A stretch of DNA of 61,889 nucleotides, filler included, from a bacterium (GCA_043817485.1; 8 parts of 8 records of this genome joined end to end with filler, not necessarily neighbours in it); one strand, 5' to 3'. Shown: positions 1 to 61,889, counted from the first letter of the whole stretch. A program made the numbers and translations. The notes: generated by a model from the letters alone, not told the origin.

Positions 1-1111
1 TTTGAGTTCGCAATCTATCAAATTGATAAAGCCTCGCAAGGGTGTCTTTTGTGTATGTTCCCCACCATTTAAGGATTGAAAAAAGCGGCTTACAAACCTT
101 ACCGTGCTTTGAACAGTAATAGGTTGTTGTAATTGGTTCAATAAGCGTTGCCAGGTCTGCGTGTGTGGTTGCCCTGCAAGAACGAATGGTTCTACTCAAA
201 ATAATGCTAATGATTTTTTTTGTAGCAAGATTTTTAATCTTTTTGATTTCAGCAAACACAAATTGAATTTCGTCCCTAATATTTTGCGAATACCACTTGT
301 CAAGAAAGGTATCTGTTTTATCCTGTATTAGCTTTATATTGTATTCTTTAACGAGCTTATTGAAAATAGGTAAAAATTCTTTCTCTTTTTCTGCTCCGTA
401 TTTATCTTCGTTTATTCCTCCTCGTTGAAGGTTGTATTTGTAATCGGGAACAGGAAAATATTTGTTGTTGAAGTCATAAAGTGCTTGCAAAAGTTTTTTT
501 TCGAATTCAAGGGTATGAGAATCCACAAGAAATTCCTTGAGTGCCCTTGTTATCCGATTAATTTCGGTTTGAACATCAACAAGATCATATTTTATAACCT
601 TACAATTTCCAATTAGGGCATTAAAGGCAGAGACATCAATCCCGATAGCGTGCATATCAAGTTCACAAGATTGAACCATTGTTGTTCCGCTCCCTGAGAA
701 TGGGTCAAGAACTATATCGCCTTGTTTGAAATAAACCTGTTTCTTGAAATTATCGGTATGGCTATCCAAAAAGTATTCTACAAGTTGTGGGATGAATTTT
801 CCTTTGTATGGGTGAAGCCGATGGACATGTTTGGTGGTTTCCGCTTCTTTGTATTGGTCGAATGGCAAAGACCAGTTTAAGTCCTTGCCAAGTTGATTTT
901 TCCATGAGAGTTCTCTATGTCCATTGTAGAATTTATAGTAGTTGATTAATTCTTGTTTAGAAACTTGTGTTGTTCCATTATCGCCAATTTTCTTTATTCG
1001 TCCATATTGAATAAGGTAAGATATATTAGAGGTTGTAACGGTTTTTCTTAAATATTCTGTAGCCCAAACACTTGCTTCTTTTATAGTGAATAATGTATTT
1101 GTTTCAATCAT
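1..1111 (-). CDS. Site-specific DNA methyltransferase (N4-C/N6-A class), 3' end beyond window start; absent from the ORF track
   Basis: Open frame from ATG at 1111 (MIETNTLFTIKEAS...) with HRLHPYKGKFIPQLVEYFL and SAM-binding motif DIVLDPFSGSGTT; visibly more G+C-rich than neighbours. Confidence 0.85.
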   Translation of the reverse strand, partial: MIETNTLFTIKEASVWATEYLRKTVTTSNISYLIQYGRIKKIGDNGTTQVSKQELINYYKFYNGHRELSWKNQLGKDLNWSLPFDQYKEAETTKHVHRLHPYKGKFIPQLVEYFLDSHTDNFKKQVYFKQGDIVLDPFSGSGTTMVQSCELDMHAIGIDVSAFNALIGNCKVIKYDLVDVQTEINRITRALKEFLVDSHTLEFEKKLLQALYDFNNKYFPVPDYKYNLQRGGINEDKYGAEKEKEFLPIFNKLVKEYNIKLIQDKTDTFLDKWYSQNIRDEIQFVFAEIKKIKNLATKKIISIILSRTIRSCRATTHADLATLIEPITTTYYCSKHGKVCKPLFSILKWWGTYTKDTLARLYQFDRLRTQ

Positions 1112-1198
1112 TATTCTACCTTTGTTTTATAAAACATATTACCATTTTTGTGATTAAAAATGTTATCGTCTATTATGATGTTATTCAAACATCAATTA

Positions 1199-1984
1199 TT
1201 AATTAATATTTATTGAAATACTGCTCCACCCAGATTTAATTTTATGAGGATAATATTTTTTCCCAAATTCTAATGCTTTTTTATATATTTTGGAAATTTC
1301 GTTTTTTTCCATATTTTTAGGATCATAATAAATATCACTTCCAATATCTTCTATTACATATTTTCTAAATAATTCTTCAAGAGTATCTTGTAAAAGCCCT
1401 TTTATTTCTGTAACTCTTACATCATATCCTTTTTCTCGAAGTTGTTCTTTTAATAACTTATTTACATGTCCAGTACATATTTCAATTCTATATTGTTCAA
1501 AAGAAGCATGAAATTCATCAAGAATTTCTATTGCTAAACTTGCATATTTTTCTAAATAAAGTTTTGTTTGAAAATGTTCTTGAAAATATTCTACTGTTAC
1601 TACTTTTGTTTTAATTTGTTCCCCATCTGAAACACCAACCATTACTCCACATAAAGGAAATCCCCAGCCTGCATCATCAATTTGAAGTACTTTAAGAGAA
1701 GGTGGAATAAAACTTTCGTAATCTTCTTTTACTAAATTTTCCAAGATATGTGTATCAACACATACTATACTATAACCTTGTTTTTTCTGATTATACATAT
1801 ATATTTTAACATTCCATTTAGGAGTAATTCCTTTTTCTTCTATTCCTCTAAAAGAAGCTAATAAACAAGAATTATTTTCATATCTTTTTTCTATAAAACC
1901 TTTTTGTGAAGCACTATAAAGTTTTGTTAGAATAAAATTAGCTTCTTTGTGGAAAAAATTTTTTTTCGTAAAATCTATGTTCAT
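1199..1984 (-). CDS. Hypothetical protein with divergent RNase HII/HIII-like fold
   Basis: LQIDDAGWGFPLCGVMVG resembles the RNase HII motif GxDEAGRGPxxGPxV; about 95-aa N-terminal extension. Confidence 0.5.
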   Translation of the reverse strand: MNIDFTKKNFFHKEANFILTKLYSASQKGFIEKRYENNSCLLASFRGIEEKGITPKWNVKIYMYNQKKQGYSIVCVDTHILENLVKEDYESFIPPSLKVLQIDDAGWGFPLCGVMVGVSDGEQIKTKVVTVEYFQEHFQTKLYLEKYASLAIEILDEFHASFEQYRIEICTGHVNKLLKEQLREKGYDVRVTEIKGLLQDTLEELFRKYVIEDIGSDIYYDPKNMEKNEISKIYKKALEFGKKYYPHKIKSGWSSISININ

Positions 1985-1988
1985 AATT

Positions 1989-2771
1989 TTATAACTTCAT
2001 TTCTTTAATTACTTGGCTTAATTTTTCTACAGATTCTTCTAATTCGCCTTTAATAATAATACCTTCAGATTTTATAGCTGGAGTAAAAATTTTTACTACA
2101 CGAGTTGGAGATCCAGAAAGTCCTATTTTTTTTTCATCTATTTCTAAATCTTGTTTTTTCCAATTATGAATAAAACATTGTTTTGATTTTATTTTTCCTT
2201 TTAAAGATGGTAATCTTGGTTCATTTATTTCTTTAACTACTGTAATTAATCCGGGTAAATTTATTTCAATTACTTCATATCCTTCTTCCATCATTCTTTC
2301 TAATTTTATTTTACCATTTTCAATTTTTTCAATTTTTTTAACATAAGCAACAAAAGGAATATTTAATATTTGGGCAATTCCAGGACCTACTTGTGCTGTA
2401 TCTCCATCTATTGCTTGTTTTCCACAAATTATTAAATCAAATTCCTTAATTTTTTTAATTCCACAAGATAAAATATAAGAAGTTGCTAAAGTATCAGAAC
2501 CAGCAAATGCACGATCACTTATAAGAATTGCTTCATCAATTCCAAGAGAAATTGCTTCTCTTAAAGCACTTTCTGCTTGAGGCGGTCCCATACTAATTAC
2601 TGTAATTTTTCCTCCAAATTTTTCTCTAATTCTTATTGCTTCCTCTAAAGCATACATATCAAAAGGATTGATAATACTTTCTACGCCTTCTCTAATTAAA
2701 GTATTAGTTTTTGGATCAATTTTAACTTGTGTAGTTTGTGGAACTTGTTTAATACAAACAATAATATTCAT
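1989..2771 (-). CDS. etfB: Electron transfer flavoprotein beta subunit
   Basis: MNIIVCIKQVP, INPFDMYALEEA, GKQAIDGDTAQVGP, EPRLPSL motifs. Confidence 0.95.
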   Translation of the reverse strand: MNIIVCIKQVPQTTQVKIDPKTNTLIREGVESIINPFDMYALEEAIRIREKFGGKITVISMGPPQAESALREAISLGIDEAILISDRAFAGSDTLATSYILSCGIKKIKEFDLIICGKQAIDGDTAQVGPGIAQILNIPFVAYVKKIEKIENGKIKLERMMEEGYEVIEINLPGLITVVKEINEPRLPSLKGKIKSKQCFIHNWKKQDLEIDEKKIGLSGSPTRVVKIFTPAIKSEGIIIKGELEESVEKLSQVIKEMKL

Positions 2772-3695
2772 TAAAACTCCTTTTTGTGAAAAAGGTTAAT
2801 TATTTCATTATCCTTTTTAGGATATTTTTGTCTTTTTTTAATTGCTTTGAAAATTAAAATTAAAGCTTTGAAAAATCCTTTAATATAAATTTTATCGCCT
2901 TTAATAAAATCTTTCATTAATAAAAAAATTAACCAAATAAAATGCTTTATAAGAAATTTTTTATCTAAATTTTTCCAATGAAAAAGAAATAAATTTTTTC
3001 TTTTTATTATTTTATTTTTATAAGCAGAAGTTACTTTATTTGTAGTCCCCATATATTGGTGATAAACAATACTTTCTGGTTCATAAAAAATTTTCCACCC
3101 AGTTTTCCAAGCTCTATAAGAAATATCAAGATCTTCTACATAATAAGGACTATAAATTTCATCAAATCCATTTAATTTCAAAAATTTTTCTTTATGATAA
3201 CAAGTAGATCCTCCACAAGCATAAAAAACTAATTTAGAATTTTTTTTTTCTTGTAAAAATTCAAGCCATCGAAGACAAAGTTCTCCTCTATGATAAACTA
3301 CAGAAGTTATAGATTCATTTTTACAATCATCACCTTTTAAAATTTTTGAAACTACAGCAAAAACATTATCATCTTTAAAATGCTTTAACAAAGGATCAAT
3401 AAAATTTTTATCTACTTTTATATCATTATTTAAACAAATTACATATGGAAATTTACTTTGTTTTATTCCCGTATTACAAGCTTTAATAAATCCTTGATTT
3501 TTTTCAAGTTTTATTATTTTAATTTCTGGGTAATTTTTTTTTTAAAAATTCTATACTATTATCAGAACTTCCATCATCTACAACAATTATTTCGTCTTGA
3601 TTTTTTCTTTGTTTAATGGCTTCTTTAACAGAAGGTAAATATTTTTCTAATAAATTAGATCCATTATAATTAGGAATAATAATACTTACAAACAA
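2771..3695 (-). pseudogene. Family 2 glycosyltransferase, frameshifted by one extra A in an A10 tract (3534-3543); may be a sequencing error
   Basis: TTG start at 3695 with GAGG RBS gives MFVSIIIPNYNG...IIVVDDGSSDNS, which joins the downstream frame (LNNDIKVD...EDLDISYRAW) only if one A is removed. Confidence 0.8.
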
Positions 3696-3874
3696 TATTT
3701 AACCTCTTTTTTGAAATTTTTTTTAAAATATATATGGTAAAATAATATTTTTTTTTAATATAAGTCAATTTAAAAAATAAAAAAATTGATAATTATTTAA
3801 TAATATTGAAAATAATTGACTTCTTTATATTTTATTATAAATATTTTTAAAAGTAGTTTTTTTATATTTTTTAA

Positions 3875-4006
3875 TACTAAAATTGCATTTAAAATAATTA
3901 CAAGGTGACATAGAATACAAAATTCAGAATATAGAATAGATGTAGGTTTTTTCATTCTGACTACTGTATTCTATTTAAACAGTGAGCATTTGAATGCGAC
4001 TTGGTA
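3875..4006 (+). mobile_element. TA-bounded MITE (family M1), copy carrying heptamer-repeat cargo
   Basis: Ends TACTAAAATTGCATTTAAA...TTTGAATGCGACTTGGTA match the ends of 12787-12962. Confidence 0.75.
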
Positions 4007-4027
4007 TAAAAATAATTATCAAATAAT

Positions 4028-5242
4028 ATGGGTGATAAAATGAAGCTTCCAAATAAACATGGATATTTTGGATTTTTTGGTGGAAAATTTGTTCCAGAAA
4101 CATTAATGTTTTCACTTGATGAATTAGAAAAAACATATTTAAAATTAAAAAAAGATCCAGAATTTAAAAAAAATATTGATTGTTATTTTAAAGATTATGC
4201 TGGTCGTCCAACTCCTTTATATTTTGCAAAAAGATTAACTCAAAATTTAAAAGGAGCAAAAATATATTTAAAAAGAGAAGATCTTTGTCATACTGGTGCC
4301 CATAAAATAAATAATACTATAGGGCAAGCTTTATTGGCTTTACATATGGGGAAAAAAAGAATAATTGCTGAAACTGGGGCTGGACAACATGGAGTAGCCA
4401 CAGCTACTGTATGTGCAATGTTAAATTTAAAATGTATTATTTATATGGGTGAAGAAGATATACAAAGACAATCTTTAAATGTTTTTAAAATGCAATTATT
4501 GGGCGCAGAAGTTATTTCTGTAAAAACAGGAACTAAAACTTTAAAAGATGCAATTAATGAAGCAATTAGAGATTGGGTTACAAATATAAAAACAACGCAT
4601 TATATTATTGGTTCAACAGTAGGACCACATCCGTATCCTATGATAGTCAGGGATTTTCAATCAGTAATTGGAAAAGAAGCAAAAAAGCAAATTTTAAAAA
4701 AAGAAGGAAAATTGCCAAATTATTTGATTGCTTGTGTAGGTGGAGGAAGTAATTCTTTAGGATTTTTTCATCCTTTTTATGATCAAAAAGAAGTGAAATT
4801 TATTGGAGTAGAAGCTGGAGGTAAAGGAATAAAAACAGATTACCATTCTGCAACTTTAAATAAAGGAAGTATTGGAATTTTACATGGAAGCAAAAGTTAT
4901 ATTCTTCAAACTAAAGATGGTCAAATATTACCTACACATTCTATTTCTGCTGGATTAGATTATCCAGGTGTAGGTCCAGAACATAGCTTTTATAAAGATT
5001 CAAAAAGAGCAGAATATGTTTCTATACAAGATACAGAAGCTCTTAATGCTTTTCAAATTTTAACAAAACAAGAAGGTATTATTCCCGCATTAGAAAGTAG
5101 TCATGCCATTGCTTATGCTTTAAAATTAGCACCTACTCTTTCTCAAGACAAAATAATTATTGTTAATTTATCTGGTAGAGGCGATAAAGATATAGACATA
5201 GTTCAAAAATATTTTAATATACCAAGTCAAATTCAAAAGTAA
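4028..5242 (+). CDS. trpB: Tryptophan synthase beta subunit
   Basis: [16 protein letters not shown] (PLP lysine), [33 protein letters not shown]. Confidence 0.97.
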
Positions 5243-5397
5243 AATAATTCTCAATTCAAAATCATTTTTATCCCAAAATAAATGTAAATTACAAAGCGTA
5301 AAATAATAGAATTCAGTTTTATATTTTCTATATTTTCATCTTTTCTATTCTTTGGAATTCTGTATTTATAATTTTTTTCTTCCTTCATTTTTAATTC

Positions 5398-5497
5398 ATA
5401 ATTGTTAATTTTTAATTGTATTTCTAGATCTCTCCATTCTGTCGAGATGACAATAGTTCATTTTTACAACATAGACGCGAAACTAAAATTATTTCCT
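5398..5497 (-). repeat. About 95-bp dispersed repeat containing a TGTCATCTCGAC..GAGAGATCT REP unit (family R3)
   Basis: Reverse complement aligns closely with 12568-12660. Confidence 0.75.
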
Positions 5498-5592
5498 CTG
5501 GTGAAGTAAATAATTTTAGTTTAAAAAAGATAGAATTCAAAATTTTATTCTGAATTCTATCTTTAGTATATATTTTTAATTGTAAATTAATT

Positions 5593-7350
5593 TTAAACTT
5601 CAGAAATTAAAAGATTTGTTTGTGATTTAATTTGTTCTTCTATCTTATTAAATTTTTCTAATTCATTTTCATTAATATATTTTGCTTTAGCAATATCTTC
5701 TTTAACAGGCATATTAATAATTTTTTTAATAAAAACTTTATTATTTAAAGATTTTTTAGATTCTTTATAATAAAAAAGAATTAGTTTTAAAAGAAGATAT
5801 TGTTTTTTTATGGAAGTGTAAGTATCTATTTCATGGAAAGCATTTTGATGTAAAAAATCTTCTCTAATAGATTTAGCAACATTTAAAATTAATTGATCTT
5901 CTTCTCCTAATGCTTCAATTCCTACTAATTTTACAATTTCCTGAAGTTCATTTTCTATAGTTAATATTTTCATGGCTTCTTGTCTTATTTCTAACCAATC
6001 TGAAGCAATATTTTTCATTAAAAATTCTTTTATATTATCTATGTATAAAGTATAACTTTTAAGCCAACTAATAGCTGGAAAATGTCTTTCATATGCTAAT
6101 TTATCTTCTAAACTCCAAAAAACTTTTACTACTCTTAAAGTTGTTTGAACAACTGGATCTGATAGATCTCCTCCTGGGGGAGAAACTGCTCCAATAACAG
6201 ATAAAGTTCCTTCAATATAATTAGATCCAAGACAAATTACTCTTCCAGCCCTTTCATAAAATTCTGCAATTCGAGTACTTAAATAAGCTGGATAACCTTC
6301 TTCACCCGGCATTTCTTCTAATCTTCCAGATATTTCTCTCATTGCTTCTGCCCAACGAGAAGTAGAATCTGCTAAAACAGCGACACTATAACCCATATCT
6401 CTAAAATATTCAGCAATAGTTATTCCCGTATAAACAGATGCTTCTCTTGCTGCTACTGGCATATTAGAAGTATTAGCAATTAATACAGTTCTTTTAGAAA
6501 GTTTTTCTCCAGTTTTTGGATCTTCTAATTCTGGAAATTCTAAAAGAACATCTGTCATTTCATTTCCTCGTTCTCCACAACCAATATAAACAATTATTTC
6601 TGCATCACACCATTTTGCTAATTGATGCTGCGTAATAGTCTTTCCACTTCCAAAAGGACCTGGAATACAAGCAGTACCACCTTTACTAATAGGGAAAAAA
6701 GTATCTATTACTCTTTGCCCAGTAATAAGAATTTCTTGAGGTGATAATTTTTCTTTATATGGCCTTGATTGTCTTACTGGCCATTTTTGTAACATTGTAA
6801 CTTCTTTTAATCCTTGATTAGTTTTAATTGTAGATATTTTTTCTAAAACAGTAAATTCTCCTTCTAATATTTCTATTACTTCTCCATCAATCGGTGATAA
6901 AATTTTATGAACAACTATAGAATTTTCTTGAACTTTTCCTAAAACATCTCCAATTTTTACAATATCACCTTTTTTTACTATTGGGGTAAAATACCATTTT
7001 TTTTCTCTATCTAAACCAGGAATATCTATGCCTCGTTTAATAGTATCTCCAGATTGATCTCTTATAATATTTAAAGGTCTTTGAATACCATCATAAATAT
7101 TTTCAATCAATCCTGGTCCTAATTCAACACAAAGAGGTTCTCCAGTTGAAAAAACTGGTTCTCCTGGTCCTATTCCACTTGTATTTTCATAAACTTGAAT
7201 AGAAGCTTTATCTTCTCGTAATTCAATAATTTCACCTAAAAGCCGTTCTTTACTTACTTTTACAACATCATATATTTTAACACCTATCATTCCTGATGCT
7301 ATAACTAAAGGACCAGATACTTTTTCTATGACACCAATTATTTCTTCCAT
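5593..7350 (-). CDS. atpA: A/V-type ATP synthase subunit A
   Basis: GPFGSGKT Walker [32 protein letters not shown]. Confidence 0.97.
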
Positions 7351-7366
7351 AAAAAATTTCCTTTAT

Positions 7367-7475
7367 CTGTGAGTGCCAAGAATACTCCGATCTTAGACGG
7401 AGTATTCTTGGCACAATAATAATATATTTTCCTTGCAGAGAAAATACCTTGCCATTTATGGCGAGGGAGATTCAT
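7367..7475 (+). mobile_element. Two-hairpin IS200/IS605-like non-autonomous element (family P1), intergenic copy A, 109 bp
   Basis: Preceded by TTTAT, ends GATTCAT; similar to 42936-43046, 14207-14305 and 33998-34108. Confidence 0.85.
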
Positions 7476-7477
7476 TT

Positions 7478-8659
7478 TTATAACAAATATTGTTTAATTT
7501 GTTCAATACTTTTTTCTATAACTTTTTTTAATGACGAACTTTTAGTAGATTTTAATAATTCATTATACATTTTTAAAGATTCTTGATAATTTTTATAATT
7601 CTCTTCATAAATTTTGGCTATTCTATATTTTATCCTTTCTTTGAATTGACATTCAGGATAATTATTTAATATTTTTTGGCAAGTTTCAATGCACTTTTTA
7701 TAGTTATTTTTTTCATAATAATACATTGATACCCAAAATAAAGCATCATCACATAAATTACTTTGTGGAAATTGAACAATAAAATTTTCAAAATCTTTTT
7801 TAGACATTTCCAAGTCTCTTTCTGGATTTCTATAATCAAATTTTAGAAAAGCCGTAGCATAAATTATATTTTCTTTATTTTCTGAATCTTTAGTTAAATT
7901 CTCTTTACAAATTTTAAGCGATTCTTCAAATTCTAAATAATCAAACCACATTTTATCAATTTCTTTATATGTTATTAATGGAGTATATTTCATTACTTCT
8001 TGTTCTATACTTCTAAAACAAGTTCTAATATTTGATAAAGCTTTATCTTTGCCTCGTCCTGATTGGCTTTTTTGAAATACTTTAGAATAATATAAAAGTG
8101 CTTTTTCATAATCTGTATATTCTTGTTGATTAAGAATTCCAGCCCAGTATAAACCAGCCATATAAACATCATTATTCCCATACTGACCACCATAAGTCCA
8201 TGGGCTTTTTGGATATTCTTTTTCTAATTTTTCATATTCTTCTACAGCTTTTTTTAATTGATTTATATTATGATAAGACATTGCTATCCAATATTGAGCA
8301 TTAGCTTTTAAATCTGATTTAGGATAAAATTCTATAACTTTTTTAAACTCTAAAATAGCTTTATTATAATCTCTATTTATATTATTGTAATCATAATATA
8401 AATAACCTAAAGCATATTGAGCTTTATCTACATCTTTAGCATTTACATTTTCTTTAATATATTTTTGACAAAATATAATTGCTTTATTAAATTGTTTTTC
8501 TCTCCACAAATTTTCAATTTTTTCAAAACAAATTAATAATTCTGTTTGACTATTAGCACTTTGTATCTCTCCTGATTCATTTTTTACTATTTTTTGGCAT
8601 CCTAAAAATAGTACAATATTAATTATAAATAATAAAAAACTTATTTTTTTTATTATCAT
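7478..8659 (-). CDS. Tetratricopeptide-repeat lipoprotein (BamD/CpoB-like repeats)
   Basis: Lipobox LFLGC; repeated KAQYALG/NAQYWIA/DALFWVS and YPKS motifs. Confidence 0.8.
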   Translation of the reverse strand: MIIKKISFLLFIINIVLFLGCQKIVKNESGEIQSANSQTELLICFEKIENLWREKQFNKAIIFCQKYIKENVNAKDVDKAQYALGYLYYDYNNINRDYNKAILEFKKVIEFYPKSDLKANAQYWIAMSYHNINQLKKAVEEYEKLEKEYPKSPWTYGGQYGNNDVYMAGLYWAGILNQQEYTDYEKALLYYSKVFQKSQSGRGKDKALSNIRTCFRSIEQEVMKYTPLITYKEIDKMWFDYLEFEESLKICKENLTKDSENKENIIYATAFLKFDYRNPERDLEMSKKDFENFIVQFPQSNLCDDALFWVSMYYYEKNNYKKCIETCQKILNNYPECQFKERIKYRIAKIYEENYKNYQESLKMYNELLKSTKSSSLKKVIEKSIEQIKQYLL

Positions 8660-8722
8660 TATACCTCCATTATTATTTTACATTTAGTTTTTTATAAAAC
8701 TTTGATTTTTTTAAATTATATT

Positions 8723-9661
8723 TTACCACTTAAATCCAGTAAAAGTAATTCCTCTAAGAATATATTTTTGAGTAAATAGAAAATATATAAACATAGGAAT
8801 AGAAATAAGTACAGAAAGAGCCATTAATTCATTCCAGCCCAAAGAACTAATATTTCTTACTTGATTAGCAATAGCTAATGCAATAGGTTGCTTACTTTCA
8901 GATTCTAAATAAATTAATGCTGGCAAATAACTGCCCCATGTTCCCATGAAAGTAAAAATCCCTATTACAGCCAATACTGGTTTAGATAAAGGCATAACTA
9001 ATGTAAGAAATATTCTTGTTTCAGAACAACCATCAATTCGAGCTGCATTTAAAAGATCTTCTGGTAACTGATCAAAAAAACTTTTATAAAGCAATAAATT
9101 ATAAACAGATGCACAAGGCAAAATTAATGCCCAATAAGTATTAATAAAATTCAGATAAGGCAATTGAATATTTGTAAAAGGAATATTTGCAAAAGGAAAT
9201 TGTTTCATAATTAAATAAGATGGAATCATTCTAAGTTCGTTTGGAATCATCATTGTAGAAAGAAAAATTAAAAGAATAGTATTGGCAAAAGGTGGTCGTA
9301 ATTTAGATAAAGCATATGCAGCCAAAGGAACAACAGATAATTGAAGAAATATATTAATTACACAAAAAATAATGGTATTGATTAAAAATTGAAAAAAATT
9401 AAAATCTACTAATATTTTGGTATAATTACACCATTTTAATGTTTTGGGAATTAATGTTGGTGGCACTTTTCCAATTTCTGTTACAGATTGCAAAGAACCA
9501 GAAACCATCCATATTAAAGGAACTAATTGAATAAATCCTACAATGAAAACAAATAAATAAATAGAAAAATAAAGAATTTTTAAAGATGGTTTTTTAACAT
9601 CCAAATCAGTAATAAGAGTTTTAGCTCTTGTTTCTTTTTGTTTTTCAATATCTAAAGCCAT
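8723..9661 (-). CDS. Carbohydrate ABC transporter permease (MalG/UgpE-like)
   Basis: EAA loop LLNAARIDGCSETRIF; multiple TM segments. Confidence 0.92.
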   Translation of the reverse strand: MALDIEKQKETRAKTLITDLDVKKPSLKILYFSIYLFVFIVGFIQLVPLIWMVSGSLQSVTEIGKVPPTLIPKTLKWCNYTKILVDFNFFQFLINTIIFCVINIFLQLSVVPLAAYALSKLRPPFANTILLIFLSTMMIPNELRMIPSYLIMKQFPFANIPFTNIQLPYLNFINTYWALILPCASVYNLLLYKSFFDQLPEDLLNAARIDGCSETRIFLTLVMPLSKPVLAVIGIFTFMGTWGSYLPALIYLESESKQPIALAIANQVRNISSLGWNELMALSVLISIPMFIYFLFTQKYILRGITFTGFKW

Positions 9662-9664
9662 TGA

Positions 9665-10573
9665 TTATCCCTCCTGCACATTTTTTTGTTTAAAAACTTT
9701 AAGATTTAAAATAGTAAGAGATAAAGCAACAAAAAATACATAAAATCCCATTGCTGTAGCATATCCCATTTCCATATGAATAAAAGCAGTTTCCCAAATA
9801 TAATAAGTAAGTGTTTGTGAAGCTCCACAAGGACCACCACCAGTTAAAACATAAATTTCACTAAACACATGAAGATTTTTTATTGTTGCCAAAATAAATA
9901 AAGTTTTAATTAAAGGAAGCATTTCTGGTAAAGTAATAAATCGCAATTTATGCCAGATATTAGCACCATCTATTTCTGCAGCTTCATATAATTGTTCTGA
10001 AATTCCTTGTAAAGCTGCAAGATAAATTAACATTTCTCTTCCAGTTCCCATAACTATTCCCATAAAAATAATACACAACTTTACTTGATGAGGATCCATA
10101 AGCCATGATTGTGGAGATAATCCAACTAAATTTAATAAATAATTTAATAATCCAAATTCTGGATTATAAACCCATTTCCAAAAAGCAGCTATAGTAACTC
10201 CAGAACACAAAGATGGTAAATATAAAAATGCTCTCCAAAATGATTGACCTTTTCGTAATTCATTAACTAAAATAGCTAAAATAAGTGGTGGTAAAAATCC
10301 AGCAATAAGACCAACCCATGCAAAATAAAAAGTATTCCACCATGCTTTGAAAAAAATAGGATCTGATAACGCTCGTTTAAAATGAGTGAAGCCAATCCAA
10401 ATATCTTTTCCAGAAAGATAATCATATTGTTTTAATGATGTAGGTATAGATAATAATAATGGAAAAACATTGAAAAAAATAAAAGAAAGAGTGAAAGGAA
10501 GAAGGAAAAAAAAAGCAATAATGTATCTTCCTTTGAATAATTTATTAGCTTTTTGTTTTTCAAAATTGATCAT
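9665..10573 (-). CDS. Carbohydrate ABC transporter permease (MalF/UgpA-like)
   Basis: LYEAAEIDGANIWHKLRFITLP; LTGGGP. Confidence 0.92.
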   Translation of the reverse strand: MINFEKQKANKLFKGRYIIAFFFLLPFTLSFIFFNVFPLLLSIPTSLKQYDYLSGKDIWIGFTHFKRALSDPIFFKAWWNTFYFAWVGLIAGFLPPLILAILVNELRKGQSFWRAFLYLPSLCSGVTIAAFWKWVYNPEFGLLNYLLNLVGLSPQSWLMDPHQVKLCIIFMGIVMGTGREMLIYLAALQGISEQLYEAAEIDGANIWHKLRFITLPEMLPLIKTLFILATIKNLHVFSEIYVLTGGGPCGASQTLTYYIWETAFIHMEMGYATAMGFYVFFVALSLTILNLKVFKQKNVQEG

Positions 10574-10817
10574 TACTTTATTTTCTCCTCTTTTAAAAAA
10601 TATTTGTTAAAATATTTTTCATACTTTTCTAATATTTTTTTACAATTAGCATTTTTATCTAAAAGAACTTCTTGGCAGATATCACTCATTGCTATTTTAA
10701 TTCGATCAAATCCATTACAATAAGGTTCAGCTTTAGCGTTTTTCATAATATTTTCTATTCCTGGAACTGGAATTATATTTGATGGACTAATATATTTAGT
10801 AATATCTAATGTTTTAA
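10573..10817 (-). CDS. 3' fragment of probable ABC substrate-binding protein, cut by contig end
   Basis: Open frame ...NAKAEPYCNGFDRIK...EEKIK* whose TAA overlaps the permease ATG (TAATG); function inferred from context. Confidence 0.55.
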
Positions 10818-10917
10818 NNNNNNNNNNNNNNNNNNNNNNNNNNNNNNNNNNNNNNNNNNNNTTAATTAATTAANNNNNNNNNNNNNNNNNNNNNNNNNNN
10901 NNNNNNNNNNNNNNNNN
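10818..10917. other. Artificial contig linker
   Basis: N44-TTAATTAATTAA-N44, giving stops in all six frames. Confidence 0.98.
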
Positions 10918-10953
10918 AATTGATAAAATTGATAAATTTGAAATGGAGCAAAA

Positions 10954-11403
10954 GTGAATAGATTATCATGGGATCAATATTTTATGGAAATATGTTATTT
11001 AGTATCTAAAAGATCAACTTGTATTAGAAGAAATATTGGAGCAGTTTTAGTTAAAGACAAAAGAATTTTATCTACGGGATATAATGGTGCACCTTCAAAA
11101 ATAGAACATTGTTGTGATAGAGGATGTCTACGACAAAAATTAAATATTCTTTCAGGAGAAAAACATGAACTTTGTAGAGGTCTGCATGCAGAACAAAATG
11201 CTATTATTCAAGCAGGACTTTATGGAATTAATATAAAAAATTCTATTTTATATTGTACTCATCAGCCTTGTATTGTTTGTGCTAAAATGATTATAAATGT
11301 TGGAATTGAAAAAATAATATTTGAAGGAAATTATCCCGATAATTTATCATTAGAAATATTAAAAGAGGCAAATATTGAATTGGTTTTATTTAAAAAACAA
11401 TAA
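10954..11403 (+). CDS. dCMP deaminase family protein (ComEB-like)
   Basis: RSTC, GYNG, HAEQNA and PCIVC zinc-binding motifs. Confidence 0.92.
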
Positions 11404-11767
11404 AGGCGTTACTTTAATTGAGCTATGAATAGTTGTTGCAATTATAGGAATACTTATGTGTTTTGTAATTCCTCAATACCAAAGAATGAAAAAATTGTTG
11501 GCTGTAGATGCTTGTTATGAGGTAATAGAAAAACTTGAAAATGCAAGAAAAAATTATAATAACAATGAAGATGTTAGTTTTGATGAACAATTTGTAGAAA
11601 TTGGTGCTGAAGTAAATCAACAAGAATTAATAAGTAAAGGATATTTAGATAAAATTTATATTTGTCCAGGAGCAAATCCTGAAAATATAACCAATCAAAG
11701 TACTGCTATTTATAGATTTGATCAAGATTTAAAAATATATTGTAGATTTCATGGAAGGCCTCATTAA
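11375..11767 (+). pseudogene. Type IV prepilin-like protein with an in-frame TGA at codon 18 (11426-11428)
   Basis: TTG start after AGAGG gives [32 protein letters not shown], in frame with the 11456 ORF; C-terminal CP...C-x-x-HG. Confidence 0.75.
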
Positions 11768-11819
11768 GTAATTTTATTCGCGATAAATAGCAATTTTTTT
11801 TACAAGAAAAGGAATATTT

Positions 11820-12386
11820 ATGAAACAAACACAATATAAAAGAAAACAAATATTTGTAGATAAAAATAGTCAATTACGATTTGTAAGTATTATTTTGTTT
11901 TTGTTATTAATAAATATGATTGTTGGCTGGACAGTCTATTATACTATATGGGATATTATATCTAATAAAGTAATAAGTCAATCTAATGAAAATAGAGCAT
12001 TTTTTAGTTTCATCTTTGATTTGACAAATTCTATGTTAATAATAAGAGGTATATTTTTATTTATTTTAACTATTTTAATATCTATTTATATTTCTCATAA
12101 AATATTTGGGCCTGTTTATAGAATAAAAAAAACAATAAATGATATTGGACATGGAGATCTTTCAAAAAAAATAAAATTAAGAAAATTTGATGAATTAAAA
12201 GATTTAGTTGAAGTAATAAATCAAATGATTCAAAATCAAAATGAATTAGTAAGTCAACAAATTTTTTTAATCAATAAAATATCTGATATAATTATTAAAA
12301 TGAAAAATAAAGAAATAAATAATTTAGATGAATTAGAAAAAACAGTAAATGAATTACAAGAAATAATTAAAAAATATAAAGTATAG
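11820..12386 (+). CDS. HAMP-domain membrane protein
   Basis: Two TM helices, then SHKIFGPVYRI...GDLSKKIKLRKFDELKDL. Confidence 0.8.
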   Translation: MKQTQYKRKQIFVDKNSQLRFVSIILFLLLINMIVGWTVYYTIWDIISNKVISQSNENRAFFSFIFDLTNSMLIIRGIFLFILTILISIYISHKIFGPVYRIKKTINDIGHGDLSKKIKLRKFDELKDLVEVINQMIQNQNELVSQQIFLINKISDIIIKMKNKEINNLDELEKTVNELQEIIKKYKV

Positions 12387-12400
12387 GAAGAATACCATAA

Positions 12401-12561
12401 AGAATAGAATACAGGAGTCAGAATTCAGAATGAAATTTTGAATTGAAGAATTCCACCCCCTGTCCTAACGGACAACCCCCGCCAGCGGGGGACATTGGGA
12501 ATTTTAATATACTTTTTTGTAGAATTTATTTTCTAACTTTCGCCAGCGGGGGACATTGGGA
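12401..12561 (+). repeat. Composite of heptamer ladder and GC-rich double-hairpin REP (family R1), plus a duplicated half copy at 12541-12561
   Basis: GAATACAGGAGTCAGAATTCAGAATG then CCACCCCCTGTCCTAACGGACAACCCCCGCCAGCGGGGGACA; the unit recurs at 12876-12922, 20348-20395 and 23137-23216. Confidence 0.85.
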
Positions 12562-12567
12562 GCATGA

Positions 12568-12660
12568 AGGAAATAATTAATATTTCACGCCTATGTTGTA
12601 AATTGTCATCTCGACCGAAGGGAGAGATCTATATAAATATAATTAAAAATTAGGAATTAT
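12568..12660 (+). repeat. About 95-bp dispersed repeat (family R3)
   Basis: Matches the reverse complement of 5398-5497. Confidence 0.75.
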
Positions 12661-12748
12661 ATCTGCAAAATTTGTCCTTGCTAATATACAAAGAGAATTT
12701 AAAATACAAGATAAAATACAGAAAATTTTTGTTATAAAAGGAATTTAT

Positions 12749-13186
12749 ATGAAAATTGAAGAAATTGCAAAAAAATTATATTTATATACTAAATTGCATT
12801 CAAAATGATAACAAGGCGGCAAGGAGAAGGCGACAAATATAACTTGTGCGAACACGTAGACAGAAAAATGTATTAAAGAATTCCACCCCTGTCCTAACGG
12901 ACACCCCCGCCAGCGGGGGACATAAGAAGCCAACACAGTTAGCATTTGAATGCGACTTGGTATTAGTGCTGCAATTATTAGCATTGGATTATGTTATATG
13001 GAAAAGGAAGAAGTAAATAAACGATGTAATGAATTTTATAAAAAATTTATTGAAAAGTATAAAAATACTTGTTGTCGAGGATTAACTAAACAATGGAAAG
13101 ATAATTTTGCAATTTCTGAAAGAAAAAATTTTTGTGCAAAAATAATTCAAGAAATGATAATAGAACTTGAAAAAATATTAAAATAG
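12749..13186 (+). pseudogene. C_GCAxxG_C_C-family (putative redox) protein interrupted by MITE M1
   Basis: RBS-ATG MKIEEIAKKLYL, then the MITE, then SAAIISIGL...FYKKFIEKYKNTCCRGL...CAKII; the expected central Cys segments are missing. Confidence 0.6.
12787..12962 (+). mobile_element. TA-bounded MITE M1 carrying an R1 REP
   Basis: 18-bp imperfect TIR: TACTAAATTGCATTCAAA and TTTGAATGCGACTTGGTA (3 mismatches). Confidence 0.85.
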
Positions 13187-13194
13187 GAGTAAAA

Positions 13195-14796
13195 ATGAAC
13201 TCTTTTAAAGAAAAATTACAAAATAAATTTGTAATAACTTGTGAATTTGTTCCTGGAAGAGGATCAAAAGAAAAAAGCATTGATGAAGTAATAGAATTTG
13301 CAAAACAAGCAAAAGAAAAAAAATTACCAATTGATGCTATTAGTATTACTGATAATCCAGGTGGAAATCCAGCTATTAGTCCTGATGTTTTAGGAAAAGA
13401 ACTTTTAGATATTGGAATTGAGCCACTAATTCATTTTTCTTGTGCTAATAATAATAGAAATTTCATAGAATCACGTGCTTATGCTTTAGCTCGTCAAGGC
13501 ATTAATAATTTATTAGTAGTTACTGGAGATTATCCTACAAGCGGTTATAAAGGAATGGCTAAACCAAGTTTTGATATGGATTCTGTTCAATTAATTGAAT
13601 ATTTAAAACAAATGAATAATGGATTAAAAATTCCAAGTTTTAAAAAAGATTTTGAAATACTTTCTCCAACAAATTTTGTAATTGGTTGTGCAGTATCTCC
13701 TTTTAAAAAAACAGAAGCAGAACTTTTAACACAATTTTTTAAATTAGAAAAAAAAATAAAATCTGGAGCTGATTTTATTATTCCACAATTAGGATATGAT
13801 TTTATAAAAATTATGGAAATAATAAAATACCTAAAATATAAAAATATAAATTTACCTATTTTAGGAAATGTCTATGTAATGACTTTATCTGTTGCTAAAT
13901 TGATGAATAAAAATTTTATTCCTGGATGTATAATTACAGATGAATTTTTGAAAAAATTAACTGAAGAATCAAAATCAAGCGATAAAGGAAAAAATGCAAA
14001 ATTAGAAAGAGCTTCACAAATGGTAGCAATATTTAAAGGATTAGGATTTAATGGTGTTCATATTGGAGGTTTTGGCTTAAAAATATCTGATATAGAATTT
14101 ATACTTTCCAGATCTAAAGAAATAGAAAATTCTTGGCAAAATTATCTTGAAAATTTTCAATATAATCAACAAAATGAATTTTATTTATTTTCAAAAGATT
14201 TTTCATCTGGAAGTCCCAAAAATACCCCGTCTCTTGAAACAGGAATGAATTGTCACAATCCCTTGCAGAGAAAATCTCCCGCTATTTATGAAAAGGAAAA
14301 TTCATTAGAAAAATTAAAATTAAATAAAAAAACAAAGTTTAAAAAATCTATTTGTTTTCAAATGATGAAAATATTTCATAACTTAATGTTTGAATCTATA
14401 GGTTTATATATTGGCAAAAAAATTTCTCCTATTTTAGAAAAAAATAAATTTTTATATAAAATTAGCTATTGTTTAGAAAAAATTTCCAAACAAATTCTTT
14501 TTGATTGTCAAGAATGTGGTGATTGTGCTCTTCCAGATACTGCATATTTTTGTCCAATGTCGCAATGTGCTAAATTTCAAAGAAATGGACCCTGTGGTGG
14601 TAGTTATCACGGATTTTGTGAAGTTCATAAAGAAAAAAGATGTGTTTGGACTTTAATTTATGAACGGCTTTCTGCAGAAAATAAATTATCTCTTATAGAA
14701 AAAGAAATTATTCCTCCACCAAATGTTTCTTTATCTCATACTTCTTCTTGGACAAATTTTTTTATGGAAAAAGATCATACAAGTAAAAAAAATTAA
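13195..14796 (+). CDS. metF: Methylenetetrahydrofolate reductase-family protein fused to a C-terminal Cys-rich MTHFR_C (MetV-like) domain; carries an in-frame P1 insert
   Basis: ITDNPGG, LLVVTGD, KIKSGADFIIPQLGYD, then CQECGDC...CPMSQCAKFQRNGPCGGS...CEV...CVW. Confidence 0.85.
   Translation: MNSFKEKLQNKFVITCEFVPGRGSKEKSIDEVIEFAKQAKEKKLPIDAISITDNPGGNPAISPDVLGKELLDIGIEPLIHFSCANNNRNFIESRAYALARQGINNLLVVTGDYPTSGYKGMAKPSFDMDSVQLIEYLKQMNNGLKIPSFKKDFEILSPTNFVIGCAVSPFKKTEAELLTQFFKLEKKIKSGADFIIPQLGYDFIKIMEIIKYLKYKNINLPILGNVYVMTLSVAKLMNKNFIPGCIITDEFLKKLTEESKSSDKGKNAKLERASQMVAIFKGLGFNGVHIGGFGLKISDIEFILSRSKEIENSWQNYLENFQYNQQNEFYLFSKDFSSGSPKNTPSLETGMNCHNPLQRKSPAIYEKENSLEKLKLNKKTKFKKSICFQMMKIFHNLMFESIGLYIGKKISPILEKNKFLYKISYCLEKISKQILFDCQECGDCALPDTAYFCPMSQCAKFQRNGPCGGSYHGFCEVHKEKRCVWTLIYERLSAENKLSLIEKEIIPPPNVSLSHTSSWTNFFMEKDHTSKKN
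14207..14305 (+). mobile_element. P1 element copy C, 99 bp, in frame inside metF
   Basis: Reads SGSPKNTPSLETGMNCHNPLQRKSPAIYEKENSL; aligns to 42936-43046 with a single 12-bp deletion. Confidence 0.88.
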
Positions 14797-14862
14797 AAAG
14801 TTAATTAATTTGTGATTACACAAAATTGTAGACTTAAAACAATAGGTTTAAAATTTTTTTAA

Positions 14863-15720
14863 ATGAATAAAATAAATAAATTACAAGAAATTTTAAAAAA
14901 CATGAAAAGTGTTTTAATTGCTTATTCAGGTGGAGTTGATTCAACTTTTTTACTTAAAATAGCAAAAGATGTACTTAAAGAAAATGTTTTTGCTGTAATT
15001 GCTAAATCAGAAACATATCCTGAAAGAGAATATAAAGAAGCTATAAAATTAGTTAAAAATTTAAAAGTTGAGTATTTAACTATTACTACTAAAGAACTAT
15101 TAAATCAAAATTTTTTTACTAATTCTCAAGAAAGATGTTATTATTGCAAAAAAGAACTATTTACAAAACTTAAACAAATTGCTTTTGAAAAAAATATAAA
15201 TTATGTTATAGATGGAACAAATTATGATGATACTAAAGATTTTAGACCTGGTGTAAAAGCAATCTGTGAATTAGGAATACAAAGTCCTTTGAAAGAAACT
15301 GGTTTTACAAAAAAAGAAATTCGTTTATTATCTCAAAAAATGAATCTTTCAACGTGGAATAAACCAAGTTTTGCTTGTCTTGCTTCACGAATTCCTTATG
15401 GAGAAAAAATTACAGAAGAAAAACTCGCAATGATAGAGAAAGCAGAATCTTATTTATGCAAATTAGGTTTTAAACAAGTAAGAATTAGACATCATAATAA
15501 TATTGCAAGAATAGAAGTTTTTCCAGAAGAAATACCAAATTTCATTATTTCCAGTGTTTATGAAAAAATTGTTCAAAAATTAAAAAAAATTGGGTATAAA
15601 TATATAACATTAGATTTAGAAGGTTATCGAACTGGAAGTATGAACGAAGTTTTAAAAAACGATGTATTGAAAAACAAAATTTTAAAAAAACGAAGTTTTA
15701 GAAAAGGAAAAAATGGGTAA
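14863..15720 (+). CDS. larE: ATP-dependent sacrificial sulfur transferase LarE family
   Basis: PP-loop AYSGGVDS, RCYYCK, DFRPG, ACLASRIPYG, GYRTGSMN. Confidence 0.9.
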   Translation: MNKINKLQEILKNMKSVLIAYSGGVDSTFLLKIAKDVLKENVFAVIAKSETYPEREYKEAIKLVKNLKVEYLTITTKELLNQNFFTNSQERCYYCKKELFTKLKQIAFEKNINYVIDGTNYDDTKDFRPGVKAICELGIQSPLKETGFTKKEIRLLSQKMNLSTWNKPSFACLASRIPYGEKITEEKLAMIEKAESYLCKLGFKQVRIRHHNNIARIEVFPEEIPNFIISSVYEKIVQKLKKIGYKYITLDLEGYRTGSMNEVLKNDVLKNKILKKRSFRKGKNG

Positions 15721-16474
15721 AATTTTAGTTATTGCTAATCAAAAAGGTGGTGTTGGAAAAACTACCACTGCTATAAATCTTTCAGCAGGGCTTGCTTTAC
15801 AAGGACAAAAAGTCCTTTTAATAGATGTAGATCCTCAAGGAAATACAACAAGTGGGTTAGGTTTTGACCATGACAAAATAACAAATACTATTTATCATTT
15901 TTTTTTAAATCAAAAAAATATAAAAGAAATTATTTTATCTACTGCTTTAAAAAATCTTTATTTAATAGCTTCTAATATGGATTTAATTGGAATTGAAGTT
16001 GAATTAGTTAATTTTCCACAAAAAGAAATGATATTAAAAAATGCTTTACAAGAGATAAAAAATGAGTATAATTATATTATTTTGGATTGTCCACCTTCTT
16101 TAAATTTACTTACAATAAATGCTTTAAGTGCAGCATCTGGAATTATTATTCCAGTACAATGTGAATATTATGCTTTAGAAGGAATAAGTCAATTGCTTAA
16201 AATAATTAATTTAATTCAACAAAATTTTAATCCATTATTAGTCATAGAAGGGCTTCTTTTAACAATGTATGATTCAAGAACTAATCTTTCTATACAAATT
16301 GTAAAAGAAATTAGAGAATATTTTGGAGATAAAGTATTTAAAACAATTATTCCTCGAAATGTTCGTATAAGTGAATCTCCAAGTTTTGGACAACCAGTAA
16401 TACTTTATGACAAAAATTCTGCTGGTGCACAAACTTATTTAAATTTTGCTAAAGAGGTATTAAAAAATGAATAA
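15713..16474 (+). CDS. parA: Chromosome partitioning ATPase ParA/Soj
   Basis: NQKGGVGKTTT, DPQGN, DCPPSL, IPRNVRISESPS. Confidence 0.95.
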   Translation: MGKILVIANQKGGVGKTTTAINLSAGLALQGQKVLLIDVDPQGNTTSGLGFDHDKITNTIYHFFLNQKNIKEIILSTALKNLYLIASNMDLIGIEVELVNFPQKEMILKNALQEIKNEYNYIILDCPPSLNLLTINALSAASGIIIPVQCEYYALEGISQLLKIINLIQQNFNPLLVIEGLLLTMYDSRTNLSIQIVKEIREYFGDKVFKTIIPRNVRISESPSFGQPVILYDKNSAGAQTYLNFAKEVLKNE

Positions 16475-17312
16475 ACAAGTTTTAGGAAAGGGATTAAAAG
16501 CATTAATTCCTGATAAATTTCAAATAGAAAAAACAGAAGTAATGGAAATAGAAATAGAAAAAATTTTTCCAAATCCATTACAACCACGAACAGAGTTTTC
16601 ACAAGAAAAATTAAAAGAATTAGCAAATTCTATTAAAGAAAAAGGAATAATTCAACCTATTATTGTAAAACCTAAAGATCAAGGAACTTTTGAAATAATT
16701 GCAGGAGAAAGACGATTTAGAGCAACCAAAAGTTTAGGAATAAAAAAAATTCCAGTTTTAGTTAAACATGTCCAGCAAGAAGAAGCTTTAGAAATATCTT
16801 TAATAGAAAATATTCAAAGAGAAGAATTAAATTTAATTGATGAAGCAGAAGCATATAAAACATTAATGGAAAAATTTGGGTTAACTCAAGAAAAAATGGC
16901 TGAAAAAGTAGGTAAAGATAGGGCATCTGTTGCAAATATTCTTCGTTTATTAAAACTTCCTCAAGAAATTAAAAAATATTTAGCAAAAGGTAAAATTTCT
17001 TTTGGACATGCGAGAGCATTATTAAGTTTAGATAATAATCAACAAATATTACTTTGTCAAAAAATAATTGAAAAAGGACTTTCTGTAAGAGAAACAGAAG
17101 AAATAATTAAAAAATTATCTATTTCTGTAGAAAAAAAAATAATAGTTTCTAAAGATTTAGAAATTATGAATATTGAAAATAAATTAAGAGAATTATTTGG
17201 AACAAAAGCAGAAATAAAGAAAAAAGGAAATAAAGGGAAAATTGAAATAAAATTTTCTTCTGAAGAAGAATTAATAAGAATTATTGAAGTAATGAATATT
17301 TCGATAGATTAA
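16467..17312 (+). CDS. parB: Chromosome partitioning protein ParB/Spo0J
   Basis: LGKGLKALI, NPLQPR, IIAGERRFRA, ENIQRE, HTH. Confidence 0.95.
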   Translation: MNKQVLGKGLKALIPDKFQIEKTEVMEIEIEKIFPNPLQPRTEFSQEKLKELANSIKEKGIIQPIIVKPKDQGTFEIIAGERRFRATKSLGIKKIPVLVKHVQQEEALEISLIENIQREELNLIDEAEAYKTLMEKFGLTQEKMAEKVGKDRASVANILRLLKLPQEIKKYLAKGKISFGHARALLSLDNNQQILLCQKIIEKGLSVRETEEIIKKLSISVEKKIIVSKDLEIMNIENKLRELFGTKAEIKKKGNKGKIEIKFSSEEELIRIIEVMNISID

Positions 17313-17457
17313 AGAGATAGGAATAATAAATTTGAAATATTCGAATGACAAAAATATGAATGTTTCAAATAAATGGTAAATTGGAAATTGAAAATAAATA
17401 CAAATAATCAAAAAATGAGAATTGAATTTTGAAAATTCGTAGGGGGGCAATTCATGC

Positions 17458-17573
17458 AGACTGTGTCATAATTCAATTTCACGGCAATTGTTTTACAACA
17501 TAAAGGGTAGGTTTCCACAAAACCACAATATGTTGTGGTATGGATGTCTAGATTTAGAGTTATGACACAGTCT
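17458..17573. mobile_element. 116-bp MITE with perfect 14-bp TIR (family M2)
   Basis: AGACTGTGTCATAA...TTATGACACAGTCT; left flank is half of a GTAG-type REP (GTAGGGGGGCAATTCATG). Confidence 0.75.
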
Positions 17574-17646
17574 CATAGATGATCATTTTAAAAATATATC
17601 TACGAATAGAGTTATGTCTTTATATATAATATGATGAGGTGCTGGT

Positions 17647-17746
17647 NNNNNNNNNNNNNNNNNNNNNNNNNNNNNNNNNNNNNNNNNNNNTTAATTAATT
17701 AANNNNNNNNNNNNNNNNNNNNNNNNNNNNNNNNNNNNNNNNNNNN
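17647..17746. other. Artificial contig linker
   Basis: N44-TTAATTAATTAA-N44. Confidence 0.98.
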
Positions 17747-17747
17747 G

Positions 17748-18551
17748 AAAATAAAAAAAATTAAACAATATCTTAAAAATTATTATTTTATCATAAAAAT
17801 TTACCAATTATATATAACAATAAAATTTATAATAATTTCCTTATGGGAAAAATGGTATTTAAAAAAAACATCTTATTTAACTCGTGTTAATTTACGATAT
17901 CGAGTTCATGGTTGTATGAATTTGAAAAATTTTTTAGAAGTAGGTAAAAAATGTGCTCAAGATATAGAATCTGAACTTTTAAAAATAAATAAAAAAATAG
18001 ATTCTTTTGAAAAAATTTTAGATTTTGGTTGTGGATGTGGTAGAATATTAAATTATTTTAAAAATACTTCAGCCACTCTTTATGGCACAGATATTGATAA
18101 AAAAGCAATAAAATGGTGTTCACAACATTTACCTTTTGCAGAATTTAATTCTAATAATGCTTTACCTTGTTTAAAATATTCTTCTAATATGTTTGATTTT
18201 ATATATGCTATATCTATATTTACTCATTTGAATAAAGAATATCAATTATTATGGTTAAGAGAATTTCAAAGAATAATTAAACCACAAGGAATTCTTATTT
18301 TAAGTATTCATGGAGAATATTGCTTTCAAAATCTTTCAAAAATACAAAAAGAAAATCTTGAAAAACAAGGAACAATTTTTGTAATTACAAATGTAGTAAA
18401 TAATATATTTCCAAAATGGTATCAAACATCTTACCATACTAAAAAATATATTTTCAACGAATTTGGTAAATATTTTAAAATATTAAATTATGTTGATCAA
18501 GGATTAAATAATCATCAAGATATGGTGATTTTACAAAACGATAAAAAATAA
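17748..18551 (+). CDS. Class I SAM-dependent methyltransferase; frame open back to the contig edge
   Basis: LRYRVHG, ILDFGCGCGR, FDFIYAISIFTH. Confidence 0.85.
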   Translation, partial: KIKKIKQYLKNYYFIIKIYQLYITIKFIIISLWEKWYLKKTSYLTRVNLRYRVHGCMNLKNFLEVGKKCAQDIESELLKINKKIDSFEKILDFGCGCGRILNYFKNTSATLYGTDIDKKAIKWCSQHLPFAEFNSNNALPCLKYSSNMFDFIYAISIFTHLNKEYQLLWLREFQRIIKPQGILILSIHGEYCFQNLSKIQKENLEKQGTIFVITNVVNNIFPKWYQTSYHTKKYIFNEFGKYFKILNYVDQGLNNHQDMVILQNDKK

Positions 18552-18591
18552 AATGCTATATTTTTGTCAATAATAATTATCAAATGTTTTC

Positions 18592-20283
18592 TTATTCTTG
18601 AATAGTTATTCTCATTACTTCTTCTAAACTAACTATTCCTTGTTTTGCTCTATATAAAGCATTTTGAAACATTGATACCATTTTATTTTTCCTAGTAAGT
18701 TCTTTCATTTCTTGAAAAGAAAATCCAGAAGATATTAATTCTCTCATTTCTCTAGTAATAATTAATTTTTCATAAACTGCTATTCTTCCTTTATATCCAG
18801 TTTTATCACAAGAAGAACAACCAGTGCCTACAAAAAATTTTAAATTTTCTATTTCTGCTTCATCTTTAATACCTAATTGATATAATAAATCTTTAGGATA
18901 TTTTTTTTCTTCTTTACAATTTAAACATATTTTTCTAAGCAATCGTTGAGCAATAATCATTCTTAAAGCAGAAGATAAAAGATATGGTTCTATTTTCATA
19001 TTTATTAAACGAACAATAGCACTTATAGCATCATTAGCATGTAGACAACTTAAAATAAGATGGCCTGTAATAGCACCTTTTACAGCAATTTGTGCTGTTT
19101 CAGAATCTCTTATTTCTCCAATCATCATTACATCTGGATTTTGCCTAAAAAAATTTTTTAATGAATTAGAAAAAAGTAATCCAGCTTTAACATTTATTTG
19201 TAATTGATTAATTCCTTTTATTTGAAATTCAACTGGATCTTCTGCAGTAATAATATTTATAGTAGGTGAATTTATTTTTTCTATTAAAGAATAAAGAGTA
19301 GTTGTTTTCCCAGATCCTGAAGGACCAACAGCTAAAATTAAACCAACAGGTATTTTTAGTTTTTCTTCAATTAAATCTACATCCTCCTGAAAAAATCCTA
19401 ATGATTTTAAATCTAAAGATACTCTACTTTTGTCAGAAATTCTTAAAACTATTTTTTCACCATAAATAACAGGAATTGATGAAACTCTAATATCTATTAT
19501 TTTATTACTTATTTTTAATCTAATTCTACCATCTTGGGGTAATCTCATTTCTGCTATATCTAAATCAGCCATAACTTTTATTCGAGAAATAAAAGCTCGC
19601 TTTGAAGAAATTGGCAAAAAGAATTCTTCTCGAAGTATTCCGTCAATTCTATATCTTACACGAAATGATTGATCATAAGGCTCCATATGAACATCAGTTG
19701 CTCCTTTTAACACAGCACCATGAATTATTTGATTAATTACTTTAACTACAGGGCATTCTTTAACACTTTTTTTTAATTCTTCAAGATTTACTTCTTCTTT
19801 TTCTACTACTGAAACTTCATCTGTAAAAGATAAAGTAAATTCCCATTCTTTTTCTTTTGTATAAAATTTTTCTATAGACTTTAAAATAGAAAATTCAGAA
19901 CATATAATTTGTTGAATTTCATAACCCGTCATAAATTTTATTTTTTCAATTACTTCTAAATCTAAAGGATTAGTCATTGCTATAGTTAAAACATTCTTTC
20001 TTTTATCAATTGGAATAATTTTATACTTTTTGCATGTTTCTTCTGAAATTTCTTTTAAAAGAGAAAGATTTATATCATATCTATTTAAATCAATTGAAGG
20101 AAAACCACTAAATTTACTTAAAAGAGGATTTATTCTATCTTCTCCAATAAAACCAAGTTTAACTAAATTATAATCAACGCTTCCACCACTTTTATTCATT
20201 TCTTTAATAGCATCTTGAAGTTGTTGTGATGTGATTTCCTTTGCATCTATTAAAAGTTCACCTATGTTTTCTAAAAATTTCAT
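18592..20283 (-). CDS. pilB: Type IV pilus / T2SS assembly ATPase (PilB/GspE)
   Basis: MshEN-like N-terminus (IGELLI), RLPQDGRI, GPSGSGKTTT, EDPVE, GEIRD, tetra-Cys motif. Confidence 0.88.
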   Translation of the reverse strand: MKFLENIGELLIDAKEITSQQLQDAIKEMNKSGGSVDYNLVKLGFIGEDRINPLLSKFSGFPSIDLNRYDINLSLLKEISEETCKKYKIIPIDKRKNVLTIAMTNPLDLEVIEKIKFMTGYEIQQIICSEFSILKSIEKFYTKEKEWEFTLSFTDEVSVVEKEEVNLEELKKSVKECPVVKVINQIIHGAVLKGATDVHMEPYDQSFRVRYRIDGILREEFFLPISSKRAFISRIKVMADLDIAEMRLPQDGRIRLKISNKIIDIRVSSIPVIYGEKIVLRISDKSRVSLDLKSLGFFQEDVDLIEEKLKIPVGLILAVGPSGSGKTTTLYSLIEKINSPTINIITAEDPVEFQIKGINQLQINVKAGLLFSNSLKNFFRQNPDVMMIGEIRDSETAQIAVKGAITGHLILSCLHANDAISAIVRLINMKIEPYLLSSALRMIIAQRLLRKICLNCKEEKKYPKDLLYQLGIKDEAEIENLKFFVGTGCSSCDKTGYKGRIAVYEKLIITREMRELISSGFSFQEMKELTRKNKMVSMFQNALYRAKQGIVSLEEVMRITIQE

Positions 20284-20293
20284 TAAAACCTCT

Positions 20294-20450
20294 TAATTGA
20301 AATTGCATTTAAACACTAACTGTATTGGTTTTGTCATCGGCTTTTTATGTCCCCCGCTGGCGGGGGTGTCCGTTAGGACAGGGGGTGGAATTCTTTAATA
20401 CATTTCCATTACCTTCTATCCACCTTGTTATCATTTTAAATGCAACTGTA
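20294..20450 (-). mobile_element. MITE M1, reverse orientation, carrying an R1 REP, directly upstream of the pilB RBS
   Basis: AATTGCATTTAAACACTAACTGTATTGG...CCTTGTTATCATTTTAAATGCAAC matches the reverse complement of 12787-12962. Confidence 0.8.
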
Positions 20451-20596
20451 TTATTTAATTTTACTAAATAAATAATAAAACTCAAATTTCAAAAAAAAAT
20501 ACCTTACTATTATTTAATTTTTATAATAGAAAGGTATTTTTACAAAAACAATTGCAATAATATTATAACAAACATTTTACAAAATTCTAAATTAAA

Positions 20597-20682
20597 TGGT
20601 GGGGAGAGAAGGATTTGAACCTTCGAAGACATTTGCCAGCAGATTTACAGTCTGCCCCCTTTGGCCGCTAGGGTATCTCCCC
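20597..20682 (-). tRNA. tRNA-Tyr(GTA)
   Basis: GGGGAGATACCCTAGCGGCCAAAGGGGGCAGACTGTAAATCTGC...GGTTCAAATCCTTCTCTCCCCACCA; long variable arm; CCA encoded. Confidence 0.97.
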
Positions 20683-20705
20683 ATATATAATTTTATAACG
20701 ATTTT

Positions 20706-20780
20706 TGGAGCTGGCGAGAGGAGTTGAACCCCCGACCAGGTGATTACAAATCACCTGCTCTACCACTGAGCTACGCCAGC
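20706..20780 (-). tRNA. tRNA-Thr(TGT)
   Basis: GCTGGCGTAGCTCAGTGGTAGAGCAGGTGATTTGTAATCACCTGGTCGGGGGTTCAACTCCTCTCGCCAGCTCCA. Confidence 0.97.
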
Positions 20781-21511
20781 CTTTGCTTTAAAACTTCATA
20801 CATTACAATTGATGCTGCAACTGAAGCATTAAGCGAATCTACTTTTCCTAATAAAGGAATTTTTACTAAAATATCACTATTTTCTTGCGTTAATCTTCTT
20901 AACCCTTTAGCTTCACTTCCTATTACTAAACACAATGGTATTTTAAAATTTTGTTTCCAATAATTAATAGTACCACTTTTTTCAACACCAATTACCCAAA
21001 TATTATTTTTTTTAAGAATTTTGATTGTTTCTGCTATATTAACTACTTGTACTACATTTACATATTCTAAAGCACCAGCAGAAGTTTTTGTTACTGCTTG
21101 TGTTAAAGATACTTGATGTTTTTGAGGCATAATTACTGCATGCGCCCCTACTGCTTCTACTGTTCTTAAAATTGCTCCTAAATTATGTGGATCTTCTATT
21201 TGATCAACCATAATTAAAAAAGGCAATTCATTTTTCTTTTCAATAATATCAAAAACATCTTCTAATAAAACAAATTCTTTAGCACTTACATATGCTATTA
21301 TTCCTTGATGAGAAGCATAATTTGTTTGATTATCTAAAAAATTTTTAGATTGGTATTCTGTATTAATGTTTTTTTCTTTTGTCAATAAAATAATTTTATT
21401 TATACTATCACCTTCTACTCCATCAGATAAAATTATTTTATTAAATTTTCTTTTATTTGCTCTTAAAGCTTCATAAATTGGATTTCTTCCAATTAAAATA
21501 TCTTCTTTCAT
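20771..21511 (-). CDS. rlmB: 23S rRNA Gm2251 methyltransferase
   Basis: GRNPIYEAL, DPHNLGAILRT, GSEAKG, SLNASVA; probable ATG overlaps the cysS stop (ATGA). Confidence 0.93.
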   Translation of the reverse strand: MKEDILIGRNPIYEALRANKRKFNKIILSDGVEGDSINKIILLTKEKNINTEYQSKNFLDNQTNYASHQGIIAYVSAKEFVLLEDVFDIIEKKNELPFLIMVDQIEDPHNLGAILRTVEAVGAHAVIMPQKHQVSLTQAVTKTSAGALEYVNVVQVVNIAETIKILKKNNIWVIGVEKSGTINYWKQNFKIPLCLVIGSEAKGLRRLTQENSDILVKIPLLGKVDSLNASVAASIVMYEVLKQRLA

Positions 21512-22944
21512 TGTTTTCTGCTCCAAATTGTTCCTTGAGAAGTATCCTCTAAAATAATGTTCATTTCTTGAAGTTGTTTTCTAATTTCATCTGCTTGTGC
21601 ATATTTTTTTTCTTTACGAGCATTTTCTCTTTGTTTTATTAATTTTTCTATTTCTTCTGAAATAATTTCTTGTGTAACAATTGCTTGTGAAACAATTTTT
21701 TGTTTAAATTCATAAATTCCAAAAAAATTTGTCCAATTTATTAAAATATTTTTAGCACTATTTAAATAATTCCATTGTTCAATATTATTTATTTTTTGTT
21801 CTCTTTTATCAATATAAAGATTTATTTCTTTTATAAATTCAAAAATAATTCCTATTGCTTTTGCAGCATTAAAATCATCATCCATTATTTCTTCAATTTT
21901 TTTATTAAATTCACTAAATTTATTTTCAAAAACATCTTTTGTTTGTTTAAAAGAAACTAATAAATTGTCTATTCTTTTTATACTATTACTAATTCTTTCT
22001 AAACCATTTTTTGCTTCTTCTAATTTTTCTAAACTAAAATCTAATGGACTTCTATAATGACTTGAAAGAATAAAAAATCTTATTACTTCTTTTTTATATA
22101 AATTTAATACTTGTTTTATTGTGAAAAAATTTCCCAGAGATTTGGACATTTTTTCACCACTAATTTTTACAAAACCATTATGTACCCAATATGAAACAAA
22201 TTTTTTACCTGTAGCTGCTTCTGATTGAGCTATTTCATTTTCATGATGAGGAAAAATTAAATCTTGTCCACCGCCATGAATATCAAAAGTTTCTCCTAAA
22301 TATTTTAAAGATATTGCTGAACATTCGATATGCCAACCAGGACGACCTTTTCCCCAAGGACTTTCCCAAAATATTTCATTTGGCTTTGAAGATTTCCAAA
22401 GAGCAAAATCTAAAGGACTTCTTTTTTTTTCATTTATTTCTATTCTTACACCTGATTGCATTTCTTCTAATGTCCTTTTAGAAAGCATTCCATAATTTTT
22501 AAATTTTTTTACTTCAAAAAAAACATTTCCATCTATATTATAAGCAAAATCTTTTTCAATTAAATTTTTTATTAAATCAATTATTTCTTTCATATGTTCG
22601 GTCACTTTAGGATAAAAACAAGCTTTTTCTATTCCTAAATTTTCTATATCTTTAAAATATTCTTCAATATATTTTTCTGCTATTTCTTTAACACTTTTAT
22701 TTAAAGAATTTGCTTTATTGATAATTTTATCATCTACATCCGTAAAATTAGTAATATATTCTACTTTATATCCTTTATAAATTAAATATTTTTTAATCAT
22801 ATCAAAAACTATTCCTGCTCTTGCGTGTCCTATGTGACAATCATCATAAGGAGTAATTCCACAAACATACATTTTGACAACATCAAATACAATTGGTTTA
22901 AATATTTCTTTTTTTTGTGTAAATGTATTGTAAATTTGCAACAA
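21508..22944 (-). CDS. cysS: Cysteinyl-tRNA synthetase
   Basis: YVCGIT, HIGH, GRPGWHIECS, KMSKS. Confidence 0.97.
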   Translation of the reverse strand: MLQIYNTFTQKKEIFKPIVFDVVKMYVCGITPYDDCHIGHARAGIVFDMIKKYLIYKGYKVEYITNFTDVDDKIINKANSLNKSVKEIAEKYIEEYFKDIENLGIEKACFYPKVTEHMKEIIDLIKNLIEKDFAYNIDGNVFFEVKKFKNYGMLSKRTLEEMQSGVRIEINEKKRSPLDFALWKSSKPNEIFWESPWGKGRPGWHIECSAISLKYLGETFDIHGGGQDLIFPHHENEIAQSEAATGKKFVSYWVHNGFVKISGEKMSKSLGNFFTIKQVLNLYKKEVIRFFILSSHYRSPLDFSLEKLEEAKNGLERISNSIKRIDNLLVSFKQTKDVFENKFSEFNKKIEEIMDDDFNAAKAIGIIFEFIKEINLYIDKREQKINNIEQWNYLNSAKNILINWTNFFGIYEFKQKIVSQAIVTQEIISEEIEKLIKQRENARKEKKYAQADEIRKQLQEMNIILEDTSQGTIWSRKQ

Positions 22945-23020
22945 TATAATTCTCCTATAACAGATTTTCTAATTTAAAATCTCATATTGTTTTACTTTTT
23001 ATATGGTAAAATTGTATGGT

Positions 23021-23047
23021 AAACCGATGATTTAAATCATCGGTTCA
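23021..23047. repeat. Palindromic REP (family R2)
   Basis: AACCGATGATTTAAATCATCGGTT, a compensatory variant of AACCGACGATTTAAATCGTCGGTT. Confidence 0.8.
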
Positions 23048-23136
23048 ATATAAATGATCTCAACTTTTAACTGTGTTGGTTTTGTCACGGCTCAATATAT
23101 AATCATAATCAAGTAAGTCAAAATTTTTAAATTTCT

Positions 23137-23216
23137 TATCCCCTGTTAACGGATATGTCCGTTAGAGGACATTAGGTGAAAATTCTTCATTCTGTATTTT
23201 GACTTCCTGTATTCAT
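23137..23216 (-). repeat. Degenerate R1 REP plus heptamer ladder
   Basis: TGTCCGTTAGAGGACA core and CATTCTGTATTTTGACTTCCTGTATTC, similar to the reverse complement of 12406-12494. Confidence 0.65.
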
Positions 23217-23227
23217 AATTTGTTTTA

Positions 23228-24583
23228 TTATTCAAAAAATGCTTTATATAAAGCATTTACAGCCATTTCTGCATCATTTTCTTTAATTCCAAAAATCATA
23301 CTTATTTCAGATGCTCCTTGAGAAATCATTTCAATATTAACTTTAACTTTTGCAAGATTATATGTTGCCCGAAATGCCATACCTGGAATATGTTTCATTC
23401 CTTCCCCAACTACAGAAATTAAAGCAATATTATGTTCTAAAGAAACTGTATCTGGATTAAGTTTTTCAAAAATTTCTTTTTTAATTTCTTCAAACAATTC
23501 TTTTGATATTTGCTTTTGTTTTAAAACAACAGAAATATTATCAACACCAGAAGGTGTATGTTCATAAGAAAGATTTTTTTCTTCTAAAATTTGTAAAAGC
23601 TTTCTTCCAAATCCTTTTTCTTTATTCATTAAATATTTTTCTACATTAATACTACAAAATCCTTTACTACAAGCAATTCCGACTATTTTGCCAGATTCTA
23701 ATTTTCTATCAGGAACAACAAAAGTACCTTCATAAAAAGAATTATTTGTATTTTTAATTTCAACGGGAATATTTTTTTTCATTACAGGATACATTGCCTC
23801 ATCATGAAATACTGTAAATCCAGCACAAGAAAGTTCTCTTAATTCTCTATAAGTAATTTCTTTAATTTGAACAGGATTTTTAATAATATAAGGATCTACT
23901 GCAAAAAGACCATCTACATCAGTAAAATTTTCATAAAGTTCTGCATCAACAACATTGGCTAAAATAGAGCCCGTTAAATCAGAACCACCACGAGAAAAAG
24001 TAGCAATTTCTCCTTTTTGAGTATATCCATAAAAACCCGGGAAAACAACTATTTCTTCTATCCCTTTTAAACAAGATAAAGCAATATAAGAAGATTCTAA
24101 AATATTTGCATTTCCAAAATTTTCATCAACTAATAAACCAACTTCTCGAGGATCAACAAATTTACATTTATGTCCTAAATTATTTAAATAATCAGCAAGT
24201 ATTTTGGCACTATATTCTTCTCCTAATGCTTTAATAGAATCTAAATATTTTTTTTCATCAACAAAAAATGTTTTCAATCTTTTAATTAAATCATTTTCAG
24301 CTTCGTAAGCTAATTTAGTATCTATGTTAAGTCCTAAACATATATTTAAAAATCTTTCTTTTATTTGATCAACACAAAAAGAAATTGTATTTTTTTGTAA
24401 ATAATCATTAGCACATTTAATTAAAAGATCTGTAATTTTTTCTTCATTTTTATTTATTTTTCCCGGAGCAGAAACAACTATTATTTTTCTTTTTTTATCT
24501 TGTAAAATAATTTCTGCAACTTTTTTTATTTGTTCACTATTAGCAACAGATGAACCACCAAATTTACAAACTTTTATCCCCAT
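23228..24583 (-). CDS. lysC: Aspartate kinase
   Basis: KFGGSS, VVSAPGK, TFSRGGSD, TDVDG, two ACT domains. Confidence 0.9.
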   Translation of the reverse strand: MGIKVCKFGGSSVANSEQIKKVAEIILQDKKRKIIVVSAPGKINKNEEKITDLLIKCANDYLQKNTISFCVDQIKERFLNICLGLNIDTKLAYEAENDLIKRLKTFFVDEKKYLDSIKALGEEYSAKILADYLNNLGHKCKFVDPREVGLLVDENFGNANILESSYIALSCLKGIEEIVVFPGFYGYTQKGEIATFSRGGSDLTGSILANVVDAELYENFTDVDGLFAVDPYIIKNPVQIKEITYRELRELSCAGFTVFHDEAMYPVMKKNIPVEIKNTNNSFYEGTFVVPDRKLESGKIVGIACSKGFCSINVEKYLMNKEKGFGRKLLQILEEKNLSYEHTPSGVDNISVVLKQKQISKELFEEIKKEIFEKLNPDTVSLEHNIALISVVGEGMKHIPGMAFRATYNLAKVKVNIEMISQGASEISMIFGIKENDAEMAVNALYKAFFE

Positions 24584-24594
24584 TTTATTCTCTC

Positions 24595-26370
24595 CTAAAA
24601 ATCCATTGCATCATAAATAGATTTATTTAAACCAAAACATTGTTTATCTAAAGAATGTTTACTCATAATAACTTGTGCTTTTAAAAGAGATTGCATTTCT
24701 TCTAAAGAACGATAATTAAATGGATTTAATTCTAATAATCTTTTTTTTGAAATCCCTTCTACTTCTATTGGCATTAAAACTTTATTTCCCCAAATAGGAT
24801 GTGATTCATATTTAACCGCTCCTCTTGCTGCTTGAAGTAAAAAAAGTTCTGTTTCTTCAATAGAAGGACTTTCTCCTCCTATTGGTTTATTTTTGCCATT
24901 TACTTCAATGAATTTAACTTTAGGAAAATTTATTTCATTTTCTCCTATTTTTTTTTGGTCCCATTCATATTCTGCTCCAATTCTTCCAGTAGTATTAATT
25001 TGATATACTTCTATTGGATTATTTGTTTCTTTTCGTTTTACCAAAAATTGATGAAATCTATTTACATGAGCACTACACCCAACTCCTATAGTAAAAGGTA
25101 AACAATATCTACTTTCATATTTTTCTTCACCTACACCTTTACTTCCTTGAGATGGATGTCCAATAGTTCTACCATCTGCTAAAACTTTAGCTGCAAAATT
25201 CATATCATTTATTTTTAACCAAGCAAAATCAGAAATATATCCCTGACTAATAAATACAGCCATATTAAGAGGTTCTGTAGAATTGACATTACCATCATAA
25301 TAACCTGTATCATTAAGATAAAAAACTGTTCGTGCATTTCTATTAAGTTTATTATGATATTGATACAACTTACCTTTAAAACTTACATCTCCATTTTCAT
25401 CAAATTCAGTGTTTTCATGAAGTGCTCTTTTAGCCATTCCAGCAGTAAACATAGCAATTTGAGTTTCATTAACATCTTCTGTTTTTGACCAAGCACCTCT
25501 TTCTGGAGATTCTACTCTATCTTCAAAAATTCCAATAATATCATCATTTTTTATTACTTGATCAGAAACTAAATCCAAAACATTTATTCCAAATTTATCT
25601 TTATAAATAGATTCTGTTTTTTCATTAAATATATACATTCCATGTGTTGATTTTCCACTACCTGATAATCCCCAAGTACCCATTACTATTCTTTTTTTCT
25701 TGTTATCAATTTTTTTTACTGTAAATTCTTTTAAAGAAGCATGTTCACCAGTACCACCTTTTTTATAAACATTGTAAATCCAATGAGAAAGAAATCCTTT
25801 TTTACATTCTCCTTGATACGAAGAACAAGTAATGATTGTATAATTATAATGAGGAAATCTAATTATTTTAAGCATTTCTGAAGTATTTGAAATAATTGGA
25901 TTTTCTAAATAATGAGGAATGCAAAAAATAGTAGCATCTGGTTCTCCTTCAAAGGTTCCATTAAAATTTAATTCTTTCCATCTATAAGCAATGTCTGGAA
26001 ATTGTGGATCTATATATAAACGAGCTTTCATTTCTGAATAAGAATCTGGTTGTCCTAAATTAGCATCAACTTGAATTAAAGGTCTACAAAGAATTTGTTC
26101 TAAAACAGTATTCATTAATTCTTTGCATTCAGAAGTTAAATCTTCTTCTTTATCTATTACCAAAGAACCCGCAGCACTTCTACTCCAAATATTTGATGCC
26201 CAACCATAAGAACCATTTTTATATTGAATCCCATATAATTTAGCCCTATCTAATAAATCTTTTGGATTATTAATAATAGAAATAATTCCCGCATTATTTT
26301 TTATTTCTATTATTTTTTTAAAAATATTTAAAAAATTAGATATCGTAATTTCTTCTTTTTTAATTAACAC
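24595..26370 (-). CDS. Divergent phosphoenolpyruvate carboxykinase (ATP)-like protein
   Basis: YQGECKKG, EHAS, GLSGSGKST, NDD, ERGAWSKT, NART, INTTG; probable GTG start after AGGAG. Confidence 0.7.
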   Translation of the reverse strand: MLIKKEEITISNFLNIFKKIIEIKNNAGIISIINNPKDLLDRAKLYGIQYKNGSYGWASNIWSRSAAGSLVIDKEEDLTSECKELMNTVLEQILCRPLIQVDANLGQPDSYSEMKARLYIDPQFPDIAYRWKELNFNGTFEGEPDATIFCIPHYLENPIISNTSEMLKIIRFPHYNYTIITCSSYQGECKKGFLSHWIYNVYKKGGTGEHASLKEFTVKKIDNKKKRIVMGTWGLSGSGKSTHGMYIFNEKTESIYKDKFGINVLDLVSDQVIKNDDIIGIFEDRVESPERGAWSKTEDVNETQIAMFTAGMAKRALHENTEFDENGDVSFKGKLYQYHNKLNRNARTVFYLNDTGYYDGNVNSTEPLNMAVFISQGYISDFAWLKINDMNFAAKVLADGRTIGHPSQGSKGVGEEKYESRYCLPFTIGVGCSAHVNRFHQFLVKRKETNNPIEVYQINTTGRIGAEYEWDQKKIGENEINFPKVKFIEVNGKNKPIGGESPSIEETELFLLQAARGAVKYESHPIWGNKVLMPIEVEGISKKRLLELNPFNYRSLEEMQSLLKAQVIMSKHSLDKQCFGLNKSIYDAMDF

Positions 26371-26459
26371 TTTTTTCTCCTTATTTATGTTTTGTAAGTT
26401 TATAAAAATACAAATATAGATTATCATATTTTTGCAATTATAAACCAGTTATATTTTTT

Positions 26460-27623
26460 TTAAAATTCTTCTCCAAATTTTAATTTGTAAATTTCTTGAT
26501 AAAATTCCATTGTTTCATTAAAACATTTATCCCAACTAAATTTTTCAGCTTGTACAAAACCTTTTTGAATTAACTCTTTTCTAAATTCAGAATTATTTAA
26601 TATTTTTATCTGATCCACAAAAGCACTTACAGATAATTCTTTAACTAATAAAGCTGCATCTCCAACAACTTCTGGAATAGAAGAAAGATTTGTGCTAACA
26701 ACAGGACATCCAGATTTCATTGCTTCCAAAATTGGAAGTCCAAAACCTTCATAACTTGATGGATAAAGCAGACAAAAGGCGTTATTATATAAAATGTTTA
26801 ACATCTTGCTATCAATATTGCAAACATGAAATACTCTATCTTGTATTGATTTCAATAATTTCTTTTCTATATTATCAAATACTTTACCAATAACTACTAA
26901 ACAATATTCATTTAAACTTTTTAATATATCAATTGCTATCTTAAAATTTTCATGACTATCTCTACTCCCAATAAATAACATATATTTTTTTCCTACAATT
27001 TCTTTAAACGAATTTTTTAATTCATCAAAAGCACAATTTAATGCAAAAAACTCATTACCTGCACTAAGATAAATAACTTTGATTCTTGATTCATTTATAT
27101 ATGGATAAAATTTCAATAGATCCTTTTTTGTATTTTCAGATATACAAATTATTCCATCAGAATGTTTAAAAGAAAAACCTTTTTGCCAAGAGTGAAGATA
27201 TTTTGCAAATCCTTTTCTAAAATACTCGTATGTAAAATCATAAACAGTTGTAAATTTTACAATATCTTTTTGCAAAGATACTCTATAATAGCTTGAATGA
27301 AAAATATTTTTTGAAGGAATTTTAACACTTAAAGGCAAATATCTTAAAAAATATTTAGGTAACTTTTCTGCAATTATTTTCATTTTTTCATTATCAATAT
27401 TTTTTTGTAATATATTTCTTCGAAATATATTATTTAACGCCTTATCAGAAGACTCAAAACAAACAATATTTTGTAATTTTGTTACTTGTAATCTTTTTAA
27501 AATTTCACTCCAATATAAAGAAATCCCACCTATTTTTTGAAGCGAAAATATAATATTATCAAAATAGAATTTTAACACTTTTAATCCTTTCAAAAAAAAA
27601 GTAATTTTTTTACAAATTGTCAT
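26460..27623 (-). CDS. Family 4 glycosyltransferase
   Basis: GGISLYW, YPSSYEGFGLPILEAMKSGCPV. Confidence 0.9.
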   Translation of the reverse strand: MTICKKITFFLKGLKVLKFYFDNIIFSLQKIGGISLYWSEILKRLQVTKLQNIVCFESSDKALNNIFRRNILQKNIDNEKMKIIAEKLPKYFLRYLPLSVKIPSKNIFHSSYYRVSLQKDIVKFTTVYDFTYEYFRKGFAKYLHSWQKGFSFKHSDGIICISENTKKDLLKFYPYINESRIKVIYLSAGNEFFALNCAFDELKNSFKEIVGKKYMLFIGSRDSHENFKIAIDILKSLNEYCLVVIGKVFDNIEKKLLKSIQDRVFHVCNIDSKMLNILYNNAFCLLYPSSYEGFGLPILEAMKSGCPVVSTNLSSIPEVVGDAALLVKELSVSAFVDQIKILNNSEFRKELIQKGFVQAEKFSWDKCFNETMEFYQEIYKLKFGEEF

Positions 27624-27695
27624 TTTTGAAAATAAAGTTTTTCCCCAATTTTTTAGAAATGCTTTTTTATTAGTTAATATAATAGTGTATTAAAT

Positions 27696-28949
27696 TCATT
27701 TATTAACTGTTAAATAATCACTACCAATTTTTCCATAAGTAAAATAATATAACCAAATAAAGAAAAAAAATCCATTGTAAAAATAATGACCTTCTCTTAT
27801 AAGTTTTACTAATAATAAACTCAACACTGCATTACTTATTATCCATAAAAAAGAATCTTTTTTACGAGAAATATAAAATTTAAATATAAAAAAGAAAAGT
27901 ATTCCCATGCCTACTAATCCCAATTCAGAAACAATTCTTAAAAATAAAGAATTAGCATCAGCGGCATTAATAAATATTATTTCTTTTATTTCTTCTTTAT
28001 TAATATCTACAAACTTGCTGATATATTTTTCATACGAAATCGGATGACTTCCTATCCCAGAACCAAATAATGGATTTTTAATAAAGCTTTGATATGCTAC
28101 TAATGTATTACTTGCAAATGCAAAAACACTTAAATTCAAATTTTCTAAACCAAAACCTGTGGTAAAAACAGAAAATAAACCACTGAATCTTTCTTTTATT
28201 TCTGGAACATTAACAGAAATACTTATTAGTAAAACAAAAAGCAACATAAATGTAATAACATATTTAGAATTTTTTAAATTAAATAAAATCATTATTAAAC
28301 AAAGTAAAAAACCTATATATGCTAATGAAGAAAAAGTTAAAAGTACGCTTATTATTATTATTAAATTTTTAAAATTATTTATAAATAATTTTTTAAATGT
28401 TATTAAATTAACCATACTTATAAAAACTGCTGGCATCATAGATATAGCAAACTGAGAAGGTTCAGAAACAATACCACTTACTCTTAACAAACCAAAATCT
28501 GTTGAATCTAATCTATATTTAGAGATAAAAAAAGAAAAATCATATCCATATTTAAAACCTATTAAATAATTTATTTCTTGGAAAATAGCAATTAAAGCCA
28601 TTATAAAAGAAATATTTAAATATATTTTGAATAATTTTACTACATTATTTTCATTAATTTTAAATAGCATATAAAAACCAATTCCTGTTATTAGAATCCC
28701 AAAAAATTGTTTTATATATAAAAAAAATGTGTTATTTCCTTTGTAAATATTTATAATTGACAATAAAGAAATTATTAGCAATATTCGAATAAATGTTTTA
28801 TTAATAAAAATACTTTTATACATCATACAATATATTAAAAAAAAGAATATAATAATATAACTAAAATAAAACTCAAATGGATATGTAAATAAAACAAATC
28901 CACCTAAAAAAGTATTTAATATCATTATATAATTTAAAATTTTTTTCAT
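27696..28949 (-). CDS. wzy: O-antigen polymerase/ligase-family membrane protein
   Basis: Many TM helices; RVSGIVSEPS and NPLFGSGIG; next to flippase. Confidence 0.7.
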   Translation of the reverse strand: MKKILNYIMILNTFLGGFVLFTYPFEFYFSYIIIFFFLIYCMMYKSIFINKTFIRILLIISLLSIINIYKGNNTFFLYIKQFFGILITGIGFYMLFKINENNVVKLFKIYLNISFIMALIAIFQEINYLIGFKYGYDFSFFISKYRLDSTDFGLLRVSGIVSEPSQFAISMMPAVFISMVNLITFKKLFINNFKNLIIIISVLLTFSSLAYIGFLLCLIMILFNLKNSKYVITFMLLFVLLISISVNVPEIKERFSGLFSVFTTGFGLENLNLSVFAFASNTLVAYQSFIKNPLFGSGIGSHPISYEKYISKFVDINKEEIKEIIFINAADANSLFLRIVSELGLVGMGILFFFIFKFYISRKKDSFLWIISNAVLSLLLVKLIREGHYFYNGFFFFIWLYYFTYGKIGSDYLTVNK

Positions 28950-29128
28950 TTTCTACCTATTTTTTGTCTCAAACAAAATACCTTTTCTACACAATTTTAA
29001 CTATTTGCTTTTTCATCTATAAGGACACACTTTTATGATTATTCAATTATTTCCACAATTACTGATTTATTTCAATTTTTTTGTTTTTAGTCATCAATTA
29101 AACTTATTAACAAATATTTCTAAATTAT

Positions 29129-30490
29129 CTAATTAAATTTTTTTTGATTAAATATTTTTTTTATAAATAAAAATAACAATATAGTATGTATAAAATAAGC
29201 AATAAATCTGGAAGTTACTAATCCCATCCCTCCAAATTTAATCAAAAAAATAGTTAATCCTATAAAAATTAAACTCCATCCTAAATTTATTACAAGCCCT
29301 GACCATAAACTACCTGAAGCAGTAATTAAATCAGCGCATGGAGAATGTATTGCTACTAATGCAGATGTAAATAAAACAACTATAAGAACAGGCCAACTAT
29401 TAGAAAATCCTTCACCATAACAACTCATAATCATTGGACTTAAAAAAGATAAAATTAAAACTAAAAAAATAGATATTATTGCATTTATTTTTACTGATAA
29501 ACTAAAAAGTTTAGAAGCATCAACTTTATTTTTTTTCCCTATATAATCAGATAAAATTGGTAAAGTAACTTGACTTACTACTCTTGGTAAAAATATTAAA
29601 ACTAAAAACCACTGATTTGCTGCATTAAAAATTCCCAGTTCAGCATAACCTACTTTATTAATTAAAATTGTATTACATGTCCAATTTGCTAAAGTTATCA
29701 TCAAACCAGTCAAAACTACAGGTAAACTAAAATTTATTAAAATCTTCCAATCTTCTTTAATTATAGGAGATAAAAAAGAAATGTTATTTTTTTTAATTTC
29801 TTTTTGTAAAAAAATATAATTCAACAAAGCATTAAAACCTGCACTTAATGCTAATCCTAAAACTGCACCATTAAGTTTTCCAAAATAAGTACATATAATC
29901 AATAAAAAAAAACTACATATTCCTCCCAATAAATTAACATTGGTAATAGATCTAAATGCTTCTAATCCTACAAGAATTCCAGTTTGCACTGCGTTCCAAG
30001 ATATTAACAAAAATAAAAAAGCACTTATTTGTAAAGCAGTTTTTAAATGTGGTGCTACAAGTATTTTTGCAGCAAGAAATGGAGATAATAAAAAAAGTAT
30101 TGTAGATAAAATAAAACTTATTATTAGTACTACAATATTAGAAAGTAATATAATTCTACCTGTTTTTTCTAAAGATGTTGTTTTAAATTCTGCTACATAT
30201 TTTGCAGTAGTTAAACCCATTCCAAATTCAGCAAAAATTTGAAATGTAGCAATAGTGCTTTGAACAATTGCTAATTGTCCAAATATTTCTTTTTTAAGTA
30301 ATCGTGCAATAAAAATCATAGATATTAAAATTGCTCCACGAGAAACTAACATTCCAATTAAATTCCAAAACATACCACTAGCAAATCGATAACCAATTGA
30401 AGAAATTTTAATACGATTTATTAATGTTTGAATTTGTTTTGGAAATAATTGTTCAACTTTTTTGTATATAAAAAATATATATTTATCCAT
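29129..30490 (-). CDS. wzx: Polysaccharide flippase
   Basis: MOP-family pattern ARLLKKEIFG, EFGMG, about 12 TM helices. Confidence 0.85.
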   Translation of the reverse strand: MDKYIFFIYKKVEQLFPKQIQTLINRIKISSIGYRFASGMFWNLIGMLVSRGAILISMIFIARLLKKEIFGQLAIVQSTIATFQIFAEFGMGLTTAKYVAEFKTTSLEKTGRIILLSNIVVLIISFILSTILFLLSPFLAAKILVAPHLKTALQISAFLFLLISWNAVQTGILVGLEAFRSITNVNLLGGICSFFLLIICTYFGKLNGAVLGLALSAGFNALLNYIFLQKEIKKNNISFLSPIIKEDWKILINFSLPVVLTGLMITLANWTCNTILINKVGYAELGIFNAANQWFLVLIFLPRVVSQVTLPILSDYIGKKNKVDASKLFSLSVKINAIISIFLVLILSFLSPMIMSCYGEGFSNSWPVLIVVLFTSALVAIHSPCADLITASGSLWSGLVINLGWSLIFIGLTIFLIKFGGMGLVTSRFIAYFIHTILLFLFIKKIFNQKKFN

Positions 30491-30492
30491 TT

Positions 30493-31398
30493 TTAAAAAA
30501 TATCTTCTGGGATATAAATAACTTCCCTTTTTAATTTAATATTAAATTTTTCCAAAACTACTTTTTGAATATGAGAAATTAAAAATTTTACATCACAATC
30601 TGTAGCATTCCCTAAATTAACAATCCAATTAGCATGTTTTAAAGAAATTTGTGCATCTCCTATTTGCATTCCTTTTAATCCAGCTTGCTCTATATACCAT
30701 GCTGCAGAATGACAATCATTGCAAGGATTTTTAAAAACTGAACCACAATTTTTTTTTATTTCAGGTTGTTTAATTTTTCTTTGCAAAAGAATTTCTTTTA
30801 CTTTTTTTTTCAAATCTTTTATTTTTGCTTTATTTTTAAAACTCCATTCTGCCCCTAATATAATTTCTCCTTTTTCAGCAACATTAGAAAATCTATAAAA
30901 AAATTCAATGTTGTCTTTTTTAATATTTTTTATTTCTAATTGAGAAGTAAGAACTTTAACAGAAATTATATTATCCTTAATTTCTCCTTCAATTGTTCCA
31001 GCATTCATTTTTACAGCACCACCAATTGTTCCCGGAATACCACACATAAATTCAAACCCTTCGAAACCTTTATTAATTAAATAATTTCCTAATCGAGAAA
31101 TTTTAACTGCTGATCCAACAATAACTTTTTCTTTTTCTATTTTTATTTTATCAAAATCTTTACCTAATTTAATAACAAGTCCTAAAAAATCTTTATCAGA
31201 AATAATAATATTAGAACCAGCGCCTATTAAAAAATATAAAAGGTTATTATTTTTAGCCCAAATTAAAGCATTTAATAAATCTTCTATTTTATCTGCTATA
31301 AAAAAATATTTTGCTAAACCACCAATATGATAAGTTGTAAATTTTTTTAACAAAACATTTTTTTTGAAATTTAATTTACTTTTATTTAACTCTTCCAT
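30493..31398 (-). CDS. murB: UDP-N-acetylenolpyruvoylglucosamine reductase
   Basis: TTYHIGG, IGAGSN, GIPGTIGGAVKMNAG, GSVFKNP, KHANWIVN. Confidence 0.9.
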   Translation of the reverse strand: MEELNKSKLNFKKNVLLKKFTTYHIGGLAKYFFIADKIEDLLNALIWAKNNNLLYFLIGAGSNIIISDKDFLGLVIKLGKDFDKIKIEKEKVIVGSAVKISRLGNYLINKGFEGFEFMCGIPGTIGGAVKMNAGTIEGEIKDNIISVKVLTSQLEIKNIKKDNIEFFYRFSNVAEKGEIILGAEWSFKNKAKIKDLKKKVKEILLQRKIKQPEIKKNCGSVFKNPCNDCHSAAWYIEQAGLKGMQIGDAQISLKHANWIVNLGNATDCDVKFLISHIQKVVLEKFNIKLKREVIYIPEDIF

Positions 31399-31531
31399 TT
31401 TTATTTCTTTAATAATATTTTTTATTTCACAAAATATTCTTTTAAATAATTTTTTCTATAACAATATTTGTGATCATTTTTTTAACCAATTTTTTTACAA
31501 CAAAGCCAAATAACAAAAATTACATAAAAAA

Positions 31532-32710
31532 TTAAATTGAAGCTATTAATTTTTCTGCACTATATGCCCATGAAAAACTTTCTTTCACTTTCTTAATCAT
31601 ATCTTTATCAACCCTTTGCTTACATTCAATACACTTTTTTATTTCTTTTACCCGTTCATCTTCATTAAAATTATCCATAACATTCGCCCCAAAATCCTTA
31701 AATTGAGTTAAAGAAGTATTATTTTGAATATAAACAGGTGTTCCCTGAGATAATGATTCTATAACAGGAATCCCAAAACCTTCAGCAATAGAAGGATAAA
31801 CCATGGCTACTGCATTTTTATATAGTTTAGGTAAAAAGTTTGATTCAACCATTCCAAGAATTAAAATTTTATTTTTATATGGACTATTTTTTATTCTTTC
31901 TTTAATTGGATTAAAATTCCATGATTCTCCACCAGTCAATACAAGCATTAATTTTTCTTTAAAATTATTATTTAAAGATTCAAGTAACAATTCAAAAACA
32001 TTGATTAAAAAAATTATATTTTTTCTTGGCTCAAGTGAACCTACATTAAGCAAATATAATTCAGGTGTAAAAAATTTTTCATCATTATTTTCTTTGTCTT
32101 GTAATAAAAAATCTTGTTTTAATCCAGCTTCCAAAACTATTATTTTGCTTAAATCTTTTTTAAAAGTTAAACTTATATCTTTTTTTGAGTACTGAGATAT
32201 TGTGAAAATTTTTTCTGCCCGATTAATTGCTATAGGAAGTAACTTCATCCGAAAATTGGCATATTTGGTAGTAATTCCTTTATTATGCCATGCTGCTAAA
32301 TCATATACAGTAATGCCAAATTTTCTTTTAAATAATAAAATAGACAAAGGAATTTCAGTAGATGGAAAATAATAAAAATCAATGTTATTTCCAGCAAAAA
32401 TAATTAGTTCATTATAAGCTTGTCTTAATAAAGATATTATTTTTCTTTTAAAACCCACTTTTCCAATAACAGAAAATGGATTAAAATATGCTTTAATTCT
32501 CCTATCAGTTGAAATTTCTTTTGTTAACGAATTATAAATATTACTGGCAAAAACTGAAATACCTGCTTTAGTTGCAGAATTTATACTCAAATCAAATATT
32601 ATTTTTTGAGTTTTTGATTTATTCTTCTGGCTTTTTTTGAAATTTCTGTAAAATTTTAAATTCAATATACGATGTCCTAAAATAAATCTTGAATTGATTT
32701 TATTATACAA
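31532..32710 (-). CDS. Family 4 glycosyltransferase
   Basis: VGSLEPRKN, YPSIAEGFGIPVIES. Confidence 0.88.
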   Translation of the reverse strand: MYNKINSRFILGHRILNLKFYRNFKKSQKNKSKTQKIIFDLSINSATKAGISVFASNIYNSLTKEISTDRRIKAYFNPFSVIGKVGFKRKIISLLRQAYNELIIFAGNNIDFYYFPSTEIPLSILLFKRKFGITVYDLAAWHNKGITTKYANFRMKLLPIAINRAEKIFTISQYSKKDISLTFKKDLSKIIVLEAGLKQDFLLQDKENNDEKFFTPELYLLNVGSLEPRKNIIFLINVFELLLESLNNNFKEKLMLVLTGGESWNFNPIKERIKNSPYKNKILILGMVESNFLPKLYKNAVAMVYPSIAEGFGIPVIESLSQGTPVYIQNNTSLTQFKDFGANVMDNFNEDERVKEIKKCIECKQRVDKDMIKKVKESFSWAYSAEKLIASI

Positions 32711-32713
32711 GCA

Positions 32714-33574
32714 TTAAGTTCCATTTTCTTCTTTTACTTTTAAATGAATATTATTTAAAACCTTTTCATTTATTAATTTTCGTTCTTTATCAAAAACCCA
32801 TCCCCATTTTTTAAAATATTTTATTGCACTATTTATATGAAGTAAAAGTATTTTAAAATTTTTATAAGAGTCTTTTCTATATTCATGATAAATATTTACA
32901 TTTGGATAATAAACTGTTTTGTAATGAGTATGAATTCTTCTACTTAAATCAACATCTTCTAAATACATAAAAAACCTCTCATCAAATAATCCCACTTCTT
33001 CTAACACATCTACTCTCATAAACATAAAACAACCAGACAAATAAGGAACTTCCATCATACTATCATATTCTGTAATTCTAAGCTCATATATTTTGTTTCT
33101 TTTTTCTATATATTTTTTAAATAACGGTAAAAAAGATAAAAATCTTCTACCAAATAAATCAAATGGAGTTGGTAACAGTTTGCATAAATACTGAATATTC
33201 CCATCCTGATAAAAAACTTTCGGCATAACCAAACCAACATCTAAATTTTTCTCCATAAACTCATATAAATTTGTTAACACTCCTTCTTCAAAATACACAT
33301 CAGGATTCATCACAAGATGATATTTTATATTTTCTTTTATGCTTTTTTGCATAGCTATGTTATGTCCTTTTCCATAGCCAAGATTTGCATTGTTAAAAAT
33401 ATATTCTATTCTTTGATCAATATTAGCTAATTCTTTTAATGTATTTGTTGGTGAGTTATCTATAAGATAAAGATTTATATCTAAATTTTTGATTAACATA
33501 TTTATAACTTTTTGAATTTGTTTTTTATTATTTTTATAAAGAACTATGGATATATTTACAAATTTTTTATTCAT
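32714..33574 (-). CDS. Family 2 glycosyltransferase (rhamnosyltransferase-like)
   Basis: IDNSP, NLGYGKGHN, NPDV, SGCFM, FDERFFMYLEDVDL. Confidence 0.88.
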   Translation of the reverse strand: MNKKFVNISIVLYKNNKKQIQKVINMLIKNLDINLYLIDNSPTNTLKELANIDQRIEYIFNNANLGYGKGHNIAMQKSIKENIKYHLVMNPDVYFEEGVLTNLYEFMEKNLDVGLVMPKVFYQDGNIQYLCKLLPTPFDLFGRRFLSFLPLFKKYIEKRNKIYELRITEYDSMMEVPYLSGCFMFMRVDVLEEVGLFDERFFMYLEDVDLSRRIHTHYKTVYYPNVNIYHEYRKDSYKNFKILLLHINSAIKYFKKWGWVFDKERKLINEKVLNNIHLKVKEENGT

Positions 33575-33614
33575 TATTATTTCCTTAATCATACACAATA
33601 TTTTAAATAATTCT

Positions 33615-34700
33615 TTATAATTTCTTTAAAAACCATTGCCATGATGTTTTTATTATAAATTCAATATCTTCACATTGTCTTTTCCAACCTAATTCTTTTT
33701 TAATTTTTTCTGAACTGGCAATTAAAACTGGAATATCTCCTTCTCTTCGAGAAGTTATTTTAACCAAAACTTTTTTTTTAGTTACTTTTTCTACTTTATC
33801 AATTATTTCTTTAACAGAAAATCCTTTTTCACTTCCTAAATTATAAATTTTACTTTCACAATTTTTATTTAATAAATATTCTAATGCTAAAATATGAGCT
33901 TGTGCTACATCATTTACATAAATATAATCTCTAATACAAGTACCATCTTTTGTTAAATAATCATCTCCATAAATTTCAAAAATTTCTCTTTTTTCTAATG
34001 AATCTACCACACCATAAATGGAGGGGGATCTTCTCTGTAAGGAAAATATATTATTATTGTGCCAATCCATCCCCGTCTCAAAAGACGGGACATTCTTGGC
34101 ACTCCCAGATAAACTTTTTAAAATTTTTGGAATAAGATGTGTTTCGGGATTATGATTTTCTCCAATTTTACCAGATGGCTCAGCTCCTGCAACATTAAAA
34201 TACCGTAAAGCAATATACTTTAATCCATAAGCTTTATCAAAATCTTCTAATATTTGCTCTATTATTAATTTAGTTTTTCCATAAGGATTTATTGGTTTTG
34301 TTTTTTCATTTTCTTTAATAGGAATTTCTTCAGGAATACCATAAACTACTGCAGTTGAAGAAAAAATAATTTTTTTAACATTATGTTTTATCATTGAATC
34401 AAGAAAATTTAAACAATTAACAACATTATTTCGATAATATTTATTTGGATTTTTTATAGATTCTTCTACAGAAGTATTAGCAGCAAAATAAATTACAAAT
34501 TCTATTTGATTTTCTTGAAAAATCCTTTCCATTAAATTAATATCACCAATATTCCCTTGTATAAATTCTCCATAAAGTACATGTTCTTTTTTGCCTTGAC
34601 TTAAATCATCAACAACAATAATAAAATATCCCTTTTCTCCTAACATTTTCACTACATGAGATCCAATATAACCTGCTCCACCTGCAACTAAAACTTTCAT
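33615..34700 (-). CDS. galE: UDP-glucose 4-epimerase with an in-frame 37-codon P1 insert
   Basis: GGAGYIGSH, YGKTK, LRYFNVAGA, ETHLIP, DGTCIRDYI. Confidence 0.93.
   Translation of the reverse strand: MKVLVAGGAGYIGSHVVKMLGEKGYFIIVVDDLSQGKKEHVLYGEFIQGNIGDINLMERIFQENQIEFVIYFAANTSVEESIKNPNKYYRNNVVNCLNFLDSMIKHNVKKIIFSSTAVVYGIPEEIPIKENEKTKPINPYGKTKLIIEQILEDFDKAYGLKYIALRYFNVAGAEPSGKIGENHNPETHLIPKILKSLSGSAKNVPSFETGMDWHNNNIFSLQRRSPSIYGVVDSLEKREIFEIYGDDYLTKDGTCIRDYIYVNDVAQAHILALEYLLNKNCESKIYNLGSEKGFSVKEIIDKVEKVTKKKVLVKITSRREGDIPVLIASSEKIKKELGWKRQCEDIEFIIKTSWQWFLKKL
33998..34108 (-). mobile_element. P1 element copy D, 111 bp, in frame inside galE
   Basis: TTTAT|CTGGGAGTGCCAAGAATGTCCCGTC...GTAGATTCAT; reads SGSAKNVPSFETGMDWHNNNIFSLQRRSPSIYGVVDSL. 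Confidence 0.92.
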
Positions 34701-34706
34701 TAAAAA

Positions 34707-35414
34707 TTATTCCTTAACAACTTTATCTAAAACTGCTGATAAATAACCATATTTCAATTGAACTTCTATTTTAACAGGAATACAATCAGCATCATTAGTG
34801 AACCAAATTTTAAGAGCTTCTGGCTTTTGAACAATTACAATAGTTTCAAAAGTACCAAATGGTATTTTAATTTTTTCTTTTCCTTCCACTGTTATTACAT
34901 TAGAAGTAATTTCTCTTCCTCCAAACATTCCTATTCTAAATTTTTTTCCTACTTTTAAATTCTGATTTCTCATATAATAAACTATAGAAATAAAATCAAA
35001 AGTAGATGGAAGAAGATCTTTGGTAAATTCTCTATTTTTTTCCCGTACATAAACTTTTTTCTCTTCAAAATTAAATTTAGCTAAAACATGATTTTCATAT
35101 TTTCCTTCTTTAATTTTTTTCTCTATTTGAATAGGATGAAAAGTTTGTTTATCCATATTTACATAAATGATATCATGAAGGTTATAAAACCTATTTAAAA
35201 AATCTGAACTTTTTAATTCATAAAAAATTTTATAAGTTTCTTTATTATTTATTTGATTTATACCAACAACATGTAAAATTTGTGTTCCAACTGAAACATT
35301 TAAAATTTTTATTTTATAAATTAATTTTTCACCTATCTTAATTGTATAAGCATTAGAAAAAGAAATTAGTAAAGAAAGAAATAATAAACATAAAATTGTT
35401 TTTATGTATTTCAT
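34707..35414 (-). CDS. DUF3108-like exported protein
   Basis: Signal peptide, GEKLIY, DFISIVYYMR, IKIPFGTFET, IWFTND..IPVKI. Confidence 0.7.
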   Translation of the reverse strand: MKYIKTILCLLFLSLLISFSNAYTIKIGEKLIYKIKILNVSVGTQILHVVGINQINNKETYKIFYELKSSDFLNRFYNLHDIIYVNMDKQTFHPIQIEKKIKEGKYENHVLAKFNFEEKKVYVREKNREFTKDLLPSTFDFISIVYYMRNQNLKVGKKFRIGMFGGREITSNVITVEGKEKIKIPFGTFETIVIVQKPEALKIWFTNDADCIPVKIEVQLKYGYLSAVLDKVVKE

Positions 35415-35441
35415 ATAAACCTCCTAAATTTAATTTTTATA

Positions 35442-35599
35442 TTATTTTTTAAAATTTAAAATATTTTTAAAATTAATCCATGTTTTTTTAATATCTTTTT
35501 GAATTTTTGAAATTTCTTCAAGCAATCTTTTAATTTCTTCATCTTCTTTCTTTTTTAAATTTTCAATAAATTCTATAAAGAAAATCCATAATATTCCTA
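35442..35599 (-). CDS. 3' fragment of a hypothetical protein at contig end
   Basis: Open frame ...GILWIFFIEFIENLKKKEDEE...NFKK*. Confidence 0.4.
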
Positions 35600-35699
35600 N
35601 NNNNNNNNNNNNNNNNNNNNNNNNNNNNNNNNNNNNNNNNNNNTTAATTAATTAANNNNNNNNNNNNNNNNNNNNNNNNNNNNNNNNNNNNNNNNNNNN
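35600..35699. other. Artificial contig linker
   Basis: N44-TTAATTAATTAA-N44. Confidence 0.98.
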
Positions 35700-35700
35700 T

Positions 35701-36133
35701 GATATTGATTGTAAAATAATTCAATCAAATATGCAAGTTAATTATATAGATATTTTAGATTTAATGGCAGAATTTCAAAAAAAAATCTCTTTTATTTTTA
35801 CAAACAGGTGGAGTTCATTCATCAGCTTTATGTAATTTAAAAAATATAGAACTTTTTACTGAAGATATAGGTAGACATAACGCTATTGATAAAATATTTG
35901 GTGAATGTTTAATGAAAAATATAGATACAAGTGATAAAATTATTTTAACAAGTGGTAGAATTTCCTCAGAAATTTTATTAAAAGTTGTAAAACGAAATAT
36001 TTCAATTATTATCTCTCGATCAGCTCCTACAGATTTGGCTATAAATATAGCAGAAAAAATGAGAATTACATTAATTGGTTTTGTTAGAGGTAATCGAATG
36101 AATATTTATACTCATAAATTTAGAATTTTATAA
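35701..36133 (+). CDS. fdhD: FdhD sulfurtransferase, 3' part, with an apparent +1 frameshift in an A9 tract (35777-35785)
   Basis: TGGVHSSAL, EDIGRHNAIDK, TSGRISSE, SRSAPT, LIGFVRG. Confidence 0.85.
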
Positions 36134-36231
36134 AATAATTTGTTTTACAAAACTTATTCTTGACAAAAAAAATAGTATATAATAATTTTTAAACATAACA
36201 AAATAATTAAATAAAACTTGAGAAAAAAATA

Positions 36232-36906
36232 ATGATTTCTATTGTCATACCAGTTTTTAATGAAAAAAATACAATATTAAAAATATTGGAAAAAATACAA
36301 AAAATTAATTTAGAAAAAGAAATTATTATTGTAGATGATGGTTCTACTGATGGTACTAAAGAAATTCTTCAAAACATAAAAGAAAATAATATTAAAATTT
36401 TATATCATTCTAAAAATCAAGGAAAAGGCGCTGCTTTAAAAACAGGATTTAATGAAGTAAAAGGAGATATAATAATAATTCAAGATGCAGATTTAGAATA
36501 TGATCCAGAGAATTATTTTATTTTAATTAAACCTATTAAAGAAGGTTATGCAGATGCAGTTTATGGCTCTCGTTTTTTAGGAATTCATAGAGTTTTTTTG
36601 ATATGGCATTATTTGGGAAATAAATTTTTAACTGGCATAACTAATATTTTATATAATACTACTTTATCTGATATGGAAACTGGAGCAAAAGTTTTTAAAA
36701 CAGAAATAATAAAAAATATTACAATAAAATCTAAAAAATTTGATATTGAACCAGAAATTACAGCAAAAATTTTAAAACAAAATATAAGACTTTATGAAGT
36801 TCCTATTTCTTATTATGGAAGAGATTATAAAGAAGGTAAAAAAATAACTTGGAAAGATGGTATAAAAGCAATATATGTCTTAATTAAATATAGATTTTTT
36901 GATTAA
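36232..36906 (+). CDS. Family 2 glycosyltransferase (DPM1-like)
   Basis: IPVFNE, DDGSTDG, GKGAA, QDADLEYDP, DMETG. Confidence 0.9.
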   Translation: MISIVIPVFNEKNTILKILEKIQKINLEKEIIIVDDGSTDGTKEILQNIKENNIKILYHSKNQGKGAALKTGFNEVKGDIIIIQDADLEYDPENYFILIKPIKEGYADAVYGSRFLGIHRVFLIWHYLGNKFLTGITNILYNTTLSDMETGAKVFKTEIIKNITIKSKKFDIEPEITAKILKQNIRLYEVPISYYGRDYKEGKKITWKDGIKAIYVLIKYRFFD

Positions 36907-36922
36907 AAAGGAGATATTTAGT

Positions 36923-37147
36923 ATGAAATTAGAACAATTAGATATGTTGGAAAAATTAGAACAATTAGATACATTAGAAACTAAAATAAATAATCTTATT
37001 TCTTCTTATGAAAAAATAAAAGAAGAAAATGTTTTTTTACAAGAAGAAATAAATAAATTAAAAACAGAAAAAGATAATGTAAAAACAAAAATTAAAGATT
37101 TAATTTCAAAAATAGATCAATATTCTGAAATAGATAAATTCATATAA
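36923..37147 (+). CDS. Small coiled-coil protein, ZapB-like
   Basis: AGGAG RBS; LEQLDTLETKINNLI...LKTEK; short internal duplication (KLEQLD twice). Confidence 0.5.
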   Translation: MKLEQLDMLEKLEQLDTLETKINNLISSYEKIKEENVFLQEEINKLKTEKDNVKTKIKDLISKIDQYSEIDKFI

Positions 37148-37224
37148 TCCAAAGTTGCAATTAATTGCTAACTGTATTGGTCTTATCGTCGAATCCTTAT
37201 TATTATTTTGATTGCATTTTGGTA
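37145..37224 (-). mobile_element. Minimal, cargo-free copy of MITE M1 (about 80 bp)
   Basis: Both M1 ends nearly adjacent: AAGTTGCAATTAATTGCTAACTGTATTGG and CCTTATTATTATTTTGATTGCATTTTGGTA. Confidence 0.65.
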
Positions 37225-37253
37225 TAAAAATCAAAAAAAAGGAAATAAAAAAA

Positions 37254-37841
37254 ATGCCACAAATAACAGTTCAATTAGGTGAAGAAATAGTTGATAAATA
37301 TATTTTAAAAAAGCGTGTTATTTATATTGGTAGAGACAAAAATAATGATATTGTTTTGGATAATTTATTAGTTTCTCGAAAACATGCAAAAATAAAACAA
37401 GAAAAAGGTGGAATTTATATATTAACAGATTTAAAAACTCCAAATAAAACTTTTTTAAATGGACAAGAAATTACTGAATGTGAAATTAAAGATGAGGATA
37501 AAATTAGTATTTGTCATCATACCTTGCTATTTAATATAGATAAAAGAATTGGACATAGAGGAATGTGGAAACCTGAACAAAAAGAAGGAACAATGATGTT
37601 TTCTTCTTTACAAGAAAAAGAAAAAGCTTTAAAAGAAGAAGTAGAAAATCTTATGAAAATAAAAGAAACAAAAGAAATGTCAGAAAAAGAATATAAAGAA
37701 CATCTTGATAAAATAGAAAATGTGCCAATAAGAAATTTTCAACCAAAACCAAAAAATAAAACATTTGGTTTAACATTTTTTCTAATATTACTTATTATTA
37801 TTGCTATAATATATACTATTTATCTTTTATTTTTTCAATAA
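37254..37841 (+). CDS. FHA-domain protein with C-terminal TM anchor
   Basis: IGRDKNNDIVL, VSRKHAKI, NKTFLNG; hydrophobic C-terminus. Confidence 0.85.
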   Translation: MPQITVQLGEEIVDKYILKKRVIYIGRDKNNDIVLDNLLVSRKHAKIKQEKGGIYILTDLKTPNKTFLNGQEITECEIKDEDKISICHHTLLFNIDKRIGHRGMWKPEQKEGTMMFSSLQEKEKALKEEVENLMKIKETKEMSEKEYKEHLDKIENVPIRNFQPKPKNKTFGLTFFLILLIIIAIIYTIYLLFFQ

Positions 37842-37927
37842 GGGATATAAATTAAAAAAAAATGGCTATATCACACCAGCAAAAACACATTTATCAAAAA
37901 ATTCAAGAAAAAAATTAACAAATATGA

Positions 37928-38328
37928 TGAACCGACGATTTGAATCGTCGGTTCAAAATCGTGATTTAAGCATAAGAAGCACATATAGCATATTATACTA
38001 ATCTCAATAAAAGTGCTATAGTTATAGTGTTGCTACTGATTATCTCAATTGTGTAATCTGAAAGTTTGTCATTTCGACGATAGGAGAAATCTCATATCTA
38101 AGAGTATCACTAAATGGAGAAGAGAGAAGAAAAACAATCTGGTTGTTGCTGTTAATCATGAATAGAAAAATTTAATTGAAGGGTGATGAGATTTCTCACT
38201 TCGTTTCGAAATGACAAAAGCCATTTGAAATGATAAGAATGCTTAATAACAAAAGCTGTTTGAAATGAGAGATTTCTCATTTTGAGTTTGTGTAGGTGAA
38301 CCGACCGACGATTTGAATCGTCGGTTCA
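37928..38328. repeat. REP cluster: R2 palindromes (37928-37955, 38297-38328) bracketing an inverted R3-type pair (38066-38095, 38186-38217)
   Basis: TGAACCGACGATTTGAATCGTCGGTTCA twice; TTGTCATTTCGAC..GAGAAATCTCAT and ATGAGATTTCTC..TCGAAATGACAA. Confidence 0.85.
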
Positions 38329-38409
38329 AGGTGAAGAATTTCAACTCTTGACAATATAAAACATCTTAAATGCAATTTGACATTAAACAATGTTAAAATA
38401 CAATTTTAA

Positions 38410-38605
38410 CTAAATTTTAATTCTTTTTTCACTTCTTACAATTTTATTAATTACATTAATATAAGATAAAATACTTGCTTCAATAACATCTGTACTTGTG
38501 GCTCTACTTGAATAAATTTTATTTTTATAATCAACTTTAATAGAAGATTCTCCTAAAGCATCTTTTTCAGCAGTTATTGATTTGATTGAATAATCAATAA
38601 GTTTA
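38410..38605 (-). CDS. leuA: 2-isopropylmalate synthase, C-terminal regulatory-domain fragment
   Basis: LIDYSIKSITAEKDALGESSIKV...ATSTDVIEASILSYINVINK; cut by contig end. Confidence 0.8.
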
Positions 38606-38705
38606 NNNNNNNNNNNNNNNNNNNNNNNNNNNNNNNNNNNNNNNNNNNNTTAATTAATTAANNNNNNNNNNNNNNNNNNNNNNNNNNNNNNNNNNNNNNN
38701 NNNNN
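38606..38705. other. Artificial contig linker
   Basis: N44-TTAATTAATTAA-N44. Confidence 0.98.
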
Positions 38706-38711
38706 AAAATA

Positions 38712-40109
38712 ATGAATATTTTGCTAATAAATCCTTCTTTTAATCTAAAAGAACAATATGGCGAAGCAGGAAAAATTCTTTCTTTACGACTTCCAATGGG
38801 ACTTTTATATATTGCTACTTATTTAGAAAAACAAGGTGTTAATGTAAAAATAGTTGATGCTCAAATACAAGAATTATCTAAAATTTTTTTTGAAAAATAT
38901 TTTGAGCATTTTCTTCCAGATATTGTTGGAATAAGTGCTTGTACACCTACTTTTCATGAAGCTCTTCGTATTTTATCCATAATAAAATCTATCTCTCCAA
39001 GTATAAAAACTTCTATGGGTGGAATACATCCTTCTTTTTTTTCAGAAAATGTTTTAAAACATAATGAAGTTGATTTTGTAATAAGAGGGGAAGGAGAAAT
39101 TACTTTTTGGGAATCTATCAATAAAAATTTTGATTTAACAGGAATAGATGGAATTTCTTATAAAAATGATAATGGAATTGTTATTCATAATAAAGATCGT
39201 GTTCCAATTTCTAATTTAGATATTCTTCCTTTTCCAAATAGAAAACTTCTTCCTTTTGAAAAATATGTAGAAACAATTATTACTTCTCGAGGATGTCCTT
39301 TTAATTGTATTTTTTGTTCAGCTAAAAATATTTTAGGAGAAAAATATAGAACAAGAAGTGCTTTAAATGTAGTAGAAGAAATAGGTTCTTTTATTGAAAA
39401 TGGAACTACTTTTTTCTTTGTTCTTGATGATAATTTTTGTGTTAATAAAAAAAGAGTTGAAGAAATATGTTTGCTTCTAATTCAAAAAAATTATCATAAA
39501 AAAATTGAATGGGGATGTGAAACAAGAGTAGATTTAGTAGATGAAAAAATGTTGAATTTAATGAGAAAATCTGGTTGTATAAGAATATTTTTTGGATTAG
39601 AAACACATTCTCAAAAATTATTAGATACATTAAATAAAAATGTAAAAATAGAAGAAAATGAAAAAGCAGTTAAATTAGCACAAAAATCTGGTATGGAGGT
39701 AAGAGGAAGTTTTATTTTGGGAATACCAGGTGAAACAAAAGAAGAATCTATAAAAACAATAAAATATGCTAAAAAATTAAAATTAACAGAAGCAAAATTT
39801 TCTCTAATAACTCCATATCCAGGAACAAAATTATTTGAAATAGCTCAAAATGAAGGATTGAAAATAACAGAACAAGATTGGCCACAATTAAGTACAGTTT
39901 CTGGTTTTAGTAATTATCAACCTGTTTATGTTCCTAAAGGAAGAAATAAAAAAGAACTTGTTAGATTACAAATGAGAGCATATTTAGAATTTTATTTACA
40001 ATTTTATCAGATTAAAAGAATATACAAAGAAATAAAAAGTATAAAGGATTTCTTTAAGTTTTTCAAAATATTTATAGATATAATTATGAAAATGGTTAAA
40101 AAAAGATGA
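38712..40109 (+). CDS. Cobalamin-binding radical SAM protein
   Basis: PMGLLYIA, GGIHPS, RGEGE, SRGCPFNCIFC. Confidence 0.9.
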   Translation: MNILLINPSFNLKEQYGEAGKILSLRLPMGLLYIATYLEKQGVNVKIVDAQIQELSKIFFEKYFEHFLPDIVGISACTPTFHEALRILSIIKSISPSIKTSMGGIHPSFFSENVLKHNEVDFVIRGEGEITFWESINKNFDLTGIDGISYKNDNGIVIHNKDRVPISNLDILPFPNRKLLPFEKYVETIITSRGCPFNCIFCSAKNILGEKYRTRSALNVVEEIGSFIENGTTFFFVLDDNFCVNKKRVEEICLLLIQKNYHKKIEWGCETRVDLVDEKMLNLMRKSGCIRIFFGLETHSQKLLDTLNKNVKIEENEKAVKLAQKSGMEVRGSFILGIPGETKEESIKTIKYAKKLKLTEAKFSLITPYPGTKLFEIAQNEGLKITEQDWPQLSTVSGFSNYQPVYVPKGRNKKELVRLQMRAYLEFYLQFYQIKRIYKEIKSIKDFFKFFKIFIDIIMKMVKKR

Positions 40110-40269
40110 TTTTTGTAATTATTTTTATAAATTTTAAAATTAAAAATATTAGGGGTTTAATGCGAAAAATAAGCAATAACTAAAACTAATTTTTGTAAAA
40201 TCAAAAAATTAGTTTTAAACATCATAATTTATTACAACATAAATTCAAATTTATAAAATTTTTAATGGT

Positions 40270-40902
40270 GTGAAAGCAGTTTTTAATGGACATGATCATG
40301 TTTATCAAAGAACACATCAAATAGATAAAGATGGGAATCAAGTTTCTAATGGTATTTATAATGTAACAGTATCTGGTGGGAATAGTATGCGTTGGCAGGA
40401 AAGTTTATGGATGGCAAAATTTCTCAATAAATACAAAGGAAATGATGCTACTGATGTTCCACTTGTAGGAATATGGCCAGGTTGGCAGGGTGCAGTTTAT
40501 ATGATGATAAATGGAGATAAAGCAATTATTGAAGAATTTAATTCTGATTCTAATTATAGAAAAGATGATTCATTTATAATGACAGTAGAAAACACTTCTT
40601 TAAATTATGATAAAAATTCAATGAATTTATCTAAAATTGAAAATTACCCAAATCCATTTAATCCCGAATGTTATATCCCATTAGAAATCTCAAACAACAA
40701 ATCTTCAAATAATACTAAAATAAAAATATACAATATATTAGGCCAAGTAGTTAGAGAAGTAATTACAAACAATGCAAGTAATTCAGTATATTGGGATGGA
40801 AGAGATAATTTAAGAAAAGAAGTTTCATCTGGAATGTATTTTTATGAAACAATTATAAATAACAAAACACAAAATTGTAAAAAAATGCTGATGTTGAAGT
40901 AA
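40270..40902 (+). pseudogene. N-terminally truncated metallophosphoesterase with FlgD-Ig / T9SS-type-A-like C-terminal domain
   Basis: Starts at the last family motif VFNGHDHVYQR with earlier motifs absent; ends NYPNPFNP...IKIYNILGQVVR...WDGRD...SSGMYFY...KKMLMLK. Confidence 0.6.
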
Positions 40903-40906
40903 AAAC

Positions 40907-40949
40907 TATAACTTGTAGAGATGTAAAAGTTTTGCATCTCTACAAGTTA
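40907..40949 (+). terminator. Strong hairpin (GTAG-type REP-like) after the 40270 ORF, probable terminator
   Basis: ATAACTTGTAGAGATG-TAAAAGTTTTG-CATCTCTACAAGTTAT. Confidence 0.65.
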
Positions 40950-40989
40950 TTAAAAAGTGTTATTTTAATTAAAAGGAGAATAAACAAAA

Positions 40990-41274
40990 ATGAATAAAAA
41001 AGTTGGCATAGGTGTTTTAGGAGCAGGTCCTTTAAATATGACACATCATATTCCATCTATTGTTAACAATCCAAATTGTTCTTTTGAAATGCTTTGTGAT
41101 TTGAATGAAGAACGATTAAAAAAATGTAATAACCTTTACCATCCTAAAAAATTAACTACTAATTATGATGAAATGCTAAATGATCCTGATATAGATTTAA
41201 TTTTTATTGCTACAGTTCCACATCTCCAATATGATTTAGCTAAAAAATCTATTGAAGCCAATAAACATACTTTT
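40990..41274 (+). CDS. Gfo/Idh/MocA oxidoreductase, 5' fragment
   Basis: IGVLGAG, CDLNEE, DPDIDLIFIAT, AKKSIEANKH. Confidence 0.85.
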
Positions 41275-41374
41275 NNNNNNNNNNNNNNNNNNNNNNNNNN
41301 NNNNNNNNNNNNNNNNNNTTAATTAATTAANNNNNNNNNNNNNNNNNNNNNNNNNNNNNNNNNNNNNNNNNNNN
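41275..41374. other. Artificial contig linker
   Basis: N44-TTAATTAATTAA-N44. Confidence 0.98.
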
Positions 41375-41583
41375 CCTGTATCTATTATTGAAACACTATC
41401 ACTCCATTCATTAGCCACATATACCTTAGTTCCTAATACACATAAGGCACTTGGACCTAATCCATTTACTTTATTTCCATTAGGAATAAGATTTATAGTA
41501 TCAACAACTTTTATTTCTCCATAACTTATATTCATTGTTACACATAATAAAAGAACTAAACTAAAAAATATTTTTTTAAACAT
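41375..41583 (-). CDS. Exported YVTN/YncE-type beta-propeller protein, 5' fragment
   Basis: Signal peptide MFKKIFFSLVLLLC; KVYVANEWSDSVSIIDT repeat. Confidence 0.75.
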
Positions 41584-41623
41584 TTTTGCTCCTTTTTCCC
41601 TAATAAATTTAAAATTATAAATT

Positions 41624-42916
41624 TTATTTTCCAAATCGTTTATAAATAAATTCTAAATTTTTCATTTTTTCATCATCAAAAATATTTCTACCATCAATTA
41701 TAATAGGTTTTTTTAACAATTTTTTTATTTTTTCTAAATCTAATTCTTTAAATTCTTGCCATTCAGTACATATTACTAAACAATCACTATCTTGTGCTAC
41801 TTCATAAGGAGTATCACAAAAAGTGACATTGGTAAGTATTTTTTTTGCTTTTGGCATACTTACTGGATCATAAAATTTAATATTACAATTTTCTTTTTGA
41901 AGCATTTCAATAATATAAAGAGAAGAAGCTTCTCTAAGATCATCTGTATCGGGTTTAAAAGAAAGTCCAAGTATTCCTATGGTTTTATTAGAAAGAATCC
42001 AAAGTGCATCTTTTATTTTTTTAACTAACTGTTCTTTTCTTTTTTTATTTATTGCTAATGTGTCTTCAAGAAAATTAAAATTTACACCTGTTTCTTTAGC
42101 AATTTTAATAAAAGCAGATAAATCTTTAGGAAAACAAAAACCACCAAATCCTAATCCAGCTTTTAAACTAGAACATCCAATTCTTTTATCAGTACCCATT
42201 CCAAATGCTACTTTTTCAATATCTGCTCCAATTTTTTCACATAAATCTGAAATTACATTTATATAAGAAATTTTCATTGCTAAAAAACAATTAGAAGCAT
42301 GTTTAATTAATTCAGCACTATTGATATCAGTAACAATAATTAAAGAATTTAAAGGAGCATATAATTCTTTTAAAATTTTTTCTGCTTTTTCTGATTCCAC
42401 TCCTATAACAATTCTATCTGGTTTCATAAAATCTTGAACTGCACTACCCTCTCGTAAAAATTCTGGATTAGAAGCCAAATCAAAATCTAAATGTTCATTT
42501 TGATGAATTTTTATAGTATGTTTTACCCAAAGATTAGTTTTTATTGGAACTGTTGATTTTTCTACAATAAGTTTATATCCATTCATTTTTTTAGCAATTA
42601 TTTTTGAAACATCTTCAATAGCACTAAGATCTGCTTCTCCATTTTCTAAAGGAGGAGTTCCTACTGCTATAAAAATTATATCTGATTCTTTTATTGCTGT
42701 ATCTATATCAGTAGTAAAAAATAATTTATTCGCAAGTTTATTTTTTATTATTAATTCTGATAAACCTGGTTCATAAATTGGACATATTCCTTGTTCTAAT
42801 AAAAAAATTTTTTCTTGATCTTGATCAACACAAATAACTTTATTTCCTAATTCTGCAAAACAAGCTCCAGAAACTAACCCTATATAACCTGTTCCAATAA
42901 TACAAATTTTATGCAT
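41624..42916 (-). CDS. ugd: UDP-glucose 6-dehydrogenase
   Basis: IGTGYIG, KSTVP, NPEFLREG, GFGGFCFPKD, FKPDTDDLRE, DGRN. Confidence 0.95.
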   Translation of the reverse strand: MHKICIIGTGYIGLVSGACFAELGNKVICVDQDQEKIFLLEQGICPIYEPGLSELIIKNKLANKLFFTTDIDTAIKESDIIFIAVGTPPLENGEADLSAIEDVSKIIAKKMNGYKLIVEKSTVPIKTNLWVKHTIKIHQNEHLDFDLASNPEFLREGSAVQDFMKPDRIVIGVESEKAEKILKELYAPLNSLIIVTDINSAELIKHASNCFLAMKISYINVISDLCEKIGADIEKVAFGMGTDKRIGCSSLKAGLGFGGFCFPKDLSAFIKIAKETGVNFNFLEDTLAINKKRKEQLVKKIKDALWILSNKTIGILGLSFKPDTDDLREASSLYIIEMLQKENCNIKFYDPVSMPKAKKILTNVTFCDTPYEVAQDSDCLVICTEWQEFKELDLEKIKKLLKKPIIIDGRNIFDDEKMKNLEFIYKRFGK

Positions 42917-42935
42917 TTTTTTTATTCCTTTTTAT

Positions 42936-43046
42936 CTGTGAGTGCCAAAAATACCCCGTCTCTTGAGACGGGAATGAATTGGCACAATAAAAATATATTT
43001 TCCTTGCAGAGAAAATACTCCGCCATTTATGGCGGAGGAGATTCAT
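42936..43046 (+). mobile_element. P1 element copy B, 111 bp, intergenic, best-preserved copy
   Basis: TTTAT|CTGTGAGTGCCAAAAATACCCCGTCTCTTGAGACGGG...TGGCAC...CTCCGCCATTTATGGCGGAGGAGATTCAT. Confidence 0.9.
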
Positions 43047-43990
43047 TAAATTATTTTTCTTATAGTATAAGTAGATTTATTTTGTAATTCATAATATATT
43101 CTTGTTAACATTTCTGCTAATAAACCTAAAATAATAAATTGCACTCCAATTAAACCAAAAAATACAGTTAATAAAAGAAAAGGATTACGAGTAAAAGGAA
43201 CATTTTGAATTAATTTATTATAACAAAGAATAAATCCTAATATAAAAGAAAAAAGTAAAGAAAAAAAACCTATTCCTCCAAATATTTGCATAGGATTTAT
43301 AGAATAAGTTAACAAAAATTTTACTTTAATTAAATCTATACAGACCTTTAAAATACGAGAATTTCCATATTTAGATTTACCAAATTCTCTAATATTATCT
43401 TTAACTTCAATTTCAGCTATTTTAATACCAATATTATTTATCAATGCTGGAATAAAACGATGCATTTCTCCATAAAGATGAAATTCTTCAATAATTTCTT
43501 TTTTATATGCTTTAAATGTACAACCAAAATCATGTAATTTAACTTTAGAAATCCAGTAAATAAATTTATTAGCTACAAATGAAGGAATTTTTCGACACAA
43601 TAAATTTCCTTTTCGTTTTTTCCTCCAACCACTAACTAAATCATATCCACAATCAATTTTTTCTAAAAATTTAGGAATATCTTCAGGATCATTTTGTCCA
43701 TCACCATCCATAGCAATAATTATTTTTCCCAAACTATTTTTAAAACCACAATCTAAAGCAGCTGATTGTCCAAAATTTTTTCTAAATTGAATTATTTTAA
43801 TTTCATTATATTGACTTTTTATTTTTTTTAAAACTTCAAAAGTCTGATCAACACTTCCATCATCAATAACAATTACTTCAAAACTTTTTTCTAAAGAAAC
43901 AAGAACTTTTATTAATTTATGAATAAAAGTATCAATATTTTTTTCTTCATTAAAAACTGGAATTATTACAGAAATTTCTTTTTTTTCCAT
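43046..43990 (-). CDS. Family 2 glycosyltransferase, ArnC/polyprenyl-phosphate type
   Basis: IPVFNEE, NFGQSAA, DGDGQNDP, HRFIPAL, two C-terminal TM helices. Confidence 0.88.
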   Translation of the reverse strand: MEKKEISVIIPVFNEEKNIDTFIHKLIKVLVSLEKSFEVIVIDDGSVDQTFEVLKKIKSQYNEIKIIQFRKNFGQSAALDCGFKNSLGKIIIAMDGDGQNDPEDIPKFLEKIDCGYDLVSGWRKKRKGNLLCRKIPSFVANKFIYWISKVKLHDFGCTFKAYKKEIIEEFHLYGEMHRFIPALINNIGIKIAEIEVKDNIREFGKSKYGNSRILKVCIDLIKVKFLLTYSINPMQIFGGIGFFSLLFSFILGFILCYNKLIQNVPFTRNPFLLLTVFFGLIGVQFIILGLLAEMLTRIYYELQNKSTYTIRKII

Positions 43991-44021
43991 TTTTTTCTCA
44001 AATAAATTAAAACTTATAAAA

Positions 44022-44624
44022 TTATTTAATTTTTGCAAAAGGTCTAATTCTACATCTTTCTGCTAAAATAATATTTTTAAAAGTTTCTATAGATTTAGAT
44101 AAAGAATCATTAATAATTACATAATCATATTTTTCAAGTTGTTTTATTTCAGAAGATGCTTTTTTAAGTCGTTTTTCTAAAGATTTTTTATCTTCTGTAT
44201 TACGATTTTCAAGTCGACATTTTAAAACTTTTATTGAAGGTGGTAAAACAGATATTAAAATACTATCTTTATAATTTTTTTTAATTTGAAATCCACCTTT
44301 TACATCTATATCCAAAAAAACATCTTGTCCTTTATTTATATAATTTTCTAAATTTTCTTTTAAAGTTCCATAATAATTTCCAAAAACTTTTGCCCATTCT
44401 GCAAAATTATTATTTTTTATATATTTTTTAAAAATTTCTTCAGAAATAAAAAAATAATCAGCTCCGTTTTTTTCATCTTTTCGAATAGGTCTTGTAGTAT
44501 AAGAAATGGAAAATTTTATGTTCGGAATTTCTTTTCTAACTTTATGACACAAAGTTGTTTTTCCAGTTCCAGATGGAGCAGAGATAACAAATATTAAACC
44601 TTTTTGAAAAATATTAGTTTTCAT
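44022..44624 (-). CDS. gmk: Guanylate kinase
   Basis: SAPSGTGKTT, SYTTRP, NYYGT, LDIDVKG. Confidence 0.95.
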   Translation of the reverse strand: MKTNIFQKGLIFVISAPSGTGKTTLCHKVRKEIPNIKFSISYTTRPIRKDEKNGADYFFISEEIFKKYIKNNNFAEWAKVFGNYYGTLKENLENYINKGQDVFLDIDVKGGFQIKKNYKDSILISVLPPSIKVLKCRLENRNTEDKKSLEKRLKKASSEIKQLEKYDYVIINDSLSKSIETFKNIILAERCRIRPFAKIK

Positions 44625-45478
44625 TCTATATTTTGAATTTGCTCCTTAATTGTTTCTAAAGAATTTTTTATTTTTATACTTTCATCTTTTATTTTTAAAT
44701 CTGATATTTTAGAACTAATTGTATTTATTTCTCTTAAAAGTTCTATTGTTAAAAAACCAAGATTTTTCCCTACTGGTTCATCTTTTTCAAAAGAAGATTG
44801 AAATTGTTTTAAAAGACTTTTTATTCTTGTAATTTCTTCCATAATATCAATTTTATCTGTTAAAATAGCTATTTCTAATTTTATTCTTTCTTGAGTTATT
44901 TCTTCTTTTGAAATTTCTTTTAAACAATCATATAATTTTTTTTTATAATTTGTTATTACAGAAGGTGCTTCATTTTCAATTAGTTTCATAGAAATTTCTA
45001 TTTTATTAATTTCAGAACACAAAGCTTTTTCAATAGCTTTTCCTTCTTCTAATCGAGTTTTGACTAAATTTTGCAAAGCAGAAACTAATGGCTTTTTTAA
45101 ATTTTTTAAAAATATTTTTTCATTTTCTTTTTTTCTTTCTATCTTAATTAAATTTGGAAAAGTTAAAAGACTTGTTAAATTAAGATCGAATTTTAATTTT
45201 AATTTTTTGGATATTTTTTCTAAATGTTGAATAAAATTTGTATCAACTTTTATTTCATAAGGAGTTTTTCTTAAATCTTCATAAAAAATATTTATATTTA
45301 CTTTTCCCTTTTTCACATAATTATTAATTACTTTTTTTATTTCTAATTCATAAAAAGAAAATTCTTTTGAAACAGAAACTTCACAATAACGATGATTAAC
45401 AGACATTAATTCAATTGTAAAAGAAACTTGAGAATTTTTATATTTTCCTATACCAAAACCAGACATACTTTTTAACAA
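44621..45478 (-). CDS. yicC: YicC/YloC family endoribonuclease
   Basis: SMSGFG, SVNHRY, DIMEEITR, REINTISSK, EQIQNIE. Confidence 0.92.
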   Translation of the reverse strand: MLKSMSGFGIGKYKNSQVSFTIELMSVNHRYCEVSVSKEFSFYELEIKKVINNYVKKGKVNINIFYEDLRKTPYEIKVDTNFIQHLEKISKKLKLKFDLNLTSLLTFPNLIKIERKKENEKIFLKNLKKPLVSALQNLVKTRLEEGKAIEKALCSEINKIEISMKLIENEAPSVITNYKKKLYDCLKEISKEEITQERIKLEIAILTDKIDIMEEITRIKSLLKQFQSSFEKDEPVGKNLGFLTIELLREINTISSKISDLKIKDESIKIKNSLETIKEQIQNIE

Positions 45479-45643
45479 AATATACTTCCTTTTTTGAGTT
45501 TTTTAAAGTTTTGCAAAATATTAATTATAGTTTTATTGCTTTAACTTTATTAAGTAAAAATAGCTTTTCACAATTTTATAATGCTATTGCATAAATGTAA
45601 TGCTCCATATTTGTCAAGAAAAATTCAAAATTAGTATAATTCT

Positions 45644-46930
45644 TTATTTATCACAAATAAAATAAGAATTTGCTATTTTTGTAGCACAAAATTTACCACA
45701 CATTGTACAAGTAGAATCATCTGAATTGGGTCTATTTAATCGAAATTCTTTTGCTTCCTTTTTATCTATTGCTAATTCATATTGTTTTTCCCAATCTCTA
45801 TCTCTTCGTGCTTTTGACATTTGCATATCTTGTTCTATATTTCCATTTTTCACAATATCTCCAATATGAGCTGCAATTCTTGCTGCAATAACACCTGTTT
45901 TTACATCTTCGGGATATGGTAATCCTAAATGTTCTGATGGTGTTACATAACAAATAAAGTCAGCCCCATAAGCACTTGAAAGTGAAGCACCAATACTTGA
46001 AGAAATATGATCATAGGGAATAGATATATCAGTAGGTAAAGGTCCTAACATATAAAAAGGAGCATCTTTACTTAAACATTTTTCTAAAATTACATTAGCT
46101 TCAATTTCATTAAGAGGAATATGTCCTGGTCCTTCAACCATTGTTTGTACTCCCATTTCTTTAGCATAACAAGCCAGTTCACAATTAATCACTAATTCTT
46201 GAATTTGAGCCCTATCAGTAGAATCCATTATAGACCCAGCTCGTAATCCATTTCCAAGACTTAAAATTACATCATATTTTTTTAAAATTTCAACTACTTT
46301 TTCAAACTTTTCATATAAAGGATTTTCTTTTTGATTATGAACCATCCAAGCAACCATTGAAGCACCACCTTTACTTACCAAACCTCCATAACGATAACCT
46401 TGATTTCTTAATCTTTCTAAAACAACTTGGTTAATACCACAATGAATAGCCATAAAACTTAGTCCATCAGCACATTGTTTTTCAATAATATCAAAAAGTT
46501 CTTTTTCCTCTAATTTTACTACAGAACCATATTTTTCAATTGCTTCTGAAAAAGCTTGATATAAAGGAACATTACCAACAGGTAAATTAGATATAGATAT
46601 AATTTCTTTTCTTATTTTATCTAAATCACCGCCAACACTTAATTCCATTAAAGTATCAGCTTTATAATTTTCTGCTATTTTTGCTTTTTCTATTTCCATT
46701 TCCAAATTAATTAAATCAGTAGAAGTTCCAATACTTGCATTTATTTTCGTTCTTAATCCTTTACCAATTCCAACGGGTTTAATTTTTTTGTTTTGTCGAT
46801 AAAGAATTACTATTTTTCCTTGTGCAACTTTTTCTTTAAGTTCTTCTACACAAACATTTTCTTCTAATGCAATTTGTTTCATTTCATCTGTAATTATTCC
46901 TTGTTTTGCTTGCTCTAATTGCGTTAACAT
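45644..46930 (-). CDS. bzaF: ThiC-family radical SAM enzyme, probably 5-hydroxybenzimidazole synthase (BzaF-like) rather than ThiC
   Basis: MELSVGG, GNVPLYQ, YRYGGLVSKGG and SLGNGLRAG in place of canonical ThiC MDLSTGG, GTVPIYQ, GIVSRGG and SLGDGLRPG; C-terminal CTMCGKFC. Confidence 0.65.
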   Translation of the reverse strand: MLTQLEQAKQGIITDEMKQIALEENVCVEELKEKVAQGKIVILYRQNKKIKPVGIGKGLRTKINASIGTSTDLINLEMEIEKAKIAENYKADTLMELSVGGDLDKIRKEIISISNLPVGNVPLYQAFSEAIEKYGSVVKLEEKELFDIIEKQCADGLSFMAIHCGINQVVLERLRNQGYRYGGLVSKGGASMVAWMVHNQKENPLYEKFEKVVEILKKYDVILSLGNGLRAGSIMDSTDRAQIQELVINCELACYAKEMGVQTMVEGPGHIPLNEIEANVILEKCLSKDAPFYMLGPLPTDISIPYDHISSSIGASLSSAYGADFICYVTPSEHLGLPYPEDVKTGVIAARIAAHIGDIVKNGNIEQDMQMSKARRDRDWEKQYELAIDKKEAKEFRLNRPNSDDSTCTMCGKFCATKIANSYFICDK

Positions 46931-46998
46931 TTATTTTCTCCATATATTTTAAATTTTTTATGTTTTTTTGCTATATATAACGACTTAAGTTAATTGGC

Positions 46999-47148
46999 AT
47001 AAAAACTTAACTTTATCCATAAATACATACCTTCTACAACAATGTCACCCCTTCGGGGTTTTAATTGGTAATTATTTAATAATTGCTATAATAATATCAG
47101 CCCTTCAGGCTTTAATATATAAAAACTTAACTTTATCCATAAATACAT
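46999..47148. repeat. 30-bp direct repeat enclosing a tandem REP doublet (family R4)
   Basis: ATAAAAACTTAACTTTATCCATAAATACAT at 46999 and 47119; inside are CTACAACAATGTCACCCCTTCGGGGTTT and CTATAATAATATCAGCCCTTCAGGCTTT. Confidence 0.85.
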
Positions 47149-47238
47149 CTACTTGCATATTTTTTTTTGAATTGTTTGTTAACTATTTTTTGCCGTTATA
47201 TATACAAAAAAATGATTTAATTTTATAAAGCATAAATA

Positions 47239-47751
47239 TTATTTTTTTAAATTTTTATGTTTTTTTGCTAATTTTATATATTCTTGTACCCAAAATAAAT
47301 TTTTTTCAATTTCTTCTTTTGTCACTTTTCGAATTACTTTACCAGGAATCCCTAATACTAATACTTCTGATTCTATTTTTTTATTAGAAGAAATAATTGT
47401 TCCAGCTCCAATAATAGAATTATCTCCAATTTCTGCTCCATCAAGTATAATTGCACCCATACCTATTAAAACACCATTTCCTATTTTTGCTCCATGTAAA
47501 ATAGCATTATGACCAACTATTACATTTTTACCAATTAAAAGTGGGAAATTATTATCTTCATGTAAAATACAACCATCTTGTATATTACTACATTCTCCTA
47601 TAATAATTTTATCTACATCAGCTCTGATTACTACATTATACCAAATACTTGCATTTATTTTAATTTCAACATCACCTATAATTTGAGCACTATGAGCAAT
47701 AAATGTATCTGAATGAATATTTGGTTTTTTCCCATTAAATTCTTGTATCAT
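47239..47751 (-). CDS. Gamma carbonic anhydrase family hexapeptide-repeat protein
   Basis: IIGDVEI, SNIQDGCILH, VGHNAILHG, IGMGAII. Confidence 0.9.
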   Translation of the reverse strand: MIQEFNGKKPNIHSDTFIAHSAQIIGDVEIKINASIWYNVVIRADVDKIIIGECSNIQDGCILHEDNNFPLLIGKNVIVGHNAILHGAKIGNGVLIGMGAIILDGAEIGDNSIIGAGTIISSNKKIESEVLVLGIPGKVIRKVTKEEIEKNLFWVQEYIKLAKKHKNLKK

Positions 47752-48368
47752 TTTTTTAATTCTCCATTTTTTAAATCTATTATTGCTTGCATTGTTTTTT
47801 TTGTAATAATTTGATAAGTTTCTTTATTTTTAGAATATTTTAAAAAATCTGCGATAGAAATTTTTTGTCCAAAAATTACTTTTATTGGAGTAAAGGTAAT
47901 TTTTTTTGAATTTGTTGGAAGTAATTTATGAGATCCTTTAATATAACAAGGGACAATATCAGTTTCACTCATATAAGCAATCATTCCTATTCCTAACATT
48001 CCTTCATGAATTTCTCCATCATGACTTCTAGTTCCCTCAGGAAAAATTAAAAGAGCAGATTTTTTTTTTAAAATTTCAAAACATGTTGTAAAAGTTTCTT
48101 TACAAATACCTTCTCTACTTACAGGAAAAACACCTAATGAAAGAAGTATTTTACCGAATAAGAAATTTTTAAACAAATCTTTTTTAGCAATATATCTAAC
48201 TTTTCTAGGAATTGATGATCCTATCAATACTGGATCTGCAAAACTTGTATGATTAGCAGCAATAATTATTGAACCTGTTTTAGGAATATTTTCTTTGCCT
48301 TCTATTTTTAACTTAAATAAGATTTTAGATAAAAACAAAAATGTTTTTTGAACAATAAAAGCAAACAT
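47748..48368 (-). CDS. plsC: 1-acyl-sn-glycerol-3-phosphate acyltransferase
   Basis: NHTSFAD and FPEGTRS. Confidence 0.9.
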   Translation of the reverse strand: MFAFIVQKTFLFLSKILFKLKIEGKENIPKTGSIIIAANHTSFADPVLIGSSIPRKVRYIAKKDLFKNFLFGKILLSLGVFPVSREGICKETFTTCFEILKKKSALLIFPEGTRSHDGEIHEGMLGIGMIAYMSETDIVPCYIKGSHKLLPTNSKKITFTPIKVIFGQKISIADFLKYSKNKETYQIITKKTMQAIIDLKNGELKK

Positions 48369-48394
48369 TTATTTCCTTTTTTTATTTTTTTATG

Positions 48395-48539
48395 TTATAA
48401 AAAATTTAATTTTTTTATTTTCTGACAAAGATTTAATTTAGATGCTTTGTTTATAAAAAACAAAAATGCTTGTTTTTCTTCTACATCAAAATCATATCCT
48501 AAACAATTATAATATTCTTTAAAATCTATACAAATTTCC
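48395..48539 (-). CDS. 3' fragment, weakly resembling the MqnA C-terminus
   Basis: FKEYYNCLGYDFDVEEKQAFLFFINKASKLNL. Confidence 0.35.
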
Positions 48540-48639
48540 NNNNNNNNNNNNNNNNNNNNNNNNNNNNNNNNNNNNNNNNNNNNTTAATTAATTAANNNNN
48601 NNNNNNNNNNNNNNNNNNNNNNNNNNNNNNNNNNNNNNN
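48540..48639. other. Artificial contig linker
   Basis: N44-TTAATTAATTAA-N44. Confidence 0.98.
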
Positions 48640-48769
48640 GTTAATAGATGAGGATAATTAAACTTTCAGAAAAAGAACCAGTGTATGCGAAATGCGAGGT
48701 AAAAAAATATTTGGGTGAGCCTTAAAAATGGACAAACCGCATACACCTTGTAGTTCTATAAGATTTTAT

Positions 48770-49060
48770 TTACCAACGAGAATATTGTCTTGGTTCTCGT
48801 CTGGATGAAAAATCTTCTTTTCTGTCATGGGCTTTATTGACTTTAAGTAAACGACCTTTAAGGTCTTTATTGTTTAAACCTTCAATTGCAGCATTAGCTT
48901 CACTTTCTTCTGCCATTTCGATAAAACCAAAACCTTTGGATCTGCCTGTTATTTTATCTTTTACAATTGTAGCAGAAGTAACTTTACCAAAATCTGCAAA
49001 TGCTTTTTGTAATTCATCATCTGTAAGATCGTATGATAAATTACCTACATAAATATTCAT
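48770..49060 (-). CDS. RRM RNA-binding protein
   Basis: RNP2 IYVGNL, RNP1 KGFGFIEM; GGAGG RBS. Confidence 0.95.
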   Translation of the reverse strand: MNIYVGNLSYDLTDDELQKAFADFGKVTSATIVKDKITGRSKGFGFIEMAEESEANAAIEGLNNKDLKGRLLKVNKAHDRKEDFSSRREPRQYSRW

Positions 49061-49323
49061 CTATATACCTCCCTGGTATTAAAAACTCTTTTGCCTTAAA
49101 TTTGCCTGACTTACTTATTTATCAAACAAAAAAAACAGCAATCAATAAAACCTCCCCACCCATTTATATTGTTTTATTTTAATAACATTGTTTTTTTTAT
49201 TTGTCAAGAAAATGTTTATGTTTATTTTTTTAAATTATATAAATTTTACTACTTTTATCTTTTTCTTGACTTTAAAATATTTTTATACTATTTTTAATTT
49301 TTATTTTAACAAAAGAGAAAAAA

Positions 49324-50733
49324 ATGACAATAAAGCAAAAAGAAAAAATAATTCTTTTTATTTGTTTATTATTAGTAGATATTTTTGTAATCAACTTTAG
49401 CTTTTTATTTTCTTATTGGTTAAGATTTGAATCAAATCTAATTCCTACTCCTTTAGGAAAACCTTCTTTAAATACATATTTTCCAATAATGTTTTTTATT
49501 ACAATTATTTGGCTTTTAGTATTTAAAACATTAAATATGTATGAAAAAAATGTAGTTCAAACAAAATCCAATGTTTTCTATTCTATTTTTAAACCAGTAT
49601 TGTTTTGTATTGTGATAATTATAACAATTAGTTTTTTCTTTAGAGAATATTCTTTTTCTCGAATACTAACACTAATATATTTTTTTAACAATGTTTTTTT
49701 TATTTTTTTAGGAAGAATTTTTATTTGGAAAATATTTCTTATTCGGAAAAAAAAAGGATATGGTTTAACAAATTTAGCTATTATTGGTTATAGCAATATT
49801 GCTGAAAATATTGCATATAAAATTGAAACAAATCCAGAATTAGGTTATAATTTTGTTGGATTTATATTTTCTTCTTTTATTCAAAATCAAAATACAAAAA
49901 AAATTTTAGGAAAAACAGAAAATATTCGAGAAATTTTTGAAAAAAATTTAATTAACGATGTTTTTATTTTAACTAAACATTTTTCACATGAAGATGTTTT
50001 TTCTTTTATTACAATTAGTGATGAGTTTAAAATAAATATTTGTCTTATTCCAGATATGGTTGAGATGATGACTTCCAATGTAATTTTTGAAAAAATTAAA
50101 GGTATCCCTATAATTAAAATAAAAGAAATTCCTATACAAGGGGTTAATCTTATATTAAAAAGAATTACAGATATTATTTTTTCGAGTTTACTTCTTATAT
50201 TATTTTTACCTTTAATGATTATTATTGCTTTACTTATAAAAACAACATCTCCTGGAAAATTTATTTATAAACAAAAAAGAATAGGTAGGGATGAAAAACA
50301 ATTTACTCTTTATAAATTTAGAACCATGGTTAAAGAATCTAATAATGTAAGTCCCAAATGGTCAAATCCAAATGATCCAAGAATAACTTTAATAGGAAAT
50401 TTTTTAAGAACAAGTTGTATAGATGAATTACCACAACTATTTAATGTACTTAAAGGAGATATGAGTTTAATTGGACCAAGGCCAGAACAACCTTTTTTTG
50501 TTGAACAATTTAAAGAATTTATTCCTCGATATTTTGAAAGACATAAAATTAAATCTGGAATAACTGGATGGGCACAAGTAAATGGATTAAAAGGCGATAC
50601 ACTAATTGAACAAAGAATAAAATATGATCTTTATTATATTGAAAACTGGTCTTTATGGTTTGATTTCCAAATTTTATTAAAAACTTTAGGAATTTTTATT
50701 TCTTCAATTATTTCTTTTAAAAAAAATATATAA
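49324..50733 (+). CDS. wcaJ: Undecaprenyl-phosphate glucose phosphotransferase
   Basis: KRITDI, YKFRTM, DPRIT, DELPQLFNVLKGDMSLIGPRPE, GITGWAQVNG. Confidence 0.9.
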   Translation: MTIKQKEKIILFICLLLVDIFVINFSFLFSYWLRFESNLIPTPLGKPSLNTYFPIMFFITIIWLLVFKTLNMYEKNVVQTKSNVFYSIFKPVLFCIVIIITISFFFREYSFSRILTLIYFFNNVFFIFLGRIFIWKIFLIRKKKGYGLTNLAIIGYSNIAENIAYKIETNPELGYNFVGFIFSSFIQNQNTKKILGKTENIREIFEKNLINDVFILTKHFSHEDVFSFITISDEFKINICLIPDMVEMMTSNVIFEKIKGIPIIKIKEIPIQGVNLILKRITDIIFSSLLLILFLPLMIIIALLIKTTSPGKFIYKQKRIGRDEKQFTLYKFRTMVKESNNVSPKWSNPNDPRITLIGNFLRTSCIDELPQLFNVLKGDMSLIGPRPEQPFFVEQFKEFIPRYFERHKIKSGITGWAQVNGLKGDTLIEQRIKYDLYYIENWSLWFDFQILLKTLGIFISSIISFKKNI

Positions 50734-50886
50734 TTATTTGTTAGAGAATAATACTATTGTATAGATAATTATTGAACTTATAAAATTTAGTTGACAATTT
50801 ATAAATATTAAATATTGAAAATTAAAAATTGCATTACATCAAAAAAAATTAATTTTTAATTTTGTAATTATTGAGAGGAAAAAATA

Positions 50887-52452
50887 ATGAGTAATTTTGT
50901 AGAAATTTATGATACTACTTTAAGAGATGGAACACAAGGAGAAGGTATTTCTTTTTCCGTAGAAGATAAAATAAGAATTGCTTTAAAATTAGATAGTTTA
51001 GGATTTCATTATATTGAAGGTGGTTGGCCTGGTTCAAATCCAAAAGATGTAGAATTTTTTAAAAAAATTAAAAAAGAAAATCTTAAAAATGCTAAAATAT
51101 GTGCTTTTGGAAGTACTCGTCGAGCAAAAAATAAAGTAAATGAAGATACAAATATAAAAGCCCTTATTGATGCAGAAACACCAGTAGTTACTATTTTTGG
51201 CAAAAGCTGGCTTTTACATGTAAAAAATGTATTAAATATTGATGAAAAAACTAATTTAGATTTAATTCTTGATTCTATACAATATCTTAAAAGTAAAGTA
51301 AAAGAAGTTTTTTTTGATGCTGAACATTTTTTTGATGGATTTAAAGATAATGCAAATTATGCATTAGAAGTTCTTAAAAAAGCTCAAGAAGCAAAGGCTG
51401 ATAGAATAATTCTTTGTGATACTAATGGAGGAACACTTACAGATGAAGTAATAAAAATAATAAAAGAAGTTAAAAAAATAATAACAATACCATTAGGAAT
51501 TCACGCTCATAATGATTCTGATTTAGCTGTTGCTAATTCTTTAGTAGCAGTACAATCAGGAATATCTCAAGTACAAGGAACTATAAATGGTTATGGAGAA
51601 AGATGTGGTAATGCAAATTTATGTTCTATAATTCCAAATTTAAAATTAAAGTTAAATATAAATTGTATTTTAGATCAAAATTTAAAAGAATTAACAAATA
51701 TTTCTATTTTTGTAAGTGAATTAGCTAATTTATTGCCTTTAAAATCACAGCCTTTTGTAGGAACAAGTGCTTTTGCTCATAAAGGTGGTATTCATGTAGA
51801 TGCTATTAATAAAGAATCGAGAAGTTATGAACATATTCAACCAAAATTAGTTGGAAATACTCAAAGAGTGCTTATATCAGAGCTTTCAGGGCAAAGTAAT
51901 GTATTATATAAAGCTGCTTTATATAATTTAGGAATTACTAAAGATATGCCAGAACTTAAAAATATTTTAGAAGAAGTTAAAAAATTAGAAAAAGAAGGAT
52001 ATCAATTTGAAGAAGCAGAAGGTTCTTTTGAATTATTAATTAAAAAATCTCTTGGACAGCATAAAAAATTTTTTGAATTAGAAAGTTTTAGAGTAATAGT
52101 AGAAAATATAAAAGGAAAAGCAATTTCTGAAGCAACCATCAAACTTAAAATACAAGGACAAAAAAAACATACAGTAAGTGAAGGAAATGGCCCAGTAAAT
52201 GCTTTAGATAATGCTTTAAGAAAATCTTTAGAAGAATTTTATCCTTGTTTAAAAGAAATGCACTTAGCAGATTATAAAGTTAGAATTATTGATAGTCAAA
52301 ATGCTACAAAAGCTACTACACGAGTTCTTATAGAATCAAGAGATAAACACGATATTTGGACTACAGTTGGAGTTTCTGAAAATATTATTGATGCAAGTTG
52401 GCAAGCATTAGTAGATAGCATAGAATATAAATTAATTAAAGAAAAAATATAG
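50887..52452 (+). CDS. cimA: Citramalate synthase
   Basis: [47 protein letters not shown]. Confidence 0.9.
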
Positions 52453-52465
52453 GAGGTTATTAAAA

Positions 52466-53098
52466 ATGTCTATTCAATCTGAACCATTAGGAAAAATAGA
52501 AAAACCACAAGTAGCAGATTATGAAAAAGGAAAAAAACTATTATATTTTATTCCTCTTATTTTTATTCCTCAAAATGCTTCTTCTGATTTTTTAGAATTA
52601 TTAAATAAATATTGGAATGAAATAAATACACAAATAACAAATTTAGAAACAAAATTAGGTAAAGTTAATAAAATATATCATGAATTAATTCCAGAAGAAG
52701 AAAATGAAAAAAAAATAAATGCTATTAAAGAAATAAATCCTCAAGGATTTGAAATGATTAAAAGTAGATTAGATCAAGGTGTCCAATTACAAACTATAGA
52801 AAACAAAGATTTATTAACAGAATTTATGGATTGGGGTAAGTGTTTAACAACACGGCTTCAAAATCAAAAAGTATTAAATCAAATATATGCATTTTATATA
52901 GAAGTTCAGAAAAAAAGAAATGATTACATTCTTCAAAAAATAACAGAAACTTTAAAAGAAACAGAAAAAGGCATTTTAATAATGGGTGAAGGATATCAAA
53001 TTCAATTTCCAGAAGAAATAGAAATATTTTATATTGCTCCACCATCACTTGATGAATTTAAGCATTTAATTAGAAAACATCAAGAAGCAAAAAAATAA
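52466..53098 (+). CDS. Hypothetical protein
   Basis: Strong AGGAGG RBS; co-oriented and tightly spaced; no recognised motif. Confidence 0.7.
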   Translation: MSIQSEPLGKIEKPQVADYEKGKKLLYFIPLIFIPQNASSDFLELLNKYWNEINTQITNLETKLGKVNKIYHELIPEEENEKKINAIKEINPQGFEMIKSRLDQGVQLQTIENKDLLTEFMDWGKCLTTRLQNQKVLNQIYAFYIEVQKKRNDYILQKITETLKETEKGILIMGEGYQIQFPEEIEIFYIAPPSLDEFKHLIRKHQEAKK

Positions 53099-53124
53099 TT
53101 TTAAAAAAACATAGGAGATGATTA

Positions 53125-53586
53125 ATGGTACTATCAAATTTTTTCAAAGAAAACCTTATTATCCTTGATTTAAAAGCAAAAGATAAAAATAATGCTATAA
53201 ATGAAATAATAGAACTTATTTCAAAAAATAAGCAAATTAATAAAGAAGAAGTAAAAGTATCTATATTGGAACGAGAAAAAATGCAAAGTACTGGAATAGG
53301 AAATGGTATTGCTCTTCCTCATGCAAGAATTACATCAATAAAAAATATTATTATTGCTTTTGCTAAATCTAATGAAGGAATTGATTTTAATTCAATAGAT
53401 AATAAATTTGTAAATATATTTTTTATGATTATTGGAAATCCAGAAAAACATAATGAATATCTTGAAATTATATCAAAATTAGCTCGAATTCTTTCTAAAA
53501 AAGAAAATCGTCAATCTATTTTAGATACTGCTTCTCCTAAAAAAATAATAGATTTAATTGATAAAATAGATAAAAAGGAAATTTAA
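53125..53586 (+). CDS. PTS EIIA domain protein (Ntr/fructose type)
   Basis: EREKMQSTGIGNGIALPHAR with the phospho-acceptor His. Confidence 0.9.
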   Translation: MVLSNFFKENLIILDLKAKDKNNAINEIIELISKNKQINKEEVKVSILEREKMQSTGIGNGIALPHARITSIKNIIIAFAKSNEGIDFNSIDNKFVNIFFMIIGNPEKHNEYLEIISKLARILSKKENRQSILDTASPKKIIDLIDKIDKKEI

Positions 53587-53588
53587 AA

Positions 53589-54068
53589 ATGATAATTAAA
53601 AATTTTATAACTTATAATCCAATTGTTATTTCTCCTTCAACTACTTTTCTTGAAATAGTAAACAAATTTTTTGAATATCATTTTGATATTTTACCAGTAG
53701 TTAATACAAAACATCATCTTATTGGAGTAATTTCAAAAGCTGATTTAATAAAAATTTTTATTCCAAAATATTTTGATCTTTTAGATGATCTTTCTTTTGT
53801 TAAAGATTTTGGAGCTTTAGAAATAGATGAAAAACATATTGAATTAATAAAAAACCTTTTTATAGCACATGATTTAATGACTATAAATGTAATTACTGTA
53901 GAAGAAGAAACAACTTTATTAAAAGCAATTACTTTAATGGTAAAAAATCATATAAGATGTCTTCCTGTTTTAAAAGAAAAAAAACTTATAGGAGTTATTT
54001 CCAAAAAAGATATTTTGAAAATATTTTTTAACAAAGAAAATATTCAAAAAAGAGAAAATATTTTATGA
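53589..54068 (+). CDS. CBS-domain pair protein
   Basis: LPVVN..LIGVISKADL and LPVL..LIGVISKKDIL. Confidence 0.9.
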   Translation: MIIKNFITYNPIVISPSTTFLEIVNKFFEYHFDILPVVNTKHHLIGVISKADLIKIFIPKYFDLLDDLSFVKDFGALEIDEKHIELIKNLFIAHDLMTINVITVEEETTLLKAITLMVKNHIRCLPVLKEKKLIGVISKKDILKIFFNKENIQKRENIL

Positions 54069-55354
54069 CAATTAATTATATAGTATCTATATCAATATTT
54101 CTTCTTTTATTTATTTTTATTTGTACGGAAAAAATACATAAAACTATTGTTAGTATGATTTGTGCAGCTTTAATGGTTATTTTTGGAATATTTCGTGGTT
54201 TTTATTCACCAGATAAAGTTATGCAAGCAATTGATTTCAATACACTTGGTTTATTAATAGGAATGATGATTATTGTAAATCATCTTAAACAAACAGGTAT
54301 TTTTAATTATCTATCTATTAAATTATCTAAATTATCTAAAGGAAATTCTTTATATCTTTTTATTTTTTTAACAACTATCACTGCTATAATTTCAATGTGG
54401 ATAGATAATGTTACTACTTTAATTTTAATTGGACCTATAACCATTTTAATTACAAATACTTTAGGAATTTCTTCATTACCTTTTTTAATAGGAGAAGCAT
54501 TTTTATCTAATATTGGCGGAGCAGGAACTATGATTGGAGATCCTCCAAATATTATTATTGGATCAGAAAGTGGTTTAAGTTTTAATAGTTTTATTGTTCA
54601 TCTTATGCCTCCAACAATTATTATGATGATCGTAACTATAATTGTTTTTTGTATTATTTTTCGCAAAGAATTTGAAAAAAATAAAAAAAATATTGAACAT
54701 ATAATGTCTATGGATGAATATGAAGCAATTAAAAAATCTAAAGGATTAAAAAGATGTGCAATAGTTTTATTGATTACTATTGCACTTTTTTTCTTACATC
54801 AAAAATTAGAAATACCACTTTCTTTTATTGCTTTTTTTGGAGCAAGTCTTTTACTTCTTTTAATGAGACCAAACTTAGAAGAAATTTTACAAAAAGTAGA
54901 ATGGCCATCTCTTTTCTTTTTTATGTCTTTATTTATTATTGTTGGAGGGATTGAAAACACTGGTCTTTTAAAAATAATTGGAGCAAAAATATTACCTTTG
55001 GCTCAAACAAATATAGTTTTATGTGCAATATATTTATTTTGGATTTCAATTATTTTATCTGCTATTACTAATAACATTTCATTTACTATAGCTATAGTTC
55101 CAATTATTAAGCATATTAGTATTACAATTCCAAATGCTAATATTTTATGGTGGGCATTAGCTTTAGGTGCTGCTTTTGGAGCAAATGGAACACCTATAGG
55201 ATCTACAGCTAATATAATTGCTATTTCAATAAGTGAAAAAACAAAATATCCAATTACTTTCAAAAATTGGATTAAATATGCTACATTTCCATTATTTATT
55301 GGATGTATAGTAATTTCTTTAATCTTACTTTGTTTCCCAAATTTATTTAATTAA
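54065..55354 (+). CDS. ArsB/NhaD/SLC13-superfamily ion transporter
   Basis: TLGLLIGMM, IDNVTT, SNIGGAGTMIGDPPNIII, GANGTPIGSTAN. Confidence 0.88.
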   Translation: MTINYIVSISIFLLLFIFICTEKIHKTIVSMICAALMVIFGIFRGFYSPDKVMQAIDFNTLGLLIGMMIIVNHLKQTGIFNYLSIKLSKLSKGNSLYLFIFLTTITAIISMWIDNVTTLILIGPITILITNTLGISSLPFLIGEAFLSNIGGAGTMIGDPPNIIIGSESGLSFNSFIVHLMPPTIIMMIVTIIVFCIIFRKEFEKNKKNIEHIMSMDEYEAIKKSKGLKRCAIVLLITIALFFLHQKLEIPLSFIAFFGASLLLLLMRPNLEEILQKVEWPSLFFFMSLFIIVGGIENTGLLKIIGAKILPLAQTNIVLCAIYLFWISIILSAITNNISFTIAIVPIIKHISITIPNANILWWALALGAAFGANGTPIGSTANIIAISISEKTKYPITFKNWIKYATFPLFIGCIVISLILLCFPNLFN

Positions 55355-55366
55355 ATTATACAGAAC

Positions 55367-55396
55367 TTGAACCGACGATTTAAATCGTCGGTTCAA
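55367..55396. repeat. Perfect 30-bp R2 palindrome between convergent genes, possible bidirectional terminator
   Basis: TTGAACCGACGATTT|AAATCGTCGGTTCAA. Confidence 0.85.
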
Positions 55397-55434
55397 ATCG
55401 ATTCACCATTAAAAATAAATAAAAATTATAAACT

Positions 55435-56142
55435 TTACTTATTTTTCAACCATTCAATTTTATCTTGTATTTCTTTTTTAAAAGAACTTTCAGGATAAAA
55501 ATCTATCAATTTTTGATAAGTATTTATTGCTTCTTTTTCTTTATTAGATTTAGCATAAATATCAGCCATAGATATAATTGCATATTCTGCTAAAATAGTA
55601 TTTTTATATTCTTTTTCTACTTGTTTATAATAAAAAATGCTTTTTTCATTATTGTTTAAAGATTTACAACAACTTGCTAAATTTAATTTAATATAAGCAA
55701 TTTCTATAGTTCCTCTAAATTTAAATAAACATTTTTGATATATTTCTGTAGCTTTTTTAAAATTCTTAAGTTCATAATAACAATGACCAGTATATAAAAA
55801 AGCTTCTTTTGCATCTTGAGTAAAAGAATATTTAGATATAATTTTTTGATAAGATTTCAATGCTTTATTATATTTTTCTTCATTAGTGTTAAAAATAATT
55901 CCTTCGTTATTTTCTTTTAATGTTTGATGAAAATATTGATGGGCTTTTTGCAATAATTTTACTGATTGATTCGTAGTTTTATTTATAGATAAATTTACAA
56001 CAAAAATAATTATTAAAAAAGCAATAATTATTCCACCAGCAATTAATATTTGTTGTTTATATTTTTCAATTTTAGATAAAAAACGAAATATTATTTCTGT
56101 AAATGCATCATGTCTCATTTCTTTTCTTGTAATCTTACTCAT
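55435..56142 (-). CDS. Membrane-anchored TPR protein (YfgM-like)
   Basis: MSKITRKEMRHD, one TM helix, TPR repeats; the longer predicted start lies inside tRNA-Arg. Confidence 0.8.
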   Translation of the reverse strand: MSKITRKEMRHDAFTEIIFRFLSKIEKYKQQILIAGGIIIAFLIIIFVVNLSINKTTNQSVKLLQKAHQYFHQTLKENNEGIIFNTNEEKYNKALKSYQKIISKYSFTQDAKEAFLYTGHCYYELKNFKKATEIYQKCLFKFRGTIEIAYIKLNLASCCKSLNNNEKSIFYYKQVEKEYKNTILAEYAIISMADIYAKSNKEKEAINTYQKLIDFYPESSFKKEIQDKIEWLKNK

Positions 56143-56166
56143 ATTTATTTTCCTTTTATTGTTAAG

Positions 56167-56241
56167 TGCGCCTGAGAGGACTCGAACCTCCGACACACGG
56201 TTTAGGAAACCGTTGCTCTATCCATACTGAGCTACAGGCGC
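56167..56241 (-). tRNA. tRNA-Arg(CCT), CCA not encoded
   Basis: GCGCCTGTAGCTCAGTATGGATAGAGCAACGGTTTCCTAAACCGTGTGTCGGAGGTTCGAGTCCTCTCAGGCGCA. Confidence 0.96.
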
Positions 56242-56366
56242 ATTTTAATTTAATCATATTTATTAAGGATAGAACAATCGTAATTATTTATTTTCATATC
56301 ATGCTTATGGTTAATGAACAAAAATATTATATCATTTATTGTCTGTCAATTTTAAAAACAAAAATT

Positions 56367-57671
56367 TTATTTATTTTCTTTAATTCTTTTTTCCCAATAT
56401 TCTAATCTTTCTTTAATAGTTTTTTCAAATCCTAAATTCGTAGGAAAATAAAATTGTTTAAAATCTGGCATATATTCTTGAGAAACAAAATGAAAAGGAT
56501 AATCATGAGGATATTTATAATTTTGCTCATTATCAAGTGTTTCTTTTTTATAATCTGTATTTCTAAGATGATCAGGTACTGGTCTTGATTTGTTTTCCTT
56601 TACCTCATTTAAAGCTTCTGTAATTGCTAAATAAGCAGAATTACTTTTTGGAGCAGTAGCAACATAAATTACTGCTTGTGCTAAAGGAATTCGAGCTTCT
56701 GGCATACCAATAAATTTTATTACTTGCAAAGTAGCATTTGCTAAAACTAAAGCCATTGGATCAGCATTACCTACATCTTCAGCAGCACAAATAACTATTC
56801 TTCGAGCAATAAAAAGAGGATCTTCTCCACAATGAAGCATTTTAGCTAACCAATATAAACTTGCATCTGGATTTGAACCACGCATACTTTTGATAAAAGC
56901 AGAAATAATATCATAATGCATATCTCCATCTTTGTCATATTGAAGAGATTTTTTTTGAATAGATTCTTCGGCAATATGAAGTGTAAAATCAATTTCATTA
57001 TTTTCATTTGGCAATGTAGTTAAAACACCTATTTCTAAAGCATTTAACGCTTTTCTTGCATCTCCATTAGAATATTTAACTAAATGATTTAAGGATTCTT
57101 TATGTAAATTAACTTTATATTGACCTAATCCAAATTCTTTATTTTCAAGAGATTTATTTAAAATTGTTTCTATATTTTTATCTGTTAATGAATTAAATTG
57201 AAAAATGTTTGTACGAGATAATAAAGCAGAATTGATATAAAAATAAGGATTTTCTACAGTAGCACCAATTAAAATAATAATTCCATTTTCTACATCTGGT
57301 AAAAGTGCATCTTGTTGAAGTTTATTAAATCTATGAATTTCATCAATAAAAAGAATAGTTTTTTTAGAATAAAGTTGCCTTCTTTCTTTAGCTTTTTGAA
57401 TATTTTTATGAATATCTGCTACTCCAGAAGTAACCGCATTTATTCGTTCAAAAAAAGATTTTGTTTTTTCTGCAATAATTAAAGCAAGTGCTGTTTTCCC
57501 AGATCCTGGAGGTCCATGAAAAATAATAGAACTTATTCTATCAGATTCAATAGATCTTTTTAATAAAGTATTTGCACCTAAAATATGCTCTTGCCCTACA
57601 AAATCTTCTAAATTTCGAGGCCGTATTTTAGCAGAAAGAGGTAAATCATCAATTTCTTTTTTTAAAACATT
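56367..57671 (-). CDS. rarA: Replication-associated recombination ATPase RarA/MgsA; start lost at contig edge
   Basis: Frame open to the gap: PLSAKIRP, FVGQEH, GPPGSGKT, FIDEIHRFNK, SAFIKSMRGS, EDVGNADP. Confidence 0.93.
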   Translation of the reverse strand, partial: NVLKKEIDDLPLSAKIRPRNLEDFVGQEHILGANTLLKRSIESDRISSIIFHGPPGSGKTALALIIAEKTKSFFERINAVTSGVADIHKNIQKAKERRQLYSKKTILFIDEIHRFNKLQQDALLPDVENGIIILIGATVENPYFYINSALLSRTNIFQFNSLTDKNIETILNKSLENKEFGLGQYKVNLHKESLNHLVKYSNGDARKALNALEIGVLTTLPNENNEIDFTLHIAEESIQKKSLQYDKDGDMHYDIISAFIKSMRGSNPDASLYWLAKMLHCGEDPLFIARRIVICAAEDVGNADPMALVLANATLQVIKFIGMPEARIPLAQAVIYVATAPKSNSAYLAITEALNEVKENKSRPVPDHLRNTDYKKETLDNEQNYKYPHDYPFHFVSQEYMPDFKQFYFPTNLGFEKTIKERLEYWEKRIKENK

Positions 57672-57771
57672 NNNNNNNNNNNNNNNNNNNNNNNNNNNNN
57701 NNNNNNNNNNNNNNNTTAATTAATTAANNNNNNNNNNNNNNNNNNNNNNNNNNNNNNNNNNNNNNNNNNNN
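57672..57771. other. Artificial contig linker
   Basis: N44-TTAATTAATTAA-N44. Confidence 0.98.
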
Positions 57772-58322
57772 TTTTCATAAGTAATTTCTTTTAGTGTTTT
57801 TCCTAATTTATTTGTATGATCAAATCCAATTGAAGTAATTACAGAAATAATTGGATTTACTACATTAGTAGCATCTAATTTTCCGCCTAATCCAGTTTCT
57901 AAAACAACAAAATCTACATTTTTTTCTTGAAAATATAAAAAAGACAAAACAGTAATTACTTCAAAAAAAATAGGTTGAAGATGAAGTTCTTTTATTTTTT
58001 TTTCTAAAAAAGATACTAATCTAATAACATCTTTTTTAGAAATCATTTTTTCATTTATTCTTATTCTTTCCCTAAAATCTATTAAATGAGGAGAAGTAAA
58101 AAGTCCTACTTTAAAATTAGCTTGTTGCAAAATTTGATAAATAAAAACAGATGTAGAGCCTTTTCCATTAGTGCCAGCAATATGAATAAACTTTAAATTT
58201 TTATGTGGATTATTTAAATAATTAAGCAAATATGTAATATTATCTAATTTTTTTTTGCAAGAAAATAAAGAAAGGTTATATAAGTAATCAAGAGATTTTT
58301 TATAATTTTTAATTTGTTCCAT
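57772..58322 (-). CDS. folC: Folylpolyglutamate synthase, 5' part
   Basis: HIAGTNGKGST, TSPHL, ETGLGGKLDATN, SIGFDH. Confidence 0.93.
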
Positions 58323-58325
58323 AAA

Positions 58326-59948
58326 TTACATTTTTTCTGGAATAGAAATTCCTAAAATAGAAAGACTTTTTTTAATTATAATTGAAATTCCTTTGATTAA
58401 ATACAAACGAGCAAGTGTTAAAGAAATATCTTCTGAAATAATTTTATGCTTATTGTAATAACTATGAAAAAGTGTTACTAATTCTAATAAATAAATAACT
58501 AATCTATGTGGTTCAAGATAAATGGCTGAACATAAAACTATTTCAGGATAATAAATAAATTTTTTTAATAATTCAATTTCTTCTGGTTCTTTTAAAAAAT
58601 CTAAATTTATATTTTTTTCTAAATAAATATTTTTTTTCAAAGCAGCAGAAAAAATACTATAACATCGTACATAAGCATATTGAACATAATAAACTGGATT
58701 TTCATTAGAAGTTTTTTTTGCTAATTCTAAATCAAAATCTAAATGACTATTAGAACTACGAATTAAAAAGAAAAATTTAGCAACATCACAAGGAATTTCC
58801 TCCATTAAATCATTTAAACTAATAAATTCACCTTTTCTTTTAGACATTTTTACAATTTGTCCATTACTTAAAAGGCTTACTTGTTGAATAATTAAAATTT
58901 CAAATTTTTCAAAATTGGCTTTACAAGCAACTAATGCTGCTTTTAATCTAAGAATATGTCCACCATGATCTGGTCCCCAAAGATCAATTATCCAATCAAA
59001 TTTTCGTTCATATTTATTAAAATGATAAGCAATATCTGCTAAAAAATATGTTGGTTCTTCTGATGATCTTACTAAAACTCTATCTTTATCATCTTGAAAA
59101 ATAGTAGATTTAAACCATATTGCTCCATCTTTTTTATAAGTAAAATCTTTTTCTTTTAAATACAATAAACATTTATTTACCTTGTTTTGTTCGTGAAGAA
59201 TATTTTCATAAAACCAATTATCAAATATTATTCCATATTTTTCAAGATCTTTTTTTTGTTCTTTAATAATACTTTCAAGTCCAAATTGAATAAAATTTTT
59301 TTTTGTTGGTTCAATGTTTTGTTTAATTATATCTTTTGCAATATCTTTAATATATTCCCCTTGATACCCTGTTTCAGGAAAAACAAAATCTTTATTCAAT
59401 AATTCTAAATATCTTGCTTCAATAGAAAGTCCAAAATTTTCTATTTGAGTGCCTACATTATTAACATAATATTCTTTTTCTACATAAAAACCAGATTCTT
59501 TCAATAGATTACTAATAGCATTTCCTATTGCAGCAGATCGAGCATTAACTACATTAAGTGGGCCTACAGGATTAGCACTTACAAATTCTATTAAAACTTT
59601 TTTTTCTTTTCCATAATCAGATTTTCCAAAATTTTCAGAGAATACAACATTTTGAAGATATTCATATAAATAATTTTTTGAAATAAAAAAATTAATAAAA
59701 CCGGGCTTAATTATTTCTATTTTTTCAAAAACATTTTCTGGAAAATTAAAAAAAGAAATCAATTCTTCAGCAATTTGTAAAGGAGATTTTTTAAATTCTG
59801 TAGCAAAAGACATGGCAATATTAGTAGCAAGATCTCCAAAATTTTTTTGTTTAGGTGGTTCTAAAGAATATTTTGGTAATTTATTAATATTTGATTTTTT
59901 TGCAAAATCAATAAATTGTTCTTGAATTAGTTCATAAATAGATTTCAT
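58326..59948 (-). CDS. argS: Arginyl-tRNA synthetase
   Basis: FGDLATN, EFVSANPVGPL, KMSKRKG, NPVYYVQYAYVR, PEKM. Confidence 0.96.
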   Translation of the reverse strand: MKSIYELIQEQFIDFAKKSNINKLPKYSLEPPKQKNFGDLATNIAMSFATEFKKSPLQIAEELISFFNFPENVFEKIEIIKPGFINFFISKNYLYEYLQNVVFSENFGKSDYGKEKKVLIEFVSANPVGPLNVVNARSAAIGNAISNLLKESGFYVEKEYYVNNVGTQIENFGLSIEARYLELLNKDFVFPETGYQGEYIKDIAKDIIKQNIEPTKKNFIQFGLESIIKEQKKDLEKYGIIFDNWFYENILHEQNKVNKCLLYLKEKDFTYKKDGAIWFKSTIFQDDKDRVLVRSSEEPTYFLADIAYHFNKYERKFDWIIDLWGPDHGGHILRLKAALVACKANFEKFEILIIQQVSLLSNGQIVKMSKRKGEFISLNDLMEEIPCDVAKFFFLIRSSNSHLDFDLELAKKTSNENPVYYVQYAYVRCYSIFSAALKKNIYLEKNINLDFLKEPEEIELLKKFIYYPEIVLCSAIYLEPHRLVIYLLELVTLFHSYYNKHKIISEDISLTLARLYLIKGISIIIKKSLSILGISIPEKM

Positions 59949-60027
59949 TTAAAAACCCTTATTATTTGAAAAACTATAAAAGGAACATTTATCAGAAAAA
60001 AATATGATTTTAAAGTTATTAAAAAAT

Positions 60028-60066
60028 GTTCTTTGCCTTATTAAAATTTCTAATAAGGCAAAGAAC
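60028..60066 (-). terminator. Intrinsic terminator downstream of yidC
   Basis: 16-bp perfect stem GTTCTTTGCCTTATTA/TAATAAGGCAAAGAAC followed by a T-run on the minus strand. Confidence 0.7.
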
Positions 60067-60126
60067 TAGGAGGAGAAAATGAAAAACGAAAAAATGTTCT
60101 AATCATTTTACCATTATTATATTTTT

Positions 60127-61776
60127 TTATTTTTTACCTAATTTTAAATCCATCCATTGTTGAATAATAGTAAAAATATTCATCATTAACCAATAAAGAA
60201 CTAAGCCAGATGGAAAATTCCAAAAAATAAATAACATAATTAAAGGCATAATGTAAACCATTGTTTTTGCTTGATTATCTGCACTCATTGTTGGAGTCAT
60301 TTTTGTTTGAATAATAGTAGTAATTGTCATTAAAATAGGTAAAATATTTATAGACATACTACCTAAATAAAATAAAGTATCTGGTTTTGCTAAATCTTGA
60401 ATCCAAAAAAAACTAGATTGTCTTAATTCAATAGAATAACTTAAAGTTCCAAATAAAGCCACTAAAATAGGCATTTGTAAAAGCATTGGAAAACAACCAC
60501 CAAAAGGATTAACTTTATAGCGACGATATAGTTCCATTATTTCTTTATTTGCTTTTTGTTGATCATTTTTATATTTTGCTTTTATTTCATTTATTGCTGG
60601 TTGAATATTTTGAAGTGCTTTTGTTGATTTCATGCTCCAATGAGTTGTAGGAGAGAGAAGTATTTTAATTAAAAAAGTTAATAAAATAATTGCCCATCCA
60701 TAATTATGAACCCAATCATATAATTTATTTAAAATATTTAACATAAAGACACTAATTCCTTTAAAAATATCCCATCCCATATAAACTATTTTTTCTAAGT
60801 GCAAAGGATTTTTTTCTTTATCTTTTAATTGAGATAATAAATCATATTTTAAAGGGCCTTGATAAATTAAAAACTTATCTATTTGAGATTCTTGAGGTTT
60901 TAAATATAAAGCTGGCATTTTCAAACCAATTGTTGGTAAAGAACTAACTGGTGCAACTACTGCAGATTCTGTTTTATTTAAAGGAACAAGAATAGAAGCA
61001 AAATATTTATTTTTAATTCCTATCCAATTTATATTTCCAAAATATTCTGTTTCTTTTTGTTGTTTAGTAAATTTAGTAAAATTATCAAATTTAGCTTTAT
61101 TATTTTCTAATAAAACTATTTGTGTGTACATAGAAGAATCTTTATTATTTTCTTCTATATGTATTCCAGGCCCCCAAATTAATTTATAACTTCCTTTTTC
61201 TCCAAAACTTATTGGAGTATTTCGAATATTTTTTAATTTAATTTCTAAATCAACTAAGTAAGAATTATTTTCAAAAGAATAAGTTTTAGTAATTTCTAAT
61301 CCATTAGAAAGAGTAGTAACAAAATTTATTTGATGAGAAAGATTTGTATTGTCAAGAATGATATTTTTTTCTAAAGAACATTCGTATATTGTATTAACAT
61401 AAGATAATTTTTCATTTTCTAAGCAAGATATTATTCCAGATGAAAAATTTTGAGAGGTATCAAGAGGAATTAATTTTACATTAGTATTTTCTTTTTCATA
61501 ATACTGTTTTAAAAATACTTGTTTTATGTAAGCACCTTTATTGCTTAAAATTATTTTATAAAAATTATTTTCTACTATTATGTCTTTTTCTTCTATTTGA
61601 GGAGATGAAGAGGTTGATTCTTCTTTTAAAATATTTTCTGTTTGAGGAATTTGTTGTTGGGTAATAATTTTTTGTTCTGGTATTTGTTGAGGCTGTTTTT
61701 TTGTTCCCCACCAAGTCCACCATACCAACATAATAACAAAATATAAAGATAAAGCAATTATAGTTCTTTTTTCCAC
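60127..61776 (-). CDS. yidC: Membrane protein insertase YidC, diderm type with large periplasmic domain
   Basis: NYGWAIILLT, NPFGGCFPMLLQMPI, WIQDLAKPD, PSGLVLYW. Confidence 0.95.
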   Translation of the reverse strand: MEKRTIIALSLYFVIMLVWWTWWGTKKQPQQIPEQKIITQQQIPQTENILKEESTSSSPQIEEKDIIVENNFYKIILSNKGAYIKQVFLKQYYEKENTNVKLIPLDTSQNFSSGIISCLENEKLSYVNTIYECSLEKNIILDNTNLSHQINFVTTLSNGLEITKTYSFENNSYLVDLEIKLKNIRNTPISFGEKGSYKLIWGPGIHIEENNKDSSMYTQIVLLENNKAKFDNFTKFTKQQKETEYFGNINWIGIKNKYFASILVPLNKTESAVVAPVSSLPTIGLKMPALYLKPQESQIDKFLIYQGPLKYDLLSQLKDKEKNPLHLEKIVYMGWDIFKGISVFMLNILNKLYDWVHNYGWAIILLTFLIKILLSPTTHWSMKSTKALQNIQPAINEIKAKYKNDQQKANKEIMELYRRYKVNPFGGCFPMLLQMPILVALFGTLSYSIELRQSSFFWIQDLAKPDTLFYLGSMSINILPILMTITTIIQTKMTPTMSADNQAKTMVYIMPLIMLFIFWNFPSGLVLYWLMMNIFTIIQQWMDLKLGKK

Positions 61777-61823
61777 AAGTATCTCCTTTAATTATATTAT
61801 ATAAAAATTTTAATATTTTTGGA

Positions 61824-61852
61824 ATTTTATATAAGTATTAAGCAATTGTCAA
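61824..61852 (-). promoter_or_regulatory. Candidate sigma70 promoter for yidC
   Basis: TTGACA-17 bp-TAAAAT on the minus strand; AT-rich background lowers specificity. Confidence 0.45.
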
Positions 61853-61889
61853 GATAAATTTAATAATGTGATTACTAAATCAAAATGTT

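Follow-up and report, generated by a model that had tools for sequence, protein, structure and literature searches.

The palindrome-associated transposable elements (PATEs) of Haloquadratum walsbyi derive from IS605-type transposons (PMC3119063). In IS608 of Helicobacter pylori, a member of the IS200/IS605 family, the distances between the left and right cleavage sites and the respective palindromes are given as 19 and 10 nucleotides (nt) (PMC3201880). Bacterial MITEs are presented as a class that is defined by terminal inverted repeats of 15 to 30 bp and that often shows target duplication (PMC3733652, PMC3119063). Intragenic MITEs that make in-frame fusions include ERIC, BOX, QMITE1, and the Anabaena elements MITEb and MITEe (PMC10969869). 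The Rickettsia palindromic elements (RPEs; Ogata et al. 2000) are approximately 150 bp long and comprise ten families, with 44 insertions in R. conorii (PMC10969869, PMC3733652). Two of these families, RPE-4 and RPE-6, carry an unpaired CGTC tag at the end, are listed with no known transposase, and are classed with the CGTC-tagged REPs in PMC3733652.

We analyzed a stretch of DNA of 61.9 kb, referred to here as the window, that consists of eight draft-assembly contigs with N44-TTAATTAATTAA-N44 spacers between them. The genome is that of an AT-rich uncultured groundwater bacterium, and the G+C content of the window is 24%. The existence of a dispersed repeat family with four copies, each on a separate contig, was confirmed. 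These are copy A (positions 7367..7475, plus strand), copy C (14207..14305, plus strand), copy D (33998..34108, minus strand), and copy B (42936..43046, plus strand), as had been reported in an earlier note on this DNA. A profile search of the 61.9-kb window with nhmmer retrieved copy B at 42930-43048 (E value, 2e-39), copy D at 34113-33996 on the minus strand (1e-38), copy A at 7361-7476 (4e-35), and copy C at 14201-14307 (5e-28). There was no credible nhmmer match to a fifth copy in the window, and a six-frame peptide-profile search of the same DNA returned these four copies and no others. Measured from the TTYAT flank to the TTCAT end, copies B and D are 111 nt long, whereas copies A and C have 109 and 99 nt, respectively; the uniform length of 111 bp proposed earlier thus applies to two of the four. 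Copy B is nearest to the consensus. Pairwise identity among the copies ranges from 69 to 85%, which gives no sign of recent activity, and their G+C content is 39 to 43%, compared to 24% for the window. The search for relatives suggested in the earlier note was negative, as related DNA was absent from the genome, metagenome, viral, plasmid, and phage collections, and a related peptide from every collection searched. The ends of the repeat were therefore not linked to any known insertion sequence.

Two of the copies (C and D) are located inside enzyme genes and the other two (A and B) are intergenic. Copy C is found in the sense orientation and in frame within an open reading frame (ORF) of 533 amino acids (aa) (13195..14796, plus strand) for a fusion of an MTHFR domain (PF02219, residues 9-290) and a DUF5981 domain (PF12225, residues 427-510). 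The linker between the two domains is thereby longer by about 33 aa (approximately residues 338-370). Copy D, likewise sense and in frame, adds 37 aa to the 361-aa ORF of the UDP-glucose 4-epimerase GalE (33615..34700, minus strand). In an alignment of 44 sequences, the invariant columns of GalE, including S114, S115, Y140, and K144, are kept. The AlphaFold2 model of this protein has a mean pLDDT of 88.7, with values below 50 only at residues 201-236, and the insert is modeled as a disordered excursion. Since both ORFs are intact, the invariant GalE residues are retained, and the GalE model is confident outside the insert, both host genes look functional as judged from their sequences.

As the earlier note had observed, copy B consists of 37 codons and is free of stop codons in the frame used by copies C and D. 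One of the three sense frames of the 111-nt unit lacks a stop codon, and in copy B one antisense frame is also open, so that two of the six frames are open. Copy C has a 12-nt in-frame deletion relative to copies B and D; in copy A a loop has 2 nt fewer than in B, C, and D, and the coding frame is not open throughout. A check of the orientation and length of intragenic copies, also suggested earlier, had a positive outcome: both copies (111 and 99 nt) are sense oriented, use the same stop-free frame, and leave the ORFs of their hosts intact. The claim that the element inserts into genes as an in-frame peptide thus holds as a description of C and D. These are two copies only, and with two of six frames open and a length of 111 nt, which is divisible by 3, survivorship alone would give this in-frame residence.

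Copies A and B occupy operon junctions, where they are antisense to both flanking minus-strand genes. The junction that contains copy A (7351..7477, minus strand) lies between the stop of a gene for a TPR protein (7478-8659, minus strand) and the beginning of the gene for V-type ATPase A (5593-7350, minus strand). The one with copy B (42917..43045, minus strand) extends from the stop of a glycosyltransferase gene (43046-44038, minus strand) to the start of a UDP-glucose dehydrogenase gene (41624-42916, minus strand). Counted from the sequence, about 18 nt are left in either junction when the element is taken out; at copy A these include the ribosome-binding-like motif AAAGGAA, which abuts the left end of the copy.

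The left and right hairpins had been quoted in the earlier note as features of each copy, and this applies in full to copy B, in which both are intact and match exactly. The left hairpin is retained in near-exact form in D, is a variant in A, where it forms a perfect 17-bp stem, and is degraded in C. An exact match to the right hairpin is seen in B alone; A has a variant with pairing retained, D a partly degraded form, and C a degraded one. The hairpins are thus stronger in the intergenic copies and decayed in the intragenic ones, with folding z-scores of -10.3 (A), -7.2 (B), -3.2 (D), and +0.6 (C). In copy B, the inner left palindrome (CCCGTCTC/GAGACGGG; 42955..42972, plus strand) has its foot 19 nt from the left end and is surrounded by an outer 7-bp stem (42942-42948 with 42979-42985, plus strand, counted from the sequence). 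The right palindrome (CTCCGCC..GGCGGAG; 43018..43037, plus strand) has its foot 9 nt from the right end, or 10 nt with the outer C-G pair left out. The hairpins are separated from the left and right ends by 18 to 19 nt and 9 to 10 nt, respectively. The left palindrome is nested in a larger hairpin, for which the right end has no counterpart. In copy B an AATA box is found 5' of the left palindrome (42950..42953, plus strand; alignment columns 15-18) and another, with the same four bases, 5' of the right palindrome (43014-43017, plus strand). The inner left and right palindromes are alike, with 14 of 21 aligned positions identical and a common ATAC-YCCGYC...GRCGG, preceded by the 5' box in AATAC-YCCGYC. 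In the stem register, 73% of the cells pair, compared to 39 to 46% with the partners slid. Covariation among the four copies was not significant, as 206 of 500 shuffles reached the observed 3 compensated pairs. G-T wobbles, present in the right hairpin of A and the inner left hairpin of D, pair solely on the plus strand, which is the strand with TTYAT 5' of the element. Terminal inverted repeats were absent from all four copies: local alignments of the first 35 nt with the reverse complement of the last 35 nt gave scores of 5 to 7, which were equaled by 18 to 78% of 500 shuffles.

The terminal motifs were as described in the earlier note, namely, a 5' flank of TTTAT in copies A, B, and D and of TTCAT in copy C, and a 3' end of TTCAT in all four; TTTAT and TTCAT together account for about 1.1% of the window positions. 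Copies B and D have TTA on both sides, and a 3-nt duplication would give the same picture. Compared with two epimerases of known structure, 8wxk and 4twr, GalE has an insert of exactly 37 aa, and without the 111 nt its HLIP-to-GxDY spacing is 21, as do 109 of 111 motif-matching homologs (119 were examined, 8 of which had no motif match). A duplication of 2 or 3 nt (TA or TTA) would need a spacing of 20, which occurs in 2 of the 111. The restoration of the commonest spacing by removal of 111 nt argues, indirectly, against target duplication at GalE, and insertion without duplication would fit this site, the one site to which the comparison applies. The 8 nt that follow the insertion point on its 3' side (TAGAAAAA) are shared by copies C and D, whose 5' flanks are also similar, resulting in the pattern AAAAG..TTYAT/TAGAAAAA, where the slash marks the insertion point; the flanks of A and B have no 3' TAGAAAAA. 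This likeness of C and D is unexplained by IS608-type target recognition, which lies 5' of the site.

Like the Haloquadratum PATEs as portrayed in PMC3119063, the repeat is too short for a transposase, has no terminal inverted repeats, and possesses mutually similar palindromes near both termini as well as a conserved short terminal oligonucleotide. A lack of target duplication, suggested here indirectly by one site, would be a further likeness to that account (PMC3119063). Those PATEs are, however, archaeal and were connected with resident transposons of the IS605 type whose palindromes match, and the in-frame coding inserts seen here are not part of their description in the sections of PMC3119063 drawn upon. 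The absence of terminal inverted repeats and the disfavored duplication at the GalE site also set the repeat apart from MITEs. A search for tnpA or tnpB loci with the same ends, proposed in the earlier note, was negative in that no Y1 transposase (PF01797) or TnpB domain was present among the 59 ORFs scanned in the window.

The likeness to IS608 is one of geometry, with no sequence similarity expected, and the repeat, unlike IS608, has neither tnpA nor tnpB. The left distance is 19 nt in both, and the right distance is 10 nt in IS608 and 9 to 10 nt here (PMC3201880). According to PMC3201880 and PMC5934647, the target and left cleavage site of IS608 is TTAC and its right cleavage site TCAA, so that TTAT and TCAT of our repeat share the forms T-T-A-N and T-C-A-N, and in both elements each palindrome is preceded on its 5' side by four nucleotides that could pair with the cleavage site. 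By analogy with IS608, the AATA boxes may serve as guides for the ends TTAT and TCAT; both are AATA here, as opposed to AAAG and GAAT in IS608 (PMC5934647). In the IS608 pairing rule, as stated in PMC5934647, the first guide base pairs with position -3 and the second with -4; pairing of the fourth with -1 was inferred from GL AAAG and CL TTAC. By this rule AATA could pair with T-4, T-3, and T-1 of TTAT, with three of three canonical pairs at the left end and two of three at the right, the palindrome foot used for this fit having been chosen after the sequence was seen. The left foot is set one base earlier than in IS608 and there is an A-C mismatch at the right end. The fit therefore differs from that of IS608 by a 1-nt shift and one right-end mismatch, and the left palindrome differs by its nesting in a larger stem.

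The explanation that we favor, and to which we give about an even chance, is that the repeat is a small non-autonomous PATE-type element, made up of fused IS200/IS605-like ends with no transposase gene. The IS200/IS605-derived reading of the earlier note is in this way partly supported by the missing terminal inverted repeats, the palindromes near the ends, the conserved TTYAT flank and TTCAT end, the net 111-nt insertion in GalE, the IS608-like geometry, and the four copies with two in-frame sense inserts in intact genes; an autonomous partner was not among the 59 ORFs scanned in the window. We infer a transposase, a single-strand mechanism, a guide role of AATA, and translation of the inserts, as follows. 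A Y1 HUH transposase (TnpA), encoded elsewhere in the genome, would bind the two similar near-terminal hairpins on the plus ("top") strand and would cut on the 3' side of two motifs, the TTYAT that flanks the left end and the TTCAT that terminates the right one. A single-stranded circle of 111 nt would thereby be excised and pasted, without target duplication, 3' of another TTYAT in single-stranded DNA. An element that landed between the first and second bases of a codon, in a surface loop of GalE that tolerates insertions or in the linker of MTHFR-DUF5981, would not inactivate the gene, since the unit is 111 nt (37 codons) long and has one stop-free sense frame. The intragenic copies would then persist as translated inserts of 33 to 37 aa with decaying hairpins, and the copies at operon junctions would retain theirs. 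We propose more tentatively, as a possibility that is open to considerable doubt, that this is a lineage-private PATE family, mobilized by a Y1 HUH enzyme via single-stranded circles, whose length and open frame allow the colonization of both coding sequences and operon junctions.

Other origins have to be weighed against this one. The TTA (or TA) found identically at both sides of B and D would also result from a hairpin-rich MITE moved by a DDE transposase (e.g., IS630/Tc1-like) with duplication of TA or TTA, the likeness of TTYAT and TTCAT being then part duplication and part element. A net insertion of 114 nt would likewise be in frame, and the shorter GalE loop needed does occur in 2 of the 111 motif-matching homologs. 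However, the remaining 109 favor a net insertion of 111 nt, the putative duplication is mismatched in A (TTA/TTT) and C (TCA/TTA), and no copy has terminal inverted repeats; we regard this origin as quite unlikely. Alternatively, a site-specific recombinase, either an integrase of the tyrosine or serine type or an enzyme of the IS110/IS1111 type, would have inserted a small circle by way of a short core common to circle and target (TTYAT or AT). The core would then be present at both junctions with no net duplication, and the picture would again be one of a left TTYAT, a right TTCAT, and a net gain of 111 nt. The C and D sites, alike on both sides (AAAAG..TTYAT/TAGAAAAA), suggest a target longer than 5 nt, which would agree with such an enzyme, but the flanks of A and B have no 3' TAGAAAAA. 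In addition, no recombinase gene was present among the window ORFs scanned, and the two similar near-terminal hairpins with IS608-like spacing would have no role. The chance of a recombinase origin is accordingly slim.

RAYTs are members of the HUH Y1 superfamily, and a repeat of the REP/REPIN kind that is acted on by a domesticated, single-copy RAYT would be distinct from a classical IS200/IS605-derived PATE. Hairpin repeats in operon junctions would be in keeping with such a repeat, Table 1 of PMC3733652 marks intragenic units with "+" for both tagged REP superfamilies, and CGTC, the tag of the REPs with which RPE-4 and RPE-6 are classed in that source, occurs in the inner left stem. Tagged REPs are, however, described there as 20 to 40 bp long with an unpaired GTAG or CGTC at one end (PMC3733652), whereas here CGTC occurs only base paired within the inner left stem and the unit is 99 to 111 nt long with two different hairpins in direct orientation. 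As no RAYT gene was found among the window ORFs scanned either, we judge a REP-type origin to be unlikely. It appears highly improbable that no mobile element is involved and that a structured RNA module of operon junctions (a terminator, attenuator, or mRNA stabilizer) was copied by recombination. Such a module would explain why A and B fit exactly into the space from a stop codon to the following ribosome-binding site and why copy B, transcribed from the minus strand, has T-runs after both hairpins (2 terminator-like sites, compared to 0.1 expected). Against it, terminator-like sites are absent from copy A, two copies reside in coding genes that are unrelated and are there transcribed in the opposite direction, G-T wobble pairing is confined to the plus strand and does not occur on the mRNA strand of the flanking genes, and there was no Rfam match at the gathering score, with all weak matches far below threshold.

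Whatever its origin, the repeat resembles the RPEs as described in PMC10969869 and PMC3733652 in that palindromic repeats are in frame in unrelated metabolic genes that are still apparently functional and add a shared peptide at fold-compatible positions. This in-frame residence in apparently functional ORFs was seen for both intragenic copies, which compare with 44 RPE insertions in R. conorii (PMC10969869, PMC3733652) as two in 62 kb. The host is a free-living-type AT-rich groundwater bacterium, unlike Rickettsia, and the likeness is one of description, with nothing to suggest homology. ERIC, BOX, QMITE1, MITEb, and MITEe are likewise portrayed as small non-autonomous repeats with an open frame and occasional in-frame fusion to host ORFs (PMC10969869). 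The earlier note knew of no description of this family. The family does appear to be new, but newness is confined to that level, as PATEs and RPE-like in-frame repeats are both already in print. If the more tentative reading, of a lineage-private PATE family that colonizes coding sequences as well, is true, the repeat would be the first case that joins the peel-and-paste transposition of IS200/IS605 elements to RPE-like "selfish DNA in proteins." With mobilization in Rickettsia still unexplained, it would then provide a mechanistic model for the spread of peptide-donating palindromic repeats.

A profile built from the four copies was searched with nhmmer against the whole window and recovered all of them at the positions claimed in the earlier note, namely, copy B (42930-43048; E value of 2e-39), copy D (34113-33996, minus strand; 1e-38), copy A (7361-7476; 4e-35), and copy C (14201-14307; 5e-28). 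No fifth credible copy was detected in the window, and a six-frame search of the window with a peptide profile returned the same four copies and no others. Counted from the base 3' of the TTYAT flank through the terminal TTCAT, copies B and D measure 111 nt, the length that had been given for the family, whereas copies A and C are shorter (109 and 99 nt, respectively). The copies are 69 to 85% identical to each other in pairwise comparisons, and their G+C content is 39 to 43%, compared with 24% for the window. Seven identical spacers (44 N, TTAATTAATTAA, and 44 N; 10818-10917, 17647-17746, 35600-35699, 38606-38705, 41275-41374, 48540-48639, and 57672-57771) are evidence that the window consists of eight draft-assembly contigs; because these were joined artificially, gene order across the spacers is meaningless. 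The four copies are located on four different contigs, and a search for partial copies at contig ends yielded just chance matches of 8 to 13 nt. The repeat family is real.

The anatomy of the element is best described for copy B. On its left side, an outer 7-bp stem (GTGCCAA/TTGGCAC) surrounds an internal loop and an inner palindrome of 7 to 8 bp (CCCGTCTC/GAGACGGG). This hairpin is followed by a conserved AT-rich spacer, a CCTTGCAGAGAAAAT box, a second palindrome of 7 bp (CTCCGCC/GGCGGAG), and 9 nt of which TTCAT is the last part. The inner left palindrome resembles the right palindrome, and each is preceded by AATAC; terminal inverted repeats are absent from the four copies. In copy A the left hairpin (7373-7414) forms a perfect 17-bp stem in place of the internal loop. 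Its 3' arm has become complementary throughout to the 5' arm, as though one had served as the template for the other, and the reading frame is lost through a shortening of the loop by 2 nt. As single strands, the intergenic copies fold far better than shuffled sequences (z scores of -10.3 for A and -7.2 for B); this signal is weaker in the intragenic copy D (-3.2) and absent from the intragenic copy C (+0.6). In the alignment of the four copies, 73% of the cells pair according to the proposed structure, compared with 39 to 46% when the partners are slid. Compensated changes occur at three pairs, a number that is also reached by 206 of 500 shuffles, and with just four copies covariation cannot be demonstrated. 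The G-T wobbles of the hairpins pair on the plus strand only. This is the strand expected to be active, whereas the mRNA of the flanking genes corresponds to the other one.

Copies A and B fill gaps between genes on the minus strand, and both are antisense to their neighbors. Copy A is located between the stop codon of a TPR-protein gene and the gene for the V-ATPase A subunit, and copy B is located between the stop codon of a glycosyltransferase gene and the UDP-glucose dehydrogenase gene. On the other side of each copy are a ribosome-binding-like AAAGGAA and the start codon of the next gene, and without the element either gap would amount to about 18 nt. On the minus strand of copy B, T-runs follow both hairpins (42954-42973 and 43018-43037), giving two terminator-like sites where 0.1 was expected; none was found on copy A. 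The site of copy B looks like an operon junction. A search of Rfam at the gathering score retrieved three tRNAs only and no match to the element, and at E values of up to 10 there were just subthreshold matches to generic hairpins around B and A.

Copies C and D are located within genes. Copy C lies in a 533-aa open reading frame (ORF) (13195-14796), in the linker between an MTHFR domain (residues 9 to 290) and a DUF5981 domain (residues 427 to 510), and copy D lies in a 361-aa GalE. Both are in sense orientation, enter between the first and second bases of a codon, and are read in a common frame; the in-frame peptide that the earlier note had described is indeed shared by the two proteins (S-G-S-x-K-N-x-P-S-x-E-T-G-M-x-x-H-N...L-Q-R-x-S-P-x-I-Y). 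Copy C has lost 12 nt, which preserves the frame, and copy B is open in the frame of C and D, as had been proposed; it has two stop-free frames among six, the second one being antisense. In addition, C and D (14195-14320 and 33985-34125) have common derived substitutions (CTGG... and ...TC-CCC) that are absent from A and B, and their insertion sites are alike on both sides, with AAAAG..TTYAT before and TAGAAAAA after the element. Descent from one source variant, preference for a longer target, or chance may account for this likeness. Readings as a group I intron or IStron, an intein, or a translational bypass were dropped, given a unit of 111 nt that is stop-free and in frame.

For copy C, the best matches in five genomes are not comparable with the insertion site, since there MTHFR and DUF5981 are encoded by two ORFs whose order is reversed. 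In genome G003, the record of which is titled Elusimicrobia, a DUF5981 ORF is found upstream of a separate, adjacent MTHFR ORF (loci L084 and L087), the two being fused in the window ORF. GalE aligns with solved epimerases on each side of the insert, which comprises exactly 37 residues relative to the structures 8wxk and 4twr. The insert is present in none of the 119 best homologues listed, all of which are 318 to 342 aa long. The columns that are invariant across a 44-sequence alignment are conserved, including S114, S115, Y140, and K144 of the query. An AlphaFold2 model derived from this alignment had a mean pLDDT of 88.7 and a pTM of 0.86, with values below 50 in residues 201 to 236 only, which link helix 189-203 to strand 240-244 as a disordered excursion. 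We infer that the putatively translated insert is tolerated.

Since TTA is present at both junctions of copy D, its insertion can be modeled with or without a target duplication. The duplication model, in which the element and a duplicated TA or TTA add up to 114 nt and the empty site is one residue shorter, draws on the TTA that flanks both B and D on each side. It requires a spacing of 20 residues between the HLIP and GxDY motifs of GalE; however, among the 119 homologues examined, of which 8 without a motif match were left out, this distance is 21 residues in 109 of 111 sequences and 20 in the other 2. Removing 111 nt restores 21 residues, and the predicted empty site, ...ILKSLLEKRE..., recreates an L-E-K-R-E string present in homologue P0010. 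At this one site, the sequence comparison indirectly favors insertion of a 111-nt element without duplication. The lack of terminal inverted repeats, together with this result, speaks against a classical MITE.

In the parts available of PMC3119063, palindrome-associated transposable elements (PATEs) are defined by the lack of terminal repeats, near-terminal palindromes, the lack of target duplication, and a size too short for a transposase, and they are tied to IS605-type transposons; in structure, our element agrees with this definition, target duplication being indirectly disfavored at the GalE site. A comparison with IS608, as far as it is covered by excerpts of PMC3201880 and PMC5934647, revealed further similarities. 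(i) IS608 inserts 3' of TTAC and is cut at TTAC on the left and at TCAA on the right; the element has T-T-A-T as flank and target and T-C-A-T at its right end. (ii) In IS608 the left cut precedes the left palindrome by 19 nt, and the right cut follows the right palindrome by 10 nt; the corresponding distances in the element are 19 nt and 9 to 10 nt. (iii) IS608 recognizes its cut sites through a guide tetranucleotide on the 5' side of each palindrome (AAAG and GAAT). Position -3 of the cut site pairs with the first base of the guide and position -4 with the second, and pairing of the fourth with -1 would follow from the AAAG-TTAC match. The element has AATA 5' of both palindromes, which could form three of three canonical pairs with TTAT and two of three with TCAT, with the left palindrome foot placed one base earlier than in IS608; as this foot was chosen after viewing the sequence, the guide fit should be taken as a lead rather than as a test.

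We consider, with moderate confidence, that the most likely reading is a PATE-like element that would be moved by an HUH Y1 enzyme, and copies C and D are most likely old copies that survive as in-frame peptide inserts. A RAYT/REP-like variant adds a small further probability to movement by such an enzyme. According to the excerpt of PMC3733652, no dedicated transposase was found for the CGTC-tagged class, which includes RPE-4 and RPE-6; comparison with the tagged REPs of that paper led us to reject the element as one of them, including the CGTC-tagged class. Site-specific recombination would be compatible with the likeness of the C and D flanks 3' of the insertion point, and because IS608-type recognition does not explain this likeness, that model stays alive, even though we regard it as quite improbable. 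The case is thin, being built on four copies, all of them old and diverged and just two within genes, from a single genome.

Domains of Y1 transposases, TnpB, DDE transposases, and recombinases were absent from the 59 window ORFs scanned. Exact scans gave no matches to the right-half pattern in genome_contigs (GTDB species representatives) or to a longer pattern in metagenome_contigs (JGI metagenomes). In scans with the peptide alignment, 95 stretches in metagenome_contigs and 8 in viral_contigs fitted the pattern, and none was confirmed; copy B had no blastn match among plasmids and phages. The peptide profile matched 2 of 1.84 billion representative proteins: the better match, a repeat-rich 1,551-aa protein, was judged to be due to chance after its sequence was read, and the second is a 4,644-aa protein without a listed matched stretch. 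In a collection of 5.8 billion clusters, a search with the GalE region found GalE itself alone among 3 candidates, and the peptide alignment ('longer' lengths) found the two window proteins only among 1,045 candidates, a null result that is weak evidence. As these searches were strict or word based, diverged relatives may have been missed. The V-ATPase A subunit shares no more than 67% identity with any match in genome_contigs, and for ArgS the highest identity is 48% among the listed matches (150 of about 430) in 401 sampled genomes of the phylum titled Omnitrophota, that of genome G002; no close genome was thus available for an empty-site comparison. Small parts of one contig, with a word share of at most 0.17, were present in three metagenome runs of a single groundwater study.

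Several other window ORFs, next to contig ends, match just part of their families, namely, the C-terminal 71 residues of FdhD (35912-36133), the C-terminal part of MgsA (56367-57014), the middle domain of a Mur ligase (57720-58322), and the N-terminal fold of a GFO/IDH protein (40990-41322). Truncation at the contig ends is the probable cause, although over 600 nt separate the MgsA ORF from the closest such end. A 210-aa protein (40270-40902) bears a C-terminal sorting domain for type IX secretion. The window also encodes a BamD-like TPR protein, DUF3108, and a T2SS/T4P ATPase, and taken together these features point to a diderm of an uncultured lineage.

Palindromic repeats within reading frames are known as Rickettsia palindromic elements (RPEs) (PMC3733652 and PMC10969869, available in part), and the available part of PMC10969869 describes the occasional fusion of MITEs in frame as 'not unusual'. 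In a limited literature search, we found no publication that connects ends of the IS200/IS605 type with coding inserts like those of RPEs, and the repeat family is apparently undescribed. Rickettsia is the best-known source of palindromic repeats that are in frame, and no enzyme is known to mobilize them. The element analyzed here would unite RPE-like behavior with ends that resemble IS608-type substrates, which would offer a mechanism that can be tested with TnpA on top-strand oligonucleotides. It would also yield a simple rule for survival in genes, under which a unit has a multiple of three bases, is open in one frame, and enters a gene at codon phase 1. Gene annotation in uncultured, AT-rich lineages can conceal peptide inserts derived from repeats.
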